Shown here: positions 1-64,000 of the stretch, piece by piece
Position numbering within the stretch: position 1 is the stretch's first letter
Layout of the letters: every line of letters starts with the position of its first letter
Virus record (IMG/VR): IMGVR_UViG_3300044675_005311
Coordinates: 8,653 to 72,652 of that record
Strand: one strand, 5' to 3'
DNA: 64,000 nucleotides
DNA from: a virus
Notes under the pieces: model-generated
Database searches by the model: none
Seen by the model: the letters and a program-made list of their open reading frames with translations, nothing else
What the model was told of the DNA's origin: nothing
Position numbers and translations under genes: made by a program

Positions 1-417
1 TCAATTTCTAGCCAAACCAAGGTGGGTACAAAAACCATTATTGAGAAAGTGTTTGTGCCTTACGAAGTTGAAAAGAAAATCTATGTAGATAGCAATACTT
101 TTGATACGACATACTATGTGAAAACACCAATTCCCGTGAGTTGGAAAGACTCTTGGAATTTCTTTGGCGGTGTAGTTAAACACGATGGTTTTCACATTGA
201 TAGTTTTGGCTCGGAGAACAAAATGCGAATTACGATTGGAGAGAAAAAACGCGGGATATTCCGCAAGGCCGAACCGATTGTAGAAATCAAAAATGAGAAC
301 CCAAAAACACGGGTGACGGCGATGACTAACATCACCATAAAACAAAAACCGCCCTTTTATCAAAGGTGGTGGTTCGTTGGTAGTTTGGCTTTAATGATAG
401 GAAAAATTTTATTATGA
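1..417 (+). CDS. Membrane-anchored protein, possibly spanin-like (5' truncated by window edge)
   Basis: Frame open from base 1; C-terminal hydrophobic segment WWFVGSLALMIGKILL. Confidence 0.5.
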   Translation, partial: SISSQTKVGTKTIIEKVFVPYEVEKKIYVDSNTFDTTYYVKTPIPVSWKDSWNFFGGVVKHDGFHIDSFGSENKMRITIGEKKRGIFRKAEPIVEIKNENPKTRVTAMTNITIKQKPPFYQRWWFVGSLALMIGKILL

Positions 418-686
418 TACACGAACCACATAACCGAGTTGATGTCACCACACCCCAAGGGGATGGTGTAATTTGGCTAGTTACGGAGTACGGACACGAA
501 ACCGATACGATGTACACAATCATTTTGAACAATGGTGAAATTTGGCAATTCACCCATAAGGACATTCGCGTTAAAGACAATGTAACCTTTAACCGAGTGT
601 TTACAAAAACCGAAAAGCCTAAAGTTGGTACGGCGGTGTTGAATAAATATTTTTCATCCGAAAATCCCGCTAGTGGAACTAGGTAA
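414..686 (+). CDS. Hypothetical phage protein (90 aa)
   Basis: ATGA overlap with upstream stop; in operon. Confidence 0.6.
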   Translation: MIHEPHNRVDVTTPQGDGVIWLVTEYGHETDTMYTIILNNGEIWQFTHKDIRVKDNVTFNRVFTKTEKPKVGTAVLNKYFSSENPASGTR

Positions 687-689
687 ATT

Positions 690-1607
690 ATGAAGACGGC
701 AATAGTTATTGGTGCGAGTGGTATGGACGGCTCATTAATGAGTGAGTTATTGCTTCGCAAAGGGTATATGGTTCACGGAACTTACAATACCAACAAGCGT
801 TGGGTGGAGAACTTGTTTCACCCGAATTTCACTTTGCATCATTTTGACCTAGGACGGCAAGAGTTATTCCACCAATTTGTATTGAACATCAAGCCCGATG
901 AAATTTACAACTTTGGAGGTGTTACATTTTCACCCGATAGTGAGCGATTGCCCGACTACACCAAGGAGGTGAATTACAATGCCGTAATGAAGATTATGGA
1001 GGTTTGCTTTCACAACGACATCAAGTTTTTCCAAGCATCGTCGAGCGAAGTTTTTGGCAACATCAAGAATATGGAGTTGAACGAGCAAAGTGCAAAATTT
1101 GCACATACCCCATACGCCCAAGCCAAAAAGAATGTGGATTCGTATATGGCTTATATGAGAGAACAAGGTGCTAAATTCTACAATGCTATTTCATTCAACC
1201 ACGAGTGTGAACGAAGAGGTAAGCATTTCGTCACCGCTAAAATTTGCAACTTCGTCAAGGAGTTACGACACGGGGGTTCGCCCAACTTTTTGAAACTAGG
1301 GAGTCTTGATTCAAAACGCGATTGGGGTTACGCACCCGACTTTGTAGAAGGGTTCTATGCGCAAATGCAAGGAGAACCTACCGACTTGGTATTCGCTACG
1401 GGTATAGTCCATAGCGTACAAGACATATTGGAGTGCGCCTTTGCCCCGCACGGATATAAGTGGCAAGATTACGTCACCATCGATAGCACTTTCATTCGTA
1501 ATGATGAGAGAAACAATATTTGGGGTGATTATTCCAAAGCCAAAGAAACAATTGGGTGGCAACCAACAACTAAATTTGAAGACTTTATATACAAAATGAC
1601 ACTATGA
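690..1607 (+). CDS. gmd: GDP-mannose 4,6-dehydratase
   Basis: GASGMDGS Rossmann motif, FFQASSSEVFG, PYAQAK (YxxxK), FNHE, FVTAKI, LGSLDSKRDWGYAPDFVE. Confidence 0.9.
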   Translation: MKTAIVIGASGMDGSLMSELLLRKGYMVHGTYNTNKRWVENLFHPNFTLHHFDLGRQELFHQFVLNIKPDEIYNFGGVTFSPDSERLPDYTKEVNYNAVMKIMEVCFHNDIKFFQASSSEVFGNIKNMELNEQSAKFAHTPYAQAKKNVDSYMAYMREQGAKFYNAISFNHECERRGKHFVTAKICNFVKELRHGGSPNFLKLGSLDSKRDWGYAPDFVEGFYAQMQGEPTDLVFATGIVHSVQDILECAFAPHGYKWQDYVTIDSTFIRNDERNNIWGDYSKAKETIGWQPTTKFEDFIYKMTL

Positions 1608-2218
1608 GCATACATTCCTATTCCCAATTTGGCGAAGACGCATTCATCGCCCAACACTTTGACCCCGAATACAAAGGTATTTGCATTGACATTGGCGCAA
1701 CCGATGGAATTGGAATGTCCAACACTTACCACTTTGAGCAACACGGGTGGAAGGCGATTTGCGTAGAGGCCAACCCCGCTATGATTCCGTCGCTTACTCA
1801 AACACGAGCCAATGCCGTACATTGCGCGGTTGGGCAATACAACAACAAAGAGGTGGAGTTCAAAGTAGTCACGCTAGAAGGCGGAAACCAAACGGCAATT
1901 AGTGGATTAGAACTAGACCACCGATTGATGGAGAGCCACGCGTTCTTAAATCCACAAGTGAGCATCGTGAAAGTTCCCGAAAGAACCCTAGATAGCATTA
2001 TTGAGGATTTTGATTGGGTTACTCACATCGACTTTGTATCGATTGACACGGAGGGTACGGAATTGGATGTCCTAAAAGGATTTGATATTCCCAAATGGAA
2101 CGTGAAGATGTTTTGCATCGAGAACAATTTTAACGACCCCGAAATTGAACAATACCTAGCAATGTTTGGTTATCGCAAAGTAAGGCGACACGAAGTAAAC
2201 GACTTTTATACATTATGA
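1604..2218 (+). CDS. FkbM-family SAM methyltransferase
   Basis: YSQFGED, IDIGATDG, SNT, VEANP, SIDTEGTELDVLKG motifs. Confidence 0.85.
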   Translation: MSIHSYSQFGEDAFIAQHFDPEYKGICIDIGATDGIGMSNTYHFEQHGWKAICVEANPAMIPSLTQTRANAVHCAVGQYNNKEVEFKVVTLEGGNQTAISGLELDHRLMESHAFLNPQVSIVKVPERTLDSIIEDFDWVTHIDFVSIDTEGTELDVLKGFDIPKWNVKMFCIENNFNDPEIEQYLAMFGYRKVRRHEVNDFYTL

Positions 2219-3558
2219 GCAACAATTCAATAGACAAAGGAACACAAGGATATTTAAATTCTATGAGCCAAAAGGCGATGGAAGAATATGTAAATCCCAC
2301 AATGAATAATATGAGCCACAAATTAATAAATCTAGGAAGTATGTACACTTCCGACTTTATCGAGAATCCAAGCGAAGCGAATGGTCGTAAAACATATTCA
2401 CTTGATTTGGTTTGGAACGAAAAGTTAGGATGCCCAACTTTGACCGAGCAACCGAGCGGTGAAGAAATGTGGGGTAAATATTGGTATAAGAGCGGTACAA
2501 ATAGGTCAATGAAAATTGCTCTTTCGGATGTTGTTGAAGGTGTCTTATCGCACAAGAATATGAAACACTATTTGCTTGACAAAAAGAAAGTTTGGCTTGA
2601 TATTGCTTGTAACGATGGCACTCTTTTATCTTATGTAGATAGCAAAGCGTTTTTTCTTGTTGGAATTGACCCAATTGAAGATAAATACATAGACGAGGCT
2701 AAAAAATATGCGGATAGCGTAGTTCAAGATTATTTCACCTACGACGCTTGGGGAAGAGCCAACTCACCAAAGAAGGCCGACGTGGTTACGAGTATTGCGA
2801 TGTTCTACGATTTGCAAGACCCATTCACTTTTGCACAAGACGTGGAGAAAGTGTTGGATGACTATGGTATTTGGGTGTTACAACTTTCGTACACTCCGCT
2901 TATGATTAAGCAACTTGCCTTTGATAATATTTGCCACGAACATTGGGCTTACCACAACCTTTCTAGCGTTCAAAGAATCCTTGCTACGGCGAATATGAAG
3001 GTATTAAATGCCGAGTTAAACGATGTCAACGGCGGGTCAATTCGTATTTACGCGGTCAAGAACAATGCGAATATGAATCTTTTTGGTAGTGCGCCCAAGC
3101 GCGACGTATGGGCGATGAATGTCCAAGCGTTGTTTAATAACGAGCATCATTATGAGAATTTACCAACGTGGCTAGATTTTGCCAACAATGTTTCAATCTT
3201 GAGAATGAAAACTACCGACTTTATTGATAGGGCGAATCGTGAGGGTAAAAGCATTTGGGGTTATGGCGCAAGTACAAAAGGGAATACTTTGTTGCAATAC
3301 TTTGATTTGGATAATACCAAAATAGAGGCCATAGCCGAACGCAATCCCGACAAATGGGGATTGCACACGATTGGAACGAACATAGTCATTAAAAGCGAAG
3401 AGGATATGCGTGAAGCACAACCCGACTATGTGTTGGTATTACCTTGGCACTTTATTTCGGAGTTTTTAGTGCGCGAAAGTGAGTATTTGCAAAAGGGCGG
3501 TGCGTTCATCGTTCCTTGTCCAAACTTTAAAGTTTACACTAAGGAGGATTTGAAATGA
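2215..3558 (+). CDS. NDP-sugar C-methyltransferase (class I SAM)
   Basis: LDIACNDGTLL, SIAMFYDL, FDNICHEH, NGGSIR, WGYGASTKGNTLLQY, PDYVLVLPWHF. Confidence 0.85.
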   Translation: MSNNSIDKGTQGYLNSMSQKAMEEYVNPTMNNMSHKLINLGSMYTSDFIENPSEANGRKTYSLDLVWNEKLGCPTLTEQPSGEEMWGKYWYKSGTNRSMKIALSDVVEGVLSHKNMKHYLLDKKKVWLDIACNDGTLLSYVDSKAFFLVGIDPIEDKYIDEAKKYADSVVQDYFTYDAWGRANSPKKADVVTSIAMFYDLQDPFTFAQDVEKVLDDYGIWVLQLSYTPLMIKQLAFDNICHEHWAYHNLSSVQRILATANMKVLNAELNDVNGGSIRIYAVKNNANMNLFGSAPKRDVWAMNVQALFNNEHHYENLPTWLDFANNVSILRMKTTDFIDRANREGKSIWGYGASTKGNTLLQYFDLDNTKIEAIAERNPDKWGLHTIGTNIVIKSEEDMREAQPDYVLVLPWHFISEFLVRESEYLQKGGAFIVPCPNFKVYTKEDLK

Positions 3559-3806
3559 AAGTAACCATAGGAAACTTGATTGACCAATTGAGCATCGTCA
3601 ACATAAAGATTTGGATGGCGGAGGATGTGAAACGCGACCCCAATGCAACGGATGCCGACATTGCCAAGGCCACGCGAACGACCAACATTGCCAACCAACA
3701 ACGCAACGACTTGATTCAAGCCATTGATGAAGGTATGAATGCAATAGCCAAAGGAGAAACCCAAAAACTTTACAAGCAAGGGGAGAGCAAGATGTATGGC
3801 AAGTAG
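3555..3806 (+). CDS. Small helical protein (DUF4254-like) in glycosylation operon
   Basis: TIGNLIDQLSIVNIKIW...NQQRNDLIQAID pattern. Confidence 0.55.
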   Translation: MKVTIGNLIDQLSIVNIKIWMAEDVKRDPNATDADIAKATRTTNIANQQRNDLIQAIDEGMNAIAKGETQKLYKQGESKMYGK

Positions 3807-4512
3807 CATATTGGTAAGTGGCAAGTTGGGTGATTTGATTCATTCGATGTATGTTTCAAAGCACCTCATAGAGCGACACAACATCCGTACTAAAATATAC
3901 ATTACGGAAACCATAGAGCCGTTTGAAAACGGGGTGCATAACACAAGGGCGGAACTACGCCCCATAATCCGACAACAAAGAGGTAATGATGGTTTTGAAA
4001 TATGGGAAGGGCAACCGATTGAATACAACACAACGCTATTTCGCAATAGCCCACTTTTGTATCGTCGGTGTTGGACGGAAATAATGTGCAATTTATTTTT
4101 CCCAAACGAAGAGCCAATAAGCGGTGGATGGATGACTTACAATGAAGTTCGTAATTGGGATTCTACACTAGTCATTAATCGTCGCTACAAAAATCCAATG
4201 AGCGACCATATTCGGGATTCGTACTTATTGCAAATTCAACAACACGAAAATAGAATTTTTTTAGGAAGCCAAGCGGACTATGAAGCGTTCCCGTTAAAGG
4301 AGTATTGCAATTTGGTTATACCCGCAAATATGGAGGATTGGTTTACTTACATTGCCAAGTGTTCAAAGTTTATGGGAAATCAAAGCGCACCGCTTGCAAT
4401 AGCAAGTGCTTTAAACACACCAAGGGTGGCGGAATTGCTACCTACACAATACCCCGATTGGGTGCATTATTGGGGTGAAGAAAAGTATGGTGACATTTAT
4501 TTTGTGCAATAG
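3796..4512 (+). CDS. GT-B glycosyltransferase, GT9 (heptosyltransferase)-like
   Basis: SGKLGDLIHS start; C-terminal FMGNQSAPLAIASALNTP. Confidence 0.65.
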   Translation: MASSILVSGKLGDLIHSMYVSKHLIERHNIRTKIYITETIEPFENGVHNTRAELRPIIRQQRGNDGFEIWEGQPIEYNTTLFRNSPLLYRRCWTEIMCNLFFPNEEPISGGWMTYNEVRNWDSTLVINRRYKNPMSDHIRDSYLLQIQQHENRIFLGSQADYEAFPLKEYCNLVIPANMEDWFTYIAKCSKFMGNQSAPLAIASALNTPRVAELLPTQYPDWVHYWGEEKYGDIYFVQ

Positions 4513-4515
4513 TTT

Positions 4516-4533
4516 GTTATTTTCTAAAATAAC
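4516..4533. promoter_or_regulatory. Palindromic operator GTTATTTT-CT-AAAATAAC
   Basis: Perfect 8-bp inverted repeat immediately before a -7 promoter box; related sites recur in the window. Confidence 0.7.
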
Positions 4534-4534
4534 C

Positions 4535-4542
4535 TATATTTG
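4535..4542 (+). promoter_or_regulatory. Bacteroidota sigma-A -7 element TATATTTG
   Basis: Matches TAnnTTTG; TTTG upstream at 4513-4516; ATG 5 nt downstream. Confidence 0.75.
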
Positions 4543-4547
4543 CACCT

Positions 4548-4850
4548 ATGTCAACCAAATTAGAGTTTATACATAAGTATTCACTAGCGGAATATTCTAC
4601 CATCAAAGGTGGTAAAATGTTATTGAAAGATGGTCAACCTTGTAAGTGTCACAAGGTTGGCCCTAACATCCTACCCAACAATTTGTCGGGTGATTTAGTA
4701 CCCGTTTATGAGCATTGCACTACACATTGCACGAGGGCGTTATTGGCACTTGAAGAAGGTGTGATAATGTACATTCAAACGTGCGAAGTGCAAGCGCAAA
4801 AGTTTCCAATGGAAAATGCGGAAGCAAAATCCAAGATTGAAAAATTGTAA
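4548..4850 (+). CDS. Hypothetical protein, possible Zn-binding
   Basis: CKCH and HCTTHC clusters; own promoter. Confidence 0.6.
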   Translation: MSTKLEFIHKYSLAEYSTIKGGKMLLKDGQPCKCHKVGPNILPNNLSGDLVPVYEHCTTHCTRALLALEEGVIMYIQTCEVQAQKFPMENAEAKSKIEKL

Positions 4851-4869
4851 AAAACCACCTCCCTAAAAT

Positions 4870-5283
4870 ATGAAACAAATGAACTTATTCGGGTCATTGT
4901 TTGCGCCCAACAACGAAGAAAAAAAGTATTCTTCTAAAATTGAAGCACCCGTGTACGAACCAAAAAATGCAAAACCGCATATTTTAGAATTGGTCAACAA
5001 AGAGAAAACTCATAGGTTGATGCGAGAAATAGAAAACTCCAATTTACCCATAGAAGAAAAGACTTTTTTGATTGATTCGGCGAGAAGGCACAACGTATTT
5101 AATTATGCAAAAATCGCGGACTATTACGCACAAGCGTCACCCGAAATGCAACACTTGATGGAACGAAGTGCCTTGGTAATTATTGATTTTGAAAAAGCGG
5201 TGGAATATGGGTATGTGAAATTGTGTGATGAAATACGAACACAATATTTGGAGGAATACGGAGAAACCGATAATGGAGAATAA
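4870..5283 (+). CDS. Conserved phage protein typically paired with TAGT-like glycosyltransferase
   Basis: KYSSKIEAPVYEP...RRHNVFNYAKIADYYA...LMERSALVIIDF recognised from similar phage gene pairs. Confidence 0.6.
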   Translation: MKQMNLFGSLFAPNNEEKKYSSKIEAPVYEPKNAKPHILELVNKEKTHRLMREIENSNLPIEEKTFLIDSARRHNVFNYAKIADYYAQASPEMQHLMERSALVIIDFEKAVEYGYVKLCDEIRTQYLEEYGETDNGE

Positions 5284-6103
5284 AGATTTTGCGGTTTTTA
5301 TTATGGTGTATGGTAGACCCGAAAAAAATTGGACTTACGATACCTTAAAAAAATGCGGGTATAGTGGTAAAATTTATCTTGTAGGGGACAACACCGATAG
5401 CACTATTGATGCGTATAAATTAAAGTATGGGGAGGAGTTGTTGGTGTTTGATAAAAAAGAAGTAGCCAAAAAATATGATGCGGGTGATAATAGCGGTGAT
5501 TTGCGGAGTACGATGTATAGTGCCAACACAATATTTGAACTAGCGAAGGAAAACGGGGTCAAGTATTTTTGTTTGATGTGTGACGATTATTATTACTTTG
5601 GGTATCGTTACGATACGGGTGCAAGGATTATTAAAAACTTGGATGCGGTATTTGATAGTATGGTTGAATTTTACAAAAGCACCAATATAAAAACTATTGC
5701 GTTTTCGCAAGGTGGCGACCACATCGGCGGATTCAATAGTACTTTCCGTAGAAAGGCTATGAACTCTTTTTTTTGTTCGACGGATAGACCTTTTGAATTT
5801 ATGGGTAGACTTAATGAGGATGTAACCACCTACGTTAATTTAGGTGGTAAAGGGGATATTTTTTGCACTTTCCCATTTTTACAATTAGACCAAAAAGACA
5901 CGCAAAAGTCAAAGAGTGGATTGACCGATGTTTACCTAGACAATGGTACTTACGTAAAGTCGTTTTTTTCGGTGATGTACAATCCCTCTTGCGTTAAAGT
6001 TTCGGTGATGAATGCAAACAATAAACGGATTCACCACTCGATAAAATGGGTTAATACAACCCCAATGATAGTGAGCGATAAATACAAGAAAAAACAAATA
6101 TGA
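5273..6103 (+). CDS. TAGT/GREB1-like GT-A glycosyltransferase (candidate DNA base glycosylation)
   Basis: FIMVYGRP start, MCDDY (DxD-like), GRLNEDV, TQKSKSGLTDVY, GTYVKSF, RIHHSIKW; start taken at ATG 5273. Confidence 0.7.
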   Translation: MENKDFAVFIMVYGRPEKNWTYDTLKKCGYSGKIYLVGDNTDSTIDAYKLKYGEELLVFDKKEVAKKYDAGDNSGDLRSTMYSANTIFELAKENGVKYFCLMCDDYYYFGYRYDTGARIIKNLDAVFDSMVEFYKSTNIKTIAFSQGGDHIGGFNSTFRRKAMNSFFCSTDRPFEFMGRLNEDVTTYVNLGGKGDIFCTFPFLQLDQKDTQKSKSGLTDVYLDNGTYVKSFFSVMYNPSCVKVSVMNANNKRIHHSIKWVNTTPMIVSDKYKKKQI

Positions 6104-7362
6104 CAAAGAAAATATTAGCCTATATGGACTTTATGTGTCCCACGGGTTTCGGAACTGTTTCCCACAACGTAATGGATAGATTAACCCCTTGGTTCAAGCG
6201 GGTTGGTATTGAAGTTGATGTGGCTTGTTTGAATTATGGCAATCGTCAAACCGAACAATATAATGACCAAATTATGGCCGTCAATCCAAAGATGTTCGCT
6301 CGGAATGAAGAGGACTATTACTATCGTGATGGTATTCTCAAGATGTTGCAAGTGGGTGACTATGATTTGCTATGGTGTATGAATGATGTACCCGTGCTAG
6401 GGCCTATGTCACCAATTCTTCGCCACCTCCGTCAACAAAAGCAATTCCAAAAACAAAAGGAGTTCAAGATGCTAATGTACACCCCGATTGATAGCGTTCC
6501 ATTTGCGCGTTACTTTAAGGATTTAGATGTATGGGACGAAGTGTACACCTACACCGATTATGGTCGTAGAGAGGCGGAGAAAGCCTTTCAAAAGGTCAAT
6601 AAGCGCAAAATGAAGGTGGGCATTATTCCGCACGGAATGAATAGGTACGAATTTCAACCTTTGTTTGACAAGGAGTCATTGCGCGTCAAGTACGACATAC
6701 CACAAGGTATGTTTTTATTTGGAAATGTAAATAAGAACCAACCGCGTAAAGATATTGGAACTACCTTGTTAGCGTTCGCCGAATTTAAGAAGTGGTTTGA
6801 AGCCCAACCGCCTAATCCAAACTTGCCTAGCAAAGTAGGTTTGTATTTGCATTGTTACCACTCGGACAAAACGGGTATAAAATTGCACGTTGCTTGCGAA
6901 CGCCTAGATTTGATTATGGGCAAAGATGTGTTTTTGCCAATCGAGGATAAATACAACAACAATTCGTATTCGACCCAAGAAATCAATGAGGTGTATAATT
7001 GCTTAGATGCGTTTGTGAGTACGACGACCGCCGAAGGGTGGGGATTGACCATCACGGAGGCTATGAGCGTTGGTTTGCCCATTATTTGTGGCAATCATAC
7101 TTCGCTTACCGAAATGACCGATAATGGAGAATTGGTGTACATCGTGAACGACTTAATTCCTCACTTTCAAATTGAAGATGCGGAAAATGTGCGGATGGTG
7201 TTAAATCCAAAAGCCGTTACCGAACAAATGATAAACGTCTTTAATGATGCGCCGTTAAAAAAATGGTCGGTGAAAAACTACCAACACAAGTTTGAAGAAT
7301 ACAATTGGGATAAAATTGCCGACCAATGGAAAATTTCACTCAAAAGATTATTGAAGATATGA
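6100..7362 (+). CDS. GT4-family glycosyltransferase
   Basis: PTGFGTV, IIPHG, NVNKNQPRKD, EGWGLTITEAMSVGLP (EX7E). Confidence 0.85.
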   Translation: MTKKILAYMDFMCPTGFGTVSHNVMDRLTPWFKRVGIEVDVACLNYGNRQTEQYNDQIMAVNPKMFARNEEDYYYRDGILKMLQVGDYDLLWCMNDVPVLGPMSPILRHLRQQKQFQKQKEFKMLMYTPIDSVPFARYFKDLDVWDEVYTYTDYGRREAEKAFQKVNKRKMKVGIIPHGMNRYEFQPLFDKESLRVKYDIPQGMFLFGNVNKNQPRKDIGTTLLAFAEFKKWFEAQPPNPNLPSKVGLYLHCYHSDKTGIKLHVACERLDLIMGKDVFLPIEDKYNNNSYSTQEINEVYNCLDAFVSTTTAEGWGLTITEAMSVGLPIICGNHTSLTEMTDNGELVYIVNDLIPHFQIEDAENVRMVLNPKAVTEQMINVFNDAPLKKWSVKNYQHKFEEYNWDKIADQWKISLKRLLKI

Positions 7363-7502
7363 ATTACTTCTTAATCGGGTGTGGGATTGACAAAAGCAAT
7401 CACTTGGTGCTAGTAAAAGCGGACACCTACGAAGAAGCGTGTGCCAAAATAAAAGCAAAATGTGCCGACTACGAAGTGTTCGTGAACGCTACGATAGAAT
7501 AA
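7359..7502 (+). CDS. Small hypothetical protein (47 aa, not in ORF track)
   Basis: ATGA overlap with GT4 stop; MNYFLIGCGIDK...NATIE*. Confidence 0.5.
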   Translation: MNYFLIGCGIDKSNHLVLVKADTYEEACAKIKAKCADYEVFVNATIE

Positions 7503-7518
7503 TTTTTTGCAAAAGTTT

Positions 7519-7546
7519 GTTATTTTAGAAAATAACCATAAATTTG
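7519..7546 (+). promoter_or_regulatory. Operator GTTATTTT-AG-AAAATAAC plus -7 element TAAATTTG
   Basis: Same architecture as 4516-4542; upstream of ParB-like gene. Confidence 0.75.
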
Positions 7547-7568
7547 AATTGTCAAATAAATATTAAAT

Positions 7569-8336
7569 ATGTTCAATACTAAACAAGCACCAATGGAAAC
7601 GGAAGTAAACCAAGTGCGCGATGTTGTGGCAAACCAAGTTTACCGCACGACCAAGTACGAGAGGTTCTCGTTTTTAGACGGAAACCGCAACCTTAACCCA
7701 ATGCACTTCGAGAGATTGAAGACCGCAATTGCGACGATGGACTTAACCGAGTCTAATCCGATTCTAGTCAATGATGATTTTGAAATCATTGATGGCCAAC
7801 ACCGATTCGAGGTGTGTAAATATTTGAAAAAGCCAATTTACTATTTGCAAAAAAAAGGCTATGGATTGAGAGAGGTGCAAATGCTTAACGCCAATATGAA
7901 AAATTGGAGGTTAGAAGATTATGTAGAGGGATATTGCGATTTGGGTAATGAGGAATATTTGTATTTGCGTTCTTTCCTTGCACAACACAAATTGGGTATG
8001 ATGTCGTCCGTAACTATTCTTTCGTCTATGGGTGGCGGAAAGGCTTTGAGTATTACCGATGGAACACTACTACTACCAAACAAGGAACGTGGTGAAACTA
8101 TTGCAAAGTGGGTACAACAACTTGAGCCTTTGTATGCGGGTTGTAGAAGGAAGTCTTTTCTACTTGCGTTGGTAAAGATTTACTCAATTAGGCAATTTGA
8201 CTTTAGTCAATTGATGGCTAAACTTTCGTACCAACAAACCAAATTAGTGGATTGTACCGATATGAAAGGTTATTTAACTTTGCTAGAAGAAATTTACAAC
8301 TTTAAGGAAAGAGGCACTAAGTTGCGTTTTTTCTAA
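7569..8336 (+). CDS. ParB/Srx N-terminal-domain protein
   Basis: GNR...NPILVNDDFEIIDGQHRFE motif. Confidence 0.75.
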   Translation: MFNTKQAPMETEVNQVRDVVANQVYRTTKYERFSFLDGNRNLNPMHFERLKTAIATMDLTESNPILVNDDFEIIDGQHRFEVCKYLKKPIYYLQKKGYGLREVQMLNANMKNWRLEDYVEGYCDLGNEEYLYLRSFLAQHKLGMMSSVTILSSMGGGKALSITDGTLLLPNKERGETIAKWVQQLEPLYAGCRRKSFLLALVKIYSIRQFDFSQLMAKLSYQQTKLVDCTDMKGYLTLLEEIYNFKERGTKLRFF

Positions 8337-8343
8337 AATAGAG

Positions 8344-8417
8344 TGCGGGGTGGTGTAGCGGTAGCATAGGTGGCTCATAACCACTTGGTCGCAAGTTCAA
8401 ATCTTGCCCCCGCACCA
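8344..8417 (+). tRNA. tRNA-Met (CAT); initiator vs elongator/Ile2 identity uncertain
   Basis: Acceptor TGCGGGG/CCCCGCA; anticodon arm GGTGG-CTCATAA-CCACT; T-arm GCAAG-TTCAAAT-CTTGC; ends CCA. Confidence 0.9.
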
Positions 8418-8494
8418 AAGGCTATCCAATAGTGGCCCAAACACGAAAGGTGTTTAAACGGATGTAAATTATTTATCATAATGATTAATTTTAG

Positions 8495-8521
8495 AAGGGG
8501 GGGGTATTGGACTCCCTTTTT
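8495..8521 (+). terminator. Intrinsic terminator downstream of tRNA
   Basis: AAGGGGGGGG-TATTGGA-CTCCC-TTTTT hairpin plus T run. Confidence 0.55.
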
Positions 8522-8573
8522 GATTTAATGGGAAGATATTCATCGGAAGTATAACAACGTAAAAAGAGTAGTT

Positions 8574-9134
8574 ATGAGATTATGTGAATTTGATTGTTCA
8601 ACGGGTTTGATTAATGTTTTGTATCACGATAAAATAAAAGATATATCCGTTAGAACATCAACGATTGCGGATATGTTATTAATTGACAAACTGCAAAAAG
8701 AAAATAGTAAAGCCGTTGGATTTATTCAATCAACTATATGGGATAAATATGTGTTTGGTGGTGAACGGAATTTTGTTGTTTTAATATGCGAGGCAAACAA
8801 TGATGCCGTTGGTTATGTATTAATCACACCAGGTATATCATCATATCGGTATGCGAAAATTCAGCAAATATGTGTGCGTGACGACGCAAGAAGATTGCAT
8901 TACGGAACGGCATTGTTAGATGTGTGTAGACAATTTTGCGTTAAGTTCCATCGTCTTGGATTTACTTTAAGATGTCGTGTTGACCTCGATTCAAATAATT
9001 TTTGGAGGTCGTTGGGATTTACCAATTATGCAACTTGGGAAAAGGGCAAAATCAATCACGTTGGATTCAAAGCGTCAAACGACATTAATCTTTGGAAAAT
9101 TGAATTAAATAATAACATAATGCAACTACTATGA
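8574..9134 (+). CDS. GNAT-family acetyltransferase
   Basis: IQQICVRDDARRLHYGTALL (motif A), SNNFWRSLGF. Confidence 0.8.
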   Translation: MRLCEFDCSTGLINVLYHDKIKDISVRTSTIADMLLIDKLQKENSKAVGFIQSTIWDKYVFGGERNFVVLICEANNDAVGYVLITPGISSYRYAKIQQICVRDDARRLHYGTALLDVCRQFCVKFHRLGFTLRCRVDLDSNNFWRSLGFTNYATWEKGKINHVGFKASNDINLWKIELNNNIMQLL

Positions 9135-9203
9135 ACTATCATTAATAAGTCAAAGATGTCAACAAATTAATTTGGGGTATTGGAATCCTTTTTTTTATAT
9201 AAA

Positions 9204-9232
9204 AGAAAAGGGCGATACATTCCGCATCGCCC
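9204..9232 (-). terminator. Intrinsic terminator for the small minus-strand gene
   Basis: GGGCGAT...ATCGCCC stem followed by T-rich run on minus strand. Confidence 0.55.
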
Positions 9233-9277
9233 GACTTCCCAATCTTGGGTTTGCACAGACAAACATCCCAACAAGAA

Positions 9278-9382
9278 TTACTTCTTGTAGATGATGTAGC
9301 CGAGCAATCCGATAATTACAAGAGAGTGTACGTTAGAACCTCCCAAGAATTTGTCCGATTTGATGTCCAAAAAACCTGTCAT
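9278..9382 (-). CDS. 34-aa membrane peptide (not in ORF track)
   Basis: MTGFLDIKSDKFLGGSNVHSLVIIGLLGYIIYKK*; TM plus KK like the virion membrane proteins; A-rich upstream; terminator downstream. Confidence 0.65.
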   Translation of the reverse strand: MTGFLDIKSDKFLGGSNVHSLVIIGLLGYIIYKK

Positions 9383-9585
9383 ATTATTTCGTGTCAAATG
9401 ATTTATATTTGACATACAAATATGGTCAAACACAAATACAAATACGGCCACATTTTACGATATTATCATATAACTTAATGTTGATAAATTGCTAATCGTA
9501 CTATGTGATTGATATTCAAGAGAATTGTGATGTTGATAAACATATATAAGTGAAAACAAAAAATCGTAAAATCAACTAAAATCCA

Positions 9586-12500
9586 ATGGTTAAAAAATAT
9601 TTAAAGGGTGGCAAAAGCGAGGGTATGTCGCTAAGTGAAGTTGCAAAAGTTCACAATATGAATGCCGAGCAATTAAGACCCCAACTTCAAAAGGGAATTA
9701 AGCACGAACTTGAACACACGGACAAGATAACCGATGCACGAAGAATTGCCCTAGACCATTTGGTAGAGTTCCCCGATTATTACGACCGCTTGGATAAGAT
9801 TGAAAAGATGCACTTGGGCGGTGATATGTCAAAACACTTAGCACCCAACGGGAAACCTAGTAACCTTACACACGAGCAATGGCACTTGGTACGCACACCC
9901 GAATTTAAGAATTGGTTTGGGGATTGGGAAAACGACCCAAAGAACGCGAGTAAGGTTGTAGATGATAATGGTGAGCCGTTAGTGGTTTATAGAGGGGATA
10001 ATGCCAATGCTAAAAAAGGATTTGTTTTCAAAACGGGTTTCAATAGAATGGGATTTATTAATAAAGATAGATTGCCTAATCAATATTTCCATTATTTTGT
10101 AAACAACTATGATGTGGCTTTAGGTTATGGGCAAAATCAAATAGAAAGCCATAACGAAAAAGTTGAGGAAACGGGGAAAGGTAAATTGTGGGAAGCAAAA
10201 GTGACACCTTACTTTTTAAATATTCGGAATCTAATAGATATTACGCCTAATAATCCATCATTTCCCACTTTTAAAGAATTTGAGAATGAATTAAAAAATG
10301 AAATGGGGGAAGAGTGGTTTCAACATTGGAAATATCAACACCCTTATAATTATGGAACACGAATAAGCAATAGTTATTTGAATAAATTGTTTGAAGACAA
10401 GTTGGGTAAAGATTATTTAGAAGATAGGTACATTTCTAAATGGCAAAAGGAAGGATTCGCAAATAATAAAACAAATAAAGATTCATATGAATTTTTTATT
10501 GAATTTAAAAATAGGAGTTCTTCTAGCGATATTCTTAATAAAGTAGTTCGTAGTATGTTAGAAAAGAATGTTGATGGTCTTGTGTTTTTGGAATTAACTC
10601 ATTGGGATGGTGGATTTTGGGGCAATTATAAAAAATATGAATCGGGGGAATTAAAATATGATTACAAAAGATGGATAGAAAAGCCAAAAGTGTTTGCGAC
10701 TTTAAATTCCAATCAAATCAAGTTAGCCGATGGCACGAACACTACATTCGATGGTGAGAACCTCGATATTAGATATAAGCGTGGTGGACGCACAATATCG
10801 CAAACACCCGCACCCAAGTCGGATAGAGTCGTTGGTAGCAAAACAAACCCAAAAGGGAGTGCTAGTGATAGTAAACTAGGGAAATCAATTAAGTTCAACG
10901 ATAGCCTAGAAAAAGCCATCCAAAACAAAGTGGATGCGTATAACGAAAAGCATTCGAGCGACAAAGTGAGTTTGTCAACGGCTAAAGCGATTGTAAGGCG
11001 CGGTATGGGTGCATATTCGACATCACATAGACCAACCATAAGCGGAGGTGCGCCTAATAGTCGCCAAGCGTGGGGATTGGCTAGATTGAATAAGTTCTTG
11101 CTAAAAAAGGCGGGAGTGAAAGTGAAAAGTGCTTATATTCAAGATGATGATTTGTTGAAGTACGCCAATGGTGGCGAAGTAGTCGCAAAAAATGAGGATA
11201 TTCGTAGTAATTTTAATACAATGGACAAAGAAGTAAAACACACTATGGGAAAAGCGGGTGGCTATTTAGTTGGTCGTCGTCACACCGAAGGCGGTATAAA
11301 GGCAATGAACAAAGCAACGGGACAACCTTTGGAAATGGAGGGCGGTGAAGTTGTAATCACGCGCAATGCCGTGTCGGATTCAAAGACGAGAGAGTTTGAA
11401 GGGCAAATGCTAACAAACCGCGAAATTTTGTCAAAAATCAACGAGAGTGGTGGTGGTGTTTCTTTTGAAGACGGCGGTGAGGTGATGGTATGTGGCAACC
11501 AATACAACTATGGGGGTACTCTTATGTCCGACCACGATATATTGCATCAAATGGCCGTTGGTGGCGAATTAGATGATATGAATGAAATGGAGTTTGAGTA
11601 TGGCGGTGATGTATCGGATTTCAAACTAAAGAATAAGATTGTATTTCCAATCAACGATGTAGATAGCGCATATTATGTAAACATTTTTGAAGACCCTATG
11701 GACTTACAAATATTTAAGGTTGATGTAAGCGTTAGAGGTAGTGGAAGACCTATTTTTAAGGGATTTACAAAATGGTCAAAAGATGAGTTCGTATCGAAGA
11801 GAAGTTATCAATTCTACAACCGAAAAGATTTTTTGACTCTCATTGAACCGCAGGCGCAGACTTATGGGGTGATAACTCCAAGACCATTTACCCAAATACC
11901 AAAAAAATCTATGCTTATACCTAGGATGCCAAATACGAGGGCTATGTATGATAGGTTTACTTCAATTTTGGACGTTGGGATGCAAAATGTGCCATCTCAA
12001 TATAATACCGACGCTAAAACTAAATTTAATTGGCTTCTTGGTAATCCTACTTTCCAAGAGAATATTATCGAGTTTTTTGATGAGTGGGCAATACAAGAGC
12101 CGAACTTTATTTATGAAGAGGGTGTCAAAAAGAAAGTTGTCCGCGCTAAAAAAGAAGATAAGTTCCAATATGGTATTGAGTCTATAAAGTTTGGTAAAAG
12201 TTGGGAGGATGAATTGAAGCCTTACAACAATAAACTTGTAAAGAATGATGGTCAAAATTCATTGGTAAATTTACTTACAAAAGTAATTAAAGAATTTTAT
12301 CTAACCGATTTAACTAATCCTAATTTAAAATTATATGAAGATAGGACGATGGAAATACCCGTAAAAGAATTATCATTAATTCAAAAAAATGGGGGTGTTA
12401 AAATGGATTATGGTATAACGGCGGTTGGTTTGCGTAATATAGAAATGAGAACCACCGACCCCACAAGAAATAAATTACTTAATAAAAAATCGGGTTACAA

Positions 12501-14256
12501 TATTAAATTAGTCATAGATAATATTGAAGATTTAGGTGGCGCAAATATTTATTACTACCTATTTGATAAAATGGGTTATCAATATGGTAGCGGGGAATCT
12601 ACTTGGCAACAATGGTTTAAAAATGACAATATTGATTTTAACATAAAACTTTCTTTGGATGACTATTGTAGGGTGGTTGGGTATCTTTTGGCTAGATATT
12701 GTTATGAAAATGATTTACCCTCTATAAGACCAATATACAATATATCCGAAGAGCCTTTGATGATTGAGGATGTAAAAAATGTATTGGAATTTGATGACAC
12801 GGATTTAAACGTATATCAAGGGAGTCAATTTGGAGCGTGGCTTGCCATTTGTGTGCTTTATTATAGAGCCAATTATGTGAGCCAAACATCAAAGGCTAAA
12901 ACGAGCGCGGATGTCCGTATTGCCCAAAGTTTGAAAGTTGGTGATAAGGTTGAAATTTCCGAGCAAGAAATGAATGCAATTGGTTTTGATGGATTAGATG
13001 AGAATGGCGAATTGTTGAAAGGAGAGGTAATTGGAATCCGTTCCGTACCCGCAATGATGCGACCCGTAAATCCCGAAGGCAAAATGTACACGATTCGGTA
13101 TTATGTACAAGACCCCAATGGGACTCTTAAAAACGATTGGGAGGGCAAAGATTTGGTATTGCTAGAGCCTAGTGATGTTGTACAATTGGAAGGAGAGCCA
13201 ACGAGTACTAAAAAACAACCCGTTGGTAAAAACAAAAAAGCCTTGGGTAACTTGAGTGAGTTGGATAAAAATATTTACGACTTGCAATATCTTATTTCAA
13301 TGACTTCGGATTTTGACTTTGAGGTAAAGTTACAATTACGTCAACAATTGACCGAGTTCCAAAAGTTGAAAGATATTATGTATGCTTCCGAAAATTCCGA
13401 ACAATTGATGAAGACTACAAGTCCTAATTATGACGGCAAATACGCGGTCGCCATTATTGAAACGATGTTTAATGCCGATAGTATCACGCTAGATGAAAGA
13501 CCCAACTATTCACTTCCTAAAGCGGATGGATTTCAACCCAATGGCAACGAAACTTTATTGAATCAAACCAACTTCAATCTTATTCAAACACCAATGTTCA
13601 AAGAGTGGTTCGGTGATTATTTGAATGCGTATGATTTCAAAGGATTGAGCGGTTATGATAATATCATTCCCGTAAGTAAAACATTGACGGATGGGTATGA
13701 GCCATTGGTCGTTTATCAAGGATTAGGGAGGGTGTTTGAAAGACAAAGGTTTGACTCTTTCCCAACTTCTTATTTTGCGGTGAATCCCAATTATGCGGAA
13801 TGGTTTGCAACTACAAAAGGACAACGCACTCAAACCGATGGGTATGTGCTACCTTTCTTTTTGAATGTTAGAAACCCTTTAGATTTTACCTATTTTGGAA
13901 TTGACAAAGTAGCACCGAAAGACTTCTTTGATTACCTATTTGTCAAGACGGGTCAAACACCCGAACAACTAGGATTTGATGCTAGGTTCTTGCAACCAAA
14001 TGTGCCACCGATGGAAATATGGGCATATATTAGAAACTCCCCAAATGCAATTACGGCTATTGCAAAGCAAGGTATTTACGATGGATTTCATTTTTATGAA
14101 AATAACCCACAAGCGAGTGGCAATCAATATCAAACCGAAGTATGGACTACGTTCTTTTCAAATCAAGCAAAACTTGCAAGTGACCAACGAAGCAAAATGT
14201 TATATTCCGCCAACCAAGGTTTCTTAATGGCTAAAGGAGGCTTAGTAAAAAAATAA
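9586..14256 (+). CDS. Large polyvalent protein: DUF5661-like, ART-PolyVal-like ADP-ribosyltransferase x2, other modules, xxGG linkers
   Basis: GIKHELEH...ALDHL...DYY; two copies of F(K)xWFGD...EPLVVYxG...FLNxRN...DG...NQxK; RRGMGAY...HRP...AWGLARLN; GRRHTEGGI...EMEGGEVVI. Confidence 0.75.
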   Translation: MVKKYLKGGKSEGMSLSEVAKVHNMNAEQLRPQLQKGIKHELEHTDKITDARRIALDHLVEFPDYYDRLDKIEKMHLGGDMSKHLAPNGKPSNLTHEQWHLVRTPEFKNWFGDWENDPKNASKVVDDNGEPLVVYRGDNANAKKGFVFKTGFNRMGFINKDRLPNQYFHYFVNNYDVALGYGQNQIESHNEKVEETGKGKLWEAKVTPYFLNIRNLIDITPNNPSFPTFKEFENELKNEMGEEWFQHWKYQHPYNYGTRISNSYLNKLFEDKLGKDYLEDRYISKWQKEGFANNKTNKDSYEFFIEFKNRSSSSDILNKVVRSMLEKNVDGLVFLELTHWDGGFWGNYKKYESGELKYDYKRWIEKPKVFATLNSNQIKLADGTNTTFDGENLDIRYKRGGRTISQTPAPKSDRVVGSKTNPKGSASDSKLGKSIKFNDSLEKAIQNKVDAYNEKHSSDKVSLSTAKAIVRRGMGAYSTSHRPTISGGAPNSRQAWGLARLNKFLLKKAGVKVKSAYIQDDDLLKYANGGEVVAKNEDIRSNFNTMDKEVKHTMGKAGGYLVGRRHTEGGIKAMNKATGQPLEMEGGEVVITRNAVSDSKTREFEGQMLTNREILSKINESGGGVSFEDGGEVMVCGNQYNYGGTLMSDHDILHQMAVGGELDDMNEMEFEYGGDVSDFKLKNKIVFPINDVDSAYYVNIFEDPMDLQIFKVDVSVRGSGRPIFKGFTKWSKDEFVSKRSYQFYNRKDFLTLIEPQAQTYGVITPRPFTQIPKKSMLIPRMPNTRAMYDRFTSILDVGMQNVPSQYNTDAKTKFNWLLGNPTFQENIIEFFDEWAIQEPNFIYEEGVKKKVVRAKKEDKFQYGIESIKFGKSWEDELKPYNNKLVKNDGQNSLVNLLTKVIKEFYLTDLTNPNLKLYEDRTMEIPVKELSLIQKNGGVKMDYGITAVGLRNIEMRTTDPTRNKLLNKKSGYNIKLVIDNIEDLGGANIYYYLFDKMGYQYGSGESTWQQWFKNDNIDFNIKLSLDDYCRVVGYLLARYCYENDLPSIRPIYNISEEPLMIEDVKNVLEFDDTDLNVYQGSQFGAWLAICVLYYRANYVSQTSKAKTSADVRIAQSLKVGDKVEISEQEMNAIGFDGLDENGELLKGEVIGIRSVPAMMRPVNPEGKMYTIRYYVQDPNGTLKNDWEGKDLVLLEPSDVVQLEGEPTSTKKQPVGKNKKALGNLSELDKNIYDLQYLISMTSDFDFEVKLQLRQQLTEFQKLKDIMYASENSEQLMKTTSPNYDGKYAVAIIETMFNADSITLDERPNYSLPKADGFQPNGNETLLNQTNFNLIQTPMFKEWFGDYLNAYDFKGLSGYDNIIPVSKTLTDGYEPLVVYQGLGRVFERQRFDSFPTSYFAVNPNYAEWFATTKGQRTQTDGYVLPFFLNVRNPLDFTYFGIDKVAPKDFFDYLFVKTGQTPEQLGFDARFLQPNVPPMEIWAYIRNSPNAITAIAKQGIYDGFHFYENNPQASGNQYQTEVWTTFFSNQAKLASDQRSKMLYSANQGFLMAKGGLVKK

Positions 14257-14259
14257 ATT

Positions 14260-16656
14260 ATGTTACTAGATAAAAACAATATCGAGTCGGCTATCGTATC
14301 GTACACCCTTGATGGGTTTTCAATGACGGCGAAAGTATGGACTTATGACAACAAGGCTACAATTTTTGTTCTTGACAAAGACGCAAAGTATAATCAAGAC
14401 TTTTACTATGTCCTCAAGGGCGGTGCGCCCGATGCGGGAACTAGCGTTGAATCACTAAATGCCGAGGTATTTAGCAATCCATTTGATGCGTATAATAGGT
14501 TTCAAGATTTATTGAATGAGCAAGATTCTCAAACGCCACCACCGCCACCACCACCCGAAGACCAAAAGATACCAATTATCTTAAAGACCAAAAAGACCAA
14601 CGAATTTGAAATTCGCGAAGTTAATGGTTTAATGGAGGTCGGTGATGATGTCTTGGGTAATGGATTTATTCAAGAAGACAAAAAAATAAATTTCAAAAGT
14701 GAAGATGTTTTTGAAACTCAAATTTTTATTGCGGGGGAATCTACGGAGGCGATATTAATTAAAGCACCTCAATTAGATACTAATGGTAAGGATGCTTATT
14801 TTCTTATCCCAAAACAACCACAACCGCCCGAACCACAAACAATACTTCTTAAAAACCCTACTACGAACGAAGTTCAACTTAGAGAGGTGAATGAGAGTGG
14901 CGTTGTCGGTACTCAAAATATGGGTAATGGTTTCATTGTTGACCCTACCCTAATTAACCTTGCTAGTGAGGACACGTTTACAACTCAATTGTACGTTGGG
15001 GGACAACCTATGGATGTTACGTTGATTAGAAATGCGTCGATGGACACAAATGGTATGGATGCTTATGTGATGTCACAATCACCACCACCACCACCACCAC
15101 CGCCAAAACAAACTATTGTATTAAAGAATCCTACTACCAACGAAGTTCAACTTAGAGAGGTTGATGAAAATGGTGTAGTGGAAAGTCAAAATATGGGTAA
15201 TGCTTTCATTGTTCAACCAATGAGGATGGACTTAGCAAGTGAGGACACGTTTACTACTCAATTATATTTTGCGGGACAACCGATGGATGTTAATTTAGTT
15301 AGAAACGCATCATTTGACACGGATGGTATGGATGCCTATATGATGTCCGAAACACCACCACCCGAAGAGAAAAATGTAATTCTAAAAAACCCTCTTACAA
15401 ATGAAGTTCAAATTCGTGAGGTCGATGATAACAATGTCGTAAGTAACCAAATCAAAGCAAACGGATTTTTACTAGCACCAAGTCGCGTTAATTTAAGTAG
15501 CGACCCCACTTTTCAAACTCAATTGTATGTAAATGGACAACCAAGCGATGTAGAATTGGTTAGAACGCCATCGTTCGACACCGATGGTATGGATGCTTAT
15601 TCAATATCCGCAACTCCTCCACCCGAAGAGAAAAATGTAATTCTAAAAAACCCATTATCAAATCAAGTCCAAATTCGCGAGGTAGATGATAACAATGTCG
15701 TTAGCAATCAAATCAAAGCAAACGGATTTATCGTTCAAAATGGAGTTATGAGATTGGCTAGCGAGAATCAATTTGACACTCAATTGTATATCAATTCACA
15801 ATCCAATGATGTCAAGTTGGAAAGAACGCCATCGCTTGACACCGATGGTATGGATGCCTATCTTGTAGCAAGCAATGAAAAAACTAGCATTATCTTAAAA
15901 AATCCCGCCACTAATGAAGTTCAAATTAGGGAAGTTGATGAAGATGGTAATGTTACAAATGAAATTTTGGGTAATGGATTTATCGTACAACCAATGAGAA
16001 CACCGCTTGTTAGTGAAGATGAATTTGACACCCAATTATATATCAATGGTCAATCTAGTGATGTAAAATTGATTAAATCTTCGTCGTTTGATACCGATGG
16101 TTTGGATGCTTATCTTATCGAAGGTGATGGTGAGCCGAAAGAGAAAAAGCGTACAATTTTATTGAAAGATAAAACAACGAATGAGGGTCAATTTAGGGAA
16201 TTACAAGAAGATGGCGAGATAGGTAATGATATTTTAGCACAAGCATTTATTACCCAACCAAACCGAATGAATCTTGCAAGTGAAGACCGATTTGAAACGC
16301 AATTGTATGTGCAAGGTGAAACTTTGGAAGCGGTTTTAATCAAAAATACACTTTACGACAAAGATGGTATGGATGGTTATTCGGTTATGGTAGAGGGAGA
16401 TAAAAAAGACCCTACGGGGAAAAGTGGAGGCCCTCCACCCGATATTGAAAATGAAATTTTAAGCGATAGGGTTCGTATTATAAGTGAAGTAAGTGGTATT
16501 GACCAAGATATAGTAAAAAATAACTTTAGAAATGTTAATTTAGCGGTGAATTTCTTATCGGGAATAAATTTCAAAGAATTGCAAAATCGTTTGAACACCG
16601 ACAAGACCGCATACCAATTAGCGCAAGAGGTTGCACAAGAAATAAGAAATTCGTAA
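14260..16656 (+). CDS. Protein with seven tandem ~85-90-aa beta-rich repeats and poly-Pro linkers
   Basis: Repeat ILKNPxTNEVQ(I/L)REV...GNGFI...F.TQLY..GQ...DTDGMDAY. Confidence 0.8.
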   Translation: MLLDKNNIESAIVSYTLDGFSMTAKVWTYDNKATIFVLDKDAKYNQDFYYVLKGGAPDAGTSVESLNAEVFSNPFDAYNRFQDLLNEQDSQTPPPPPPPEDQKIPIILKTKKTNEFEIREVNGLMEVGDDVLGNGFIQEDKKINFKSEDVFETQIFIAGESTEAILIKAPQLDTNGKDAYFLIPKQPQPPEPQTILLKNPTTNEVQLREVNESGVVGTQNMGNGFIVDPTLINLASEDTFTTQLYVGGQPMDVTLIRNASMDTNGMDAYVMSQSPPPPPPPPKQTIVLKNPTTNEVQLREVDENGVVESQNMGNAFIVQPMRMDLASEDTFTTQLYFAGQPMDVNLVRNASFDTDGMDAYMMSETPPPEEKNVILKNPLTNEVQIREVDDNNVVSNQIKANGFLLAPSRVNLSSDPTFQTQLYVNGQPSDVELVRTPSFDTDGMDAYSISATPPPEEKNVILKNPLSNQVQIREVDDNNVVSNQIKANGFIVQNGVMRLASENQFDTQLYINSQSNDVKLERTPSLDTDGMDAYLVASNEKTSIILKNPATNEVQIREVDEDGNVTNEILGNGFIVQPMRTPLVSEDEFDTQLYINGQSSDVKLIKSSSFDTDGLDAYLIEGDGEPKEKKRTILLKDKTTNEGQFRELQEDGEIGNDILAQAFITQPNRMNLASEDRFETQLYVQGETLEAVLIKNTLYDKDGMDGYSVMVEGDKKDPTGKSGGPPPDIENEILSDRVRIISEVSGIDQDIVKNNFRNVNLAVNFLSGINFKELQNRLNTDKTAYQLAQEVAQEIRNS
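14572..16395 (+). repeat. Seven-fold intragenic tandem repeat (~260-285 bp units)
   Basis: DNA-level similarity, e.g. CCCGAAGAGAAAAATGTAATTCTAAAAAACCC at about 15361 and 15622. Confidence 0.8.
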
Positions 16657-16673
16657 AAAGTAAAAAAACACAA

Positions 16674-18065
16674 ATGGATAATCAATCAAACATAGCGAGA
16701 TTAGAGGATTTGGCAAAAAATTCTCCCGTTCCTTTAGTTCGTGAACAAGCACAAAAAGAATTAGACAAACTTGCCTCCATAGGTAGCGTTCAAGTTCAAT
16801 CCGTAAATGCGGGTGTAACGGGTTTAGACCCCGATGTACAAGCCGTTTTGGATGCCTTGAATATGGCCGTGCAAGGGGGTGGAGTAGCCAACATCAATGA
16901 TATTCGCCAAGTCGTAATAGATGAGTTAGCAAAACGAAAAATCAATTTCAATGATTTGTCCGATAGCCTTAAAGCATTGCTTAATTCTACTCGTAAAGTA
17001 GAATTGACCATTCGTAATATTGCCTCGGTTCAAACTACCACAACGACAAGTAATGATTTCTTGACGCGTCCTATCATTCAAAAGATTTTGAGTGATATGC
17101 AAGCGGAGAACAACGTGTATTTGTATGGTGGCGCGGGTACGGGAAAGACATTTAGTGCGGGGGGTATTGCCAAATTGTTGGGTTGGTCAATCATTACAAT
17201 CAATTGTAACCAATTTACATCGCCAATTGATATTATCGGTGGTCAAACCATTGATGGTTATCAAGAGGGTAAATTCACTATGGCGTGGTCGAATGAAATT
17301 ATTGACGACAACGGCAATATGAAAAAAGTAGATGGTTGCGTATTGCTATTGGATGAGTTGCCAAAAATTGACCCCAACACGGCGGGTTTGTTGAACGAAG
17401 GTTTAGCCAAAATCAAAGAATACGACTATGACCCGAATACGGGTACACGAATTCCTCCAAGCATTTTGAATGGTAGGGGCGAGAGAAAATACTTGGGTAA
17501 TTGTTTCATAATGGCTGCGGGTAACGTACCACTAAATACCATTGACCCCGATTACGAAGCCAACTTTAAGCAAGATTTGTCTTTGCAAGATAGATTCATC
17601 GGTAGTACATATAAAGTGTTTGTGGATTACTCTTATGAGTTTAGTTCAATTATGAAAGGTTATGCGTTCATTTGGATTTTTGGCACAAAACTTCGTGAGG
17701 CTATCATTCGTTTGAATGCAACAAACCAAGCGTTTGTTTCTATTCGTTTGATGCAAAACTTAAAGGCTACTTATGATGTTTATCGTATTGAAAAAGAGAA
17801 AAATGATAAGGGTATGGCGACGACAATTACAAGCCCGAAAACAATCATAGACTCTCTTAATACTTTCTTTGAATTGTTCAAACCATCCACCCGTTCCGCA
17901 CTATTAGCCGAATTGGATATTGACGGATTTAAGCGCGTTGTAGCCGAAAAAGATAAAATGCCGTTTGACAAAAAAGCACCTGACTTTAACACCCCATCGG
18001 AGGTGCAAGAGGCACAACAAATGATTTCCAATTACGAAGCGACACAACTTTCTAGAGTTATCTAA
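16674..18065 (+). CDS. MoxR/CbbQ-like AAA+ ATPase
   Basis: Walker A GGAGTGKT, Walker B LLLDE, AAGN sensor, QDLSLQDRF Arg finger, SIR. Confidence 0.85.
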   Translation: MDNQSNIARLEDLAKNSPVPLVREQAQKELDKLASIGSVQVQSVNAGVTGLDPDVQAVLDALNMAVQGGGVANINDIRQVVIDELAKRKINFNDLSDSLKALLNSTRKVELTIRNIASVQTTTTTSNDFLTRPIIQKILSDMQAENNVYLYGGAGTGKTFSAGGIAKLLGWSIITINCNQFTSPIDIIGGQTIDGYQEGKFTMAWSNEIIDDNGNMKKVDGCVLLLDELPKIDPNTAGLLNEGLAKIKEYDYDPNTGTRIPPSILNGRGERKYLGNCFIMAAGNVPLNTIDPDYEANFKQDLSLQDRFIGSTYKVFVDYSYEFSSIMKGYAFIWIFGTKLREAIIRLNATNQAFVSIRLMQNLKATYDVYRIEKEKNDKGMATTITSPKTIIDSLNTFFELFKPSTRSALLAELDIDGFKRVVAEKDKMPFDKKAPDFNTPSEVQEAQQMISNYEATQLSRVI

Positions 18066-19714
18066 TGGGATTTTTTAGTAGTTGGAGAGGCTTGCCCGTA
18101 TTTTGTTGGGCGTATGACACGCCCGAAGCGTGGCAAGATGCGTTTGGCAAAGATTTGTATAAAGATAGAATAAAGGATTACTCTAAAGTTTATGATGCCG
18201 AAATAGCACCTATTCTTTTTGAAATGGGAATGAAGTTTAACTTGGGTGGTGAGCAAGACAAAAGTCGTCTTGAAACAACATCAAGGCCCATAGGTGTATT
18301 TGATTTTTCGTTGGCGAGTAAAGGACTATATCGTGTTCAAGAATATTACTCTCAAGAACTTGCCATAGACCATCCCAATTTATTTGATACATTTGAATTG
18401 CCGTCGGGAATTGTGCCACCCAATTTAGTCGACAATATTACGATAGGCGGTGTTAAGAATTTTGTTTATAACCACAATGGTAAAATGTATGTTCTTGACA
18501 AAAGGCAAAAAGGCACAACCGCTATCAATGATGGAGAAAAAGATGCTAAATTAAAATTTGCCACATCTACTAAAGACGTTTATTTGAAATTTAAACGTGT
18601 TGGTGGTAAAGTAAAGTATGCGGAAATTTATTCTTTATTTTACTATACAAGCCTTGATGGTAATGATGAATTTGCTATAAGACACCTACCCGCATTGATG
18701 ACGGCCGAATACTTTGAAAGTATGGGTATTAAGACACGTGTTTATATGACAAGATTTTGCAACCCCGAAGAAACGGGTACATTACGTCAAAATGATTTGC
18801 TAACAAATGCCGAGTTACCTATGTACACTCAACAAGTAAATTATAGTGGCTCGTCGCGATTTGACGACGAGATTATTTTCGCACCGATTATAGTTAAAGA
18901 TTTTGGTCAAGAACTCGATTGGAAGTCTTGTTTAGTGGTTAGTCAAAATGACTCGCACGCAATTTACGATGGCGTAGTAAAGAATATGTTGAGGAACGAA
19001 ATTGATGGTAGAATTATTTCACCTTATGGTAGCCCCGACCAAACTCAAGAAAGATATCTAGAAGCATTTGCAAGGTACAAGGAGAAATACCAATTGTATG
19101 TAAAAGCGGGGATTTGGAAGAGTAAAGAAATTCAAGAGGACTCTCAATTATTGTTTCACTCACAAAGTATTAGACGACATTTGTCGGATGTTAGGGATAG
19201 TATGCAACGCGCATACTCCAATAATAATAAAAATCAAGTACGAAGGTGGAAAGACATTCTTGAAGGAAGCGTAGTTGCAAGAACTTTTTTTGAATGGTGG
19301 ATGAAAACCGCTGCGGGTCGTTGTCGTGACACCCTTATGATTATGAATGCAAAAGAGCCACGCAAAGAAATGCAAAAGGTCATTGATGAATTAAAGGCTA
19401 GAATTGATGACATTAATTCTTATTTGCTAATTGTTGTTCCTCAAACCTATGCAACTAATAATGCGAAAAATGATTTAGAGAAAGAAATTGCTAGAATAAT
19501 AGTCCAAAATGATTTCGTTAAAGAAATTCTTCAAAGTGAGGGATTGATGATGGATTTTAATGGAGAATACAAATATGAAACCTATTTGAACCGAATTATT
19601 ACCGACGCTACTACCTATGCGAGTAACCCTTTGTTTGCAACCGATGATGATACGATAGAGCGATTGAATGAAAGAGCGGATTTATTGTATAACGACATTA
19701 AGTTAAGGAGTTAA
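18065..19714 (+). CDS. Probable AAA+ partner protein (degenerate VWA-like?)
   Basis: TAATG-coupled to MoxR AAA; AEYFESMGIKTRVY segment; no clear MIDAS motif. Confidence 0.45.
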   Translation: MGFFSSWRGLPVFCWAYDTPEAWQDAFGKDLYKDRIKDYSKVYDAEIAPILFEMGMKFNLGGEQDKSRLETTSRPIGVFDFSLASKGLYRVQEYYSQELAIDHPNLFDTFELPSGIVPPNLVDNITIGGVKNFVYNHNGKMYVLDKRQKGTTAINDGEKDAKLKFATSTKDVYLKFKRVGGKVKYAEIYSLFYYTSLDGNDEFAIRHLPALMTAEYFESMGIKTRVYMTRFCNPEETGTLRQNDLLTNAELPMYTQQVNYSGSSRFDDEIIFAPIIVKDFGQELDWKSCLVVSQNDSHAIYDGVVKNMLRNEIDGRIISPYGSPDQTQERYLEAFARYKEKYQLYVKAGIWKSKEIQEDSQLLFHSQSIRRHLSDVRDSMQRAYSNNNKNQVRRWKDILEGSVVARTFFEWWMKTAAGRCRDTLMIMNAKEPRKEMQKVIDELKARIDDINSYLLIVVPQTYATNNAKNDLEKEIARIIVQNDFVKEILQSEGLMMDFNGEYKYETYLNRIITDATTYASNPLFATDDDTIERLNERADLLYNDIKLRS

Positions 19715-19732
19715 AAAATATAATTAAACACT

Positions 19733-20044
19733 ATGGAAATTACCCAAGTACAAGAATTAGGATTAAAAAAGTTGATGGCAAATATTGCCACATTTTCTAA
19801 TCTATATGGTAGCATTACCAATTTGATGATAATGACCAACCCAAGTTTTTCCACATCAATTTTTGTGAAATATGATAAGCAATTTGGATTGGTAAAAGAT
19901 AGAAGGCTAGAAATAAACATTGTCGAAATAAACGATAGGGGTGAAATTGTGGTTTTGAACGATGTATTTAAAGGGATATATGAGCGGTACACATTCTTAG
20001 GTGAGTGCTTACCGATTGAAGCAAACGAACTAATTGTAATGTAA
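19733..20044 (+). CDS. Hypothetical protein
   Basis: In-operon ORF with A-rich upstream. Confidence 0.6.
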   Translation: MEITQVQELGLKKLMANIATFSNLYGSITNLMIMTNPSFSTSIFVKYDKQFGLVKDRRLEINIVEINDRGEIVVLNDVFKGIYERYTFLGECLPIEANELIVM

Positions 20045-21828
20045 TGGACGTAATAGAAGCATTGGGAGGTTGGAGAAATGTCAACCAAGAAAAACTAGAA
20101 CAAATCAAGGTGGATAACCCACCCTTGTATAATGCCATTACAAAAGCAATTAACTTGTTGGCAAAAAAGTATGGGGGCGAAGATATTGTAATTGAAAAAC
20201 CAATGGAGGTAGTTGAGGAAAAGGCAACTACTATTGAAAGCGAAGTGGAATCCGATTATGCCTTTCTTAAAAGAATGGAAATATTAAATTTAACCAAAGG
20301 AGAATATATTTTTAGGAGTGATATTGTCGACTCTATGATGAGAGAGATTAATGTAGATTTTATTTCCGTTAGAGAAAAGTATGAATCATCCGTGCAACAA
20401 AAACTTGACGATTTAGATGCGCGGGGTTTAGTATCAGAATTATCACTTGACATATATAAAATTAGTAATGCGGGTAAAGCATTGATTGATAGTTTTGAAT
20501 TGAAAAACAAACAACTTGAGGAATTAGGGCCGAGTGACGAAGACCTCAAATTGGAAATATTGCAACGGATGGCGGATTATTATGATGGTAATGAATTTCA
20601 ATCATTAAGCCAAGATGATATAATTACAAACGCCGTAAAACACCAATTTGATATTCCATCAAATAAATATTTTGGTATTGTCGTAAAATTATTACGAGAT
20701 GGATTTGTTGAAAAAGACCCAAATGGGCCAACGGATTCTATTAGCCTTACAATGGAAGGGTATGATAAATCACAAGGTTGGTTTGAAGTAAATCCAAACG
20801 AAGAAGAACCAAGTGAAAATTTGGATGTCCCATACTTGCGAATGATTCAAAAATTGAAAGAGAGAAAAGGTGATTGGGTAACTATTGAAGATATTGTAGC
20901 GGAAAAGGGTGTTCCCAATATGCTTACAAGACAAGAATATATCGATGCTCAAAAGACTATATTGGATGATTTAGAGAAAAGAGATTTGGTAAATAGAGTA
21001 GCGAACGAATATATTTTAAGTTATAATGGTCAAAAATTATTAGCCTTAAACCCCGAAATAGAAACCCCAATAGAAGAACCTGCTCAAGCGCAATTAAGCG
21101 ATTTACTAATAAGCATTTTAGAAGCGGTGCAAGAAGTGAGTGCAATAAAACGTGGGGGTGGTTTTGTTTCAATAAAAGAAATTTGGCCATACAATATGGG
21201 AATAATGCCTATAAATTATGCGGTTTATCAAATGGATTTGACTACCCCAAGTTTACAACAAGATTTGGCAATTTTATATTTGGGAGGATATTTGGAACAA
21301 ACAAATTATGGAGGGACTAATGAACCAAAAAATTATAGGTATCGTTTGAGCCAAAAAGGTAAGGACTTTTTGAACTTTGTAAATGTTTTGAAAAAAACAC
21401 AACCAACACCGCCAACAACCACAACCAATTTACGACCATCGCCTACCGATAGCGCAACTATGTACCCTACGGGAAGAATTAAAGTCGGTAACGATGCAAA
21501 TCTATGGAAAGTTACGGAGAACAAGAATGGTGTGAAGCGTTGGGTAAAGGTTGGTGGTATTCCGAGTGAATTACCCGACCCAACGAATGTAGATTTAGGT
21601 ACTTACACAATGGACAAAGCGGGTCAAACTTATAGAGTTTCGCTTGTTAAAGGCAATAAAAAAGAATGGGTAGAAGTTGACTCAATTGCCAACCCTACAC
21701 CCGTAGAAACACCCATTTCCGAAATTGACGAAGATGAAGTAGATTTGGATATTTTAGAACAACAATTAAATGACGACTCTTTGGAGTTTGATTTAACCGA
21801 CGAAGACTTAGACAATTTAGAATTTTAA
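20044..21828 (+). CDS. Multi winged-helix protein with RPSP...GND...W...NG.KRW module and acidic tail
   Basis: Four segments ending L...G(L/F/Y)V/L...Y.(I/L)(S/T)..G; LRPSPTDSATMYPTGRIKVGNDANLWKV. Confidence 0.6.
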   Translation: MDVIEALGGWRNVNQEKLEQIKVDNPPLYNAITKAINLLAKKYGGEDIVIEKPMEVVEEKATTIESEVESDYAFLKRMEILNLTKGEYIFRSDIVDSMMREINVDFISVREKYESSVQQKLDDLDARGLVSELSLDIYKISNAGKALIDSFELKNKQLEELGPSDEDLKLEILQRMADYYDGNEFQSLSQDDIITNAVKHQFDIPSNKYFGIVVKLLRDGFVEKDPNGPTDSISLTMEGYDKSQGWFEVNPNEEEPSENLDVPYLRMIQKLKERKGDWVTIEDIVAEKGVPNMLTRQEYIDAQKTILDDLEKRDLVNRVANEYILSYNGQKLLALNPEIETPIEEPAQAQLSDLLISILEAVQEVSAIKRGGGFVSIKEIWPYNMGIMPINYAVYQMDLTTPSLQQDLAILYLGGYLEQTNYGGTNEPKNYRYRLSQKGKDFLNFVNVLKKTQPTPPTTTTNLRPSPTDSATMYPTGRIKVGNDANLWKVTENKNGVKRWVKVGGIPSELPDPTNVDLGTYTMDKAGQTYRVSLVKGNKKEWVEVDSIANPTPVETPISEIDEDEVDLDILEQQLNDDSLEFDLTDEDLDNLEF

Positions 21829-21832
21829 ACCG

Positions 21833-24800
21833 ATGAAAGAATCAATAAAAAAGAAGTTCGACTCTATCGACAAATCAAAAATAAAGGTAGAATCAACAAA
21901 AGAATTTTTAGGAAAACTTGAGAAAGGACTCAATAGTAAAACACAAGAAAATGCTGACAAGGCGGAAGCATTGCTAGACAAATTCATTGCCCAAGCAAAG
22001 GCAAAGAACGCGGATATTTTCGTATCTAATAAGCCCGCACCTACACTTACACCTACCGCTAAGAAAAAGGCCAACCAAGTCGTTAAAAGCAAATTGGATT
22101 CCCTTATGGACACCATTGCTAATGACCCGTTGTTGAAGGACTTTAACAACTCGCGTAGGACAAAAGGCGGTGGAAAGAGCGACCCATTGATTGATAGCGA
22201 AAGAAAGGCTATTCAAAGTGGCCCTAGGATATCTAAGCAAGGTTGGAAGAACCAATATGGTAAAAGCACGGGTGGTCGTAAGTACTACGAGTACCGCGAA
22301 AACCGCATTGATAGAAAAGCACCAAATTACGGAAGTAGGCCGTGGCTAAAAGAGGGCGGATTCATTCACCCTAGCGATGCCAATGCCGACAAATACGTCG
22401 TGGTTGAAATCAAAGCGGATGGTTCAAGAAGAGAACACAACCATTTCGGTGATTTGGAAACGGCTAGGATGTTTGCGTCATTGAAGCGTGAGTTTTTACC
22501 AAAGGGTAGCCAATTGATGATTGAGGACAAAAACGGAAAGAATTTGTATCGTAGTTTCAAGAGTGGTGGCTATATGGCCGATGGTGGAATGATGGCTAAA
22601 GGTGGTGTAATTGAGGAGGGTGATGATGTTTTTGTAAAACCCGAAAAATTGAATGCGGAAGTAGTTCGTATTACGGGGGAAAATGTTGTAGTAGAATTTT
22701 ATAATAGAAGACCCGAAGGTGGTGAGAAGAGAGGGAATTATAAAATTAAAGACCTTAAAAAGATGGCCAATGGTGGTATGATGGCAAAGGGTGGAAAGGC
22801 TTATTATTTAAAGCCTCAGGAGAATATTGACAAGTTGTTTGAGCGTCAGAAAAAACGACTCGCTGATATGAAACGAAATGATGACCAATTGATGTTGTTG
22901 CAAGGCATAAATTACTTAAATAAAAAAAATGATGAAGATGAAGAAAAGTATGTCATTTTGTTTTTTGAGTCTGAAACACCATTTACTCGATTTGATTTAG
23001 AGTATCATAGAGAAAAATTAATCAAATTAGGGTATTTAGCAGATATAGATGAAACATATTTGGTAACACCGAAAGGTGAAGAGTATTTAAAACAACATAA
23101 TGAAAAAGAGTTGGCGAGAAAAATGGCCAATGGTGGAATGATGGCCAAAGGTGGTGTAATTGAGGAGGGTGATGATGTTTTTGTAAAACCCGAAAAATTG
23201 AATGCGGAAGTAGTTCGTATTACGGGGGAAAATGTTGTAGTAGAATTTTACGATAGAAGACCCGAAGGTGGTGAGAAGAGAGGAAATTATAAAATTAAAG
23301 ACCTAAAGAAATTGGCCAATGGTGGTATGATGGCCGATGGTGGCAAAGTTAGATGGCAAGATGTTTATGTTGGTGACAACGCATTGGTGATAGCCGAAAA
23401 CAAGATGGGTATGGTAGTGAAGCCTTATGGCCGTAGATTCCATTTGAAGTTCCCCGATGGTTCGGAAAAAACCTATTCGGCGGAAGAGTTGGAGTTTTTC
23501 AAGGATGAGGAATTTGCCAAAGGTGGTTATACCAACAAACGAAATGTACTTAGTTTGGTTGTCAAAAACCCAAATAAGAATGGGATTAAAAAATATTTGT
23601 CTATTAATCCAAAAGACTTTTTAGATGGATTGCACGAATATGCCAAAGGTGGTAAATTAACCGATGATTATACTTACATCAAGCGTAGCGAAGTTGAACA
23701 CGTCATATATCGCGATAGCAATGGTAAAGAGCAATTAGATTTCAAACCCAAGAATGGATTTTGGGTAAGCAAAAAGGCACTTGTTGATGCGGGTATGAAT
23801 GAAACAAAAGCCAAGTTTGATGCTAAAGAGGTTGCCAACGAATTAACTGCTTTATCCAACAAAGCGTGGGACACTTTATCAATTCAAAGCGGAAGTGAAA
23901 TTTATGCCTCCGACGATTTGCAAGAGAATTTAGCCGATGAATATCGAAAAGTAGGTATTGATAAAATTTACGGACAACTTACCCAACCCGAACGCAAAAA
24001 AGTAAGCGCGGTACTTACCGATGAGAACGAGCATAGTTTGAGAAACTACCTTGCGTTACGCGGTTATAATGGCGAAGCGGAATTTAAGAATTATGCAAAA
24101 ATGTACGACGAGTCATTTGCAAAATTTGGATATAGGTCAAATTGGAATCCCAAAAATGTAGATTTAAAACTTGGGTCATTTGCCAAAGGTGGTATGATGA
24201 CCGATGATGAAGGAAATTCAATTAATTTAAAAGTTGGAGATAAAGTTGTTGAATACAAAAGACCAAGTTCGGATAAACCGAAAAAACAATATGGTGGTCA
24301 AGGTGAGATAATTTCAATTAATGGCGCAATGGCTAAAGTATTTTTTGATTCAACGAACTATGAAAAATTTTATCCTTTGAAAGACCTTAAAAAGATGGCT
24401 AATGGTGGAATGATGGCCAAAGGCGGGACTATTGCCGATGGAGAAAAACTACCCGAAGATATGGGTAGGTACTTTATCAAGACTAGCAAGACCAAAGTGG
24501 TGAATATGTCCGATTTGATTCCGTTGCGCAAACGTGCTACGGGTATCGCTAATGCCGAGAAAAATATGAAGATGGCTTACGATGGAGAAATGGATAAGCG
24601 TAAGCCTATCACTATCTACAAGAGCCAACGCAAGTATCGCATAATGGATGGTAACTCTACCTATGCGGTTGCAAAAGCAAACGGATGGGAAACCATTTGG
24701 GCCGAGATTGTCAAGAACCCCAATATGAAAAACGGACTTAAACGCACCGATGATATTTTTTCAAGAGCAAAATCAATTCGTAAAGAAGGAGAGGCTTGGA

Positions 24801-24835
24801 AAGATGCGTTACAACGTGCAAAAGCAATGAAATAA
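21833..24835 (+). CDS. Modular protein with about 15 [MFYL]xxGG linkers; KOW/SH3-like, wHTH and C-terminal ParB-like modules
   Basis: MADGG/MAKGG/MANGG/FAKGG/YAKGG; IEEGDDVFV, LKVGDKVV; RKPITIY...YRIMDGNSTYAVAK. Confidence 0.8.
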   Translation: MKESIKKKFDSIDKSKIKVESTKEFLGKLEKGLNSKTQENADKAEALLDKFIAQAKAKNADIFVSNKPAPTLTPTAKKKANQVVKSKLDSLMDTIANDPLLKDFNNSRRTKGGGKSDPLIDSERKAIQSGPRISKQGWKNQYGKSTGGRKYYEYRENRIDRKAPNYGSRPWLKEGGFIHPSDANADKYVVVEIKADGSRREHNHFGDLETARMFASLKREFLPKGSQLMIEDKNGKNLYRSFKSGGYMADGGMMAKGGVIEEGDDVFVKPEKLNAEVVRITGENVVVEFYNRRPEGGEKRGNYKIKDLKKMANGGMMAKGGKAYYLKPQENIDKLFERQKKRLADMKRNDDQLMLLQGINYLNKKNDEDEEKYVILFFESETPFTRFDLEYHREKLIKLGYLADIDETYLVTPKGEEYLKQHNEKELARKMANGGMMAKGGVIEEGDDVFVKPEKLNAEVVRITGENVVVEFYDRRPEGGEKRGNYKIKDLKKLANGGMMADGGKVRWQDVYVGDNALVIAENKMGMVVKPYGRRFHLKFPDGSEKTYSAEELEFFKDEEFAKGGYTNKRNVLSLVVKNPNKNGIKKYLSINPKDFLDGLHEYAKGGKLTDDYTYIKRSEVEHVIYRDSNGKEQLDFKPKNGFWVSKKALVDAGMNETKAKFDAKEVANELTALSNKAWDTLSIQSGSEIYASDDLQENLADEYRKVGIDKIYGQLTQPERKKVSAVLTDENEHSLRNYLALRGYNGEAEFKNYAKMYDESFAKFGYRSNWNPKNVDLKLGSFAKGGMMTDDEGNSINLKVGDKVVEYKRPSSDKPKKQYGGQGEIISINGAMAKVFFDSTNYEKFYPLKDLKKMANGGMMAKGGTIADGEKLPEDMGRYFIKTSKTKVVNMSDLIPLRKRATGIANAEKNMKMAYDGEMDKRKPITIYKSQRKYRIMDGNSTYAVAKANGWETIWAEIVKNPNMKNGLKRTDDIFSRAKSIRKEGEAWKDALQRAKAMK
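22581..22785 (+). repeat. Direct repeat copy 1 (~205 bp; KOW module with flanking linkers)
   Basis: Near-identical to 23130-23334. Confidence 0.9.
23130..23334 (+). repeat. Direct repeat copy 2
   Basis: Offset 549 bp from copy 1; few, mostly synonymous differences. Confidence 0.9.
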
Positions 24836-25950
24836 TGAAACTATTTACTAAAGCCGACCAAACACTACTACAAAGCCAATGGGGTTTCGGAAGTGACCTT
24901 AAATCCCAAATGGTGTTTGTTAAAATATTCGAGCCTATGCGTAGGGTGTTTTACTATGTAGTGAACCAAGACCCGAACGACCCCGAAAAGATATTCGCGC
25001 TAGAAAAAAGCAATAAGGATGTCAAGTTGGGTTTCTTTCGCAAGAGTGCTATCGAGAATGCCAAATTACCGCCTTACGGATTGCGATTTGAACGCGATAT
25101 GTATTTCAAGCCCGTTTCCGCCCAAGAGTTGTTGGACGGCTTGATAGAGGGTAAGTATTACGCTAAGGGCGGTGAAATCGTTGTGGACATAAACGAAAAG
25201 GTGTACGACAAAGGAAATTACAAAGCAATATTCGGTGACTTCGATAAGGATGGTGTTCCTAACGTAGATGACCCAAACCCGTATAGAAGCGGGGATGAAA
25301 AGTCAATCGAGCAAGTTAGGTTTAGCAAAGTTTTCGCCAAGGTGTTAGACACCAAGATGCAAATGGATAGGCCAATGTATGACATTGTTGAAAAACTAAA
25401 AACAATAGCGCCCAAGGGTTCTAAAATTATCGCTAGGACAAAAACACCTTTTAGCATATTGAATAAGTTGGTCAACAAAAAAATGAATAACATCGAGCCT
25501 AGTATAGCGGGTGACGTGGATGGTTTGACCGACCTAGTGGGAACTACAATCCTAGTAAGCAATTTCCGTTCACTTGACTCTTTGAAGAACAAAATTCTCA
25601 AAGGCGCAATAGGGCAAATATTGGAGTTCAAAGATTATTACGCACATCCAAAAGCGGGGTATATGGCTTACCACTTTATTACTCTTTTCGAGGGCGTGGC
25701 GATAGAAGTTCAAATTAAGACCAAGCGTATGAAACTTTTGAACCAAGCGTCACACTTTGCCTACAAGGAAGAAACATTGGATGCAAAGAAGTTGTTGTAC
25801 TACTCTCAAGTGATGGATAGAGCCGATAAAGGTGATAGAGAAGCCATTCAAGAAGCGAACGATATATTAAGGGATAGGGACAAACTTGCGTATGATTTTT
25901 TCATAAACAAGGCGGAGTATAACCCAAAGAAGCATATTTTTGAAGATTAA
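24835..25950 (+). CDS. DUF2958-like domain fused via YAKGG to RelA/SpoT (small alarmone synthetase) domain
   Basis: N-term ...FERDMYFKP; RTKTPFSILNK, DLVG, GYMAYH, EVQIKT, HFAYK synthetase motifs; start ATG 24835 overlaps upstream TAA. Confidence 0.8.
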   Translation: MKLFTKADQTLLQSQWGFGSDLKSQMVFVKIFEPMRRVFYYVVNQDPNDPEKIFALEKSNKDVKLGFFRKSAIENAKLPPYGLRFERDMYFKPVSAQELLDGLIEGKYYAKGGEIVVDINEKVYDKGNYKAIFGDFDKDGVPNVDDPNPYRSGDEKSIEQVRFSKVFAKVLDTKMQMDRPMYDIVEKLKTIAPKGSKIIARTKTPFSILNKLVNKKMNNIEPSIAGDVDGLTDLVGTTILVSNFRSLDSLKNKILKGAIGQILEFKDYYAHPKAGYMAYHFITLFEGVAIEVQIKTKRMKLLNQASHFAYKEETLDAKKLLYYSQVMDRADKGDREAIQEANDILRDRDKLAYDFFINKAEYNPKKHIFED

Positions 25951-25967
25951 TTATAAAAAAAGACAAT

Positions 25968-26402
25968 ATGAAACGGATTAACGAAACATTGGCTAAAATC
26001 GGGTGTGGCATCACCGATTTGCCCGAACAAATTCAAGAGCGCATCACTTCAATTGAAAAATTGAAAGTGCAAATTGACGAAGCACAAAAAGAGTATGACG
26101 AAAACCCAACCGAAGAGGTGAAAGCCAAATTGGATGATGTTTCCGATTACTACGAAGATTACATTCTAGAAACGTGCGAAACCATTGAAGAGTGGAACGA
26201 ATGGATGATTACTAAAAAGGAAGAAGCCAAAGCGAAAGCAAAAGCCGATGCCGAGCGTAAACAAGCACCCGCACCCGCACCCGTGGTTACCCCCGTCCCC
26301 GAACCCGTTAAGAAAAAAGGAATCGGATTGGGTGGAATCATTATTGGAGTAGCGGTACTTGCCATCACCTTGGGGGCGGTAAATGTAATGAAAGATAAAT
26401 AA
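25968..26402 (+). CDS. Coiled-coil protein with C-terminal TM
   Basis: KKKGIGLGGIIIGVAVLAITLGAV. Confidence 0.7.
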   Translation: MKRINETLAKIGCGITDLPEQIQERITSIEKLKVQIDEAQKEYDENPTEEVKAKLDDVSDYYEDYILETCETIEEWNEWMITKKEEAKAKAKADAERKQAPAPAPVVTPVPEPVKKKGIGLGGIIIGVAVLAITLGAVNVMKDK

Positions 26403-26608
26403 TGGAAGTAACGGCTAATCAAGTATATCACATTTTTGACCCGCAACCTATAAGGTTGTTGGATGTGGTATTTGTTGGCCCACTTATGATTTATGCGGGT
26501 GTGGAAGGAAACTTTCACCCCACAATAAAATTATCACTTATTGTCGTTGGATTTGCAACAATATATTACAACGGAGTCAATTATCACAAGAACTACAATG
26601 GCATATAG
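26402..26608 (+). CDS. Small two-TM membrane protein
   Basis: IRLLDVVFVGPLMIYAG...TIYYNG. Confidence 0.65.
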   Translation: MEVTANQVYHIFDPQPIRLLDVVFVGPLMIYAGVEGNFHPTIKLSLIVVGFATIYYNGVNYHKNYNGI

Positions 26609-26891
26609 GATAACAAATTATACAAAGGCTCAAGCCAAGAAACTCGGAGTTAGTGTTCGAGCATCGTCGGTTAAAGGCAAGAAAATAGATGTTGTCAAGG
26701 ACGGCAAAAAAGTAGCATCCGTTGGTGCAATTGGGTACAACGACTTTCCAACTTTTAAGCGATTAGAAGAAAGAGGTCAAGTACCCAAAGGAACGGCGGA
26801 TAAGCGAAGAGCATTGTATAAAAATAGACACGACAAAGACCGAAAAAAGGTTGGTAGTCGTGGTTATTATGCTGACAAATTGCTTTGGTAA
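26598..26891 (+). CDS. Basic DUF5754-like protein
   Basis: GKKIDV...GAIGYNDF...RRALYKNRH...GYYADKLLW; start ATG 26598. Confidence 0.65.
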   Translation: MAYRITNYTKAQAKKLGVSVRASSVKGKKIDVVKDGKKVASVGAIGYNDFPTFKRLEERGQVPKGTADKRRALYKNRHDKDRKKVGSRGYYADKLLW

Positions 26892-26903
26892 ACAAACAAG
26901 AAT

Positions 26904-27482
26904 ATGAATTTTAGCAACGATAAAATTGGAAAAGCCGTCAAGTTAAAAGGGTATGCCTTTTTCGAGGACGGAGAATTTAATGTTAACATCGTCGGTGTAC
27001 GCAATAGCGCAACGGGTAAAAGAGTGACTAACGCATTCGACGATTGGATGACTTTGAGTTACAAAAAAGACGGAGTATGGAAATACCACGAGTGGCCTTG
27101 TACGACGGACAATGGCGCGGGTACGGCCCGTGTTGTAGAAGGTCAATATCGCGGTTCTCATATCATTCGTAAACATCAAGGAAAGTACGACGCGGTGTGC
27201 CAAGATAGGCCCATCAAAGTTTATCGCGACTATGTAGCGGACGGAGTCTATGATGAATCAAAAATTCAAGAGGGTGTATTCGGTATCAACATTCACAAAG
27301 CGGGTGCGGATAGCATTCAAGTAAATGATTGGTCACACGGATGCCAAGTGTTCAAGCGTGAAAAGGACTTTAACGAGTTCTTGGAAATTTGCAAAAAAGC
27401 GATGGCAATTCACGGAAACCGATTTACCTATACTTTGATTAATAGCAATGACATCGCTATCGCCAACCCACCTATGGTATGA
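26904..27482 (+). CDS. Putative endolysin, L,D-transpeptidase-like His/Cys
   Basis: NIVGVR, NAFDD, GQY, GINIHKAG, WSHGCQV. Confidence 0.65.
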   Translation: MNFSNDKIGKAVKLKGYAFFEDGEFNVNIVGVRNSATGKRVTNAFDDWMTLSYKKDGVWKYHEWPCTTDNGAGTARVVEGQYRGSHIIRKHQGKYDAVCQDRPIKVYRDYVADGVYDESKIQEGVFGINIHKAGADSIQVNDWSHGCQVFKREKDFNEFLEICKKAMAIHGNRFTYTLINSNDIAIANPPMV

Positions 27483-27631
27483 CCACAAATCAAAAAACCA
27501 TAGCACTTGTATCGTTCGTCATTTTGGTGGCGGGTGGTTTTGCATATTTTTATTTTCGTAAAGTATCAGTTCCATTGGAGGGCGTGGATAAAAAGGACAT
27601 TGAGGAATTAAAACAAATTAGAATGGTATGA
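27479..27631 (+). CDS. 50-aa N-terminal TM protein (not in ORF track)
   Basis: MTTNQKTIALVSFVILVAGGFAYFYFRK; ATGA overlaps at both ends. Confidence 0.65.
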   Translation: MTTNQKTIALVSFVILVAGGFAYFYFRKVSVPLEGVDKKDIEELKQIRMV

Positions 27632-28386
27632 GTTACGACATAAAAATTCCCGCAATTAATAAAGAACATAAAGTTCCTAGCAATCAGCCCTCGTGGAAAG
27701 ACCAAGCCATTTCCATAGTGAAAAAATACAAAGGTTTGTATGGTAAGCAATTTCAAGATGCTAGTAACTTAACGGGTATTCCCGTGTGGATGTTAGTAGG
27801 ATTTGCTAGTGTTGAAGGTATGGGTGCAAAGAATGAAACTTTGACAAACGCAACGCCATCAATTATGCAAATGAATCCACGAACCGCGTGGCAAACAATG
27901 AAAGACCAACTTGCTAAAACAAGCGTTACGATTGGAGATTTTTATCCTTTGTATTCCTTGTTACCTACTATTTTTGTGGTTAAAAGAGCAATACCAAAGA
28001 ATTTTTGGGATAGTTCTAATATTAATGTTCGTCAAAATTCGGCTCAAAGTTATCTAGATATAAAGCCCGAAGAAACATCAATTGCATTGATAAGGGCTAA
28101 AATGTTGAGCGATGTGTATTTTGCAATCTTATTAGGTGGAACGCACTTAGCGCAGTTGGGCGCAAAAACAATTAAAGAATCGGGTAAGTTTAGATTAGAC
28201 CATATCATCATTCAATATAATGCGGGTACGGGTAGATTTAAAAGTGCGGTGACGAATAGGAATTTAATTAACGCAGATACTACAAGCCTAGTCAATCAAT
28301 TAGGTATTCCCGTTAGTGAAGCCTACATTATCAAACTAATGGGTACAAATGGCTTTCTAGACGTACAAAAAAAACAATTAGCATAA
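27628..28386 (+). CDS. Lytic transglycosylase (SLT)-like protein
   Basis: GIPVWMLVGFASVE (catalytic E), SIMQM, YNAG. Confidence 0.65.
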   Translation: MSYDIKIPAINKEHKVPSNQPSWKDQAISIVKKYKGLYGKQFQDASNLTGIPVWMLVGFASVEGMGAKNETLTNATPSIMQMNPRTAWQTMKDQLAKTSVTIGDFYPLYSLLPTIFVVKRAIPKNFWDSSNINVRQNSAQSYLDIKPEETSIALIRAKMLSDVYFAILLGGTHLAQLGAKTIKESGKFRLDHIIIQYNAGTGRFKSAVTNRNLINADTTSLVNQLGIPVSEAYIIKLMGTNGFLDVQKKQLA

Positions 28387-28387
28387 T

Positions 28388-28672
28388 ATGACCGCCGTAA
28401 AAAAACCATCAACAAATCCACTGCCAATTTCGTTTGAACAATTCCGCAAGAACCCCGTAGCGGGCGTGGCGTTTCTCGCATTAGTGGGCGTATCTTATTT
28501 GTACTATGATGTAAAATCAAGTTATACGGAACAACTTGAAAATAGCAACAAAAAAATAGATGCGTTGGATTTGAAAATTGACAAATTAGGGTATGCTTTG
28601 AAAAAGTCGGATTCCGCCCTTTCAAGTGCAATTACCGAACTTCGTATCATTAACACAATGAAAAAATTATGA
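28388..28672 (+). CDS. TM plus coiled-coil protein (holin/spanin-like)
   Basis: PVAGVAFLALVGVSYLYY followed by heptads. Confidence 0.55.
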   Translation: MTAVKKPSTNPLPISFEQFRKNPVAGVAFLALVGVSYLYYDVKSSYTEQLENSNKKIDALDLKIDKLGYALKKSDSALSSAITELRIINTMKKL

Positions 28673-29091
28673 AACACATTCTATTAGTATTCGTTACAAT
28701 ATTGTTGTGTATTGAAATATTTACCCCGTTGCGCGCGGTAAATCAACCGCCCGTGGATGAAATTGAAACAATGCTTAAAAAAGTAGAGGGTAACTTGAAA
28801 ATGGCTTCCGCCGTAACATCAGTGGCTAAAGCACAAGGAGAGGCACTTGTAGAAAGTAAAATTGAAGAGAAAAAAGAACTACAAGAAACTTTAGCGAAAG
28901 CCACCGATGAGTTGAAAGTCGCCACCGAAAAGGTAGAGGTATTTTCAACCCGTATGGCGGAGGTTGGCTTAGATACATCAACAACAAGTGATGTGGCTAG
29001 GTTAAGTGGCCCACTATATGAAGAATGGTTAGCATACAAAAAGAACGGCGGAGAGTCGGATTTTGAGTACTATCGCCTATATAAAAAGTAA
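28669..29091 (+). CDS. Signal/TM plus coiled-coil protein
   Basis: MKHILLVFVTILLC; coiled coil. Confidence 0.6.
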   Translation: MKHILLVFVTILLCIEIFTPLRAVNQPPVDEIETMLKKVEGNLKMASAVTSVAKAQGEALVESKIEEKKELQETLAKATDELKVATEKVEVFSTRMAEVGLDTSTTSDVARLSGPLYEEWLAYKKNGGESDFEYYRLYKK

Positions 29092-29094
29092 TTG

Positions 29095-29102
29095 TATATT
29101 TG
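29095..29102 (+). promoter_or_regulatory. -7 element TATATTTG
   Basis: TAnnTTTG 5 nt before ATG 29108. Confidence 0.65.
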
Positions 29103-29107
29103 TAATT

Positions 29108-29389
29108 ATGACTACTAATCAAAAAATATTAATGTACACGGGAATTACCGCCGTCGTGCTATTCGTCGGATATAAATTATTGAAGAAACCCAACGCAAAT
29201 GTTGTGGACGATAGACCCCGCAAACCCGATGGAACGCTTGTAGAAGAAATTCCGCAATCTTTGATTGACCAAGGTTTAGCGAAGGCTAACGAGAGGTTGC
29301 AAACGAAAAAGGCAAAGTACGAAGCCTTATGGAAAAAGTCGGGTAGCAAACTTTCTTTCAAAGAGTGGTATATCGAAAACGCGGATTAA
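29108..29389 (+). CDS. N-terminal TM protein
   Basis: MTTNQKILMYTGITAVVLFVGYKLLKK; C-terminal WKKSGSKLSFKEW resembles the N-terminus of 37643. Confidence 0.7.
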   Translation: MTTNQKILMYTGITAVVLFVGYKLLKKPNANVVDDRPRKPDGTLVEEIPQSLIDQGLAKANERLQTKKAKYEALWKKSGSKLSFKEWYIENAD

Positions 29390-29399
29390 AAAAAGAACT

Positions 29400-29624
29400 A
29401 TGAAATTTCTAGAACTACTAACCAAATACTCAACCCCCATTATAGCATTCTTAACATTGTTTTTGGGGTTTGCAATCCTATTCTCAATTATATTTTGGGA
29501 TTTCCCAAGTGACCAAAAAGACATCTATTATTCCATTAGTGGAGGCGTAGTGTCAATCATAATTATGATTGTGTCTTACTATTTTGGCGCAAGTAAAACC
29601 GACACCCCTAACACGGATAAATAA
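29400..29624 (+). CDS. Two-TM holin-like protein
   Basis: Two TMs; IVSYYFGAS motif. Confidence 0.6.
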   Translation: MKFLELLTKYSTPIIAFLTLFLGFAILFSIIFWDFPSDQKDIYYSISGGVVSIIIMIVSYYFGASKTDTPNTDK

Positions 29625-29625
29625 T

Positions 29626-29799
29626 ATGCCATACAAAGTAAAAGTTGGAAAGACCGATATGTTTGATGAAACATTCAAAACGGAAGGTGAAGCAAAGACC
29701 GCCAAGTATTATGCAATACTAGGGGCTAAGACAAACCGAAGTGCATTCAAGACTATGGATGCGAAAATTGTGAAAGTAGCAAAAACTAAAAAGAAATAA
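29626..29799 (+). CDS. Small basic protein
   Basis: ATG 29626 directly after upstream stop. Confidence 0.55.
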   Translation: MPYKVKVGKTDMFDETFKTEGEAKTAKYYAILGAKTNRSAFKTMDAKIVKVAKTKKK

Positions 29800-29800
29800 T

Positions 29801-29914
29801 ATGGAAACTAACGGAAAATTTAATTTGCCAATGGCATTACTCGGCGTTGCGTTGAGTTTAGGTGCAATCTACGTTACCTTTTATGTAGCGGGAAAAGCGT
29901 GGAAGAAGTCTTAA
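29801..29914 (+). CDS. 37-aa membrane peptide (not in ORF track)
   Basis: METNGKFNLPMALLGVALSLGAIYVTFYVAGKAWKKS*; fills the intergenic gap exactly. Confidence 0.65.
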   Translation: METNGKFNLPMALLGVALSLGAIYVTFYVAGKAWKKS

Positions 29915-30409
29915 ATGCACAAGATATTCCAAGACATATCGAACGCATCGGAAGGTAGATATTCCAATGGCTTACTCTATGCGGGTGCGGTAGGACTTAT
30001 ATTGTCCGATATTATACCGACCCCCGCCGACGCACTTTACTTTCATAGCGAAAAGCGATTGAGGGATAAGTGGAAAGCGGGAGAGATAACATCCAAGCAA
30101 TATTGGGAGAGAACATCAATGGCCTACTACTTATACAACCCTATTTGGTGGACGTTGGTACTAGGTGCGATGTACTACACTAAAGGCGATGTGAAGCAAA
30201 AAGCAAAAGTTGGTGTCGCTATAATTGGTGTTGGTGCGGTGATAGGAGTTATCTATCGGAACTACACACTAGACATCAAAGGAATCAAAAGAGAAATTAT
30301 CGCCGAAAACGAACCCAAGGTAAACTTTGAGGGTAACAAAAAACCCGTAAAGCCTAATCAATATCGTGGAGTTTTTCGTAGAGGCAACACAATCAAATTC
30401 GTAGCATAA
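29915..30409 (+). CDS. Multi-TM membrane protein
   Basis: Three hydrophobic segments; VNFEG motif. Confidence 0.7.
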   Translation: MHKIFQDISNASEGRYSNGLLYAGAVGLILSDIIPTPADALYFHSEKRLRDKWKAGEITSKQYWERTSMAYYLYNPIWWTLVLGAMYYTKGDVKQKAKVGVAIIGVGAVIGVIYRNYTLDIKGIKREIIAENEPKVNFEGNKKPVKPNQYRGVFRRGNTIKFVA

Positions 30410-30780
30410 TGGAAGCACAAGCACAAGCACAACCGACGGGTCAAGCACCCGCACAATCAAGCGGAATGGGAGAGGCGGTTAACGCATCCACTATCGCATC
30501 ACCTATGAATGTAGTTTCACCCGTACCAAACGCCAATGAAATGGCAAGTGGTGGAGAAACCGCGCCCGAAACAAACAATGATGCAAGTCACGATTTTGGC
30601 CAATGGGTAGCAATAGGCATTATTGGATTGACGATTGTTTCGTTGGTGATGAATATTTATTACAACCGAAAGGCTATGCTCAAGTTGGATAAAGATGATG
30701 CCGACGCAAGAAGGGACATCAACGAATTGAAGTTGAACCTCAAAAAGCAAATGGGCGACAAGTATGAGTCCTTGGCTTAA
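30409..30780 (+). CDS. Membrane protein with MASGG motif
   Basis: Low-complexity N-terminus, EMASGG, TM, coiled coil. Confidence 0.7.
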   Translation: MEAQAQAQPTGQAPAQSSGMGEAVNASTIASPMNVVSPVPNANEMASGGETAPETNNDASHDFGQWVAIGIIGLTIVSLVMNIYYNRKAMLKLDKDDADARRDINELKLNLKKQMGDKYESLA

Positions 30781-31411
30781 TAACGTAACTTACGGAAACC
30801 CCGTCGATGAAATTTTGCCGTACCTTAAAGCGGGTGCTTACGAATCCGTATACGAGCAACTCAAAGACAATCCATTTCCACCCAACGATAGCGAAGCCAC
30901 GCAAGATGAATTGCGGGAGTTAATTGCTTATCAAAATTTACCCGAACAAAAAGATGAAAAAATCATTTCACGTTATATGGGGTATAACCAAGATTTAGTC
31001 ACAATTTTCAAAAAATATGTGACGGACAAGATTGGTGAAAACCTAGATAGCGAAATAGATGGATTGATTGAAGATTCAAAGTTTTTATTAATGAAGTTGA
31101 AGTTCTTTTACCAAAGACCTCGCCCATATCAAGTGGCTCAATATTACAAGGCGAAGTTGTTTCCGTTTAAGAGTGGAAGCGCGATTAGTCCGTCTTATCC
31201 AAGTGGACATTCTTTTCAAGCGCGATTACTCACGGAATTAATTGGTAACAAGTACCCCGAACATTATGAGTTCCTTAAAAGTTTGACACACGATATTTCA
31301 ATGAGTAGAATGTTTTTAGGATTACACTTTGCAAGCGATATTGATTTTGCGGTGTATTGCGCGAAAGCGGTTGCTCAATCGAAAGAATTTACGAGCAAAT
31401 ATGGAATATGA
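30764..31411 (+). CDS. PAP2/acid phosphatase-haloperoxidase family protein
   Basis: KFFYQRPRP, PSYPSGH, SRMFLGLHFASD. Confidence 0.85.
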   Translation: MSPWLNNVTYGNPVDEILPYLKAGAYESVYEQLKDNPFPPNDSEATQDELRELIAYQNLPEQKDEKIISRYMGYNQDLVTIFKKYVTDKIGENLDSEIDGLIEDSKFLLMKLKFFYQRPRPYQVAQYYKAKLFPFKSGSAISPSYPSGHSFQARLLTELIGNKYPEHYEFLKSLTHDISMSRMFLGLHFASDIDFAVYCAKAVAQSKEFTSKYGI

Positions 31412-31799
31412 ATTTGGAGTGACCCCAATGGGGAAACCTAGAATGACCCAACGGGATAAGTGGCTTAATCCACCTAGAGTTCCCATTACCAAGTATCGTT
31501 TAGTGAAGCAAGGAATCGAGGCTTATGCTTTGATGCACAAATTTGTTTTGAAAGACGAAGTAAATGTTATATTTGTAATGCCAATGCCGAGTTCTTGGTC
31601 AAACAAAAAGCGTTTGACGATGAATGGAAAGCCACATCAAGTAAAACCCGACATAGACAATATGTTAAAAGCGGTGTTTGACGTGTTGTGTCCGCAAGGC
31701 GACCAATCGATTCACTCCGTAGTGGCAAAAAAAATATGGGGCGAAGAGGGAAAAATAATTTTTATTGACGATGACAACGAGCAAAAATCGGGAGATTGA
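31401..31799 (+). CDS. rusA: RusA-family Holliday junction resolvase
   Basis: PMGKPRMTQRDKW, KPDIDNMLKAVFD, KKIWG. Confidence 0.8.
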   Translation: MEYEFGVTPMGKPRMTQRDKWLNPPRVPITKYRLVKQGIEAYALMHKFVLKDEVNVIFVMPMPSSWSNKKRLTMNGKPHQVKPDIDNMLKAVFDVLCPQGDQSIHSVVAKKIWGEEGKIIFIDDDNEQKSGD

Positions 31800-32220
31800 A
31801 AATCTATTTAGCGCAATTAGTGACACCCTTGCCGAAGTAGGCTTGGTTCAAACTATATCAATCCTTAAAAAAGGAAGCCAAGGAGTCTTATGGAAAAGTG
31901 ATTTAGCCGTGGCTGCGAAAGCCGTTTGCGAAGCCTACGACATACCGACCGAAGTACTTTTTGGTAAAAGCCGAAAATACCCTCGCAAGTATGCGTTCGC
32001 GTGTTGGGTTTACATATCCTACATTGACTTGAATTATGGGTTGTCGGATTTAAGTGCCTACACTCACGCTTCGATGTCTACCATATCTAAGGCGAAACAA
32101 CTCATTGAAGATTACCCGAACGAAACTACTTTTGACAAAAAGATTCACGAAAAACTTATGTTTAGTAGAACCAATTTGAACAAGCACCTAGAAAAAATTC
32201 CCGAAAATATTCAATCTTAA
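31771..32220 (+). CDS. HTH protein, DnaA C-terminal-like
   Basis: AVCEAYDIPTEVLFGKSR...LSDLSAYTHASMSTISKA. Confidence 0.55.
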   Translation: MTTSKNREIENLFSAISDTLAEVGLVQTISILKKGSQGVLWKSDLAVAAKAVCEAYDIPTEVLFGKSRKYPRKYAFACWVYISYIDLNYGLSDLSAYTHASMSTISKAKQLIEDYPNETTFDKKIHEKLMFSRTNLNKHLEKIPENIQS

Positions 32221-32231
32221 AAAATACATAT

Positions 32232-33242
32232 ATGGACAATACAATATCCTTTGACAACCAACCCGCGTTGGATGCGGACTACAATCCGTTACAAGAGAAT
32301 GTAAAGCAAAGACCTTACACAAGACCTAATGTAGAAGTTACCGATGCTACACCAATAGCCGAACCCGTGTTCACACCCCCATCGTTTGATGAATTACAAA
32401 ATGGGTTTGAGGCGGATATGAATGGTAGTGGTGCAAAGACGGACGATAGGACGGCTTGGGGTTTGAACGATGATGATGTTTCAAGCGCGAACCCGTATGT
32501 AGAGAATTTGGATAAGAAAGACCAACGCGCAGCCTCCGCTGCGTTAACCGATGCCGTGCTTGATGGCTACTCGCAACTAAACGGATTCGGAAACAAGTTG
32601 GTTCAATTCGACCCCGCTAAGTTTGAAGAAATGATGCGTAAAGGGGAAATTGACCCCAACATCGCGTTGCCCGTTAATGGCCAAGAAATAGGGATTCTTG
32701 ATTACATCAATGAGTACAATTCGCAAACGGCGGAAGTAATTAGCGTTTCCCAAGAATTTAAGGACAAAGTTCGTCCCGTAATGATTCGGGTAATGATGAA
32801 GCGCGGTATCGGTATGACCGATGAGCAATTACTCGCTTACTATTTCGGTGTCGATATGTTAACCAAGGGTGCTATGATTTACGGATTGCGTAAACAAAAC
32901 GCCTCGTTGATTGAAACACTTAAAGAAATGAGTAGCGGTTATACCCGACCAAGTACTCCCCCGCCCGCGCGTGAAAGTCAACCCACCCAACCTACATACG
33001 AAGAACCCGCGCCACAACCCCGTCAAGAAGCGAAGTCCGAGCGTCAATATGTAGAACCCGAAGAGGTGCAAGTGATTAAAGAAGAACCCGTACAAGATGC
33101 GGTAGTCGTTGATGAGTCAATTAGAAAAGCCCGTCAAAGACGACCCGCGCCACAATTCGGCGATACCGCTATTTTGTCGCAAATGGAAGATATTGCAAGT
33201 GGTAAAGTCAAAGGCGCACGAGGACGGAGGAAGAAAGAATGA
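32232..33242 (+). CDS. Hypothetical protein coupled to packaging ATPase
   Basis: ATGA overlap with ATPase; acidic N-terminus, Pro-rich C-terminus. Confidence 0.7.
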   Translation: MDNTISFDNQPALDADYNPLQENVKQRPYTRPNVEVTDATPIAEPVFTPPSFDELQNGFEADMNGSGAKTDDRTAWGLNDDDVSSANPYVENLDKKDQRAASAALTDAVLDGYSQLNGFGNKLVQFDPAKFEEMMRKGEIDPNIALPVNGQEIGILDYINEYNSQTAEVISVSQEFKDKVRPVMIRVMMKRGIGMTDEQLLAYYFGVDMLTKGAMIYGLRKQNASLIETLKEMSSGYTRPSTPPPARESQPTQPTYEEPAPQPRQEAKSERQYVEPEEVQVIKEEPVQDAVVVDESIRKARQRRPAPQFGDTAILSQMEDIASGKVKGARGRRKKE

Positions 33243-34051
33243 GAGAACCGCTATTAGGGGTTGCGGTTGGCCGTAAGGGCGTGGGCAAGTCTTGGACTAC
33301 CGACAAACTTATTGCCAATTATGTGTCGGGAAACCCCGCTAGTGGTATCTTAGGGCGTAAAGCGTTAATACTAGATGTTAACGATGAATATACCCACATT
33401 AAGGGTATAGCAATTAAAGACTTGATTCGTTTTTCCGTACACCCAATGGTGGAGGCTAGAAGGGTGCGACCTTTTCATCCTAACGGAAAAAAGATGACTT
33501 TGGATGACCTCGCCACTACGTTAAATATAATTCTAGACACATTTAGTGGTGGGTTGTTATTGATTGAAGATATTAACCGATTTGTAAGCGATATGATGCC
33601 TCAAGATTTAATGGGTGCTATCGCAACAAACCGACATAGGGATTTGGACATTATTCTCCACTATCAAGGTATTGGTCGTATAGGGCCGAAGGTGTGGCAA
33701 AACATCAATTGGTTGCGTTTCCATAAAATTACGGAAAGTTCCAAAAGACACCAACGTAAATATGAAGACAAATATGAGTTAATTCGTATTACCGAAATAA
33801 TGGTCGACACTCAATATTTTGGTGGCAATGAAAGATTCTACCAATATGTAGATTGTGAGAATATGAAGTTGCAAGGAAAGGTGGATGATAAAATGTTTAG
33901 CGACGCTTGTAAAGCGTATTTGAATGAGAATTATCGACGAACTATTACTCCAATGTTACAATTACGCGGTGTTGGTGGTAAAAAGCAATATACACACGAT
34001 TCCGCAATCACTCACGAGTTGGGTAGATTGAAGAAAATGTACTTAAAATAA
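33239..34051 (+). CDS. A32/P9-like FtsK-HerA genome packaging ATPase
   Basis: Walker A GRKGVGKS near the N-terminus, ILDVNDEY, Walker B LLLIED, NRHRDLDIILHYQ; 270 aa. Confidence 0.75.
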   Translation: MREPLLGVAVGRKGVGKSWTTDKLIANYVSGNPASGILGRKALILDVNDEYTHIKGIAIKDLIRFSVHPMVEARRVRPFHPNGKKMTLDDLATTLNIILDTFSGGLLLIEDINRFVSDMMPQDLMGAIATNRHRDLDIILHYQGIGRIGPKVWQNINWLRFHKITESSKRHQRKYEDKYELIRITEIMVDTQYFGGNERFYQYVDCENMKLQGKVDDKMFSDACKAYLNENYRRTITPMLQLRGVGGKKQYTHDSAITHELGRLKKMYLK

Positions 34052-34164
34052 AAGTACTTACACCCTATATTCTCATAGGGATAACTATGTTAAGTGAAAT
34101 TAAATTACATAGTTTCATTTTCGTTTATTGATTTCCGATACCATTACTACTAATTTATAGTAAA

Positions 34165-34172
34165 TAAATTTG
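34165..34172 (+). promoter_or_regulatory. -7 element TAAATTTG driving capsid operon
   Basis: TAnnTTTG upstream of 34227 and 34387. Confidence 0.65.
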
Positions 34173-34226
34173 CTATCGACTTGCGAATGGTCTGTGCTAT
34201 TTAATGCAAGGAAAAAGAACAATAAA

Positions 34227-34349
34227 ATGAAAACCGAATTAATCAAAGGAATTTTGTACGGAGTTACAATTACTATCGTGGGTGTGTTAGTCGCCAATCA
34301 AATTCAAAAGGCAATCGACAAAGCCCGTGTATCTACACCAAATCCATAA
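34227..34349 (+). CDS. 40-aa membrane protein preceding capsid gene (not in ORF track)
   Basis: MKTELIKGILYGVTITIVGVLVANQIQKAIDK...*. Confidence 0.7.
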   Translation: MKTELIKGILYGVTITIVGVLVANQIQKAIDKARVSTPNP

Positions 34350-34386
34350 TTTTCACAAACACAACTAAAAACTAAAAAATAAAACT

Positions 34387-35088
34387 ATGAGTATTCGCAA
34401 GTATCTCGCAGACGCACAAAGAAGTGCGCACGAGGGTTTCGTAAATGCCGACGGGTTCTTTGACGATGATTTGTCATTCACCGCAGGCGAAGATTTTATG
34501 TCCGCTAATGGCGGTGATGGGGCAATGAGTCCTATGGCCCCAACTTCTCAACCTTACATCATCACTGTAACCAACACGGGTTCGGCGGTAAGTAACTTTG
34601 ACATCCTTGGTTCTTATGAGTATATCAACTCGGCTAACTTTAACTCAAGTGGTAATTACGTAACGGGTGCTTTGACGATTTCGTCTTCTATCCCTAACGT
34701 AACTTACCAACAAGCGTTAAACCAATTTATGATTCAACCTTTTAGCGTAGGTTTGACTTATATTCAGTCTTCTTCACAGACTCAATTGTTGCAAACTTTA
34801 AGCGTTCAAACTAAAGACGCGAATGGTAATTTGGCTCAAAAGCCCCTCATCCCAACAATCGATCCGTACCAGCAACAGACGGGCGTTTTAGCGATGCGGT
34901 ATGGGTATAGAATTGATGGTTACACAAAAATTATCATCAACTCTATCTTGGCTTCTACCACTGTTAACTTCTACTTGTACCCAAGTGATAACATCAACTT
35001 GAGTCGTGGATTAGCGGGTAAGGCGGTATCTCGTGACTTCGCTTCCCCTGGAATCGTGCGTTCACAGCCCGTTAAATTGGTAGGTTAA
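34387..35088 (+). CDS. Putative major capsid protein (single jelly-roll-like) with acidic N-terminal propeptide
   Basis: Next to packaging ATPase; own promoter and strong terminator; high-expression codons; beta-strand rich; paralogs at 50231 and 54678. Confidence 0.6.
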   Translation: MSIRKYLADAQRSAHEGFVNADGFFDDDLSFTAGEDFMSANGGDGAMSPMAPTSQPYIITVTNTGSAVSNFDILGSYEYINSANFNSSGNYVTGALTISSSIPNVTYQQALNQFMIQPFSVGLTYIQSSSQTQLLQTLSVQTKDANGNLAQKPLIPTIDPYQQQTGVLAMRYGYRIDGYTKIIINSILASTTVNFYLYPSDNINLSRGLAGKAVSRDFASPGIVRSQPVKLVG

Positions 35089-35108
35089 TCCAACCAACTT
35101 TTAAATCC

Positions 35109-35144
35109 AAAAAAGGGTGGGTGTATTTCGCCCACCCTTTTTTT
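35109..35144 (+). terminator. Intrinsic terminator
   Basis: AAAAAAGGGTGGG-N9-CCCACCCTTTTTTT. Confidence 0.85.
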
Positions 35145-35166
35145 ATTAAAACCGAAAAAAGAAACA

Positions 35167-35565
35167 ATGAATTTTTACGAATATATCGCAAAGACCAACC
35201 CTAGCGGGTCTAAAAAGGTCATCAACGAGTTCGGCTATCGTGTCGTAGATGGTAGACGAATGGGCGAAAATCTTCGTATGTTGGTAGCACAAGAAGGCGA
35301 ACCCGCATTACGAGCAATTGCCGAAATGCACCCCGATAAAGAATTACTACTAGAAGTATTCGCACCCAAGGATGGGGAATGCGGATGCAAAAAGAAAGGT
35401 GAGTCGTTTATGGGCGCGGATGGAGTTCTTTCAAGTGCCGTTTTGAGTAACAATCAACAGCAACAAGTGCAAAGCGATAGTACGAAACTCGCTATGCAAA
35501 CGAATGCAATGTTAATCGCGGCGACGATAATTATCGCCGCAGCAATAATCGTAAATAAGAAATGA
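35167..35565 (+). CDS. Virion membrane protein candidate
   Basis: FMGADG motif; C-terminal TM plus KK. Confidence 0.7.
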   Translation: MNFYEYIAKTNPSGSKKVINEFGYRVVDGRRMGENLRMLVAQEGEPALRAIAEMHPDKELLLEVFAPKDGECGCKKKGESFMGADGVLSSAVLSNNQQQQVQSDSTKLAMQTNAMLIAATIIIAAAIIVNKK

Positions 35566-36182
35566 CAAACAATATAGCACCGAATGATGTCTATGCAATT
35601 ACGGCATTGACTATTGATAGCCGTCCCAACGATGTGGTGGCTATTATTCGTAAACACGGGGTAATGTTACCAAACAACCCAAGCACTAAGCAAATTGAAA
35701 CCGCATTTGGTTCTTTATTGACAAAGAGTGAAGGATTCCGTAAAGACTTTGGGGTTTTGGCTTCGGAGGTTGCAAGTGAGGGGTATTCCAATCTTGTTGA
35801 TGATTTGCCATCGGGTAAGGGAATTGCGACTACGCCATCGAACCAATTGACATTAAATAATATCCCAACGAACATCACTTCTACGGGGCGTGCTTCTACC
35901 ACGGGTGATGAGGGACGTACAAGAGGGAGATTCGGTTCGTTTTTATCAAGCGTATTCACCGCCGACACAATTCAAAACTTGATTAACACGGGTTTGAATG
36001 TATGGTCGGTCAAGCAAACGGGTCAACCCGCTAACTTGGTGAGTGGCGACTTGAATACGGGTCGTGACCAATTGAACCAACCACCACCAACTAAAGGTAC
36101 GAGTACCACAACGATGGTATTAATCGGTGTGGGTGCGCTTGTATTAATTGGTGTTGCCGTTTACTTCTATAAAAAGAAATAA
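35562..36182 (+). CDS. Virion membrane protein candidate
   Basis: C-terminal TM VLIGVGALVLIGVAVYFYKKK. Confidence 0.7.
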   Translation: MTNNIAPNDVYAITALTIDSRPNDVVAIIRKHGVMLPNNPSTKQIETAFGSLLTKSEGFRKDFGVLASEVASEGYSNLVDDLPSGKGIATTPSNQLTLNNIPTNITSTGRASTTGDEGRTRGRFGSFLSSVFTADTIQNLINTGLNVWSVKQTGQPANLVSGDLNTGRDQLNQPPPTKGTSTTTMVLIGVGALVLIGVAVYFYKKK

Positions 36183-36565
36183 TGAGTCAGAGAGCGGGTC
36201 AAGGTGAGTTCGTAAATTCAATAGATATAATTGAAGCCTTGAAAAATAAAAATCCATCGCCACGCAATAGTATGAAAGCGCGGTTACTCAAAGATTTTGG
36301 AACTAAAGGAATGCTTGGTGGTTTTGGTGGTTCTAAAGGCGATATTATCGATGTCGATGTACTCGATGGGGGCAATAAAGTCTATACCTTTAACACAAGT
36401 ACGGGAAAAAAAGATTTGGCATTAACTATTGGTACGGATGTGGAATTGATTTTAGATGAACCTAAAAAAGAAATAGTGACCAAAGAACAAAAAGGCGGTG
36501 TGTTGTTTTATGGCGCACTTGCCGTATTGGGTTACATCGTATATAGAGTTTTAACAACAAAATAA
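36182..36565 (+). CDS. Membrane protein
   Basis: C-terminal TM; TAATG coupling. Confidence 0.7.
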   Translation: MSQRAGQGEFVNSIDIIEALKNKNPSPRNSMKARLLKDFGTKGMLGGFGGSKGDIIDVDVLDGGNKVYTFNTSTGKKDLALTIGTDVELILDEPKKEIVTKEQKGGVLFYGALAVLGYIVYRVLTTK

Positions 36566-36789
36566 TGAGCGAGTTCCAAGATGCACTAGACAATGTCAAG
36601 ACTTTAAAAAGTCAAGACACGCACGACACTTTCATCCAAAAGAGTAGGTCTACTATTAAAGGTAGCGCGGTTGGATTGATAGTGGGTTTAATGTATGGTT
36701 GGTATGCAAAAAAGAACCTTTATGTAAGTGGCATTTTGGGTGCTATTGGTGGGGGTGCGGTAAACTATTTTATATTTCAAAGAAATTGA
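36565..36789 (+). CDS. Gly-zipper two-TM membrane protein
   Basis: GSAVGLIVGLMYG; GILGAIGGG. Confidence 0.7.
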   Translation: MSEFQDALDNVKTLKSQDTHDTFIQKSRSTIKGSAVGLIVGLMYGWYAKKNLYVSGILGAIGGGAVNYFIFQRN

Positions 36790-36790
36790 T

Positions 36791-37009
36791 ATGACTATTA
36801 AAAAAGAGTATATGATTGGCGGATTAGTATTGGTGGGTATCGCCATATACTTAATTTCCCAAAAGGATGGTGTGCTATCAAGCGCAACTATTAACGGCGA
36901 TACATCGTTTAGCGATTTTTCGGGTGAAGATGATTCATACGCGGATATGGCGGATGCGAATGTATTTCCAACAACAAGAACATTGAACTTAAACAATCTA
37001 ACAAAATAA
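36791..37009 (+). CDS. N-terminal TM protein
   Basis: TM then FSDFSG. Confidence 0.65.
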   Translation: MTIKKEYMIGGLVLVGIAIYLISQKDGVLSSATINGDTSFSDFSGEDDSYADMADANVFPTTRTLNLNNLTK

Positions 37010-37013
37010 AACT

Positions 37014-37103
37014 ATGAACAAAACCACTAAAACTGTATTGACCCTTGCCGTTGTTGCGGGTGTACTTTACTTCGTTTTCAAGAAGCCGAAAACCGACGCT
37101 TAA
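37014..37103 (+). CDS. 29-aa membrane peptide (not in ORF track)
   Basis: MNKTTKTVLTLAVVAGVLYFVFKKPKTDA*. Confidence 0.6.
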   Translation: MNKTTKTVLTLAVVAGVLYFVFKKPKTDA

Positions 37104-37179
37104 TTGAACGAAAAGCCGTGAATTAGGGTGGGTTTCGACCCATCCTAATTTTTCATTAAAAAACACTAATTTTGAAAAG

Positions 37180-37638
37180 ATGACAAATAATAATTTATTG
37201 ATGTATGGTGCGGTTGCCGTTGGTGCAATCTACTTGTATAATCGCTATACTAAAAAAGAAAAACCACTAGGTGAAGAGCCACAAGGCGGTGGCGGTGGTG
37301 GTGGCGGAGGATTTTTCCCTCCTATGCCTCCAACTCCAAACCCTAATTTAGTCATTCAAGATATACCACGTGGCGGTATTGTGACACCAACTACTCCAAC
37401 GAATCCCGTTGTTTTATCGGGTTTGGGTGGTGCAAAGCCCGTTGTAACGGCTAGTACTTCATCCACGGGTGTAGGTGCTACTACGAATGCACCCTCTAAC
37501 ACGGGTATCACGGGTATTGGTACTCCTACATCAAGTACAACTACGCAAGGTGGAAATATATTCAAGCCTTTTGATGGTTACAATTTCAATGGTGGTTTGA
37601 GTTTAGACCAAATCCGTCGTTCTTGGAATCGTCCTTAA
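37180..37638 (+). CDS. N-terminal TM, Gly/Pro/Thr-rich protein
   Basis: TM, poly-G, T/P-rich stalk; promoter TAATTTTG at 37167-37174. Confidence 0.7.
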   Translation: MTNNNLLMYGAVAVGAIYLYNRYTKKEKPLGEEPQGGGGGGGGGFFPPMPPTPNPNLVIQDIPRGGIVTPTTPTNPVVLSGLGGAKPVVTASTSSTGVGATTNAPSNTGITGIGTPTSSTTTQGGNIFKPFDGYNFNGGLSLDQIRRSWNRP

Positions 37639-37642
37639 TAAA

Positions 37643-37927
37643 ATGAGTATGGTAAGTGCAAATCGTCTATGGAAACAAAGTGGCTCTAATTTGCCATTTA
37701 AAGATTGGTTGGAACGCGAAAAAGCCAAGGGAGAGTTTATTCCTAACATCCAAGCGCAAGAAGAATACAACAACGCGGATGGTGACAACACCACCAACGG
37801 GGATTCTAGCGACTTCTTTAAGGACAAACTACAAACGGGTAGCATTTTCGGTAAGAACCTATTAATCATTGGCGCATTAGCAATTGGCGTTTATTTTATT
37901 TACAAGACATACAAAAAAAATGCTTAA
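37643..37927 (+). CDS. Membrane protein
   Basis: YNNADG motif; C-terminal TM. Confidence 0.7.
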   Translation: MSMVSANRLWKQSGSNLPFKDWLEREKAKGEFIPNIQAQEEYNNADGDNTTNGDSSDFFKDKLQTGSIFGKNLLIIGALAIGVYFIYKTYKKNA

Positions 37928-38129
37928 AAAGAAGGACATAGTGACCCTATTAGCCGTAACGGCCGTTTTGATAGTTATCTATTCAAATAGGGGAACTTTG
38001 AACCCTAGTAAAGCACCCTTGGATGCCGATAAAGGAACGGACGATGCAATTACCCGCGCATTGAACAAATTAAAAGTTGGTGGTGTGGATGTTAAAGAAA
38101 CACCCGAAGAGGTAAAACAAGCCGTATGA
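37920..38129 (+). CDS. N-terminal TM protein
   Basis: MLKKKDIVTLLAVTAVLIVIY. Confidence 0.6.
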   Translation: MLKKKDIVTLLAVTAVLIVIYSNRGTLNPSKAPLDADKGTDDAITRALNKLKVGGVDVKETPEEVKQAV

Positions 38130-38914
38130 AATACAAAGTAACCACGGACTATGCCCCCCTCACACTTTTAGTGAAAATCACTACGCCAAAAGCGGAGAAG
38201 ATTCATTTGCGGGTATATGATGCCTCAAACCCCGAACGTAAATTTACCGAAAGGTGGAAAACCATTACGGGCGAAGAAACTTTTCATATTCGTATGCCAC
38301 TTACACCCGAAATTGCGGTTGTAGAGGCTTATAGCGATAGAATGGGGCAAGGTGTAAAGAAAGATGCGGAAACGTCTTTTAGCATAACCTCCGTGTCTAA
38401 AGCACCACTAGAGCGAAGGATTGACCTTGGCGATATTGGAAATGCACAAATAAGAAATTTCGTTGACTTTGCTCAAAAGTTTTGTTTCAATGCGGGTACA
38501 CTTGCAACGGACACAACGTATCAAAGTGACGATGGCAATTATTTTATCAACTACGTGAAAAACATCGTTGGTAACAATGGCCAAATATTAACCACCCCCG
38601 CCCGTATCGGACGGAAGAGTGGAATGATTCAAGTAGCAAAAACTTCGTTTGACAAATTCACTATCCCTATGCGGATGGCAATTTTATTACACGAGTTCTC
38701 GCATTTTTACTTGAACGAGAAAATTGATGATGAAATGGAAGCGGACTTGAACGGCTTATTGATTTACCTAGGACTTGGTTATCCAAGGATTGAGGCTTAT
38801 CAAGCGTTCCTAGAAACTTTCAAAGAGAAACCAACCCAACAAAACAAAGCGCGTTACGACTTGATTAACAAGTTTATAAACGACTTTGAAAAAATGAACA
38901 TCGTAATACAATAA
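38126..38914 (+). CDS. Zn metallopeptidase (HExxH)
   Basis: AILLHEFSH...EMEAD (M48/M78-like). Confidence 0.75.
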   Translation: MKYKVTTDYAPLTLLVKITTPKAEKIHLRVYDASNPERKFTERWKTITGEETFHIRMPLTPEIAVVEAYSDRMGQGVKKDAETSFSITSVSKAPLERRIDLGDIGNAQIRNFVDFAQKFCFNAGTLATDTTYQSDDGNYFINYVKNIVGNNGQILTTPARIGRKSGMIQVAKTSFDKFTIPMRMAILLHEFSHFYLNEKIDDEMEADLNGLLIYLGLGYPRIEAYQAFLETFKEKPTQQNKARYDLINKFINDFEKMNIVIQ

Positions 38915-38916
38915 CA

Positions 38917-39378
38917 ATGGCGGTAACAACTTGGAATATAGCACCCGACTACGACCAATGGGGTAGTGACACTTGGTGGAAATGTGACGAATGGATAGCG
39001 TGGCACAAACGCTTGAAAGAACATTTTGGCTCGGAAAGGGCTAAACTTATTTTTAACTATGCTTACGCCCAAGGTTCGGAATTTTCGGGTCATCGTGATT
39101 GTAGAACTTTCAATAGTGCATTTCGTAAATACGCGAGAGAAGAAGGTTTAGACACTTACGCGAGTGTTACGATTCCTATTTTACCACAAATATTGAATCT
39201 TACGGGTAGTGGTCTTGAATTGCTTGATGACACATCAAATGTTGTATCGGGTATTGGTGAGAGTATTGGGAGTATATTCGGTGGCAATGGCAAAACATTG
39301 AAAGTAATTATTTTTGGCGCATTGGGTTTGTCGGTTGGATATTTAATGTATCGTGGTTATAAATTGGTAAACAAATGA
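38917..39378 (+). CDS. Membrane protein, Trp-rich N-domain
   Basis: C-terminal TM. Confidence 0.7.
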   Translation: MAVTTWNIAPDYDQWGSDTWWKCDEWIAWHKRLKEHFGSERAKLIFNYAYAQGSEFSGHRDCRTFNSAFRKYAREEGLDTYASVTIPILPQILNLTGSGLELLDDTSNVVSGIGESIGSIFGGNGKTLKVIIFGALGLSVGYLMYRGYKLVNK

Positions 39379-39560
39379 ACGAGAATACAAAAACAATATT
39401 GACTTATGTTTCGCTTGGATTAGTAGTAGGTATTGGCGGTGCGGTTTTGTATCGTAGATATAAAATCAAAAAAGGACAATATCAATCAAACGCAAGTACT
39501 AACAAGTTGGATGCGGAAATGGAAGCGTTGTTCAAAAAAATTGAGGAGGTTAAAAAATGA
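39375..39560 (+). CDS. Small TM protein
   Basis: N-terminal TM plus RRYK. Confidence 0.65.
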   Translation: MNENTKTILTYVSLGLVVGIGGAVLYRRYKIKKGQYQSNASTNKLDAEMEALFKKIEEVKK

Positions 39561-40072
39561 AAATCAATAAGAAGTACATATACCCTTTAATCGCCGTCGC
39601 TATTGCGGGTGGCATTTTTTTGTTGGTGACTAAAAAGAAACCCAAAAGTGGTGGCAATGGTAGTACACCGCCCGAACCCCCACAAGATGCTAGTGAAATT
39701 AGTGCGGAACAAAAGAAAATTGATGCGCCTTTAAACACAATATTGGCTAATAAAAATGCCAATGTGCTTATCAAAAACAAAAAGATATTGTCTAAAATTC
39801 CAAATGCAAAGGGTAGATATTCACCTTATGTGAATGATGGTTTTGTAGAGAACATATATGCGAGTGTGGCCAATGCAAATACATTGATAGGTACGGCGGT
39901 TGGTGCGGTGAACGATAAGGGTTCAACAATCAATCCAAGTACAAATAGACCTTTTGTATGGGTGCAAGTTAAATTGTCAAAAGCGGTGTTTGACGCGTTT
40001 CAAGAACAAAGAAGTTTTTACGAACGCGCCGATGAAACCGCATATTTTAGAGAGGACGTAATCAAATTATAA
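39557..40072 (+). CDS. N-terminal TM protein
   Basis: TM plus KKK; soluble domain. Confidence 0.7.
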   Translation: MKINKKYIYPLIAVAIAGGIFLLVTKKKPKSGGNGSTPPEPPQDASEISAEQKKIDAPLNTILANKNANVLIKNKKILSKIPNAKGRYSPYVNDGFVENIYASVANANTLIGTAVGAVNDKGSTINPSTNRPFVWVQVKLSKAVFDAFQEQRSFYERADETAYFREDVIKL

Positions 40073-40073
40073 T

Positions 40074-40748
40074 ATGAAAATTGATAAAAACATAAAATAC
40101 GCTTTGTATTTCGGTGGTGCATTACTTGCAACTTATGTAGTAATAAAACTAGTACAAAATGCCAAAGGTGGTGATGGTGATGCCGATGCTACACCCACGC
40201 CCGAAACACCAACTACACCTAAAAAGATGGGATTAACCCCATTACAAATCAAACAAGAAGAGTTACAATCTTTGTTGGGTTTTGTAGGGGCGGACGTTGA
40301 CCACATTATTGGGAAAAACACCATTTCGGCTTATAACAAGTTGAACTTGGGATTGGGAATTACCCTTTCTCAAACTACGCCTATATCCGATTTGCAAAAA
40401 ATCATCGACACTATCGTTGCCAAAAATAGAAGCGCAAAAGCAAATGCAACGGGAACGGCTTTAAGACAACGCTCGGCGGATATGGTACAAGCGTGGTCAA
40501 AGAACCCAACGGGTGTTTTGAGTGCATTGAGAACAACTAAATTGATTTTGGTGAACTTGGATAAGACAACGAACAAATACGTTGCCACGGCTCAAGCATA
40601 CACTTATAGCCCTAGCGATAAATTCACTAGAGCGCAGTTGGGTGTACTTAGCCAAGCGGTAGGTTTTAACCAACCTTGGTATATCGTATTCAAGAATAGT
40701 AACGGAACAACATTGTTAGCAAATCCAAACGATTGGATTATTAAATAA
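40074..40748 (+). CDS. TM protein with peptidoglycan-binding-like domain
   Basis: LQSLLG...VDHIIGKNTISAY resembles PG_binding_1. Confidence 0.55.
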   Translation: MKIDKNIKYALYFGGALLATYVVIKLVQNAKGGDGDADATPTPETPTTPKKMGLTPLQIKQEELQSLLGFVGADVDHIIGKNTISAYNKLNLGLGITLSQTTPISDLQKIIDTIVAKNRSAKANATGTALRQRSADMVQAWSKNPTGVLSALRTTKLILVNLDKTTNKYVATAQAYTYSPSDKFTRAQLGVLSQAVGFNQPWYIVFKNSNGTTLLANPNDWIIK

Positions 40749-40755
40749 AAACGAA

Positions 40756-41340
40756 ATGGAAATAGATGTATTTTACCAAAACGACGATATGGCCTTTGGC
40801 TTTACGGGTGACGAAAAGCCAATGAATGACGATTATGCGTTCGCAAAAAACGCGATTGACGGATTCGTTGATGTAGACTATTCGTATGCTAATGGTGGGC
40901 CATTTAAACAAAGCGGATTCAACGATGTAAGCGATAGCGTTAATGCTACGGGTCGTGAAGGAGAAGTTGAAAAGTGGTGGCCATTAACGGATGCCGATAA
41001 AAAGGATTGCAAAGTCTTGGAGGGTAAAATGACCGCATTGCAACGCACGATTGCCACCGAAGAAAAGAATATGAGTACTTATAAGGCGGGTGATAAGCGT
41101 GTTAAGCAAGAATACTTGAACCTTTATAAGAAGCGTTTGGATTTTTTTAAGACGGCTTACGATAATGCGGGTTGCGAACTTGCAAAGACGGAAGCGGAAA
41201 ACAAAGAGTTCGATAAGTTATTGAGCCAAGTAACGGGTTCAACCGATAATTCTAAAACGGGTACATACGTCCTTGTTATTGGCGGTGTGTTGGTTTTGGG
41301 TATCGTAGGATTCCTAATGTATAGAAAGTTTAAAAAATAA
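40756..41340 (+). CDS. Membrane protein with acidic N-terminal motif region
   Basis: YSYANGG, VNATG; coiled coil; C-terminal TM. Confidence 0.7.
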   Translation: MEIDVFYQNDDMAFGFTGDEKPMNDDYAFAKNAIDGFVDVDYSYANGGPFKQSGFNDVSDSVNATGREGEVEKWWPLTDADKKDCKVLEGKMTALQRTIATEEKNMSTYKAGDKRVKQEYLNLYKKRLDFFKTAYDNAGCELAKTEAENKEFDKLLSQVTGSTDNSKTGTYVLVIGGVLVLGIVGFLMYRKFKK

Positions 41341-41341
41341 G

Positions 41342-42133
41342 ATGATGAAATTGACTTGGACAAATACGGAGTGGGACAACTTTAGTGGTGTCGCCTCACA
41401 AGATAACTTATTGATGCTTAATGCGGGTAATGACTTTTTAAACGCCACGGGTGACAATACAATGTTGGACGACAAGGAAATCAAACGTAGGATTAATAAT
41501 TTGAATCCGTTGGCTAAAAAAGATACTAAATGGAACATAGTTACCGACCCTACCCAAACTCAAATTAATGGTGCAAAAGACTATTATAACGGGATATTAA
41601 AGTATGATGCAAAAACGTCTTTGGATGTTTTAAATTCATTGTTGGAAAAAGCCAACTACGAAAAAGTACAATGGCAAAACCAAGAAAATACGGGTAAAGA
41701 CGGAATACGATATGCTAACTCGACCGATAAAAGTGAAATTAGCACCATTCAAAGCGCGGGTAAGGCTAAAGCGAATATAAAAGCATTGACCGATTATATC
41801 ATTCCCAATTTAGAAAAGGCTATTGCCCAAGCGGTTGCTCTTAAAGAAAAGGCCGATGCGTTAAAAGCGAAAGCCGAAGCGGATGCTAAAGCAAAAGCGG
41901 AAGCGGATGCTAAAGCAAAAGAAGAGGCGGATGCAAAAGCAAAAATGAAAGGTTTAACCGACCAATTGCTTACCGCTAAAACGCCCGAAGATAGAGCGCG
42001 TATTCAAGCGGAAATTGATGCGTTGGCGGGTAATGTGGCAAAAACAACGGGAACGTCTAAATTAGTTATTTATGCGGTTGCGGGACTTGCTATCATTGGA
42101 GTTGCTTATATGTTGTTAAAAAGAAAAGCGTAA
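41342..42133 (+). CDS. Membrane protein with AKAKAEAD repeats
   Basis: WDNFSG, FLNATG; C-terminal TM. Confidence 0.7.
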   Translation: MMKLTWTNTEWDNFSGVASQDNLLMLNAGNDFLNATGDNTMLDDKEIKRRINNLNPLAKKDTKWNIVTDPTQTQINGAKDYYNGILKYDAKTSLDVLNSLLEKANYEKVQWQNQENTGKDGIRYANSTDKSEISTIQSAGKAKANIKALTDYIIPNLEKAIAQAVALKEKADALKAKAEADAKAKAEADAKAKEEADAKAKMKGLTDQLLTAKTPEDRARIQAEIDALAGNVAKTTGTSKLVIYAVAGLAIIGVAYMLLKRKA

Positions 42134-42399
42134 TGACACAAGATTTTGAAGCATTTTTTGCAAACACGGGTGTTGACGAAGCGAAATTCGCCAACGATGT
42201 AGCCACGGCCAAAACTTTCGGAATGAAGTTTGAAGAAACTTTTAAGCCCGAAATTTCTAGTCGAATTGAAGAAATCAAACAACGCTCGGAAAGGCTTAAC
42301 GCCAAAGAACCCGTTGTGTTAGGATTGCCAAATGGTTTTCTTTACACCCTAATCGGAACGGCTATTGTTTATTTTGCTTGGAAACTAATTTTAGACTAA
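42133..42399 (+). CDS. Membrane protein
   Basis: C-terminal TM. Confidence 0.65.
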   Translation: MTQDFEAFFANTGVDEAKFANDVATAKTFGMKFEETFKPEISSRIEEIKQRSERLNAKEPVVLGLPNGFLYTLIGTAIVYFAWKLILD

Positions 42400-42899
42400 T
42401 GAAAGCGGACAAAGTATTACTAGTAGTCGGTGCGGGACTTGCGGGTGCTACAATCGTGCGATATATCTATCGTAACGTGTTACTAGCAAACCAATGGGAT
42501 TATAGCGTTGATGGGTTTGTATTGACCCAAATAGTTCCCCAAGCGCAAGGTATCGTATATCTTACATTCATCAATAAGAGTAACTTTAAAGCGGTTATCA
42601 AAGACATTGATGTAAAGGTGTTCACCAACAATGCGCAAATCGGTTCTATTACCGAACCCAATGAAACCACTATCGAACCAAACGGCAAGTCAAGGGTTAA
42701 ATTAACTTTATCTTTTGACCCAAAGTCGGTATTGAACAATTGGCGTTCTTTAATAGCAAGTGCATTGACTACCAAGGATGTTCCTTTAGATTTTGTTGGT
42801 ACGTTCAAGGTTAAGACGTTATTCGGATTCACCGCTATTCCTATTCGTTTTTCAACAACGGGAAAAGAGTTGAAGTCGCTTTACGATACTTATTATTAA
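42399..42899 (+). CDS. LEA_2/WHy-domain membrane protein
   Basis: TM, INKSNF...IKDIDVKVFTN..IG...TIEPNGKS. Confidence 0.65.
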   Translation: MKADKVLLVVGAGLAGATIVRYIYRNVLLANQWDYSVDGFVLTQIVPQAQGIVYLTFINKSNFKAVIKDIDVKVFTNNAQIGSITEPNETTIEPNGKSRVKLTLSFDPKSVLNNWRSLIASALTTKDVPLDFVGTFKVKTLFGFTAIPIRFSTTGKELKSLYDTYY

Positions 42900-42904
42900 G
42901 AGTT

Positions 42905-42912
42905 TATATTTG
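42905..42912 (+). promoter_or_regulatory. -7 element TATATTTG
   Basis: Intergenic TAnnTTTG. Confidence 0.6.
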
Positions 42913-42937
42913 TAGTAAATATTTAAAAATATAAGAT

Positions 42938-43339
42938 ATGTTAGGAGAAATGTTTGGAGGTAAGATTGCAAATGACTTTGTTAAAGGCATCAAGTCAATT
43001 GCAAAAACCCACGAAGTAGAGTACACAAATGTTCAAATCCGTTTGACCTTTAGTGGAAATGAGGAAAGTCCAATCAAGTATGAAAAATGCTTAGAATGGC
43101 AACCAAAAGGTGAAGTCACCTACAAGCGCATAATGAATATCAATATGGACTTGTTGGGGCAAGAGAATATGGTTACTCCGATTATTCTACAAAGTATGGT
43201 TAAGCAAGGCGAAGAGAATGAAATAGACCCAAGTGAATTGAGTGTCTATCTTTTTGCAAAGGATGAGAAAATAGGTGTTGCGATATTCAAAGGGTTAACT
43301 CACGTTAAAGTATGCCCTATCGCAAAACTATTTGAATAA
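42938..43339 (+). CDS. Hypothetical protein
   Basis: ORF with upstream promoter. Confidence 0.65.
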   Translation: MLGEMFGGKIANDFVKGIKSIAKTHEVEYTNVQIRLTFSGNEESPIKYEKCLEWQPKGEVTYKRIMNINMDLLGQENMVTPIILQSMVKQGEENEIDPSELSVYLFAKDEKIGVAIFKGLTHVKVCPIAKLFE

Positions 43340-43340
43340 T

Positions 43341-45110
43341 ATGCCACAAGTAACCAAATCACTATCGGGAAATATCGAGGTACTAAGTGCCAACGGGTTG
43401 TCAACTTTTGTAGACGATAACGACGGCCTACTCAAAATCAAAGATACAAATGGTATCGTTCAACCTATAACCGACTACACGGGCGGTGGGAGTGGTGGAG
43501 GTGTTGCGGGTTCATTGAGAACCTATAATTGTTTACCATTGACCTCGTCGCTAACGTGTATTAGTGATGGTTGTGGGAATATAAGCCCACTTAAATTGTC
43601 AACTTGCTTTATGACCAACTATGGTAATGGTGGCGTTACAAGTAATGTGGTTTTTGGAGATGGCGTTTTACAAGCAAATACAACGGGTAGTGAATTGAGC
43701 GCATTCGGTAATGATGCGTTGAAGTGCAATAGTACGGGTACGGCAAATAGCGCGTTTGGTAGAGGGGCATTGTTGTCTACTACAAGCGGTTCTTATAACA
43801 CGGCTTTTGGTGTTGTGGCCTTAGAAAATAATACAACGGGTGCATTAAATAATGCGGTCGGAGTTTCTTCATTACGATACAATACAACGGGTAGTTTTAA
43901 CAATGCTTTTGGTACTTTAGCATTAAGACAAAATACCACGGGTGATAACAACAATGCTTTTGGATTAAGTGCATTACAAAACAATGTATCGGGAACTCAA
44001 AATGTTGCGATAGGTACACAAAGTTTATTGAGTAACACAACGGGTAGCAATAATATTGGAGTAGGTACAGCGTCATTGGGTGCAAATCTTGTGGGTAGTG
44101 GTAATACCGCCGTTGGTAGGAATGCTCTTAGTAGTAATACTAATTCAAGCAATAGTGCATTTGGTTTTTGTGCTTTGACAACTAATTCAAGTGGAGGATT
44201 TAACACGGCAATAGGCACACAATCCTTATTCTCAAATACTACCGCATCTTGTAACACCGCTATGGGCTATCAAGCGGGATATTCAAACACAACCGCCGTT
44301 AACAACTCATTCTTCGGTTCTAATGCGGGTCGTACAAATACCACGGGTGGTGGGAACACCGCAATTGGTACTTGTGCCTTTAATTTGAACTCTACGGGAA
44401 CGGGTAATACGGCATTGGGTTACGTAGCGTTGCAAAACAATACCAACTCGAATAACACGGGTCTTGGCTATCGCTCTCTTATTTGTAACACAAGCGGTTC
44501 TCAAAATACGGGGGTTGGTGTGGATGCTCTTTTTGGCAATACAACCGCATCGGGTAGTGTGGCCGTCGGGTATCAAGCGTTAAATTTTAATAACGCGGAT
44601 TGTAATACCGCCGTAGGTTATCAAGCGGGATTTAACAATAGCACGGGAAGTATTGTTGCTTTTGGCAATAAAGCGGGATTCTCAAATTGTACGGGAATAA
44701 ATAATACCGCAATAGGATTTCAATCGTTGTGTGCAAACAGCACGAACAACAATAATAGCGCAGTGGGGTATCAAGCATTATTATGCACCACTGGCGCTAA
44801 TAACACCGCTTTTGGATATCAAGCAGGTTGTGGCAATACGGGAGGGGGGAGTAATGTTTTTATAGGATTACAAGCGGGGGCTACTAATATGTTGGGGGCA
44901 AGTAATTCACTTCTAGGCTATCAGACAGATACAGGCACGTTTAGCGGTAGTGTTATTTTAGGTCGAAATGCAACAGCAACAGCAAATAACCAATTTGTAG
45001 TAGGTAGTGCTGCAATAAACGCAGGTGCAGTTACGACGGAAGTCAATACCTCTTCTAAAGTATGGAACGTAGTAATTAACGGAGTAGCACAAAAGATTTT
45101 ATTAGCATAA
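43341..45110 (+). CDS. Beta-helical fibre/spike protein (NTAxG repeats), Cys-rich
   Basis: About 14-aa repeats N(T/S)A(F/V/I)GxxAL..NT(T)G. Confidence 0.75.
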   Translation: MPQVTKSLSGNIEVLSANGLSTFVDDNDGLLKIKDTNGIVQPITDYTGGGSGGGVAGSLRTYNCLPLTSSLTCISDGCGNISPLKLSTCFMTNYGNGGVTSNVVFGDGVLQANTTGSELSAFGNDALKCNSTGTANSAFGRGALLSTTSGSYNTAFGVVALENNTTGALNNAVGVSSLRYNTTGSFNNAFGTLALRQNTTGDNNNAFGLSALQNNVSGTQNVAIGTQSLLSNTTGSNNIGVGTASLGANLVGSGNTAVGRNALSSNTNSSNSAFGFCALTTNSSGGFNTAIGTQSLFSNTTASCNTAMGYQAGYSNTTAVNNSFFGSNAGRTNTTGGGNTAIGTCAFNLNSTGTGNTALGYVALQNNTNSNNTGLGYRSLICNTSGSQNTGVGVDALFGNTTASGSVAVGYQALNFNNADCNTAVGYQAGFNNSTGSIVAFGNKAGFSNCTGINNTAIGFQSLCANSTNNNNSAVGYQALLCTTGANNTAFGYQAGCGNTGGGSNVFIGLQAGATNMLGASNSLLGYQTDTGTFSGSVILGRNATATANNQFVVGSAAINAGAVTTEVNTSSKVWNVVINGVAQKILLA

Positions 45111-45133
45111 AAAAAACAAATTAACTTAGCAAT

Positions 45134-45460
45134 ATGACAAATTATACTTGGCTCGTAAACACACTTTGGACACAAACCATTGATGGTGAGCAAAACTATG
45201 TAGTAATCGCTTCTTACGATGTAACGGGCGTAGATGGTACTTACACCGCTTCTTTGGGCAATACCGCTCAATTTTCAACCGCATCCGTGTCGCCTTTCAT
45301 TCCTTACGAGGACTTGACTAATGACATCGTTGTTGGATGGATTCAACAAGAGTTGGGTGAAAATGGAATCATTTCCGTTGAAGCGTGTATTCAAGGGCAA
45401 ATTGATTCTCAAAAGAATCCCCCCGTTTCACCACAAGTGACCCCATTGCCTTGGGCCTAA
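45134..45460 (+). CDS. Fibre-associated small protein (chaperone-like)
   Basis: YTW...FIPYEDLT..IVVGW...LPW, a pattern typical downstream of phage fibres. Confidence 0.6.
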   Translation: MTNYTWLVNTLWTQTIDGEQNYVVIASYDVTGVDGTYTASLGNTAQFSTASVSPFIPYEDLTNDIVVGWIQQELGENGIISVEACIQGQIDSQKNPPVSPQVTPLPWA

Positions 45461-45629
45461 TTGCCCAACAACCGATAAGCCATAGTTATACAAAACGACT
45501 TGCCCACCTTGTTTAAGACATCGTGGGTTTTGTTGTTTATATAGTGTCTATAATATCTTTGGCAATAACGAAATTACTATTGTTTACTTTCTAACTAATT
45601 CATAACTTGCGACATCAAATGTTGCATAT

Positions 45630-46505
45630 ATGAATATTATCTTTCAAATTGATGGGGGATTGGGTAAGTGCATTATGGCTACCGCCATTTGCGAAACAAT
45701 CAAAAGACATCACCCCGAAGCACGACTTATCGTCGTTAGCGGTTATCCCGAAGTGTTTATTAACAACCCTTGGGTTGATAGAACCTACGCTTTCGGCCAA
45801 CAACAATACTTTTACGAAGAGTTTATCGCCAATCAAGAGGTAAAGGTTCACGCCCACAACCCTTATTTGGAAACGGCTCACATTCAACGTAGCGAACACT
45901 TGCTTAAAACTTGGGCAAAAATGTTTGGCTACCAATACAATGGCGAATACCCGCAACTTTATTTCACCAATCGTGAGAAAGAGTTCTTCGCGCAAAAGTA
46001 CACGTCGGATAGGCCGATTATGGTGATTCAAACCAATGGTGGTGCGCCTAACCAAGAAACAAAGTATTCTTGGGCTAGGGATATTCCACAAGCGACGGCT
46101 CAAAAGGTAGTTGACCATTTTGCAAAAGACTATCTAGTATGTCACATTCGTAGGGACGACCAACCCGCATTGAATAATACTATTCAAGTTTCGGACAATT
46201 TCCGTTCTATGTGTGTGCTATTGATGGTGAGTAAAAAGAGGTTGTTGATTGATTCATTCGCCCAACACGCTTGTGCTTCGCTTCACCTACCATCCGTGGT
46301 ATGTTGGATAGGGAATAGCGAAGGTTGTTTCGGTTTTGACACTCACGTCAACATCAAATCAAACCCTTGGACAAAGAAACCCGAATTGCGTAATGCTTAC
46401 CTTGGGTTGTTCGATATTAGCGGAAATCCACTTGAAATTCCTTACACAAACGAATCTGAGATATTCGATGCGGATGTTTTAATTGAGGCCGTAGAGAAAT
46501 TATAA
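45630..46505 (+). CDS. GT9-like glycosyltransferase
   Basis: GGLGKCIMAT, YPEVFINNP, LLIDSFAQHACASL..PSVVCW. Confidence 0.7.
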   Translation: MNIIFQIDGGLGKCIMATAICETIKRHHPEARLIVVSGYPEVFINNPWVDRTYAFGQQQYFYEEFIANQEVKVHAHNPYLETAHIQRSEHLLKTWAKMFGYQYNGEYPQLYFTNREKEFFAQKYTSDRPIMVIQTNGGAPNQETKYSWARDIPQATAQKVVDHFAKDYLVCHIRRDDQPALNNTIQVSDNFRSMCVLLMVSKKRLLIDSFAQHACASLHLPSVVCWIGNSEGCFGFDTHVNIKSNPWTKKPELRNAYLGLFDISGNPLEIPYTNESEIFDADVLIEAVEKL

Positions 46506-47083
46506 TGGAAAACGAGGTTTGGAAAGACGTTGCCATTGAGCCTTGGGGTGAATTTTACCAAGTAAGTAATTTAGGTAGGGTTCGTTCAAAACAAAGAAGG
46601 GGTGTAAAAAAATATAAAAATGGATTAGAGCAAAAGTTTCTTGTAAAATCAAAAATTTTGAAAAATAGATTTTTACTTGGTTATGACCGAGTTAATTTTT
46701 ATCATAAAAACTATGGTTACAAGCATTATTTTGTACATAGAATCATATATATGACTTTTGTAGGCAATCCAATCAATAATAATATGCAAATCAATCATAA
46801 AAATGGAAACAAAAGTGATAATCGGTTGGAAAATTTAGAGTGGGTAACTCCGTCGGATAATATTTATCACGCATATAATAATGGTCTCATAAAAAAGAGA
46901 TTTGGTAAAGACAACTATGCGTCAAAAAGAGTTCAACAACTATCTATTGATGGGCAATTGATACAAGAATTTGACGCAATTAACGATATAAAAAGGATTA
47001 CAAAATTTGATGGTCATTATATTATTAGTGCATTAAAAGGTAGACGGGCAACCGCTTACGGATTCAAATGGAAATATATTTAA
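46505..47083 (+). mobile_element. Free-standing NUMOD4-HNH homing endonuclease
   Basis: EVWKDV..YQVSNLGRVRS, VHR, INHKNGNKSDNRLENLEW, TAYGFKW; more AT-rich than neighbours. Confidence 0.85.
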
Positions 47084-47086
47084 GAT

Positions 47087-47908
47087 ATGGTAGAAGAAAT
47101 ATTTTTTAACTCTAGCCTACCCCGAAGTGGGTCGACTTTGATTCAAAACATCCTTGCAACACGCGAGGATATGTACGCCTCCCCAACAGAAGGCCTTTTG
47201 GAGTTGTGGTATGGTGCGCGCGCCAACTACACGGAGAGTCCCGAATTTAAAGCGCAAGATTCCGAAACAATGAAACGAGCGTTTGCAAGTTTTTGTTATG
47301 AAGGTTCATTCGGGTTTTATCGTGCAATTACGGACAAGAAGTATGTAATAAGCAAAAGTAGAGGGTACGGAATTTATCGACCTTTCATCGAAACCTTTAT
47401 GGAAAACCCCAAGGTCATTTGTATGGTTCGTGACCTACGCGACGTATTTAATTCGTATGAGAAAATTTATCGCCGTAGCCCCGAACGACACGATGGAATT
47501 GTTAACCACGCGCAAATGACGGGAACGACGACACCAAAACGGATTGATGTATGGGCAAATAGCCAACCTATCGGCCTCGCTATTGAACGCTTATCGGAAA
47601 TCATACGCCAAGGGTACGATAGTAAAATATTGTTTGTTAAATACGAGGATTTATGTTTACATCCCGAAAATGAATTATTCCGCATTGAAGAGTACCTAGG
47701 TATTCCACACGCTAAATATGATTTTGACAATATCCCACAATTAACGAAGGAAGAGGATGGCGCGTTCGGCATAGAAGGTTTGCACACTATTAGACAAAAG
47801 GTCGAGCCGTTAATTAGCGATGCTAAACAAGTGTTGGGTCGCGATGTAACGAATTGGATTTTCGATAATTACAAATGGTTTTACGATTACTTTAGATATT
47901 CAAAATGA
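47087..47908 (+). CDS. Sulfotransferase
   Basis: SLPRSGSTL (5'-PSB), MVRDLRDVFNS (3'-PB), VKYEDL. Confidence 0.85.
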   Translation: MVEEIFFNSSLPRSGSTLIQNILATREDMYASPTEGLLELWYGARANYTESPEFKAQDSETMKRAFASFCYEGSFGFYRAITDKKYVISKSRGYGIYRPFIETFMENPKVICMVRDLRDVFNSYEKIYRRSPERHDGIVNHAQMTGTTTPKRIDVWANSQPIGLAIERLSEIIRQGYDSKILFVKYEDLCLHPENELFRIEEYLGIPHAKYDFDNIPQLTKEEDGAFGIEGLHTIRQKVEPLISDAKQVLGRDVTNWIFDNYKWFYDYFRYSK

Positions 47909-48270
47909 TAACACTAGGAAACAAAGTGGTGATGGTTCGTTTCAATACGGACTATCCCGAAAATTCGCCAAAGAAATGGCGCGTATTGGTCGGAGAAGTA
48001 ATCTTTGACGAAGAACTAAAAGTTGAAAGACTTCTTGAAGGTGAAGCGTATTTGGTTGACCACGTTAAATCAATTTGCGAAATGACTACTTGGAGTGGAA
48101 TTGTACCGAGCGGGGCGTTCAAACACCATTTATTGCTTATGGGCGAACACTTTGATGTTAGAGAAGATGAGCAAGGGCAATTGATGGCTATCGTTGGTAC
48201 TATCAAGCAAGAAGAGGCCAAAGAAGAACCTACGCCCGTAAATCCCGAACTAGAACTAGACGCGGAATGA
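47905..48270 (+). CDS. Hypothetical protein
   Basis: Coupled ORF; VRFNT...WRV. Confidence 0.6.
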   Translation: MITLGNKVVMVRFNTDYPENSPKKWRVLVGEVIFDEELKVERLLEGEAYLVDHVKSICEMTTWSGIVPSGAFKHHLLLMGEHFDVREDEQGQLMAIVGTIKQEEAKEEPTPVNPELELDAE

Positions 48271-48752
48271 TTTTAGCGTTCATCGGACAACCTACGAGTG
48301 GCAAAACCACGTTGTGCAAAGCATTTTTCGCTTGGATTAAAACCAAGGGTAATTTCCCCGTGCGTACTCATTACATTGACGGCGACAAACTTCGTTTGAT
48401 TTTCCAAAACAAAAATTACACACGCGAGGGTAGGATGCAAAACCTTACCCTTGCTTCTAATATCGCCAAATACGAAAAGTCTTTGAATGACATAGTAATA
48501 ATGGCGTTGGTGTACCCATACAAAGAGGCTAGAGAGCATTTGCGGTCGTTGGGTGAACACGTTGTAACTATTTACTTGGAGTACGATAAGAACGAAAATA
48601 GAGGCCGTGAATCGTTTTGGGTAGAGGACTTTGAATCACCATTAGGCGAAGAGAATGTTTACACGATTAACACGAGTGAAAATAATGAGAGTGAAGCCTT
48701 GCAAGAGGTAATTAACATTTACAAATTACATATTAGACATATAAAAAGATGA
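48267..48752 (+). CDS. cysC: Adenylyl-sulfate kinase
   Basis: GQPTSGKTT, IDGDKLR, YTREGRMQN, VYPY...R, FESP. Confidence 0.8.
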   Translation: MILAFIGQPTSGKTTLCKAFFAWIKTKGNFPVRTHYIDGDKLRLIFQNKNYTREGRMQNLTLASNIAKYEKSLNDIVIMALVYPYKEAREHLRSLGEHVVTIYLEYDKNENRGRESFWVEDFESPLGEENVYTINTSENNESEALQEVINIYKLHIRHIKR

Positions 48753-49093
48753 ATAAAAGATACGCATTGTTCGTAGGAAGATACCAAATGCCCCATAAGG
48801 GACATCGGTATTTGTTTGAAACTAAAATTAACCAAGGAATCCCCGTTTTGATAGCCATTCGGGATGTACCAACGGATGAAAAAAACCCATTCACCGCCGA
48901 AGAGGTGGAACGAATGCTACACAAAGAGTTTTTTGACCATTTAATTTCGGGAATGATGAAAATCATTGTTATTCCCGACATCATAGCAATATGCTATGGT
49001 AGAGAGGTTGGCTACTCAATTGAACACATTGAAGCACCCGAAGAAATTAAAGCCATTAGTGCCACCCAATTACGCAAAGAAGCGGGATTGTGA
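48749..49093 (+). CDS. Small HxGH nucleotidyltransferase (cytidylyltransferase-like; possible minimal ATP sulfurylase)
   Basis: GRYQMPHKGH, NPF, YGREVGY, ISATQLR. Confidence 0.7.
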   Translation: MNKRYALFVGRYQMPHKGHRYLFETKINQGIPVLIAIRDVPTDEKNPFTAEEVERMLHKEFFDHLISGMMKIIVIPDIIAICYGREVGYSIEHIEAPEEIKAISATQLRKEAGL

Positions 49094-49278
49094 AACGCGC
49101 CATATTCAAAACAATAACCTACCGAATTTTTGGTAGTATTAGCACCTTTGCGATTACCTATCTTTTTACGGGTGAAATGCGAACTAGTGCAATTGTTGGG
49201 GTTTCCGAATTGCTATGGAAACCCATTTTATACTTAGCACACGAACTCGTTTGGGAAAAACTACCCGAAAAACGATAG
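49090..49278 (+). CDS. DUF2061-like membrane protein
   Basis: KTITYRIFG...LYLAHELVW. Confidence 0.75.
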   Translation: MKRAIFKTITYRIFGSISTFAITYLFTGEMRTSAIVGVSELLWKPILYLAHELVWEKLPEKR

Positions 49279-49320
49279 TATTGTTTAATCAATAGAATAG
49301 TATATTTTTGCAATGACCTT

Positions 49321-49602
49321 ATGTTATTGCTTAGTAGAACTATGTCTATTCAAAAAGAGAACGAATTTACCACCTCCGCGTTATGGACGTGGTTTTTAAG
49401 AATCACGATGGGCGTGGTTTCTTTTTTAATTGTAGAGTTATATCAAGACTTAAAGACTTTGATGGTGTCGGTGAACGATATGAAAATTATGGTAGCCGAA
49501 CAAAAGAAGGATATTGAGTACTTGAAAGACAATTATCAAGACTTTAGGGAAGATTCTAGAGCAACAAAGGTCACACTAACTAAAATGGAGGAAACAAAAT
49601 GA
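49321..49602 (+). CDS. TM plus coiled-coil protein (start may be 49342)
   Basis: Single TM; promoter TATTTTTG at 49303-49310. Confidence 0.6.
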   Translation: MLLLSRTMSIQKENEFTTSALWTWFLRITMGVVSFLIVELYQDLKTLMVSVNDMKIMVAEQKKDIEYLKDNYQDFREDSRATKVTLTKMEETK

Positions 49603-49904
49603 TAGACCCTATAACACTAACCGCACTACTAAAAACTGTCGGCGACACGGGAGTTGGAATTTATAACGCTAAACAACAAGCCAAAATACAAGAAAAGTTG
49701 GGTTTGTTGACTTTGGAGGAACAAGCGAAACTAAACGCCCAACTACTTAAAACCCAAGACAAGAATGCGAAACTTGCATTGATTGAAAATACTATCAAAG
49801 AGAAGGAGAGAACTAAAAGGCTACCCTTGTACATTGGTATCGGTGTTTTCGTATTGGTGTTAGGTGTAGCGACTTTCGTATTGCTACGTCGTAAAAAGGC
49901 TTAA
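49599..49904 (+). CDS. Membrane protein
   Basis: C-terminal TM plus RRKK. Confidence 0.7.
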   Translation: MIDPITLTALLKTVGDTGVGIYNAKQQAKIQEKLGLLTLEEQAKLNAQLLKTQDKNAKLALIENTIKEKERTKRLPLYIGIGVFVLVLGVATFVLLRRKKA

Positions 49905-49910
49905 CCACAA

Positions 49911-50231
49911 ATGACTATCCCACAAAACATAAAAGAGGGTTTGATTATCGTCGGCATAGTTGTCGTCGGTCTTTGGATTTTATTGCCCAAAGCCAAAAAA
50001 GGAATCAACTCACCTAAAGTTGCGGATGACAAAAAGTTAAAAGACATCGACAACGCGAAAGTGGTGTTGGATGCTTACTTGAATGCGGTTGAAGCGGGAG
50101 AGCGTAAATCCGAATTAGACAAATTAAACTCAATCTTTGCCGATGAATATGGGTTGCGTGTTTTCCGTACAAAAGACGGAAAGTATGTAGCGCGTACATC
50201 TAGCGGTAAGGATGTATTAATGACGAAGTAA
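49911..50231 (+). CDS. N-terminal TM protein
   Basis: GLIIVGIVVVGLWILLPK. Confidence 0.7.
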   Translation: MTIPQNIKEGLIIVGIVVVGLWILLPKAKKGINSPKVADDKKLKDIDNAKVVLDAYLNAVEAGERKSELDKLNSIFADEYGLRVFRTKDGKYVARTSSGKDVLMTK

Positions 50232-50680
50232 TGGCAACCACTATTGCACCTATAATTAACGTGGCCACGTCGCCTATTGTAAGCGTTACGGGGGCAAGTG
50301 GTGTTTCATACGATAGCATTAACAATTCTATTGGTATGTCGATGTTCTATAAGGTCAATTCTATTTACCAATACGCGACTAACCTACAACAATTGCTATC
50401 GCCCGTTGTATTAAAGAAGTTTGACAAAGTAGGTAATAGACAAAATACGACCTTGCAAATGACGATTGACCCGTATCAAGACCAAGCATCGTTGACACAA
50501 GAAATGTTGGGTTACAATTACGCGTTTGATAGTAACAATGCTTTCTTTCCTTTTATCTTGGCAAATACGACTGTGAATTACCAAATCAAAGTAACGGAAC
50601 TCACGGCAAGTCAATTTTTATCGGGTGCTAGTAACTTCGATAACATCGAGTTTCTACAAGATTACATTAATGATTTTTAA
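50231..50680 (+). CDS. Paralog of putative capsid protein (minor capsid/penton candidate)
   Basis: Shares QLL...D..GN, TIDPYQ.Q and ILA.TTVN with 34387. Confidence 0.65.
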   Translation: MATTIAPIINVATSPIVSVTGASGVSYDSINNSIGMSMFYKVNSIYQYATNLQQLLSPVVLKKFDKVGNRQNTTLQMTIDPYQDQASLTQEMLGYNYAFDSNNAFFPFILANTTVNYQIKVTELTASQFLSGASNFDNIEFLQDYINDF

Positions 50681-50725
50681 TTATATTTGAACAAACAATT
50701 AAACTAAAACAAAAACTATACTATT

Positions 50726-51037
50726 ATGGCAATTCAAATTGACAAAACATTAACTACGCAAGAAGGTTTCGTAGTTGACCAATGCTTCGGCTTTCTTTCT
50801 ATCTATCTTTTAGATAGTTCTTGGGTGAACATCGCTTACTACAAGAGCGAAGCGGACTTTGAAGCGGGTAAGCAATCCTTGAACATTCAAGAATTACCCT
50901 CACGTTGCGGTTTAACTTTAAGCGCACAACAATTTTGGGGTAACGCTTTGGCTTCGGACATCACCAACCAATGTATCGCTCAAATCGAAGCGGTTATCGG
51001 TGCGGGTACTTGCACAATCATCACTTTAGAGCCTTAA
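50726..51037 (+). CDS. Fibre-associated hypothetical protein
   Basis: MAIQIDKTLTT..G; promoter TATATTTG at 50682-50689. Confidence 0.65.
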   Translation: MAIQIDKTLTTQEGFVVDQCFGFLSIYLLDSSWVNIAYYKSEADFEAGKQSLNIQELPSRCGLTLSAQQFWGNALASDITNQCIAQIEAVIGAGTCTIITLEP

Positions 51038-51041
51038 TCTA

Positions 51042-51308
51042 ATGCCGACTAACACATTTCAAGGATTCAACGCTTCGGATGTAACGCCAAGCGATTCAAC
51101 GAACATTACTCTCGGTGGTACAATCATCGATGGACTTGACAATGGTGTTTGTTTGTATGTTGGTTCGGGCGGTGACATCAAAGTCACAATGATAGGCGGT
51201 CAAACAGTGACTTTTGCAAACGTACCAAATGGTTCTTTTTTACCCATTCAAGTAAACAAGGTATTTGCAACGGGAACGGGTGCTAGTGACATATTAGCAC
51301 TATATTGA
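51042..51308 (+). CDS. Spike-base protein (Rcc01079-like)
   Basis: VTPSD, LYVGSGGDIKV, VTFANVPNG..LPIQV.KV.ATGT.A..I.AL. Confidence 0.75.
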   Translation: MPTNTFQGFNASDVTPSDSTNITLGGTIIDGLDNGVCLYVGSGGDIKVTMIGGQTVTFANVPNGSFLPIQVNKVFATGTGASDILALY

Positions 51309-51309
51309 T

Positions 51310-51462
51310 ATGCCTATCGTAATAGGAATGGGAAACGCTATTGGGTGGACATCCGTTGATGCGGATGCCCCCTTAGAGTTTAGTTTCCTTTTATGGCAAG
51401 AAACCGCCGATTTTCTCCTCATTGATAGTGGGGGAGGAAGGATATTGCTATTTAACCCATAA
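51310..51462 (+). CDS. 50-aa spike adaptor candidate (not in ORF track)
   Basis: MPIVIGMGNAIG...FLLWQETADFLLIDSGGGRILL; fills the gap between spike base and fibre. Confidence 0.55.
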   Translation: MPIVIGMGNAIGWTSVDADAPLEFSFLLWQETADFLLIDSGGGRILLFNP

Positions 51463-51488
51463 TACTATCGCTTAATTAAGAAAAGAAA

Positions 51489-54400
51489 ATGAGTACTAAC
51501 AAAACCATTGGTGGACTTTCCGTCCTATCAAGTGCTAATATAAAAGGATGCTATTCGTTACCCGTATGGAATAGTGATGCGGAAACTACACAAAGCGCGT
51601 GTATTACGGATATTCTAGCGGGTGTATCTTCAATTTATACATTAGGAAGCGGGACTTGTTCTTCGCTTCGTTGTGGGGTAAGCAACACCGCAAGTGGTAA
51701 TTACTCGGCATCGTTAGGAGGTCGTTTGAATTGCGCTACGGGAGTATTCTCTTCGGTTGTTGGTGGTTGTGCAAACAAGTCAATAGGTTACGGCTCTTCT
51801 ATTGGAGGTGGTGTAAATAATTGTGTTTCACTTGCTTGTTATTCAACAATTGGTGGAGGAGTAAATAATTTTATAAATATTCCATATGGAACTTCTACGG
51901 GGTCATTTATTGGGGCGGGTTCGGGAAATACCATTTGTTCAAATTGTGCTTTTATTGGCGGGGGGTCGGGAAATGTAGTAACAGGTAATGATGGTTTTCA
52001 AGTCATTACGGGGGGGCAAAATAATAATATTAACGCAGCGGGATATTCTTTTATTGGTAATGGATTGTCTAATAGCATTGCGGGTGGCGGATTAGGATTT
52101 AATGTTATTGGAGGGGGAAGAACTAATACCGCAAGTGGTGGGTATGCCCTAATTACTGGTGGTTTATCAAATACCGCCACGGGAATTTCGTCCGCTATTT
52201 TAGGAGGAGGAAGTAACACCGCAAGTGGTGCTTGTTCAATCGTTGGTGGTGGTAATATTAACTGTGCTACATCAAATTGGTCATCAGTAGTAGGAGGGGA
52301 AAATAACAGGGCTACGAATTCATTATCTTCTGTTGTAGGCGGATTTGGAAATATTGCATCAGGTTATGCAAGTTCAATAAGTGGTGGAGTAAGTAATAAT
52401 ACAACTTGTCATAATTCTTTTATTGGTAATGGTAAATTAAATACTGCAAGTAATTATTATGCAGCAGTAGTAGGAGGATGCGGTAATATAGCATCGGGTA
52501 ATAGTTCAATAATTGCAGGTGGTCGTTGTAACGTAACTACGGGGTCATTTTCGGGAATTTTAGCGGGTCAATTAAATTGCGCCACAAATTCTTGGTCATC
52601 GGTTTTAGGTGGTTGTAACAATTGCGCCACGGGAGTATTCTCATCGGTAGTTGGCGGTTGTGGAAACCAAGCCACGGGTTATGGTAGTTTTGTTGGGGGT
52701 GGTATAAGTAACTGCGCCACGGGTCAATGTTCAACTGTATTGGGTGGTTTTTGCTCTAAAGCCACGGGAGATTGTTCTACGGCATTAGGAGTTCAATCTT
52801 GTGCTACAAGTCTTAGTAATGCCTTTGGTATTCAAGCAAGGGCAACGGGATTTAATTCATTGGCAATAGGAACTTCTGCTAGTGCTACAAGTACGGGTGG
52901 TGTTGCTTTAGGTATTAATGTTCAGACCGCAAGTGGCATAGCAATAGGGTCTAGTGCGTTATCAAGCGGTTTGGGTTCAATTGCAATAGGTGAATCAACA
53001 GCATCAGGGGGTTGTGCGGTTGCAATAGGTGCTTTCAACTGTGCAACTGGACTAGGTGCATTAGTTATTGGAGGTAATTGCAACAAAGCCCTTGGTTCTC
53101 CATATAGTTCCGTAACGGGCGGTTTTTCAAATTGCGCGGTTGGTTGTTTGTCTTTCATTGGCGGTGGTCGTAACAATTTAGCGTGTGGCGTTTGTTCTTT
53201 CATAGGAGGTGGTCACGATAATACGACTACGGGTCGTGATAGCGGTGTGGCGTTTGGTCATACTAACATTGCGGGTGGATGTTGTTCGGCGGTTTTAGGA
53301 GGTAATAACAATTGCGCGTGTGGAATTAGGTCAATCGTTGTAGGAGGATTTTCAAACGCTTCTACTTGTGATGATTCGGTTGTTGTTGGCGGTTATGATA
53401 ATTTATCAAGTGGGGCGGAAAGTTTTGTAGGCGGTGGTTGTGTAAACCAAGCAACAAACAATTGGTCATCCGTTTTAGGCGGTTGTGTTAACTGCGCCAC
53501 GGGAGTATTCTCATCGGTAGTAGGTGGTTGTGGGAATAGAGTAAGCCAATATGGTGGATTTGTTGGAGGAGGTATTGGAAATAATGTGTGCCTTGTTTAT
53601 ACTGCTGATTTAGGACTAGGTAATCAAGGCGTAATTGTCGGTGGTAACAATAATACAGTTTGTAGATTTGGAGGAATCCTTACGGGGAATACTAATAGTG
53701 TATATAACGGAGGTGTTGTTTTACAAGGTTCAAATAATTTTGCACAAAATGGTGGAACAGTGTTAAGCGGGTATTCAAGTTGTGCAAATGGAGGTAATAG
53801 CATCGCAAATGGTCAATGTGTTTGTGCATTGGGAGGTTTTAGCATTGCAAATGGTTTATTGTCAACCGCAAGTTGTAATTATTCTTTTGCTTGGGGTAGA
53901 AATCAATCGGCAAGTTGTAAATCAATGGCTTTTGGTGGATTTAATACCGCGAGTGGTTGTTATTCTATTGCCTTAGGAGGCGCATTTTCACAAGGACATC
54001 AAGTAACGGGAAATTATAGTAATGTAGTTGGGGGTCAAAATAATTGCACTACAAATACATATACATCGGTATTAGGTGGATGTGGTAATACGGCATCGGC
54101 ATACGCTTCAAGTGTATTGGGTGGATATGGAAATATCGCTTGTGGTTGTTTTTCATCAACGATAGGTTCAAATTCTTTGGCTTACTTATATGGTCAAAAC
54201 GCTTTGGCAAGTGGTCAATTTAGTGCTAGGGGTGATGCTCAATCTTCTACATTGATAAGTCGTAGGTCGGCGGGTTCTTTAACAAGTGGTGCGACTATGA
54301 CACTTTCGTTGGATGGAACGGGTACTACCAACTTAATTATTCCACCAACGGGTAAAACTTGGGCGGTAAAAATTCAATATGCATCGAGAGTAGTAGGTGT

Positions 54401-54674
54401 TTCGGGTTCGGCTACGGGTGTTACCAACAACGATAGTAAAACACAAACACAAGAAATTGGTGTTAAAAACATCGGTGGCGTGACTACAATCCTTTCGGGT
54501 TCTCCTAACAATGGTATAGCCCTTGAAGACCCAAGTATGAACACGGCATCTATGAGTTATAGCGTAGGCGGAAGTAATGAAATAGTAATGACGTTCACCG
54601 CCCCAATATTTGCGGGTGGCGGAAGTTTGACTATAAAAGCGGTTGCAACATTAAGTATCACGGAGGTTCTATAA
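51489..54674 (+). CDS. Long Cys/Gly-rich beta-helical fibre
   Basis: Repeats S(S/F)(V/I)xGGxxNxAxG; NCATGVFSSVVGGC occurs three times. Confidence 0.8.
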   Translation: MSTNKTIGGLSVLSSANIKGCYSLPVWNSDAETTQSACITDILAGVSSIYTLGSGTCSSLRCGVSNTASGNYSASLGGRLNCATGVFSSVVGGCANKSIGYGSSIGGGVNNCVSLACYSTIGGGVNNFINIPYGTSTGSFIGAGSGNTICSNCAFIGGGSGNVVTGNDGFQVITGGQNNNINAAGYSFIGNGLSNSIAGGGLGFNVIGGGRTNTASGGYALITGGLSNTATGISSAILGGGSNTASGACSIVGGGNINCATSNWSSVVGGENNRATNSLSSVVGGFGNIASGYASSISGGVSNNTTCHNSFIGNGKLNTASNYYAAVVGGCGNIASGNSSIIAGGRCNVTTGSFSGILAGQLNCATNSWSSVLGGCNNCATGVFSSVVGGCGNQATGYGSFVGGGISNCATGQCSTVLGGFCSKATGDCSTALGVQSCATSLSNAFGIQARATGFNSLAIGTSASATSTGGVALGINVQTASGIAIGSSALSSGLGSIAIGESTASGGCAVAIGAFNCATGLGALVIGGNCNKALGSPYSSVTGGFSNCAVGCLSFIGGGRNNLACGVCSFIGGGHDNTTTGRDSGVAFGHTNIAGGCCSAVLGGNNNCACGIRSIVVGGFSNASTCDDSVVVGGYDNLSSGAESFVGGGCVNQATNNWSSVLGGCVNCATGVFSSVVGGCGNRVSQYGGFVGGGIGNNVCLVYTADLGLGNQGVIVGGNNNTVCRFGGILTGNTNSVYNGGVVLQGSNNFAQNGGTVLSGYSSCANGGNSIANGQCVCALGGFSIANGLLSTASCNYSFAWGRNQSASCKSMAFGGFNTASGCYSIALGGAFSQGHQVTGNYSNVVGGQNNCTTNTYTSVLGGCGNTASAYASSVLGGYGNIACGCFSSTIGSNSLAYLYGQNALASGQFSARGDAQSSTLISRRSAGSLTSGATMTLSLDGTGTTNLIIPPTGKTWAVKIQYASRVVGVSGSATGVTNNDSKTQTQEIGVKNIGGVTTILSGSPNNGIALEDPSMNTASMSYSVGGSNEIVMTFTAPIFAGGGSLTIKAVATLSITEVL

Positions 54675-54677
54675 TAT

Positions 54678-55034
54678 ATGCCCACCAAGGAAATAAATAT
54701 AAGTGTCACCAACACCCAAGCGTACACAACGCAAATTTCTATCTTTGGTGGGCCACAAGACCCGAATAAAAATAGTGTCAATGCGTTCACGTCTTACACT
54801 TGGGACACCAACTTAGTAAACTTTTCGGCAAACTATTCATTTACAATTGAATCTAAGCGTTCTTTTGAGCCAACATTCACAATCATAGAGGGAACTATGA
54901 GAAACTCTTTCCTAGGACTTGTGTATGGCTTAAATCAATTAAATATTGGTATGTTTTGGTACGACACGGCTAGTAGTACAATATATGCTAGTTCGGATGC
55001 GTTCGTATTTGGCAATTTGGTATTCCCCGTGTAA
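54678..55034 (+). CDS. Beta-rich structural protein, N-terminus resembles capsid first strands
   Basis: INISVTNT...ISIFG vs YIITVTNT...FDILG in 34387. Confidence 0.55.
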   Translation: MPTKEINISVTNTQAYTTQISIFGGPQDPNKNSVNAFTSYTWDTNLVNFSANYSFTIESKRSFEPTFTIIEGTMRNSFLGLVYGLNQLNIGMFWYDTASSTIYASSDAFVFGNLVFPV

Positions 55035-55040
55035 AAAAAT

Positions 55041-55067
55041 AAAACCACCTTTTTTAAGGGTGGTTTT
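55041..55067. terminator. Bidirectional terminator between convergent blocks
   Basis: AAAACCACCTTT/AAGGGTGGTTTT inverted repeat. Confidence 0.75.
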
Positions 55068-55155
55068 GAAGAAGGAACAGTCACTTCAAAAAAGAAAGTG
55101 AATAAATCAAACATAGTAGTTTTATTACTTCACTATCGGAATCTACATCACAAAT

Positions 55156-55929
55156 TTACATCGTATCTATTAGATTATCATATATTGAGGCGACTTTTTG
55201 TTCCTCAACAACGATTTGGTTATCCTCATCCAACGATAGGATTTTACCGCCCTCAACCGCATCGTCATACTTAACCGCCATCTTACCTACATAGTCCTTG
55301 GGGAGTAGTTTTGCCAATTGCTTCAACACAATCTTTTTAACCATCCACAAGTTTGGGTCTTTCTTTTGATTCCAATATAAGTCGTTGGGGTTCTTACCCG
55401 AATCTATATGCGATTGTAGTTCCGCTTTGCTCATCACCTTGAATTGTTTTGAGCCGTTTGATAGCGTGGCAACCACATAGACATAAGTAAGCGTAAATGC
55501 GTTCCTAATGGGGTCTTTTGGCCTATGTATTAACTTGGGTTCTAATCCCAACTCATATTCAAAGTCATCGCCCTCACAAACGATTTCCGCGCTAATGGAT
55601 TTTACCAACCCACTACGAAGTAGAATTGTTACAATACCTTGGTAGCCAATGATAGGTTTGATAGCATCCTTGAAAGGCACAAAGTAAAATTCGCCAAGGG
55701 TGTCACTCGGCATTAAACCCAATTGGGCGCAAAAAATAATACTAGCAAACAATGACGATGGGTTCTTTACAAACGCATCCATCATCTTGGGGTTCTTTTT
55801 GATTTCCGTTAACACCACTTGCTTGAATTGAGCCGTGTTGATGTTGTGGCTTGATAGTAAGTCTTTGAATACTTTTTGTTCGTAAACATCCATTTGGGAA
55901 TTAAGGAGGGATAGGGTTTCTTTGCTCAT
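55156..55929 (-). CDS. recT: RecT recombinase
   Basis: SLFASIIFCAQLGL.P..LGEFYFVPF, IGYQG, VCEGDDFEYELG, MVKKIVLKQLAK.LP. Confidence 0.9.
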   Translation of the reverse strand: MSKETLSLLNSQMDVYEQKVFKDLLSSHNINTAQFKQVVLTEIKKNPKMMDAFVKNPSSLFASIIFCAQLGLMPSDTLGEFYFVPFKDAIKPIIGYQGIVTILLRSGLVKSISAEIVCEGDDFEYELGLEPKLIHRPKDPIRNAFTLTYVYVVATLSNGSKQFKVMSKAELQSHIDSGKNPNDLYWNQKKDPNLWMVKKIVLKQLAKLLPKDYVGKMAVKYDDAVEGGKILSLDEDNQIVVEEQKVASIYDNLIDTM

Positions 55930-56108
55930 TTTTCTATTATTAGTTTTTTGGTTTCTTTTAGTAGTCGCTCTTCGGATAAATCTTCGGGGGTGAATCCGTT
56001 CTTATTCATTTTAGCATCTAGTTGTATTAACTTGGCTTCAATGATGCCCCGCGCTTGTATTTTGGTATGACGGCTCATTAACGCCTCAAAATATTCTTGT
56101 GCGCTCAT
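55926..56108 (-). CDS. Small hypothetical protein
   Basis: Coupled ORF starting MSAQEYF. Confidence 0.55.
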   Translation of the reverse strand: MSAQEYFEALMSRHTKIQARGIIEAKLIQLDAKMNKNGFTPEDLSEERLLKETKKLIIEK

Positions 56109-56413
56109 TATTTGCATTTGGCGTTAAATGTTTCAATGATTGTGTTGGTGAATAGTCCGTAACGGACTTCGTAGCAAACCGAATCACCCATATCAATCAA
56201 CGGGTAGTCTTCTTCTTGGGTTTGTACATCCACAATACCGCTATCTCCTTTGACATAAATACGATAAAACCTTTTGCCATCCGCGCCTTGTAGCGTGTGT
56301 TTGCCGTGTGATACACCGCACTTTTTTGTGCATTGACCTCCGAAAGCGTTAACCAAAGAAAACACCGCAAAAAGGCCAATACAAATCATAATGAATCTAA
56401 TTATTTTTTCCAT
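56108..56413 (-). CDS. TM plus OB-like hypothetical protein
   Basis: MEKIIRFIMICIGLFAVFSLV; YPLIDMGDSV. Confidence 0.55.
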   Translation of the reverse strand: MEKIIRFIMICIGLFAVFSLVNAFGGQCTKKCGVSHGKHTLQGADGKRFYRIYVKGDSGIVDVQTQEEDYPLIDMGDSVCYEVRYGLFTNTIIETFNAKCK

Positions 56414-56417
56414 AGTC

Positions 56418-57218
56418 TTAATAGTAAATTGGTACAATATTAGGGAGTAAGGATGCACTTGGGCAAGTGTCTACAAGGGGGCAATCCATACATTTTTGTA
56501 AAGACGGCCTTGCCTTAAACGAATCGTTTTGAACCATTGCATTAAAAGTTTCGTACACTTGGTTCACCGCCCGTTTATGGATTTCGGTTTTGGTGTCGTC
56601 AATGATTTCTTTAAACACCCGCACGTCGCGTGGGTCTTGCGTAGCAAACACCCAAAAGTAAAAGTCAACGGGTTCACCAAGGATTTGTTCGGCTAAGATT
56701 GAGTAGTGGACACCTTGCATCATAATCTTGTCTTTTTGGCCAAGAAAGTCTTGATGCCACCCCATATCATTCCACTTGTCGTCTACCAACCCACTATACT
56801 TTAAGTCAATGATAGCATACCTACCATCCCACTTTACAAGTAGGTCGGCCGTGCCTCTCATTTTATCGTGTTCCATTTTCCAACCCACCTCGACTATTTC
56901 AATGTTCCAAGTTTTGATAAGGGCTTCAAATAGTTGCGCACTACCATTCGCCCGTTCGTATGCGGTTGATAGTTTCTCGTTGGCTTTGCCTTTGTACACA
57001 AATTCCGCTTCGGGAGGTGTGCCATCGCCGTAAGCGGGAAGTCCGCCCGTTGCGATATACTCAAAGTATTGTCCTAGGCGCATCGCATCGCTAGAGGGAA
57101 ATTGAATCCCGTCAACGTGTTTTGCTTTTAATACCAACCCACACTCGTTTCCTTGCGTGTAGTCGGATAGGCTTTTCATTAGCGATTGGCTAACTTTAAT
57201 TAGTCCATTGTTGTCCAT
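56418..57218 (-). CDS. PD-(D/E)XK nuclease (RecE/Cas4/AddB-like)
   Basis: SQSLMK, GTADL...IIDLKYS, QGVHY, C-terminal CxxC....C; same block as RecT. Confidence 0.8.
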   Translation of the reverse strand: MDNNGLIKVSQSLMKSLSDYTQGNECGLVLKAKHVDGIQFPSSDAMRLGQYFEYIATGGLPAYGDGTPPEAEFVYKGKANEKLSTAYERANGSAQLFEALIKTWNIEIVEVGWKMEHDKMRGTADLLVKWDGRYAIIDLKYSGLVDDKWNDMGWHQDFLGQKDKIMMQGVHYSILAEQILGEPVDFYFWVFATQDPRDVRVFKEIIDDTKTEIHKRAVNQVYETFNAMVQNDSFKARPSLQKCMDCPLVDTCPSASLLPNIVPIYY

Positions 57219-57435
57219 TCCAAGTGTATGTTTGATTGTTTTGTGTCTTTTCGGAAACCCCCGCCACCAATGTTTCGGTGGTTTCAAGGCGTATGTTCAT
57301 AATCGTATAACCGCGTTCCATATAAGTCGGGTCGTTGCAAATATCTTCAAGTTTTGTACGGGCGGAAAGTTTGTTGGTCGCCTCAATGCTAATCGGTTTA
57401 TCAATATCGTTAAAGTAGTACCGATAGCGTTTCAT
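57196..57435 (-). CDS. Hypothetical protein
   Basis: In-operon ORF. Confidence 0.55.
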   Translation of the reverse strand: MKRYRYYFNDIDKPISIEATNKLSARTKLEDICNDPTYMERGYTIMNIRLETTETLVAGVSEKTQNNQTYTWNGQQWTN

Positions 57436-57564
57436 TTAGTAGTATTTTAAGCAATTGTTAATCGTGGTATAAGATGTAGTTTTGGAAATGCGTCCGTAAG
57501 GCTCGTGTTGTCAAAAAAAAGGGGAATAGGAGAGCCACCCTATCCCCTTTTAAAAAAGAGTCCG

Positions 57565-58008
57565 TTACCAAGAAGTAACGGAAATTGTCGGTTGATAATT
57601 GTCAAAAAAATCCTTTTCAAGAAATGAAACGTGTTGTTTCAAAATCTCGATAGGTAAAGTGTAGTCACTAAACTCTTGACCACCCTCTTCACTTTCGATG
57701 TTACCAAAAATCAAAGCGTTTCCGCAAAAGGGTTGTTCCATTGAACCCAACTTGAATCCACCCTTGATAGGTCGGTAAAGACCCTCTTCGTCGACCCACA
57801 TAGAGTCGCCGTGGCGTTGATTTCTTGCGGGGGCAAAAGTCATCCCGATTTGAACCATATCGCAACCATTTCCGATTGCATCATACATACCTTGAAGTCC
57901 ATTAGACGCGACTTCTACTTCGTAAATTCTGCGTGAGGCAACATCAATCTTGATGGCCTTCACAATAGGTGAGGAACTCATTTCTTTTTTATCTTGTTTT
58001 TCAATCAC
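57565..58008 (-). CDS. DUF3846-like protein
   Basis: LQGMYDAIG.GC..VQ...MWVDEEGL...GNALIFG; GTG start 4 nt after promoter. Confidence 0.7.
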   Translation of the reverse strand: MIEKQDKKEMSSSPIVKAIKIDVASRRIYEVEVASNGLQGMYDAIGNGCDMVQIGMTFAPARNQRHGDSMWVDEEGLYRPIKGGFKLGSMEQPFCGNALIFGNIESEEGGQEFSDYTLPIEILKQHVSFLEKDFFDNYQPTISVTSW

Positions 58009-58012
58009 AATT

Positions 58013-58040
58013 CAAAACTAAGGTTATTTTTGAGAATAAC
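58013..58040 (-). promoter_or_regulatory. Operator (58023-58040) plus -7 element TAGTTTTG (58013-58020)
   Basis: GTTATTTT-TG-AGAATAAC; same layout as the 4516 and 7519 sites. Confidence 0.7.
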
Positions 58041-58051
58041 AATAAAATAAA

Positions 58052-58264
58052 TCAAAAACTTTGTGAATGGACGTTTCTTTTAGTGAGTTTACGCTTTTGC
58101 TCATTTTTGAACTCTAGCATCACCCGTCCGAACTCTTCCATTTTAGGATTGAAAGTGTCTTTGGGAAACATTTGGTTGTACCATTCTTCAAAGCGCGGGG
58201 CTTCTTGGATTTCTTGAGAGGGTTGCTTGAATAAGCGTTGGGTTAGGGAGAGTATATTTTTCAT
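58052..58264 (-). CDS. Small hypothetical protein
   Basis: ATGA overlap with upstream gene. Confidence 0.55.
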   Translation of the reverse strand: MKNILSLTQRLFKQPSQEIQEAPRFEEWYNQMFPKDTFNPKMEEFGRVMLEFKNEQKRKLTKRNVHSQSF

Positions 58265-58680
58265 AGTTTTATTGCGAAAGGTTTGATGTGTGACAATTCT
58301 TCTTTACAATATGTCACCAATGCGTTGTAGACCTTGATAGCGGTCAATCGGTCTTTGGTGGTCGGTACACCCCCGAAAAACATATAAAGTTTGTTGGTGT
58401 TTACTTCGTACCCGCCAAACCCAAATTGTCGCTTGGGTGCTTTAAGCGGTGTAGCGCGATAAGGAGTCAATATCGTAAAGGGCATATTTGATTCAATAAA
58501 TGTCACCATACCAAAGTAACGACCATCAACAACGATTTCCTTGCCTCCCTCAAAAGTTGATTTATTCATCTTCACCAATAGGTCGGTAAGGTCGCGTTCG
58601 TAAAATCCAAGGGTGTCTTTATCCAAGACTTTTTTCATTGGAAAGTCGGTAATATCAAATTTGCTTTTCGTGGTTTCCAT
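58261..58680 (-). CDS. Hypothetical protein
   Basis: Start ATG 58680; operator overlaps the start; promoter at 58701-58708. Confidence 0.6.
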   Translation of the reverse strand: METTKSKFDITDFPMKKVLDKDTLGFYERDLTDLLVKMNKSTFEGGKEIVVDGRYFGMVTFIESNMPFTILTPYRATPLKAPKRQFGFGGYEVNTNKLYMFFGGVPTTKDRLTAIKVYNALVTYCKEELSHIKPFAIKL

Positions 58681-58716
58681 TATTTTTGAGAATAACAATT
58701 CAAATATACAACTTTT

Positions 58717-59490
58717 TTATTTGGTTGTATCATTTTCTAAAGTTTCTTCTTCGCCAAACACCAATTGCTTGTACTCAAATCCGCGCTCATCTAGGTAGGC
58801 ATACACCTTTTTCCGATTTTCCATCGTGTCACGATAGTAGATACAATCCGTTCGGTAGGCTTCAAAGTCTTTGCCCAACACCATTGACAATTCACCCATC
58901 ATTTCGTAACACTTATATCTTATCCATCGGTAGATTGACTTGAGCCTATCATCCTCCGCTTCTATCGTCAAATTCGTTGACTTAACCCCCTCCTTATAAT
59001 TTTCGTAGGTAAAACTCCTTCCAAGAACGGCTAATGACGCTAATCGAACAACTTTAAATTTTGGGTCTTTGCATTTTTCCATCAAGCGTTCCGAAATAAT
59101 TCCCAAGTTGTAAGCGATTACCCAATATGCACTATTCACATCCGTACCCGTCACTTCGCCATACGAGTCATCATAATCGTAGTTGGTTACGTTCACGGGT
59201 AATTTTTGTGGCAACTTAAAATTGGGATTGGTTTCCAAGTATCGCATCACATCTAGTTTCACCGCATTAAAAATCCACAATTGGTTAGTAGCGAAATTGA
59301 TGTTGTTGGCTTTCACCCGTGGCTTGTACACATACTCCACACCATCGGTGACAACGCTAACCATATAATTGGTCTTACGGAAGAAGAAGTCCTTTTTGGA
59401 TTTCTTGAGCCTATCTAATAAGATTTCGTAGTTCGCGTTCTTTTTGAAAACTTGGGTTACAATATCAAGTTGGTCTTTTTTCTTGGTCAT
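58717..59490 (-). CDS. Miniature family-B DNA polymerase palm-like protein
   Basis: GTDVNSAYW (motif A-like), KVVRLASLAVLG (B-like), YRTDCIYY (C-like). Confidence 0.45.
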   Translation of the reverse strand: MTKKKDQLDIVTQVFKKNANYEILLDRLKKSKKDFFFRKTNYMVSVVTDGVEYVYKPRVKANNINFATNQLWIFNAVKLDVMRYLETNPNFKLPQKLPVNVTNYDYDDSYGEVTGTDVNSAYWVIAYNLGIISERLMEKCKDPKFKVVRLASLAVLGRSFTYENYKEGVKSTNLTIEAEDDRLKSIYRWIRYKCYEMMGELSMVLGKDFEAYRTDCIYYRDTMENRKKVYAYLDERGFEYKQLVFGEEETLENDTTK

Positions 59491-59541
59491 CTTTATTTAT
59501 TTTCAAAGATAACAAAGAAATGTAAAAAGTCAAGCGGAATT

Positions 59542-60594
59542 TTAGATTTCTCCGCCCCGTTTGAACTTGCTTAACGCTAAGTTGGTTTGCTCGGTGATTT
59601 CCTTAATACGCGCCTTTAATTCTTTGGCATCATAAACACCTTTTTCAAAATATCCATCCGCCGTCGCAAGCAATTTGTCTTGCTTGTCCATAATTTCTTT
59701 GATATTCTCTTGACGTTGCAACGCTTCGGTCTTCACTTCGGTGGCGGGGGCTTCTTTCGTCTTAGGACGTTCACGGAGGCGCATCGACCTTTCTTTAGAT
59801 TTTTTACGACGTTCCGACGCTAACTCTTTTTTACGCGCAATTACATCCTTTAATCTAGCACGTCTTTGTTCTTGGGTTTCTTTTGGTATTTCAAAACCAA
59901 CACTTTCTTCGAGGCTTTCTACGGGTGGAATTTCTTGACCGCCCGCACTCAAAATAAATTGCAAAAAATAACTATCCGCGTTTCCATCATCCGTAAAACC
60001 TTTACGAACCATTACACGCCCATTCCATTCCGCGTTAGAATCATTGTCGATTACTTCACGAATACCCTCATAGATTTCGTTTACTTGGGTGGCTTCGTAT
60101 TGGTAGTCTTGTAAGTTGAATATCCCCGTTGAACCAAATTCACCCGCATTGATTTCTACACGCAAAGGTTGTGGTACGGACGCTCTTAGGTCAACATCTA
60201 AATAGTCATCCAAGTCCGCCCACATAATACCCGTGATTTCACCAACGGGAATAAAGAGTGGGTTATAGTATTGCGTAGGTGACGTTGTTGTGAGTGCTTC
60301 TACAACATACTCACGAATTTGTTTTACCAACACATCCCTAGGATTCAATCCTCGGAATACGGGTAACACCATTGTTTTAACGAACTCTAAAGTTTCCTTT
60401 TCGTTCTTGTATATTTTTTGACTCTTGAACTCACGGGTGGTGTGCCTAAGAAGTTTTGCTAAGAGTTTAGTCGCCCATACATCTTTTCTATCTTCAAGAG
60501 CCTTTTTTTTCTTTTCGGCTTGCTCTTGCTTTTTATCGGAAACGGGCTTTTTGATTTCCTTTGGTAAGGGTTCGGATTTTGATTTTTTAGCCAT
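59542..60594 (-). CDS. Hypothetical protein with basic coiled coils; terminal FKRGG motif
   Basis: 350-aa ORF; promoter TACTTTTG at 60605-60612. Confidence 0.7.
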   Translation of the reverse strand: MAKKSKSEPLPKEIKKPVSDKKQEQAEKKKKALEDRKDVWATKLLAKLLRHTTREFKSQKIYKNEKETLEFVKTMVLPVFRGLNPRDVLVKQIREYVVEALTTTSPTQYYNPLFIPVGEITGIMWADLDDYLDVDLRASVPQPLRVEINAGEFGSTGIFNLQDYQYEATQVNEIYEGIREVIDNDSNAEWNGRVMVRKGFTDDGNADSYFLQFILSAGGQEIPPVESLEESVGFEIPKETQEQRRARLKDVIARKKELASERRKKSKERSMRLRERPKTKEAPATEVKTEALQRQENIKEIMDKQDKLLATADGYFEKGVYDAKELKARIKEITEQTNLALSKFKRGGEI

Positions 60595-60785
60595 AGGGGG
60601 AGAGCAAAAGTAATTTAGATTTTTGTTTTTCTATAAAATATTTTCAAAAACCAAACAATCCTCCCTCCAAACAATTCGTAATCAATCAACTAATTAGGCA
60701 AATATATGAAAGTAAAATATCATCTTTTCGTGTATTTTAAGCACTTTATACTTGTAGATATGAAACCTAACCTTATATTTGCATC

Positions 60786-60859
60786 CTTGTAAGTCAATAG
60801 GGAGGCTTCGGATATTTTTCAATCACAAAAAAAGGGGGGTGTTAAACCTCCCTTTTTTT
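60786..60859 (+). ncRNA. Candidate small RNA (~75 nt)
   Basis: Promoter TATATTTG at 60774-60781, no ORF, terminator AAAAAAAGGGGGGT/ACCTCCCTTTTTTT. Confidence 0.45.
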
Positions 60860-60879
60860 ATTTCTCGTATTTTTGCCTT

Positions 60880-61296
60880 ATGACTACATTATTGCTAATC
60901 GTCTTAGCGGGATTTTTCAACGCCATTATGGACACCCTATTCACTCACTACAATCAAAGTATCTTCAAGAACTTGAACCCTTTGTTTTGGAATCCCGAAG
61001 TGTCTTGGCAAAACAAGTGGGCGCAACCTTTTTCCCAACCCTACGAACCCAAGTGGTATTACTTTGGTTTTCCCCCGCCATACAAAGAACGCTTTCCCTA
61101 CTCTAGCACAATTTTCGTATTCTTAACCGACGCGTGGCACTTAGCCAAGGCGTTGATGTTGGCTTGTATTATGGGCGGTATAGTCCTTTATGAACCAATA
61201 TTGGGCGGGTGGGGTGACTTCTTCTTGTACTATTGCTCATTCACGTTTACGTTCACGATGTTTTACACCTATATTTTCCTCGGTCAAAAACCTTAA
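60880..61296 (+). CDS. Multi-TM membrane protein
   Basis: NAIMD...SW.NKW...TDAWHLAK. Confidence 0.7.
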   Translation: MTTLLLIVLAGFFNAIMDTLFTHYNQSIFKNLNPLFWNPEVSWQNKWAQPFSQPYEPKWYYFGFPPPYKERFPYSSTIFVFLTDAWHLAKALMLACIMGGIVLYEPILGGWGDFFLYYCSFTFTFTMFYTYIFLGQKP

Positions 61297-61305
61297 ATTT
61301 GCTCT

Positions 61306-61953
61306 ATGGGATTTTTTGCAAACTTAATTACCGACCCTTATAAGCCAAGTAACGGCAAGTGGTTATTCGTTGGCGATTCACAAACCAATAAAATGGCGAC
61401 CAACTATGTTGCGCAATTGAAAAATTCCGTAGGCTTTACCAATTTCAAAATCGTTCAAAAGGATGGTGCTACAACCGATTGGATTCTTGCCGAACTCAAA
61501 AAGGAATTGGCTAGTAACCCTACCTACGACTATGTGGTGGTATGGGGTGGTTACAATGATATGTACGGGCGTGTATTACCCGAAAGGGCAAGAGTAACCG
61601 CCATCGCTAATATCAAGCAAATGGTATCTCTTATAAGGGCGGGCAAGGGCGCATTCGGATTGCCTCGAAAAGCAATTGTTGTCAACTTGCATTGCGACTC
61701 GTTAAGAGCGGAGAGTGCGCGATTTGCAAACAACGAGGCTCAAACCTCACTATTGTATGCCGACATTTTGAAGTCGGGTGCAAACTACGTTGTTCCAACA
61801 CGCGCTATCACGGGCGGTTGCCCCAAAGACTTAAACGCTTTGAAAACCAATCGCGCTACCTATTGTACCAAGGGCGACCCTATATGTCACCTTAACTCCG
61901 TTGGCAATAAAGCCATCGCTACTAACATCGCACAAAAACTCAAATGGATTTAA
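61306..61953 (+). CDS. SGNH/GDSL hydrolase
   Basis: FVGDSQT, GATT, WGGYND, DPICHLN. Confidence 0.8.
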   Translation: MGFFANLITDPYKPSNGKWLFVGDSQTNKMATNYVAQLKNSVGFTNFKIVQKDGATTDWILAELKKELASNPTYDYVVVWGGYNDMYGRVLPERARVTAIANIKQMVSLIRAGKGAFGLPRKAIVVNLHCDSLRAESARFANNEAQTSLLYADILKSGANYVVPTRAITGGCPKDLNALKTNRATYCTKGDPICHLNSVGNKAIATNIAQKLKWI

Positions 61954-62561
61954 GAAATGTCGTAATAGCGTTGGGTGTAGTAGTCGGCATTTATATTGCT
62001 ACTACTTTGACCAAGATAAACCCCAAGGGCAAGCGTGTCGCCGTCATCGGTGATTCGCATTCCGCATTGTTCGGAAATGGTTGGCAAGACACTCTTGCTT
62101 CAAAATACAACTTTAAATTACAAAACCTCGCTATCGGTGGTAAGTCAACACCTTGGATGGTGACGACATTAAGTAAATTCTACAAAGACGGCAACAAAGC
62201 GGACATCGTATTTATTTATGGGGGCGCAAACGATTCATTTAGTTTGGTTAAATCAAGCGATACTCTTAAAAACATTCAAACAATGGTGGACTTGGTTCGT
62301 TCCAAAGGGGGTAAGCCAATTGTAATAGCGGGATTCAATTATGAAAAAGCGGTTAAACCTAAAGTGGTTGAGAAATACGATGAGGGTATTGCCAAATTTA
62401 TGAAATTGCAAGACGACATAAAGTCTAATATCAAGGGCGCAACAATTGTCGCCCGTTGGGAAGAGGTCGATGCAAAAAGCACGGGCGGTGATGGTTTCCA
62501 TTTGCCAAAATCTAGTCAAACGCTATTTGCGGATTACGTTGCTAAAAAGGTATTTATATGA
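61944..62561 (+). CDS. Membrane-anchored SGNH/GDSL hydrolase
   Basis: TM, IGDSHS, AIGG, YGGAND, DGFHL. Confidence 0.85.
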   Translation: MDLRNVVIALGVVVGIYIATTLTKINPKGKRVAVIGDSHSALFGNGWQDTLASKYNFKLQNLAIGGKSTPWMVTTLSKFYKDGNKADIVFIYGGANDSFSLVKSSDTLKNIQTMVDLVRSKGGKPIVIAGFNYEKAVKPKVVEKYDEGIAKFMKLQDDIKSNIKGATIVARWEEVDAKSTGGDGFHLPKSSQTLFADYVAKKVFI

Positions 62562-63229
62562 ACGCGGAACAAAAGAAAATATTAGCCATTGGCGTAGTAG
62601 TCGCGGGTGTGGTTATCGGCGCAAGTTTTGCGGGTTCACCAATTATTTCTTTGGGAACTAAAAGTCGCAAATACAAGTATAGCAAGTACCCTTTATTGTG
62701 GGATGTCGTACTCCAAGGTGAGGCTAAAACATTTAACGACTACAATTATTATACATCAAGCGGATTGGTGTCACGGGTGAACGCTAAGAACACTTTGCCA
62801 TTTAGCAATAAACTCCTTACCGAAATGACGATAGGAGAGGTTATGGGCTATCAAAATCAATCTAGGTCGGGTATGGGTCAACTATGGGCGACGGGTCAAT
62901 TCCAAGTTATTCCAAGTACTCTTAAAGGTATGTATGCAAAAGCGGGATTAAACTTGGATTCGGTGTACAATGAAAAAAACCAACAAAAGATTGCCGATGC
63001 TTTGATTGATGCGGAAAGTATATTGCCTAAATACTTGAATCGTAAAATTGAAGATACGGACGCAAACTTAAAAAGGGCATCATTGGATATTGCAACGATA
63101 TGGTCAAGTTTGGGAATACCTTACGCAACCAACGGGCGTGCATACAATCAATCGTACTATTCTAAGGATAGGGCAAGTGTAGACACCGCCGATGTTCAAG
63201 CGGTGTTACGCAAACAACGGAATGGGTAA
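62558..63229 (+). CDS. TM-anchored lysozyme-like muramidase
   Basis: QGEA..DYN, LTEMTIGEV, ATGQFQVIPSTLK, NQQKIA, WSSL. Confidence 0.75.
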   Translation: MNAEQKKILAIGVVVAGVVIGASFAGSPIISLGTKSRKYKYSKYPLLWDVVLQGEAKTFNDYNYYTSSGLVSRVNAKNTLPFSNKLLTEMTIGEVMGYQNQSRSGMGQLWATGQFQVIPSTLKGMYAKAGLNLDSVYNEKNQQKIADALIDAESILPKYLNRKIEDTDANLKRASLDIATIWSSLGIPYATNGRAYNQSYYSKDRASVDTADVQAVLRKQRNG

Positions 63230-63230
63230 T

Positions 63231-63584
63231 CTACAATAACTTTTGCAAGTCTTCTCTAAGTTTATCGAACGTAAGCATTGACGCTTCAAAGGCGCAATAA
63301 TCCAAAACATCCAAGTTTTTAGATTCAATTTGAGTTTCAATATTTTTCATTGCAACTTCAAATCCACTAATCAAAATTCTCCTATGAAATGTATTGCTTG
63401 CGTTTTCAACGGAATGTAGGAGTGCGCCTCCCATTCCGATAACTCGTGTTTCGCAACACTTCAAATAGTTAAAACTAACACCCTCGTCGTCGTAGGTGTA
63501 AAATTGCTCTTTGGATTCATACTCGTGCCAAATTTGTTCTAGTGCTTCGGCTACTACATTGATAAGGTTGTCGTTTGATTTCAT
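63231..63584 (-). CDS. Hypothetical protein
   Basis: ORF convergent on lysozyme gene. Confidence 0.55.
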   Translation of the reverse strand: MKSNDNLINVVAEALEQIWHEYESKEQFYTYDDEGVSFNYLKCCETRVIGMGGALLHSVENASNTFHRRILISGFEVAMKNIETQIESKNLDVLDYCAFEASMLTFDKLREDLQKLL

Positions 63585-63794
63585 CTTATGGTGTCTTAAA
63601 TACAAAACAAACTAACATCACAAACCCTTGATTTACAAGCGAAACTTAGTGAATGACACTTTTTTGTTTGTAAATTATGGTTATTATAAAAAATAATCAT
63701 AAATCGTATATAATTCGGATATTTACGTCTATATTCGTATCGCTTTTGAAGTTCTCTTGAGTGGTGTCAAGAGAGGATTGTTTCATCATAGAGA

Positions 63795-63822
63795 AAGGGG
63801 TAAGAGGTTGCCCCTTTTTTTT
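63795..63822 (+). terminator. Intrinsic terminator
   Basis: AAAGGGGTAA/TTGCCCCTTT stem plus T run. Confidence 0.6.
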
Positions 63823-63834
63823 TATCTTTGAATT

Positions 63835-64000
63835 ATGAAAGTTTATTCAATTAACGATAGCACCAATGTTCGCGATAACAATTATGTCAACAACGGGTTC
63901 TTCATCAATAATGTATTCGTAAGGGTTTATGGCAAGAACAAATTGTTGGGTAAGGTCAGTAAGGTCGTGAATGACTATTTCTACGAAGAGGAGCAGAGAG
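63835..64000 (+). CDS. Hypothetical protein (3' truncated)
   Basis: ATG 4 nt after TATCTTTG; frame open to window end. Confidence 0.55.
   Translation, partial: MKVYSINDSTNVRDNNYVNNGFFINNVFVRVYGKNKLLGKVSKVVNDYFYEEEQR

What the first reader, a model, noticed from the sequence alone, without database searches (positions are those of the whole stretch)
1..64000. Extreme genome-wide avoidance of the trinucleotide CAG/CTG (plus GATC, AGCT, CATG, CCGG)
Seen by eye: no CAG or CTG in the first ~1 kb, where roughly 20 would be expected at this composition (rough estimate), and only sporadic ones elsewhere. Gln is nearly always CAA, and codon pairs dodge the motif (ACG GGT, GCG GAT, CCC GAA, CAC GAA, GAC CCC, AAG GCT). 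TGCA, GTAC, CTAG and GGCC are common, so the avoidance is selective. Restriction avoidance normally affects 4-6-mers, so loss of a 3-mer on both strands is unusual. Inference: selection by a host defence recognising a very short CAG-containing site, by many CAG-core R-M systems, or by a modification-dependent nuclease.
Basis: partly seen in the sequence, partly recalled or inferred. Interest (0 to 1): 0.8.

Follow-up and report, generated by a model that had tools for sequence, protein, structure and literature searches.

The report
Phage genome purged of CAG/CTG
An uncultured 73-kb bacterial virus has removed about 94% of the three-letter DNA word CAG/CTG, and every copy of four common restriction sites, by choosing codons carefully, which suggests that its unknown host cuts DNA at a target only three bases long.

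Summary
The window has 93 CAG/CTG where 1,100-1,500 are expected. AGCT, CATG and CCGG are absent and GATC occurs once. The whole 72,652-bp virus record has 106 CWG against 1,680 expected. Codon-aware nulls do not explain this: CAG 55 against 497, CTG 39 against 338.

Five or more independent assemblies of close relatives share the purge, so it is not an artefact. The sites are dodged by any synonymous route, including A/T to C/G changes at the centre, so cytosine deamination is not the cause. New CWG sites are still being removed.

The new finding is in the relatives. In 67 of 80 members of this virus family, a CAG-core word is purged: CCAG, CAGG, ACAG or the bare CAG. Bare CAG arose twice.

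My best reading is selection by host restriction-modification-type enzymes that read a CAG core. In this clade's host the target is only 3 bp, or several 4-bp readers together cover it. Host and enzyme are unidentified.

The scan has noted CAG/CTG purges before on unrelated phage DNA (I did not check those). I class this as a new variant of restriction-site avoidance.

The parts
1..64000 (.). Genome-wide depletion of CAG/CTG (93 in the window; 106 in the 72,652-bp record). AGCT, CATG and CCGG are absent. Further purged words include ACSGT, GGWCC, GTCTC, GCSGC, GGAGC and many 6-bp palindromes.
33239..34051 (+). HerA/FtsK-like ATPase gene (0 CWG). I used it as the family marker to fetch and place 97 related loci.
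   Evidence: Pfam DUF87, E=1e-4
34192..34194 (+). Intergenic CTG (in GTCTG) upstream of the capsid-candidate gene. It is kept in all 9 aligned sequences, both those that purge CWG and those that do not.
34387..35088 (+). Capsid-candidate ORF that keeps 10 CWG (O/E 0.53) and the record's only GATC (34861). Several sites (34409, 34870, 34876, 35048) are shared with clade members L004 and L005 and with relatives that do not purge CWG. Gln codons are CAA 11 to CAG 5 here, against 9 to 0 in the ATPase gene.
22800..23050 (+). Low-GC (0.29) module inside the 1,000-aa ORF, with 5 CWG where 3.6 are expected. Probably recently acquired DNA.
44700..45110 (+). C-terminal end of the tailspike-like ORF (43332-45110): 12 CWG where 9.9 are expected, so not purged. 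Probably a recent swap of a receptor-binding module (inference).
51950..53800 (+). Middle of the 1,061-aa fibre-like ORF (51489-54674): 25 CWG where 42 are expected. Probably imported DNA that is only partly purged (inference; no donor found).

Best explanation
The virus carries no DNA methyltransferase and protects itself by not containing the words its hosts' restriction enzymes read. Besides many ordinary palindromic and type IIS-like sites, its hosts carry a restriction-modification-type activity, cutting or nicking, that reads unmethylated DNA at an asymmetric CAG core. In relatives this activity reads CCAG, CAGG or ACAG(C). In the host of this clade it reads bare CAG on either strand, or several 4-bp readers together cover it. 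Every CAG/CTG therefore carries a fitness cost and is removed by whichever synonymous change is available. A few sites persist, either where another pressure opposes removal (CAG codons of the highly expressed capsid-candidate gene) or where DNA was imported recently (fibre and spike modules). What is shown: the depletion, its DNA-level and two-strand nature, that it is ongoing, its distribution across lineages, and the lack of a methyltransferase in the held record. What is inferred: that the agent belongs to the host, that methylation protects against it, and that it reads only three bases. My split within this explanation is about 0.40 for a single 3-bp reader and 0.25 for a set of CAG-core readers.
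For: (1) The size and robustness of the depletion. (2) It works through selection on the word itself. Centre A/T is replaced by C/G in NCN|G codon pairs (66 of 967 against about 60-69%). At CWG sites conserved in relatives that do not purge CWG, the clade A viruses kept 20 of 60 cells and changed the rest by many routes: 16 at the centre only, 8 CAG>CAA, only 2 to TAG. (3) Non-coding DNA and both orientations are depleted, and all 16 flank contexts lie at 0.00-0.16. (4) Selection is ongoing. Substitutions between G000 and close relatives left 11, 6 and 6 CWG differences, where nulls matched for codon position create 38.3, 41.1 and 16.3 (minimum over 500 runs: 22, 26, 6). (5) The setting is one of extreme restriction-site avoidance. 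24 of 47 core-free 6-bp palindromes have O/E below 0.3, against 3.9% of 1,684 non-palindromic 6-mers. Purged type IIS-like words such as GTCTC, GAGTC, GGTGA and CTCTTC appear across the family; their match to enzyme sites is recalled. (6) The family pattern. Of 80 family members on the ATPase tree, 36 purge CCAG, 12 CAGG, 5 both, 3 CAGG+ACAG, 1 ACAG, 10 all CWG and 13 none. CWG arose twice: clade A (9 rows, support 100/98) and L112, whose sister L117 purges only CAGG. Whole records give CCAG/CTGG 1 of 354 and 1 of 384 expected, and CAGG/CCTG 2 of 150. These are the only non-palindromic 4-mers purged in any lineage. (7) Switching between words needs hundreds of changes, and the complementary word is enriched about 1.3- to 3.3-fold. 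That is survivable under changing host enzymes but lethal for a virus-borne nuclease that changes its target. (8) Such specificities exist in print. A CCAG methyltransferase was confirmed by knock-out in H. pylori A45, and CCAG methylation was seen in T. phaeum (PMC10689673, passages). Type III ModA alleles read CG(m6A)G, AC(m6A)GC and CCTG(m6A) (PMC4525171, table); ACAGC is purged in three lineages here. The 3-bp nicking-modification systems Nt.CviPII (CCD) and Nt.CviQII (RAG) are also in print (PMC3017599, passages). (9) G000 has no match to PF00145, PF01555 or PF02086. Both near-complete relatives that purge no CAG-core word carry DNA methyltransferases.
Against: The host is unknown and no restriction or methylase gene of matching specificity was seen, so the agent is purely inferred. 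No enzyme or methylase with bare CAG/CWG specificity turned up in five text searches, and I recall none. The record keeps 106 sites. A classical double-strand cutter should still destroy such a genome, so the agent must be weak, dose-dependent (for example nicking) or rare among hosts. The link between methyltransferases and avoidance is weak: methyltransferases occur in 2 of 2 records that purge no CAG-core word against 1 of 5 independent records that do. G016 purges CCAG (6 of 144) yet carries homologues of two of the G001 methylases. CAG-core purging is nearly confined to this family: 67 of 80 members, against 1 of 44 other viral loci of 8 kb or more and 0 of 38 bacterial loci. That could also point to a cause inside the virus. 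Rusinov et al. 2018 report that avoidance is very rare for type III sites (abstract). The G000 record is estimated at 86% complete, so a methylase could lie in the missing part.
Confidence: 0.62

Rival explanations
1. The virus avoids the target of its own nuclease. The family carries or injects a frequent-cutting nuclease that destroys host DNA at CAG-core words. Each virus stays safe by lacking the word, or by methylating it in the lineages that carry methylases, as chloroviruses do.
For: CAG-core purging is close to a family trait: 67 of 80 members against 1 of 44 unrelated viral loci. The genome encodes large polyvalent virion-cargo-type proteins of mostly unknown function. Lineages that purge no CAG-core word carry methylases. 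An earlier scan note describes a comparable case in another phage (e1-5839885; not checked).
Against: No candidate nuclease was found. Pfam gives only a RecT-associated PD-(D/E)XK exonuclease and a free-standing HNH homing endonuclease that relative L011 lacks. A presence/absence screen of G000 ORFs in six relatives singled out no other gene. Close relatives purge different words while the other word is enriched about 2-fold (L102 against L104 at 80% nucleotide identity). A nuclease switching target would then cut its own genome hundreds of times. 106 residual sites, some conserved, would be self-cut.
Confidence: 0.12
2. Modification-dependent restriction. Common host methylases mark CAG-core words on viral DNA, and type IV nucleases in the next host cut the marked DNA, so the virus loses the words that get marked.
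For: It would act on both strands and be dose-dependent, which fits the tolerated residue of about 100 sites. CAG-core methylases exist.
Against: Relatives that purge no CAG-core word carry their own N6/N4 or C5 DNA methylases. Self-marking would be harmful under this model. There is no direct evidence either way.
Confidence: 0.08
3. A host function other than restriction reads the trinucleotide. Candidates are a CRISPR PAM, which would be avoided on both strands, or the primase initiation site (E. coli DnaG starts at CTG; recalled, not checked) in a virus that may replicate by protein priming.
For: Any asymmetric 3-mer avoided on both strands looks like CAG plus CTG. One relative's record is classed as having inverted terminal repeats.
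Against: No other trinucleotide falls below O/E 0.43 in any relative, although their hosts must also have primases and PAMs. The relatives purge 4- and 5-mers with exact flanks, at 1 of 354 expected, which is far stronger than reported PAM depletion (recalled). The purge sits among classic restriction words.
Confidence: 0.07
4. Mutational decay. Cytosine methylation at CWG followed by deamination erodes the word, as with CpG in vertebrates.
For: CAA, CTA, TTG and TAG are the most over-represented trinucleotides under the Markov model.
Against: Centre A/T to C/G changes dominate wherever deamination-type changes would alter the protein. Conversion to TAG or TTG was seen in only 2 of 40 changed cells in clade A and 2 of 26 in L112. 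The depletion (0.027 outside patches) goes with total loss of four palindromes. No C5 methylase was found.
Confidence: 0.02
5. Sequencing or assembly artefact at a modified motif.
For: The genome has a TET-associated glycosyltransferase and sugar genes, so some DNA modification is conceivable.
Against: Nine further contigs from separate assemblies (L002-L005, L070-L073, L084), at 77-97% nucleotide identity where measured, show the same purge. Reading frames are intact and the changes are synonymous.
Confidence: 0.01

Closest known systems
Restriction-site avoidance in non-temperate dsDNA phages (Rusinov et al. 2018, PMC6286503; abstract read)
   Same: Recognition words are eliminated completely or almost completely by synonymous change, on both strands, in a virus without its own methylase. 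AGCT, CATG, CCGG, GATC and many 5-6-mers here are textbook cases.
   Different: The word here is only 3 bp, with about 1,680 expected copies of which 94% are removed. In relatives the words are asymmetric 4-mers (CCAG, CAGG). The paper reports avoidance mainly for orthodox palindromic type II sites and very rarely for type III.
Nicking-modification systems with 3-bp sites: Nt.CviQII/M.CviQII (R^AG) and Nt.CviPII/M.CviPII (^CCD) of chloroviruses (PMC3017599, passages read)
   Same: They show that a nuclease and its methylase can work with an asymmetric 3-bp word. RAG differs from CAG by one base. Nicking would give a dose-dependent cost, which fits a tolerated residue of sites.
   Different: Those enzymes are encoded by algal viruses and the viral DNA is methylated, not purged. 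No such gene was found here, and no bacterial example is known to me.
CCAG-specific methyltransferase of Helicobacter pylori A45 and CCAG methylation in Thermacetogenium phaeum (Snapper paper, PMC10689673, passages read)
   Same: It is the same asymmetric 4-bp word that 36 of 80 family members purge alone (41 with those that also purge CAGG). This shows that bacteria do mark that word.
   Different: The organisms are different. No cognate nuclease is described in the passages I read. Bare CAG is not reported.
Phase-variable type III ModA alleles of Haemophilus influenzae: CG(m6A)G, AC(m6A)GC, CCTG(m6A) (PMC4525171, table read)
   Same: An allelic series of short asymmetric words within one gene family. 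ACAGC is purged in three lineages here (0 of 40, 0 of 40, 0 of 18).
   Different: Type III cutting needs head-to-head site pairs, and phage T7 is known (recalled) to evade it by orientation bias. The residual sites here show no orientation clustering.
Earlier notes of this scan on CAG/CTG purges in unrelated phages (e1-6089108, e1-6298963, e1-183535)
   Same: The same trinucleotide is purged genome-wide or in early modules.
   Different: They concern different viruses. They are AI notes that I did not check.

Membership tests
Restriction-site avoidance (anti-restriction by loss of sites) | The word is under-represented beyond what composition, Markov and codon-aware nulls predict | tested here: met
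   CAG 55 against 497 and CTG 39 against 338 under synonymous shuffling
Restriction-site avoidance (anti-restriction by loss of sites) | It acts on DNA: both strands, non-coding DNA too, independent of reading frame | tested here: met
   intergenic 9 of 82; sense-strand CAG 58 of 887, CTG 39 of 716; all three frames
Restriction-site avoidance (anti-restriction by loss of sites) | The avoided word is the recognition site of a restriction system present in the host | not testable with these tools
   Host unknown. No relative was found in 185,579 species genomes or in cultured phages. Only CCAG and ACAGC methylase specificities were found in print, for other bacteria.
Restriction-site avoidance (anti-restriction by loss of sites) | The sets of avoided words differ between related viruses, as expected if they track their hosts | tested here: met
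   each lineage has its own set, and the tree needs 20 label changes
Restriction-site avoidance (anti-restriction by loss of sites) | The virus does not protect itself by methylation | tested here: inconclusive
   No PF00145, PF01555 or PF02086 match in G000, but the record is about 86% complete and other methylase families were not searched
Methylation-deamination decay (CpG-like) | The losses run through C>T or G>A only | tested here: not met
   centre A/T to C/G changes are common; conversion to TAG or TTG is 2 of 40 in clade A and 2 of 26 in L112
Type III evasion by site orientation (T7 and EcoP15I, recalled) | The remaining sites all point the same way | tested here: not met
   61 CAG against 45 CTG; 50 runs against 52.7 expected, P=0.33
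3-bp nicking-modification systems (Nt.CviQII type) | A nickase gene with a cognate methylase, in the host or the virus | not testable with these tools
   Host unknown. No such gene was recognised in G000.
Phage cytosine hypermodification (TET / 5mC methylase / TAGT) | TET/JBP dioxygenase and a C5 methylase beside the glycosyltransferase | tested here: not met
   TAGT is present (PF20691, 91.9 bits), but there is no PF12851, PF00145 or PF00303 match in the record. The record is 86% complete.

The most novel reading that the evidence does not exclude
Uncultured aquatic bacteria carry a restriction (or nicking)-modification system whose whole target is the three bases CAG. That would be the shortest target of any bacterial defence. 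It would be the relaxed end of a fast-switching series of specificities (CCAG, CAGG, ACAG(C), CAG), and that series would be the main force shaping the DNA of a whole family of roughly 60-85-kb viruses. The virus word counts could then be used as a read-out to find these systems and to pair viruses with hosts.
Probability: 0.38. Interest if true: 0.8.

Novelty: new variant of a known kind. Interest (0 to 1): 0.66.

Why it matters
Restriction-site avoidance is known for 4-8-bp sites. A near-complete purge of a 3-bp word means the virus rewrote about 1,600 positions without changing its proteins, and it implies a DNA-reading defence of a specificity not described for bacteria. The family-wide series CCAG, CAGG, ACAG, CAG gives a natural experiment on how defence specificities turn over and how fast viral genomes follow. 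It also gives concrete predictions: host DNA should be methylated at every CAG, and the methylases in relatives should have assignable targets. These can be tested on native long-read metagenomes. In practice, the word profiles could link uncultured viruses to hosts through host methylomes.

Tried and rejected
Cultured relatives: megablast of 21 kb and tblastn of the ATPase and the capsid candidate against 50,697 phage records found nothing.

Host search: the ATPase alignment found no relative in one genome per species. The sugar dehydratase found only 30-38% identical homologues spread over many phyla, which says nothing about the host. Cluster names gave one 'Maribacter sp.' MAG label for a 53%-identical ATPase and otherwise only 'hypothetical protein'.

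Donors for the CWG-rich fibre patch: the only hits were two contigs at 40% identity.

Site arrangement: I tested whether residual sites cluster by orientation, as type III evasion would predict, and found no signal. By eye, from the list, close pairs of 20 bp or less were 11 in the same orientation and 7 opposite. That is not significant and was not tested formally.

Cytosine hypermodification as the cause: a TAGT gene is present, but there is no TET, C5 methylase or hydroxymethylase-like gene.

Virus-encoded nuclease: the region that differs between L102 (purges CCAG) and L104 (purges CAGG) holds ORFs without informative Pfam hits; the only hit was a marginal LPXTG-anchor match in a 68-aa L104 ORF. 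The presence/absence screen gave only the RecT and PD-(D/E)XK pair, and G001 lacks that whole genome arm.

Methylase homologues within 10 kb of the ATPase in 97 family loci: none. This is expected, because in G001 they lie at the contig end.

Literature: searches for a CWG or CAG enzyme, or for such avoidance in phages, returned nothing relevant. A search for CAGG or CCTG methylases returned only the ModA paper. Supplementary files were not opened; those of the Snapper and ModA papers may hold further motifs.

Tools not used: the look-up of sequencing runs, read laying, structure prediction, fold search, complex prediction, the protein-atlas search, the search of protein representatives and the RNA tools.


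Full report
THE OBSERVATION. The 64-kb window is bases 8653-72652 of a single 72,652-bp virus record, classed as linear and estimated 86% complete. It holds 55 CAG and 38 CTG. Base composition predicts 807 and 685, and a first-order Markov model predicts 606 and 504. No other trinucleotide falls below O/E 0.72. AGCT, CATG and CCGG are absent and GATC occurs once, where about 95-224 copies of each are expected. TGCA, GTAC, CTAG and GGCC are near normal. The first CWG in the window is at 6155. The whole record has 106 CWG against 1,680 expected.

Two codon-aware nulls on 94 ORFs leave the result intact. Shuffling synonymous codons while keeping the observed usage predicts 497 CAG and 338 CTG, against 55 and 39 observed. 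Drawing synonymous codons by composition predicts 853 and 586. Gln is CAA 790 to CAG 17, and CTG is 3 of 1,720 Leu codons. Across codon boundaries, NCN codons followed by G end in A or T in 6.8% of cases, against 58-69% otherwise. Codons before AG or TG end in C in 0.6% of cases, against 20%. Intergenic DNA (9 of 82) and both orientations on the sense strand are depleted, and so are all 16 NCWGN contexts (0.00-0.16).

NOT AN ARTEFACT AND NOT MUTATION BIAS. Using the neighbouring HerA/FtsK-like ATPase (window 33239-34051) as a marker, I fetched 17 loci from IMG/VR and 80 from JGI metagenomes. Nine contigs from other assemblies fall in the same clade: L002-L005 and L070-L073 on the tree, plus L084, which has 96% ATPase identity but was too short for the tree. 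Where I measured it, their nucleotide identity to G000 is 77-97%. Their CWG O/E is 0.06-0.09 in seven, and 0.17 and 0.23 in the two short loci L073 and L084.

At CWG positions conserved in relatives that do not purge CWG, the clade A viruses kept 20 of 60 cells and changed the rest by many routes. There were 16 centre-only changes, 8 CAG>CAA and only 2 to TAG. Together with the centre A/T to C/G dodge, this excludes decay by methyl-cytosine deamination.

Selection is still acting. The 472, 544 and 177 substitutions that separate G000 from L002, L003 and L070 left only 11, 6 and 6 CWG differences. Random placement of the same substitution types at the same codon positions creates 38.3, 41.1 and 16.3 (unmatched version).

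WHERE THE RESIDUE SITS. 63 of the 106 remaining sites lie in six patches totalling 4.1 kb (O/E about 0.7). The other 68.5 kb holds 43 sites where 1,584 are expected (0.027). Three patches look like imported DNA, which is an inference:
- the C-terminal end of the tailspike-like ORF;
- the middle of the 1,061-aa fibre-like ORF;
- a low-GC module inside the 1,000-aa ORF.

I found no donor for them.

The capsid-candidate ORF (34387-35088) is different. Its CWG sites are shared with clade members that have diverged to 77% identity, and with relatives that do not purge CWG. The shared sites include two CAG codons in a YQQQT stretch and a CCTGG, and an intergenic GTCTG is present in 9 of 9 sequences. 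In every lineage this gene uses CAG for Gln far more than the ATPase gene does. Some opposing pressure therefore holds these sites. I did not test whether it is translational or lies in a DNA or RNA element. This implies that the cost of a single CWG is modest and additive, unlike the four palindromes, which are absent even there apart from the one GATC at 34861.

THE SETTING. G000 is an extreme avoider in general. It also lacks or nearly lacks ACSGT (1 of 100), GGWCC (0 of 64), GTCTC (1 of 102), GGAGC (2 of 66), GCSGC (2 of 41) and many 6-bp palindromes. 24 of 47 core-free 6-bp palindromes have O/E below 0.3, against 3.9% of non-palindromic 6-mers. Every relative has its own set. AGCT, CCGG and GATC are missing in almost all. 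CTAG, GGCC, CGCG, GCGC, CATG and ACGT are missing in some. This is the classic footprint of restriction enzymes. G000 has no match to three DNA-methylase families, to TET or to thymidylate-synthase-like enzymes.

THE NEW RESULT: A CAG-CORE SERIES ACROSS THE FAMILY. A hierarchical word search showed that the only non-palindromic 4-mers purged in any lineage are CCAG/CTGG and CAGG/CCTG. Several purged 5-mers also have a CAG core: ACAGC, GACAG, GCAGC, CASTG and CTSAG. Whole records give CCAG/CTGG at 1 of 354 and 1 of 384 expected, and CAGG/CCTG at 2 of 150.

I built an ATPase tree of 80 rows. From 98 candidates I dropped 18 with less than 4.5 kb of sequence or an ATPase match under 240 aa. On this tree 36 rows purge CCAG, 12 CAGG, 5 both, 3 CAGG+ACAG, 1 ACAG, 10 the whole CWG and 13 none. 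The tree needs 20 label changes. Many rows are near-copies: only 68 of the 80 proteins differ.

Whole-CWG purging arose twice:
- once in clade A, whose sister clade purges only CCAG;
- once in L112 (25 of 173), whose sister L117 purges only CAGG at 78% nucleotide identity.

L016 and L011 are intermediate (CCAG 0.02, CAGG 0.10, ACAG 0.21). In viruses that purge one of these 4-mers the complementary word is enriched about 1.3- to 3.3-fold. No other trinucleotide is below 0.43 anywhere.

Outside the family the trait is rare: 1 of 44 other viral loci of 8 kb or more and 0 of 38 bacterial loci. Those viral loci were chosen because they carry a methylase homologue, so the sample is biased.

WHAT IT MOST LIKELY IS. 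The simplest account is that host restriction-modification-type enzymes read an asymmetric CAG core, with flanking specificity that differs between hosts. The host of clade A would have either a reader of bare CAG or several 4-bp readers that together cover it.

Such specificities exist in print:
- A CCAG methylase was confirmed by knock-out in H. pylori A45, and CCAG methylation was seen in T. phaeum (PMC10689673, passages).
- Type III ModA alleles read CG(m6A)G, AC(m6A)GC and CCTG(m6A) (PMC4525171, table).
- Chloroviruses have 3-bp nicking-modification pairs, Nt.CviPII (CCD) and Nt.CviQII (RAG) (PMC3017599, passages).

A nicking or otherwise weak enzyme would make the cost depend on dose. 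That would explain why about 100 sites are tolerated while the 4-bp palindromes are at zero. This step is inference.

The two near-complete relatives that purge no CAG-core word carry DNA methylases. G001 has three tandem beta-class N6/N4 enzymes and G005 has a Dcm-type enzyme. G000, G002, G003/G010 and G014 have none. However, G016 purges CCAG and still carries homologues of two of the G001 enzymes. The link is therefore only suggestive: 2 of 2 against 1 of 5.

AGAINST THIS READING. The host and the agent are unknown. I found no CAG or CWG enzyme in print. The trait is nearly private to the family, which keeps a virus-intrinsic cause alive, such as avoidance of the virus's own nuclease. I rate that rival lower for two reasons. 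No candidate gene emerged. And close relatives purge different words while the other word is enriched, so a virus-borne nuclease that changed its target would shred its own genome.

Modification-dependent restriction, PAM or primase-site avoidance, deamination and artefact are discussed under the rivals. The residual sites show no orientation clustering.

NOVELTY AND EARLIER NOTES. Site avoidance is well known (Rusinov et al. 2018, abstract). A purge of a 3-bp word, and a family-wide series of asymmetric CAG-core words, is to my searches not in print. Earlier notes of this scan describe CAG/CTG purges in unrelated phages. I did not check them, and they are not independent evidence, but they suggest that the agent is not unique to this host.

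I therefore could not test whether the fibre and spike patches are private to G000.

Noticed in passing
window 690-7362 and L001 5905-7668: A sugar-modification cluster: a GDP-mannose-dehydratase-like enzyme, an FkbM methyltransferase, a C-methyltransferase, a TET-associated glycosyltransferase (PF20691, 91.9 bits), a further glycosyltransferase at 6100-7362 (PHROG hit only) and a GT2 glycosyltransferase. No TET/JBP, C5 methylase or hydroxymethylase gene is in the record. The target (DNA, virion or host surface) is unknown.
   Followed up: partly
window 34387-35088 and 34192: The capsid-candidate gene keeps CAG codons (YQQQT) and a CCTGG in every lineage, including those that purge CWG. An intergenic GTCTG upstream is invariant in 9 of 9 sequences. 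This may be a regulatory or structural nucleotide element.
   Followed up: partly
window 46505-47083: A free-standing HNH_3 + NUMOD4 homing-endonuclease gene sits between two conserved genes. It is precisely absent from relative L011, yet it holds no CWG, so it has been resident long or came from a similar virus.
   Followed up: partly
window 9586-14256 and 24796-25950: A 1,556-aa polyvalent-type protein with ART-PolyVal and DUF5661 domains, and a RelA/SpoT-like synthetase fused to a DUF2958-like region.
   Followed up: no
window 47087-48752; 61306-62561: A sulfotransferase and a small APS-kinase-like gene lie close together, separated by a 121-aa ORF. Two GDSL-type acylhydrolases are also present. 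These are more glycan-modifying functions than is usual for a virus of this size.
   Followed up: no
G001:C1:1-3262 (loci L153, L155): Three tandem beta-class N6/N4 DNA methylase genes lie at the end of a relative that purges neither CCAG, CAGG nor CATG. G016 has homologues of two of them, purges CCAG and partly purges CATG (52 of 166).
   Followed up: partly
whole record; also L002, L004, L005: ACCGT/ACGGT (ACSGT) is almost absent (1 of 100 in G000; 0 of 40 in L004+L005). I recall no enzyme with this site.
   Followed up: no
record G010 (locus L010): IMG/VR classes this 84,420-bp, 100%-complete relative as having inverted terminal repeats, which hints at protein-primed replication in the family. 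The records I held in full showed no such repeats at their ends.
   Followed up: partly
L112 (metagenome contig, 7.7 kb): A second, independent whole-CWG purge (25 of 173) occurs in a lineage with only 56% ATPase identity to G000. Its sister L117 purges only CAGG.
   Followed up: partly
window 8344-8416: A tRNA-Met (CAT) gene.
   Followed up: no

Follow-up and report, generated by a model that had tools for sequence, protein, structure and literature searches.

The window, a stretch of 64,000 nucleotides of a 72.6-kb virus record, codes for several proteins that share a pentapeptide ending in Gly-Gly. The host probably belongs to the Bacteroidota, and a search of the phage collection for a cultured relative found none. 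The proteins bearing the pentapeptide, together with the genes placed between two of them, are the following:

9586..14256, + strand: P0001, a polyvalent protein of 1556 aa (translation, Pfam, orthologue comparison)
16674..20044, + strand: an AAA_5 (MoxR-type) ATPase, a 549-aa protein and a 103-aa protein (Pfam, synteny)
21833..24835, + strand: P0002, a 'beads-on-a-string' polyvalent protein of 1000 aa (translation, homologues, module analysis, AlphaFold, fold search)
24835..25950, + strand: P0003, a DUF2958-like domain followed by a RelA/SpoT nucleotidyltransferase (translation, Pfam; ATG at 24835, with an upstream TTG at 24796 also open)
30409..30780, + strand: P0124, a small membrane protein with a disordered N-terminal tail, MASGG and a transmembrane helix (sequence features)
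59542..60594, - strand: P0126, 350 aa, function unassigned, ending ...KFKRGGEI* (translation)

Homologues of the ATPase and of the 549-aa protein sit between two polyvalent genes in 5/5 related loci, and a 103-aa ORF comes next in L001-L003. The ATPase and the 549-aa and 103-aa proteins are possible partners.

The pentapeptide is best written [M/Y/F]-A-[K/D/E]-G-G, with a hydrophobic residue two positions downstream. Position 1 in a logo of 735 unique sites is M (55%), Y (26%), F (14%) or L (3%), with I at 0% and V absent. The first-pass annotation had written this position as [MFYL], of which M, Y and F are kept and L is dropped. Conservation of Ala at position 2 is not readable from the logo because the pattern used to gather the sites demanded Ala there. 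Tandem doubling with a constant 6-residue spacing is found in 124 cases. A scan of the record (116 ORFs, 22,909 aa) counts 22 copies of the strict form [MFYL]A.GG, where composition predicts 1.47. Thirteen of these copies belong to P0002, for which 5000 shuffles gave a mean of 0.095 and a maximum of 2. P0001 has nine copies of the loose form [MFYL]xxGG compared to a shuffle mean of 1.85, a count reached by 0/5000 shuffles. The earlier proposal presupposed a motif more frequent than composition predicts, and in these counts it is.

P0001 is laid out as DUF5661, ART-PolyVal, a DUF5824-like module, a Gly-rich segment, an unknown middle and a second ART-like C-terminal domain that ends ...FLMAKGGLVKK*. 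Its loose copies are distributed along the protein:

9598..9612, + strand: YLKGG (residue 5), 4 residues from the P0001 N-terminus (motif scan)
9808..9822, + strand: MHLGG (residue 75), right after DUF5661 (Pfam, motif scan)
10774..10788, + strand: YKRGG (residue 397), 9 residues past ART-PolyVal and left border of a module that stands alone in relatives (Pfam, motif scan, orthologues)
11161..11175, + strand: YANGG (residue 526), right border of the stand-alone module, aligned in G001 with YEVGG close to the N-terminus of the following gene (motif scan, orthologues)
11464..11607, + strand: FEDGG (627), YNYGG (640), MAVGG (656) and FEYGG (670), four looser copies in the Gly-rich stretch (motif scan)
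14227..14241, + strand: MAKGG (residue 1548), 4 residues before the P0001 stop (motif scan; the G001 orthologue ends ...FLKSGGTI*)

The Pfam match to DUF5661 spans residues 18-74 and adjoins MHLGG, while ART-PolyVal (PF18760, 46.1 bits for a cut-off of 31.2) spans 126-388 and is followed by YKRGG. A weak DUF5824 match covers residues 436-510. The Gly-rich segment has no Pfam match. Residues 531-700 gave a weak language-model lead to crAss_CARG1 (score 0.84, below the 0.9 threshold) and no Pfam match. YKRGG and YANGG exactly flank P0001 residues 398/400-524, and two relatives carry this segment as a gene of its own: G001 (128 aa, 4-128 aligned) and L005 (139 aa, 2-139 aligned).

P0002 starts with a constant module, continues with small modules that are shuffled, and closes with a ParB/sulfiredoxin-like domain. 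It was first described as having about 15 copies, often doubled, and the count is indeed 15 for [MFYL]xxGG, of which 13 are strict, including five doubled pairs 6 residues apart:

22346..22360, + strand: LKEGG, a loose copy whose G175 is nearly invariant in alignment A1 (motif scan, alignment)
22556..22606, + strand: FKSGG-Y-MADGG-M-MAKGG, a triple copy (motif scan)
22763..22795, + strand: MANGG-M-MAKGG, doubled (motif scan)
23123..23155, + strand: MANGG-M-MAKGG, doubled, within an internal duplication (motif scan, duplication analysis)
23312..23344, + strand: LANGG-M-MADGG, doubled (motif scan)
23513..23527, + strand: FAKGG, residues 561-565, in a pLDDT dip (559-567) separating two confident small domains (motif scan, AlphaFold)
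23639..23653, + strand: YAKGG, residues 603-607, in a pLDDT dip (599-608), G606 being invariant in 74 sequences (motif scan, alignment, AlphaFold)
24179..24193, + strand: FAKGG, residues 783-787, at the end of a confident domain (609-779), G786 and G787 being nearly invariant (motif scan, alignment, AlphaFold)
24395..24427, + strand: MANGG-M-MAKGG, residues 855-865, just N-terminal to the ParB-like domain 871-1000, G858 being invariant (motif scan, alignment, AlphaFold)

The AlphaFold model of P0002 has a low-pLDDT stretch at residues 780-870, which includes FAKGG 783 and MANGGMMAKGG 855-865 and is followed by the confident ParB-like domain; residues 240-505 were modelled with low confidence. 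Placement of the motif at domain borders, as claimed initially, is thus supported by Pfam ends that adjoin copies in P0001 and by pLDDT dips that hold copies in P0002. The module labels given to P0002 in the first-pass annotation fared unequally: the ParB-like end stands, while KOW and wHTH rest on weak fold matches (best E 2.2e-3). In an alignment of 74 P0002 homologues the sole invariant columns are the motif glycines G606 and G858, and conservation is 90% or more at G607, G786, G787 and G859. These glycines hold across proteins sharing 25-40% identity.

The copies noted outside the two large proteins, in ORFs 24835, 30409 and 59542, are all present:

25159..25173, + strand: YAKGG between DUF2958-like and RelA_SpoT in P0003 (FADGG in the G001 orthologue; one copy in each of the L001-L004 orthologues)
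30541..30555, + strand: MASGG in the P0124 tail (motif scan, orthologues)
59551..59565, - strand: FKRGG, 2 residues before the P0126 stop (the G001 orthologue ends ...KFKRGGQV*)

The Pfam match of P0003 to DUF2958 is weak, and two fused DUF2958 junctions, in P0103 and P0105, are devoid of the motif. The P0124 tail copy is retained in three relatives, as MAHGG+MIEGG, MAQGG+MVEGG and FEEGG+LKAGG. YANGG in ORF 40756 is absent from the G001 orthologue and may be a chance occurrence. The candidate jelly-roll protein P0384, whose capsid identity is putative, has no conserved copy.

Cutting 121 homologues at the motif yields 983 segments that fall into 214 clusters of narrow length ranges, for example modules of 56 aa (n=69), 55 aa (n=43) and 61 aa (n=22). 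Most modules measure 55-85 aa and have no Pfam family match; the domains found in homologues are ParB-like, RelA/SpoT, DUF2958, Zeta-toxin kinase and RadC. In the 121 homologues the N-terminal module and the ParB-like end are constant, and the modules enclosed by them vary in order. Segments cut at the motif match end to end in 19,289 of 50,293 cases (0.384), compared to 0.244, 0.214 and 0.221 when the cuts are shifted by +20, +30 and -20, respectively. The motif marks structural and evolutionary module borders, and it coincides with gene borders in relatives.

The distribution of the motif was assessed with the ParB-like domain alone, a motif-free query, by scoring [MFYLIW]xxGG at most 25 residues upstream. 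It is present in 38 of the 39 closest matches and in 8 of the 82 more distant ones; judged from these matches, the motif is specific to a clade. Head modules of unrelated phage contigs also hold motif-rich disordered proteins: a 5-copy protein lies between the large terminase and portal genes in L024, and an 11-copy protein upstream of the major head protein in L037. The complete tailed phage G006 has an 11-copy protein.

A compositional artefact of Gly-rich low-complexity sequence has a negligible probability as the origin of the motif. A DNA-pattern search for the doubled motif does return many matches in high-GC bacterial genomes that are nothing but Gly-rich repeats, MAGGG runs for example, and the looser P0001 copies at residues 627-674 lie within a Gly-rich stretch. 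Against this, shuffles never come near the observed counts and hundreds of divergent homologues have the motif at matching alignment positions. For the strict motif, chance is ruled out by the shuffles, the 74-sequence alignment and the ParB-domain distribution.

The DNA of the motif bears on a second alternative. P0002 has an internal duplication of 224 nt, 94% identical (23123-23346 matches 22574-22797), which is recent, is bounded by motif copies and includes four of those present in P0002. Across 32 nt, linker DNA copies share 69-88% identity. The first motif Gly is encoded by GGT in 58/68 copies, compared to a background of ~45%, and GCY is preferred for the motif Ala in the genome of the window and in L005. 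This codon bias leaves room for a contribution at the DNA level or from common descent. The motif could then be a hinge acting in cis with no partner: the hydrophobic residue and Ala would cap the preceding module, Gly-Gly would break secondary structure, and the coding DNA would provide short homology for shuffling, duplication and gene conversion, conservation being the outcome of concerted evolution. The phage codes for RecT and a PD-(D/E)XK nuclease, and a RecT-type recombinase could help such recombination. That modules are shuffled and duplicated at the motif fits this explanation, as does the fact that neither protease nor partner was found (see below). Nevertheless it is rather unlikely. 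Invariant glycines at 25-40% protein identity and a first position restricted to M/Y/F, with L rare and I/V absent, are hard to reconcile with a passive hinge; synonymous sites vary, third codon positions differing between copies, and exact DNA identity between copies is short. In addition, another repeat protein of the same genome (14260-16656) uses poly-proline linkers, with 0 strict copies at its repeat junctions, and conserved copies occur at C-termini and in the membrane-protein tail, where no module follows. The alignments indicate that the motif is under strong protein-level selection.

The motif is conserved 2-4 residues from two C-termini and also in the disordered N-terminal tail of the small membrane protein P0124, and so is more than a linker. 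It behaves as a recognised signal rather than a generic linker, and recognition would occur in trans. A short consensus that recurs where domains meet is the hallmark of polyprotein sites in viruses, and the leading, if tentative, reading is that the motif is a processing site recognised in trans. ORFs 9586, 21833 and 24835 code for multi-effector proteins whose modules are joined by the motif in disordered linkers. A phage or host protease that is as yet unrecognised would cut at the motif and free the modules as separate small proteins, either as the virion matures or once they have been delivered into the cell. The multi-effector character put forward in the first-pass annotation is upheld by the ART-PolyVal, DUF5661, RelA_SpoT and DUF2958 assignments. 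Doubling at 6-residue spacing and copies 2-4 residues from a C-terminus speak against cleavage, being superfluous for a cut site.

The peptidase search covered seven Pfam families and eleven motif-bearing phage records, with one to ten of the records examined per family. The suggestion that a Ulp1/adenain-like Cys protease is encoded elsewhere in the genome found no support: C48/Ulp1 (PF02902) and C5/adenain (PF00770) have no match in the record of the window, nor has C48 in G001, G003, G005, G006 and G009, two of which are relatives of the window. C39 (PF03412) is likewise unmatched in the window's record, where it was sought. The S78 prohead protease gave no match in nine records other than the window's own, S77 and S49 none in five records each, and the zincin MPTase-PolyVal (PF18818) none in G000, G001, G003, G005 and G006. 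ClpP, searched in five unrelated records outside the clade of the window, is represented by two ClpP-like genes, both in G005. The complete phage G006 has no match to any of the six peptidase families tried on it, and a Pfam scan of 38 motif-bearing homologues revealed no peptidase except one RadC-like JAB domain. Divergent proteases could escape Pfam detection.

The failure to find a protease in the records searched would be expected if the motif were a docking or packaging tag that stays uncut. A virion component or loader would bind it and recruit the cargo into the particle or hold it for ejection; candidate binders include components of the capsid, portal or membrane, as well as the AAA_5 ATPase with its 549-aa neighbour, whose homologues keep their place between polyvalent genes in each of the five related loci. 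Binding would gain avidity from multiple and doubled copies. The constant spacing of tandem copies and the motif-rich disordered proteins in head modules of other phages agree with a tag, and conserved copies at C-termini and in the membrane-protein tail fit it better than a linker. There is also a precedent in crassvirus cargo, stored and extruded with no proteolysis reported in the available text of PMC10172136. A tag is nonetheless a doubtful explanation: its binding partner and packaging are both hypothetical, and it does not account for copies at almost every module border or for the coincidence of module borders with gene borders in relatives.

Returning to processing, a broader form of this reading is possible. 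An uncultured phage clade would make true polyproteins, each a dozen or so freely shuffled small modules freed at a [M/Y/F]-A-x-G-G code by a host protease or one of an unrecognised family, the code being present also on C-terminal tails and a membrane protein. The modules possibly have anti-defence or takeover functions. Such polyproteins would be a bacterial-virus counterpart of eukaryotic-virus polyprotein processing and a built-in cassette system for effector exchange. Cleavage, if confirmed, would suggest that an unrecognised protease exists and that phages use a polyprotein strategy. The polyvalent class itself is known, but how the domains of its members are separated, packaged or exchanged is not settled. 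The conserved junction peptide, which appears not to have been described earlier, gives precise predictions of where cutting or binding would take place. It sets the limits of dozens of uncharacterised modules of 55-85 aa for one-by-one expression, for example in anti-defence screens, and can be used to look for cargo proteins in the genomes of uncultured phages.

Adenain recognises the consensus (M/I/L)XGG, with the hydrophobic residue at P4; the consensus of PLpro-type sites also differs from the motif in register. The Gly-Gly-X site of ASFV is cut after the second Gly (PMC10308890). Substrates of adenain and of ASFV pS273R share with the proteins described here Gly-Gly and an upstream hydrophobic residue at the borders of precursor parts. 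The analogy with adenain drawn at first is however loose, its register being shifted by one: the hydrophobic residue is found five rather than four positions before the putative cut, and is M/Y/F instead of M/I/L. Furthermore, the hosts here are bacterial and a clan CE protease was not found in the records searched. A clan CE-processed precursor is disfavoured by this mismatch of site consensus and by PF02902 and PF00770 being unmatched in the records searched for each. A double-glycine leader of the C39/PCAT type was also rejected, C39 being unmatched in the record and the motifs internal or C-terminal.

T4 gp21 cuts Alt, internal proteins and scaffold at (L/I)xE, and phiKZ gp175 cuts head proteins at (S/A/G)xE; Alt is an ADP-ribosyltransferase that is packaged and injected. 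As in these prohead-protease substrates, a short consensus recurs in several proteins, an ART among them, and motif-rich disordered proteins are found in head modules of other phages. The consensus is different, and S77, S78 and S49 are unmatched in the records searched for each.

Crassvirus cargo consists of large proteins of Bacteroidota phages, which the particle stores and extrudes in a partly unfolded state; no cleavage or motif is reported for them in the text available (PMC10172136). The weak crAss_CARG1 lead links them to P0001, and any virion association of the proteins described here is putative.

Polyvalent proteins are large proteins of phages and conjugative elements that string effector domains together (Iyer 2017, PMC5512222). 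Their processing into separate parts was already proposed and ascribed to built-in zincin-like metallopeptidase domains (PMC5512222). The main text of that work, supplementary files aside, describes no junction motif and does not contain the word 'glycine'. In contrast to this proposal the zincin MPTase was not found in the five records searched here; this hub domain is typical rather than obligatory, as only about 36% of the polyvalent family have it (PMC5512222). In P0001 and again in P0003, a single polypeptide encoded by a virus record unites several effector or enzymatic domains that are unrelated to one another, and the polyvalent-specific family ART-PolyVal is above its curated cut-off in P0001. 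By domain content and architecture P0001, P0002 and P0003 are assigned to the polyvalent proteins in the sense of Iyer 2017.

Translation and regular-expression scans place the Gly-Gly pentapeptide in every protein in which the first-pass annotation had reported it:

9586-14256: P0001 (1556 aa), nine copies of the loose form [MFYL]xxGG
21833-24835: P0002 (1000 aa), 15 loose copies, 13 of which have the strict form [MFYL]A.GG
24835-25950: P0003, YAKGG
30409: P0124, a small membrane protein, MASGG
59542, minus strand: P0126 (350 aa), KFKRGGEI followed by the stop codon

The earlier estimate of about 15 copies in P0002, many of them doubled, agrees with this count and with the five tandem pairs found, such as MANGG-M-MAKGG. 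Four of the copies are not independent because they all stem from a 224-nt direct repeat (22574-22797 and 23123-23346, 94% identical) in which one small module was duplicated together with its flanking motif pairs. The motif is far more frequent than composition predicts, with 22 strict copies in the genome against 1.47 expected; for P0002, 5000 shuffled sequences averaged 0.095 copies and never exceeded 2. A chance origin is excluded. As approximately one strict copy is expected per genome, avoidance of the motif in the rest of the proteome is uninformative.

The third codon positions differ between motif copies and the glycines are mostly coded by GGT GGN rather than GGAGG, showing that the signal lies in the peptide and is not a ribosome-binding site. 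GGT encodes the first glycine in 58 of the 68 copies from five genomes, as compared to a background of ~45%, and GCY is favoured for the alanine in the window's genome and in the related locus L005. A role as Shine-Dalgarno sequence or internal start signal was ruled out by these GGT GGN codons and by the presence of Shine-Dalgarno-like sequences upstream of only 15 of 116 ORFs; translation cannot, moreover, begin at the variants with an initial Y or F.

Pfam identifies DUF5661 (residues 18-74) and ART-PolyVal (126-388; 46.1 bits, cut-off 31.2) in P0001, RelA_SpoT and weakly DUF2958 in P0003, and no domain in P0002, whose stop codon shares one base with the P0003 ATG (24833-24837). Ten unexplained segments searched with Pfam at E up to 5 gave nothing credible. 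The proposed location of the motif at domain borders holds in P0001, where copies adjoin the ends of Pfam domains, and in the well-modelled parts of P0002. In the AlphaFold model of P0002 (mean pLDDT 58.8), which used a 74-sequence alignment, confidence is high for domains at residues 1-60, 187-240, 510-558, 568-598, 609-779 and 871-1000. FAKGG 561 and YAKGG 603 lie in the low-confidence dips 559-567 and 599-608, FAKGG 783 follows the domain ending at 779, and MANGGMMAKGG 855-865 precedes the one beginning at 871. The stretch 240-505 is modelled too poorly for the copies within it to be placed. All Foldseek matches of P0002 are weak (best E 2.2e-3). The "ParB-like" label is reasonable, since they relate the carboxyl-terminal domain to ParB/Noc/sulfiredoxin (probability 1.0; TM 0.53-0.60 to sulfiredoxin), and "KOW" is plausible from those to Tudor/KOW-like barrels. 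A Gly-rich segment of P0001 (residues 531-700, window 11176-11685; …HTEGGIKA…EMEGGEVVI…) is conserved in relatives without matching any Pfam family; a weak lead from a language model (0.84) connects it to the domain of crassvirus cargo protein 1.

Some copies are found away from module junctions. P0001 ends in FLMAKGGLVKK and its counterpart in the complete relative G001, where motif copies are distributed as in the window's phage, in FLKSGGTI; the G001 counterpart of P0126 ends in KFKRGGQV. The MASGG of P0124 sits in a disordered tail, 15 residues ahead of a transmembrane helix, and its orthologues carry MAHGG and MIEGG, MAQGG and MVEGG, or FEEGG and LKAGG. The same genome also has another linker convention, in the following protein:

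14260-16656: repeat protein of 798 aa with about seven ~85-aa repeats and poly-proline or PPPEEK linkers

It lacks the strict form, and its only two loose matches both fall outside the junctions between repeats.

A word-indexed search with P0002 returned 215 proteins, all metagenomic and of mosaic coverage. The 120 listed among them and the three window proteins (125,344 aa) contain 1013 copies of [MFYLIW]A.GG, approximately 8 per 1000 residues. In a logo of 735 unique sites, whose collecting pattern itself fixes alanine at position 2, position 1 is M (55%), Y (26%), F (14%) or L (3%), position 3 is K (52%), D (22%) or E (8%), and I, M, V or L is found two residues past Gly-Gly. Spacings between motifs peak at 6 residues (124 tandem pairs) and at 59-62, 66, 78 and 85. 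The sole invariant columns in the P0002 alignment are the motif glycines G606 and G858. Because a word index could favour proteins sharing the motif, a motif-free control was run, in which the ParB-like domain by itself served as phmmer query against 1.84 billion representatives and gave 513 matches. Among the 150 matches listed, 121 have upstream sequence. Of the 39 closest, 38 carry [MFYLIW]xxGG in the 25 residues preceding the domain; of the other 82, which are more distant, only 8 do, two of these with the strict form. The motif thus characterises a single phage clade and not the ParB-like domain.

Cutting 121 homologues at the strict motif gives 983 segments in 214 clusters of very narrow length ranges; the clusters at 56, 55, 80, 73 and 61 aa, for instance, hold 69, 43, 37, 32 and 22 segments, respectively. 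The proteins begin with a constant amino-terminal module, continue with a variable, reordered run of small modules and finish with a conserved module of 150-400 aa (cluster 1, median 228) followed by the ParB-like domain. Among 50,293 segment matches between different proteins, a fraction of 0.384 runs end to end, which drops to 0.244, 0.214 and 0.221 when the cuts are moved by +20, +30 and -20 residues. Exchange at the motif would also be seen with a partner-free hinge that serves in addition as a recombination junction. This is an unlikely reading: the invariance of Gly-Gly, the limitation of position 1 to M, Y or F, the copies at protein ends and in a membrane-protein tail, and the clade specificity point to a short linear motif that another molecule recognises.

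Recognition of that kind could be that of a docking or packaging tag which is left uncut, a possibility regarded as rather doubtful. A putative processing site is, tentatively, the best single reading, given that copies stand at almost every module border and that module borders match gene borders. The part of P0001 bounded by YKRGG and YANGG (residues 398/400-524) has its own gene in two relatives, G001 (128-aa product, aligned over 4-128) and L005 (139-aa product, aligned over 2-139), thus a motif-bounded module can work as its own protein. Some metagenomic homologues (P0103, P0105) have DUF2958 modules fused to further proteins that bear the motif, and the motif is absent at the fused DUF2958 junctions of P0103, P0105 and P0145.

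Gene order between the two polyvalent genes is kept in five related viral loci. The ART-polyvalent gene is followed by a variable gene, an AAA_5 ATPase, a protein of ~550 aa, at least one further variable gene (a 103-aa ORF in three of the five loci, a large gene similar to the window's wHTH-like ORF 20044 in four) and the bead-string polyvalent protein, directly after which the DUF2958-RelA/SpoT gene is found in four of the five. The window carries between these genes:

16674-20044: MoxR-type AAA_5 ATPase, 549-aa protein without family match and 103-aa protein

Homologues of the ATPase and the 549-aa protein lie between the polyvalent genes in all five loci. The three proteins could be a predicted loader or chaperone of cargo proteins.

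Two neighbouring genes bear on the type of virion:

33239-34051: small ATPase of HerA/FtsK type (DUF87 at E 9.9e-5, slightly short of the cut-off), with 75% identity to its counterparts in relatives
34387-35088: 233-aa protein of very high conservation, with 1697 homologues in metagenomes

AlphaFold models the core of the latter, residues 57-199, as one jelly-roll sandwich, for which the PDB gives weak matches only (best E 1.3e-3). PDB sequence searches with ORFs 34387, 27628 and 18065 gave nothing useful, and ORF 32232 (336 aa), helical and acidic in appearance, had no lead in the PDB or the Atlas. Four related records, including two complete ones, gave no match to Terminase_6N, and the window ORFs scanned include no recognisable HK97-type capsid protein. 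The 1061-aa Gly-rich fibre-like protein at 51489-54674 has as counterpart a 5338-aa ORF in G001 (52323-68339, L008-L009), whose scarcity of Gly-Gly (4 observed, 492 expected) suggests a regular collagen-like Gly repeat. An epimerase, a FkbM methyltransferase, a C-methyltransferase and two glycosyltransferases (690-7362), and a sulfotransferase with, one ORF further, an APS kinase (47087-48752), suggest an elaborate predicted sugar or DNA modification.

The source record in IMG/VR is linear, with 72,652 bases and a completeness of 86% by CheckV; the window spans its bases 8653-72652 and has 37-42% G+C. The few Shine-Dalgarno-like sequences and the A/T-rich regions upstream of ORFs hint at a possible host among the Bacteroidota. 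No cultured relative was found by tblastn with P0002 and with the AAA_5 ATPase against 50,697 phage records, a set from which near records may be missing, and searches of viral contigs gave neither close relatives of P0002 nor the exact doubled MANGGMMAKGG.

When viral contigs were scanned with a degenerate DNA version of the tandem motif, 35 loci matched, several from the same family and others from different phages. Two tailed-phage contigs unrelated to the window code disordered, highly charged motif proteins in their head modules: a 435-aa acidic protein with five copies between the large terminase and portal genes, upstream of the major head protein (L024 1703-3010), and a basic one of 398 aa and 11 copies that also precedes the major head protein (L037 83-1279). 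The motif may be in more general use among internal proteins of phages. In phage records the L024 protein matched only through its 40-residue amino-terminal domain. PHROGs found nothing in the large motif-bearing ORFs of L013, L023 and L034, and the general doubled pattern retrieved from bacterial genome contigs mainly Gly-rich repeats of high-GC genomes, with no host assignment.

The search for an enzyme covered eleven motif-bearing records, each Pfam family being run on part of them. There were no matches for C48 (the window's record and five others), C5 and C39 (the window's record), S78 (nine records other than the window's own), or S77, S49 and MPTase-PolyVal (five records each); two ClpP-like genes were found in one of five records, all outside the window's clade. 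As far as profile searches see, this removes the suggested Ulp1/adenain-like protease. Thirty-eight motif-bearing homologues matched Zeta_toxin, RelA_SpoT, DUF2958, DUF5661 and one RadC, and no peptidase; among ~57 window ORFs scanned with Pfam or PHROGs there was no protease, capsid, portal or terminase. Such absence from Pfam is weak evidence because most of the phage is dark matter. DUF5661 was discarded as a mini-metallopeptidase: P0001 has HELEH, but HExxH occurs in none of 121 homologues, DUF5661 carriers included. Near the polyvalent genes a single Cys/His enzyme candidate was seen, a YkuD-like protein (26904-27482) whose active-site motif is SHGC, adjoining an ORF with lytic-transglycosylase-like motifs judged by eye (27628-28386); both are probably cell-wall enzymes.

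No description of the motif in phages was found in the literature searched. Its register is unlike the adenain consensus, and the Gly-Gly-X rule of ASFV, as given in PMC10308890, fits it only trivially. The word "glycine" does not occur in the main text of Iyer et al. 2017 (PMC5512222), whose online supplement could list such a motif. P0001 and P0003 are polyvalent proteins as that paper defines them, a group for which it proposes processing by built-in zincin-like metallopeptidases.

Follow-up and report, generated by a model that had tools for sequence, protein, structure and literature searches.

Organization of the locus

The window analysed here, a stretch of 64,000 nucleotides, comes from a 72,652 bp record (86% complete) of an uncultivated lake-water phage. 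The gene of interest, P0001, is an open reading frame in the plus strand of the window (24835–25950) whose stop-free translation is 371 aa. The features discussed below are as follows.

9586..14256, plus strand: 1556-aa polyvalent protein with DUF5661, ART-PolyVal and DUF5824 domains (Pfam, PHROG 30335)
21833..24835, plus strand: P0002, a 1000-aa multi-junction protein whose small SH3-like units are separated by 13 [FYML]A[KDN]GG motifs (motif scan)
24835..25950, plus strand: P0001 gene, with DUF2958-like domain, junction, Asp-rich loop, RelA/SpoT synthetase and C-terminal helices
24835..25149, plus strand: N-terminal domain of P0001, residues 1–105, a small beta-barrel with flanking helices, DUF2958-like (PF11171, model)
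25159..25173, plus strand: junction Y-A-K-G-G, residues 109–113 (conservation, low pLDDT, alignment starts)
25237..25281, plus strand: Asp-rich loop DFDKDGVPNVDDPNP, residues 135–149, thrombospondin type 3-like (weak TSP_3 match, conservation)
25435..25773, plus strand: RelA_SpoT catalytic core, residues 201–313, syn1–syn5 (Pfam, invariant residues, fold matches to RelP, RelQ, Rel and CapRel)
25783..25896, plus strand: C-terminal helical extension, residues 317–354, with the motif A330-D331-x-G333 (model, alignments)
25968..26402, plus strand: 144-aa ORF, acidic at its N-terminus and with a transmembrane segment at its C-terminus, a conserved neighbour (translation, synteny)

The P0001 gene comes last in a cluster encoding polyvalent proteins and is translationally coupled to the gene before it. 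Its ATG at 24835 shares one base with the TAA of the upstream P0002 ORF (TAATG), and we chose this start rather than the in-frame TTG at 24796 because the homologues all begin MKL.... The order of the two genes and the stop-start overlap recur in the related loci L003, L004, L005, L007 and L009, and counterparts of P0002 with 7–11 junctions occupy the same position in five related loci. Fusion of the two products by a -1 frameshift was considered and rejected; there is no X_XXY_YYZ slippery site by eye, and the homologues start at the same Met.

P0002 has a weak match to an MSSS SH3 domain (E 0.0017). Its C-terminus had been read by eye as ParB-like, and no ParB_N or ddrB-ParB match was found there at E ≤ 1. 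The 1556-aa protein contains two junction motifs and about 1000 residues without domain assignment, and an ESM Atlas search with residues 531–1556 gave no usable match. PDB sequence searches with the conserved 270-aa and 336-aa proteins gave no match, and the 336-aa protein finds unnamed viral clusters only in the ESM Atlas. Across the whole record there is no match at E ≤ 1 to MuF (PF04233), ddrB-ParB or MPTase-PolyVal (PF18818). A scan of 9200–29000 for promoters and terminators gave 71 and 16 sites, compared to 62.5 and 16.1 in shuffled sequences. Cultured relatives were sought among 50,697 phage records by megablast with 7 kb of sequence and by tblastn with P0001 and the conserved 270-aa ATPase, with no match. 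We note that the idea of a tailless virus with HerA/FtsK-type packaging rests on one DUF87 match of 23.0 bits, relative to a cut-off of 23.2.

The RelA/SpoT synthetase domain

A preliminary description had read P0001 as a viral RelA/SpoT-type synthetase fused to a DUF2958-like domain, and had named a missing RelA_SpoT HMM match as grounds for abandoning this reading. Pfam RelA_SpoT (PF04607) matches residues 201–313 at 50.8 bits (cut-off 27; E 2.3e-13), and a six-frame search with the same model gives 53.6 bits. The motifs listed in that description are all present, RxKxxxSxxxK as R201/K203/S207/K211, GYxxxH as G275/Y276/H280, EVQxxT as E291/V292/Q293/T296 and H..YK as H307/Y310/K311. More generally, all of syn1 (RxKxxxSxxxK), syn2 (DxxG), syn3 (PKxxGYxxxH), syn4 (ExQxxT) and syn5 (HxxYK) are found in P0001, and the key residues of the five motifs are invariant both in an alignment of 23 full-length homologues of 39–95% identity (A1) and in one of 45 more diverse members reaching down to about 30% identity (A3). 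The residues R201, K203, S207, K211, D233, G236, G275, Y276, H280, E291, Q293, K295, H307 and Y310 are the same in all 45, a sign that the active site is under purifying selection. The synthetase fusion is thus borne out, with a catalytic site that appears to be intact. P0001 has a Thr in place of the Arg that follows syn2.

The predicted fold of P0001 (AF2 model, mean pLDDT 82) is that of a small alarmone synthetase. VIA-align places RelP first (Z 13.7, rmsd 2.8, 166 residues aligned), followed by B. subtilis RelP (Z 12.8), RelQ (Z 12.5), CapRel (Z 11.8, 186 aligned), an exported promiscuous synthetase (Z 10.8) and Tas1 (Z 10.1); Foldseek gives E 5.6e-8 for RelP and 2.6e-7 for CapRel. There are 70 Foldseek matches in the PDB at E ≤ 1e-3, and among the matches listed all are RSH enzymes. 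In BFVD the fold matches are phage proteins of 981–1321 aa named RelA/SpoT, DdrB-like or ART-PolyVal-like. The three C-terminal helices (317–331, 335–345 and 348–354) are modelled with pLDDT of about 90, and A330, D331 and G333 do not vary in A1 and hardly vary in A3. By fold, CapRel, a tRNA pyrophosphokinase, and Tas1, a (pp)pApp synthetase, come close behind RelP and RelQ.

P0001 shares the five syn motifs with RelP (SAS2/YwaC), RelQ (SAS1/YjbM) and the long RSH enzymes (RelSeq, RelA), and these are its best fold and profile matches. It differs from them in its low identity (17–23%), a syn2 without Arg, an extra N-terminal strand with the Asp loop, and a C-terminal helical extension with ADxGD. 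They are housekeeping enzymes, whereas P0001 is a phage effector.

The N-terminal domain and the Asp-rich loop

PF11171 (DUF2958) matches P0001 at residues 25–93 with 16.9 bits, below the 21-bit cut-off. Precomputed PF11171 matches are present in 23 of 38 homologues among those listed (≥ 92% coverage), including homologues of 42–49% identity, and in four of six N-terminal fragments. The assignment of the domain to DUF2958 is borderline. The domain is modelled with a pLDDT of 90 and has no match among solved structures (best VIA Z 4.9; no Foldseek match at E ≤ 1e-3). A search for standalone copies (residues 1–110) found only six proteins, on contigs of 531–1723 bases, and these are probably fragments. 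A prediction of a complex between the N-terminal domain (1–109) and the synthetase (114–371), run without controls, scored 0.01 against a mark of 0.32.

The Ca-binding-like DxDxDG loop noted in the preliminary description is DFDKDGVPNVDDPNP, at residues 135–149. It has a weak match to the TSP_3 HMM (PF02412; 12.5 bits with a cut-off of 25, E 0.013, profile positions 15–30 of 36), and this segment (residues 135–150) is the only TSP_3 match in the whole 72,652-bp record. D137, D139, D146 and P149 do not vary in A1, and among the best 150 representatives of the clade the Asp ladder pattern (DxDxDGxxDxxD in the thrombospondin repeat) is present in 132 of the 146 that have the position. The loop may be a Ca2+ site.

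A clade of synthetase cassettes in polyvalent proteins

The synthetase module belongs to a clade of 766 clusters at 50% identity. In the best 150 representatives it sits in proteins of 227–2479 aa, internally in 66 and C-terminally in 63, such that 129 of the 150 carry it within a larger protein. Relatives share proteins with SNF2 helicase, N6/Eco57I/MTS methylase, Zeta-toxin kinase or ART-PolyVal domains, and the module is a mobile cassette. The clade is one of lake-water phages, with relatives in Bacteroidota genomes, and the hosts of these freshwater phages are probably Bacteroidota. Profile searches of genome contigs gave no loci with A1 and 11 loci with A3.

RelA/SpoT is listed among the phage-type polyvalent domains, with a predicted alarmone-like shut-down of the host (Iyer 2017, PMC5512222), and the same reading, host shut-off or manipulation of the stringent response, had been proposed for P0001. 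The likeness to the polyvalent proteins described there is close: a RelA/SpoT nucleotidyltransferase is one of many effector domains in large phage proteins, alongside ART-PolyVal, SNF2, methylase and kinase domains (PMC5512222). The combination of several unrelated effector domains within a single phage protein, or across neighbouring ones, is also found here, both in the 1556-aa neighbour with its ART-PolyVal, DUF5661 and DUF5824 domains and in the fusions of the relatives. Besides the origin of the clade in lake-water phages, with its relatives in Bacteroidota genomes, there are three differences from that account. First, the clade has the TSP3-like loop and the [FYM]AxGG junctions, and neither 'linker' nor 'glycine' occurs in the text of PMC5512222, the supplement of which may list the clade. 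Second, the module here has a gene of its own, coupled in translation to the one upstream, and the 371-aa product joins it to a DUF2958-like domain. Third, the processing enzyme of that paper, the zincin-like MPTase, which is described as frequent but not universal in polyvalent proteins (PMC5512222), is absent from the record, and Pfam finds no MPTase (PF18818) in 10 large relatives either. Alarmone synthetases in phages are already known; their packaging in junction-linked multi-domain effectors appears to be new. The large module clade, its TSP3-like Asp loop and the start of the module at a YAKGG junction all look new.

The YAKGG junction

The preliminary description had pointed to YAKGG as a site at which cleavage might activate the enzyme, and the motif lies at residues 109–113. 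G112 and G113 are invariant in the 23 homologues of A1, and residues 110–113 form one of only two stretches of the model with pLDDT < 50 (the other is 150–153). Homology to P0001 begins at residues 100–130 in 120 of the best 150 representatives, most often at residue 109 (38 of 150). The motif [FYM]-A-x-G-G was observed 450 times as compared to 23.5 ± 4.6 in shuffled sequences, an enrichment of about 19-fold. In a logo of 117 distinct contexts, Y, M or F occupies the first position in 107, A the second in 113 and K the third in 70, followed by the two glycines and, in 82, by I or V two residues on. The spacing from motif to motif peaks at 60–90 aa and 240–280 aa, that is, at domain sizes. YAKGG is the family-wide domain junction, far beyond a chance pentapeptide, and the post-GG fragment is an autonomous unit in evolution. 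The window holds 16 copies of the junction, and synonymous codons vary among them; this rules out a recombination box acting at the DNA level, and selection on the junction is at the level of the amino acids.

A possible explanation, to which we give less than an even chance, is that YAKGG is a proteolytic site: cleavage after or within A-K-G-G, by a protease of the phage or of its host, would free the synthetase from the DUF2958-like domain. Proteases of poxviruses, ASFV and adenoviruses cut at AG/GG sites. The motif is specific and not merely flexible, and its enrichment, its domain-sized spacing and its selection at the amino-acid level would all be consistent with processing, as would the positions at which proteins begin and end: at least nine representative ORFs begin exactly post-GG, reading MKRKVKIVNEG..., eight of the 150 proteins have a motif no more than 25 residues from their end, and the 1556-aa protein of the window stops four residues after one. 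However, MPTase-PolyVal, C39 and C48 peptidases, the three families searched genome-wide, were not found in the record at E ≤ 1, and Pfam identifies no peptidase family in the 22 window proteins scanned or in the 10 large relatives. Module copies in Bacteroidota genomes are entirely without the motif, so that the synthetase can do without it. The same data would also fit a structural cap or a docking motif, and papers containing these motif strings, judged by title, include none on phages. A YkuD-like Cys enzyme (26904–27482) was also considered as the junction protease and rejected, since its homologue is in L002 only and the junction-rich proteins are in L003–L009. As to the earlier proposal, cleavage at GG is plausible, but activation by it gains no direct support, no peptidase having been found in these searches.

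A broader proposal, which we regard as speculative and unlikely, is that these uncultivated freshwater phages deliver their effectors by a 'beads-on-a-string' system not described before, in which [FYM]-A-K-G-G is the signal for processing or sorting and the RelA/SpoT bead is switched by Ca2+. Each junction would be a point at which the polyvalent proteins are cut or docked, and the RelA/SpoT bead would be set free as the post-GG fragment. The switch would lie in the conserved Asp loop: at the millimolar Ca2+ around the virion the enzyme would be kept silent or stable, and in the cytoplasm, where free Ca2+ is sub-micromolar, it would become active.

The product of the synthetase

We consider the chances somewhat better than even that P0001 is a catalytically competent RelA/SpoT-type pyrophosphokinase, one unit of the polyvalent effectors of the phage, with (p)ppGpp as its most likely product. 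In the infected cell the enzyme would move the beta,gamma-pyrophosphate of ATP onto a purine nucleotide, most likely GDP or GTP, at its 3'-OH. With the A1 profile the (p)ppGpp enzymes rank first (RelP 2.6e-10, RelSeq 1.6e-8, RelQ 2e-7, RelA 1.4e-5), CapRel (1.7e-4) and FaRel2 (0.05) rank lower, and Tas1 is absent from the matches. The A3 profile gives RelSeq 5.9e-11, RelP 4.5e-10, RelA 3e-9 and FaRel2 0.5, with no match to CapRel or Tas1 at E ≤ 1, and its alignment to RelSeq takes in the helices ahead of syn1 too. As the profiles are closest to genuine (p)ppGpp synthetases, (p)ppGpp is favoured as the predicted product over (pp)pApp or tRNA modification.

Signatures within the syn motifs bear on the same question. 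Guanosine-type enzymes are described as having S-x-H in syn3, I-R in syn4 and an RSH consensus A-V-R in syn2, and Apk enzymes as having G-x-N in syn3, R-Y-T in syn2 and Y-H in syn4 (PMC12226406). P0001 and its family have A-Y-H in syn3 and I-K in syn4, following the guanosine-type and not the Apk signatures. The syn2 of P0001 is G-T-T, without the Arg of A-V-R, and its final Thr, common to R-Y-T, is the only agreement with Apk. These signatures are weak predictors of the product, because swapping them did not convert specificity (PMC12226406).

An adenosine 3'-pyrophosphokinase, making (pp)pApp from ATP and killing or arresting the host by draining ATP and ADP in the manner of Tas1/Apk1, FaRel and MuF-Apk2, is an unlikely alternative. 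Capsid-associated phage (pp)pApp synthetases are known in MuF-Apk2, a group of polymorphic toxins of temperate phages, which makes only (p)ppApp and in which, as here, an RSH-fold pyrophosphokinase of a phage is joined to a putative virion-carrying domain (PMC12226406, PMC12691689). The fold matches to Tas1 and to the exported promiscuous synthetase, together with the Thr at the end of syn2, would also agree with it. Against it are the guanosine-type syn3 and syn4 and the failure of either profile to find Tas1 at E ≤ 1. In addition, P0001 differs from MuF-Apk2 (PMC12226406, PMC12691689) in having neither a MuF domain, for which the whole record was searched, nor the Apk syn3 and syn4 signatures, and no immunity genes were recognised. 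No HD gene of the (p)ppApp-hydrolase type was found in the record, where the search for HD_4 or HD gave no match at E ≤ 1; the earlier statement that no hydrolase is adjacent thus holds for the record as a whole.

Pyrophosphorylation of the tRNA 3'-CCA end, stopping host translation for the phage as a toxSAS (CapRel, FaRel2, PhRel2) would, had also been raised as an option, and we think it quite improbable. CapRel is a strong fold match, and P0001 keeps Y276, the G-loop Tyr on which the acceptor stacks, as toxSAS presumably also do. However, the profile E-values for CapRel and FaRel2 are 10^5- to 10^8-fold weaker than those for RelP and RelSeq, and this distance in both A1 and A3 makes it the less likely option. 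Such an enzyme, unless selective, would also harm a phage that needs host translation, and the sole tRNA gene in the record is a tRNA-Met.

We place very little weight on P0001 being the toxin of a toxin-antitoxin or superinfection-exclusion pair such as gp29/gp30 of Mycobacterium phage Phrann, with the 144-aa membrane protein as the immunity factor. The 144-aa ORF starts 17 bases downstream of the P0001 gene and is kept downstream in six related loci (L002, L003, L004, L005, L006 and L009), and toxSAS pairs like this do occur in phages (PMC7229694). However, the adjacency is unspecific because the entire region is syntenic, in L008 the synthetase is fused into a 766-aa protein with no homologue of the 144-aa ORF found there, and in the best 150 representatives the module is largely internal or C-terminal in large proteins and not a bicistronic toxin. 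To our knowledge, a transmembrane anchor such as that of the 144-aa protein is also unlike known toxSAS antitoxins. As to the remark that no obvious antitoxin is adjacent, nothing observed links this conserved membrane-anchored neighbour to the enzyme. The toxSAS enzymes (CapRel, PhRel/Phrann gp29, PhRel2, FaRel2, FaRel; PMC7229694) are RSH-fold toxins found in phages and prophages, and P0001 resembles them in its fold match to CapRel. It differs in having no conserved two-gene toxin-antitoxin arrangement specific to the module and in a much weaker profile similarity, and toxSAS enzymes mostly serve the host or a prophage against other phages. P0001 is probably not a toxin-antitoxin toxSAS, nor is it a lone SAS.

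That P0001 is a catalytically dead structural or binding remnant is hardly credible, as no catalytic motif varies among the 45 members, whose identity reaches as low as about 30%.

Implications for infection

If P0001 is a (p)ppGpp synthetase, the alarmone state would, at an early stage of infection, hold down nucleotide metabolism, transcription and translation in the host; the enzyme would presumably be delivered with the DNA or right after it, and the phage would be expected to benefit. Of the MuF, ddrB-ParB and MPTase-PolyVal domains, none is present in the record to speak for packaging in the virion. A benefit from (p)ppGpp is not obvious, because the stringent response is described as a barrier to phage infection (2026 preprint, 10.64898/2026.01.27.700999). 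Phages deliberately triggering a response elsewhere treated as an infection barrier would need explanation, and candidates are host shut-off, the blocking of rival phages and a blunting of defence.

The clade also enlarges the field in which such enzymes can be sought. We know of only a handful of cases of phage-made alarmones, namely Phrann gp29, PhRel2 and MuF-Apk2, and the 766 clusters constitute a much larger unstudied reservoir, mostly as cassettes inside giant phage effector proteins. The 2017 description (PMC5512222) left the division of polyvalent proteins to a metallopeptidase that is absent here, and the conserved junction provides a testable handle on how these proteins are divided into working parts.

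Genome context of the synthetase gene

The synthetase gene is the last of a co-directional block encoding, in order, a 1556-aa protein, a 798-aa protein, an AAA ATPase, proteins of 549 and 594 aa, a 1000-aa multi-junction protein (P0002) and the synthetase (P0001), with two membrane protein genes directly after it.

9586-14256, +, polyvalent protein, 1556 aa; DUF5661, ART-PolyVal and DUF5824 in the first 510 residues
16674-19714, +, MoxR/CobS-like AAA ATPase (463 aa; AAA_5, PHROG 249), then 549-aa protein
21833-24835, +, multi-junction protein P0002
24835-25950, +, synthetase P0001, open frame of 371 codons
25968-26608, +, 144-aa protein with a C-terminal transmembrane segment, then 68-aa apparently two-pass membrane protein

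The ATG of P0001 and the TAA of the P0002 gene (1000 codons) before it overlap by one base (TAATG), and the P0001 start methionine is that of all full-length homologues. The remaining ~1000 residues of the 1556-aa protein have no family or Atlas match, and its C-terminal end is MAKGGLVKK. ART-PolyVal is a mark of the 'polyvalent proteins' of Iyer et al. 2017 (PMC5512222), who predict that such phages set off an alarmone-like response and thereby shut down or alter host transcription and translation. The preliminary description saw no adjacent hydrolase, and neither HD_4 nor HD has a match in the record at E ≤ 1; the same is true of MuF, ddrB-ParB, ParB_N, MPTase-PolyVal, C39 and C48.

In three related phage loci (L003, L004 and L009) the AAA ATPase gene is likewise followed by genes for the 549-aa protein, a variable protein, a multi-junction protein and the synthetase, with the same stop/start overlap, and then by the 144-aa membrane protein and the genes beyond it; their ATPases are 61–63% and their 549-aa proteins 39–41% identical to those here. 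The 144-aa protein is conserved in six related loci. The comparison with L007 covered large ORFs and the stop-start overlap, and that with L005, whose sequence begins inside the multi-junction protein, the genes from there on. The IMG/VR virus record is 72,652 bases long (the window being its bases 8653–72652) and an estimated 86% complete. No cultured relative was matched among 50,697 phage records with 7 kb of nucleotide sequence, P0001 and a conserved 270-aa protein as queries. At least 69% of sampled window words occur in each of 24 lake-water or freshwater metagenome runs, 13 of them carrying no flag as a possible source.

The enzyme domain and its clade

Pfam RelA_SpoT matches P0001 residues 201–313 (50.8 bits, cut-off 27; E 2.3e-13), and the four synthetase motifs reported previously are present as R201-x-K203-xxx-S207-xxx-K211, G275-Y276-xxx-H280, E291-V-Q293-xx-T296 and H307-xx-Y310-K311, as are YAKGG (residues 109–113) and the Asp-rich, Ca-binding-like loop (DFDKDGVPNVDDPNP, residues 135–149). 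The match to DUF2958, at residues 25–93, is borderline (16.9 bits, below the cut-off of 21). NCBIfam gives partial matches to long RSH models only, and the PHROGs match is to a family without an assigned function.

Alignment A1 (23 full-length homologues, 39–95% identity) shows no variation at the catalytic residues of any of the five synthetase motifs, nor at G112/G113, D137, D139, D146 and P149. Among 45 more diverse members (A3; 30–55% identity) R201, K203, S207, K211, D233, G236, G275, Y276, H280, E291, Q293, K295, H307 and Y310 are invariant. Such conservation is typical of an enzyme under selection for activity. An AlphaFold2 model of P0001 has a mean pLDDT of 82, below 50 only at residues 110–113 and 150–153. 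Foldseek places RelP first (E 5.6e-8), then RelQ, CapRel, Rel and RelA, and an independent structure aligner also scores RelP highest.

Structure aligner Z-scores of the P0001 model against solved structures
RelP, 6ewz: 13.7 (rmsd 2.8, 166 aligned)
RelP, B. subtilis: 12.8
RelQ: 12.5
CapRel: 11.8
Rel: 11.0
Exported Streptomyces synthetase: 10.8
Tas1: 10.1
FaRel: 7.3

Modelled alone, the N-terminal domain (pLDDT 90) folds into a small barrel of four strands, flanked by helices. It has no clear match among solved structures (best Z 4.9, an eL14-type SH3 barrel), and Foldseek returns nothing at E ≤ 1e-3.

Exhaustive phmmer comparison with 1.84 billion representatives gives 766 matching clusters at E ≤ 1e-3, of which 569 reach 1e-10 and 196 reach 1e-30. 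In the best 150 of the 766 representatives the N-terminal domain is also covered in only 11, and the alignment starts within query residues 100–130 in 120, most commonly (38/150) at residue 109, the Tyr of YAKGG. In these 150 the synthetase module lies internally in 66 proteins and at the C-terminus in 63; 18 have it at the N-terminus and three consist of it alone, with protein lengths of 227–2479 aa. Among ten large members Pfam identifies SNF2 helicase, N6/Eco57I/MTS methylase, Zeta-toxin kinase and DUF6496 domains and no peptidase; ART-PolyVal is present in one 622-aa relative. The clade is characterised by the Asp-rich loop, which occurs in 132 of the 146 members (best 150 of 766) that have the position; it is the sole match in the record to the thrombospondin type 3 HMM, and a weak one (12.5 bits).

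Among species-representative genomes the nearest bacterial copies are in two Phaeodactylibacter genomes (40–42% identity) and a Rhodothermales MAG, inside proteins of 874–1400 aa without GG junctions. The three Phaeodactylibacter loci (L011, L012 and L013) have the module including the Asp loop, and their host proteins contain GGLPGSGKST, by eye a candidate kinase-type P-loop; L013 is apparently truncated or rearranged beyond the synthetase core.

A recurrent junction motif

YAKGG is one copy of a motif that recurs between domains. The window has 20 copies of [FYMLWIV][AS][KDEQNRS]GG in its three + frames versus five in its three - frames, and 16 of the 20 lie in three neighbouring genes (the 1556-aa protein has two, P0002 13 and the synthetase one). 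Across 150 representatives (115,147 residues) [FYMLWIV][AS]xGG occurs 450 times, versus a shuffle expectation of 23.5 ± 4.6 (maximum 36 in 50 shuffles), with at least one copy in 120. The logo from 117 distinct contexts reads Y/M/F, A, K (or D/E/Q/N), G, G, x, I/V, and spacing peaks at 60–90 and 240–280 aa, which correspond in size to the small SH3-like units and the synthetase module, respectively. A GG lies at -8 to +12 residues from the expected module N-boundary in 109 of 133 cases, and the stricter motif is found within 25 residues upstream in 53/132 and downstream in 53/82. Synonymous codons vary among the 16 window copies, and thus the junction is selected as a peptide. Together these data mark the junction motif as a real, specific domain boundary.

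The earlier suggestion of activation by cleavage at YAKGG is possible but doubtful. The post-GG position is the exact ORF start in at least nine representatives, and eight of the 150 end within 25 residues past a motif, as does the 1556-aa window protein (four residues past). The junction may instead be a docking peptide or structural cap. The preliminary observations are confirmed and their interpretation is borne out in part.

P0002 consists of small SH3-like units set apart by double junctions (MANGGMMAKGG), with near-identical repeats at about residues 255–312 and 438–495; a weak MSSS SH3 match (E 0.0017) is its sole family match.

Enzymes of this type, and phages that use them, are already known; what looks new is the clade size, the Asp loop, the DUF2958-like fusion and, most of all, the junction motif that recurs. 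The motif was not found in the searchable literature, and 'linker' and 'glycine' are absent from the text of PMC5512222; supplementary data of Iyer 2017 and Jimmy 2020 may bear on this claim of novelty.

Predicted product

Genuine (p)ppGpp enzymes top the rankings when the A1 and A3 profiles are searched against PDB sequences.

E-values of PDB sequences with the A1 and A3 profiles
RelP: A1 2.6e-10; A3 4.5e-10
RelSeq: A1 1.6e-8; A3 5.9e-11
RelQ: A1 2e-7; A3 5e-8
RelA: A1 1.4e-5; A3 3e-9
CapRel: A1 1.7e-4; A3 not listed at E ≤ 1
FaRel2: A1 0.05; A3 0.5
Tas1: not listed at E ≤ 1 with either

Signatures given in a section of PMC12226406 for guanosine versus adenosine 3′-pyrophosphokinases are S-x-H versus G-x-N (syn3), A-V-R versus R-Y-T (syn2) and I-R versus Y-H (syn4). 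The P0001 family has A-Y-H, G-T-T and I-K, such that syn3 and syn4 look guanosine-like and syn2 is ambiguous; this is a lean and not proof, because swapping signatures failed to convert specificity (same section). We predict with modest confidence that the product is (p)ppGpp. (pp)pApp is unlikely, and a tRNA target is more improbable still.

Other features of the window

Several other regions are of note.

690-7362 and 47087-47908, +, sugar-modifying genes
8344-8416, +, single tRNA-Met (CAT) gene
26904-27482, +, 192-aa protein, PHROG 3000
32232-34051, +, conserved 336-aa protein, then 270-aa protein

The 270-aa protein is 73–75% identical across related phages and matches the HerA/DUF87 ATPase family at borderline strength (23.0 bits, cut-off 23.2). 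Among 42 ORFs compared with PHROGs and/or Pfam, no family match names a terminase, portal or capsid protein. The 192-aa protein has a weak YkuD match, a homologue only in the related phage locus L002, and an SHGC motif that we take to resemble an L,D-transpeptidase catalytic site. The sugar-modifying cluster encodes a nucleotide-sugar epimerase, two methyltransferases (one a C-methyltransferase) and two glycosyltransferases, with a sulfotransferase further on, and may act in DNA or cell-surface modification. The tRNA gene is flanked by genes for a ParB-like protein (PHROG 12305) and an acetyltransferase.
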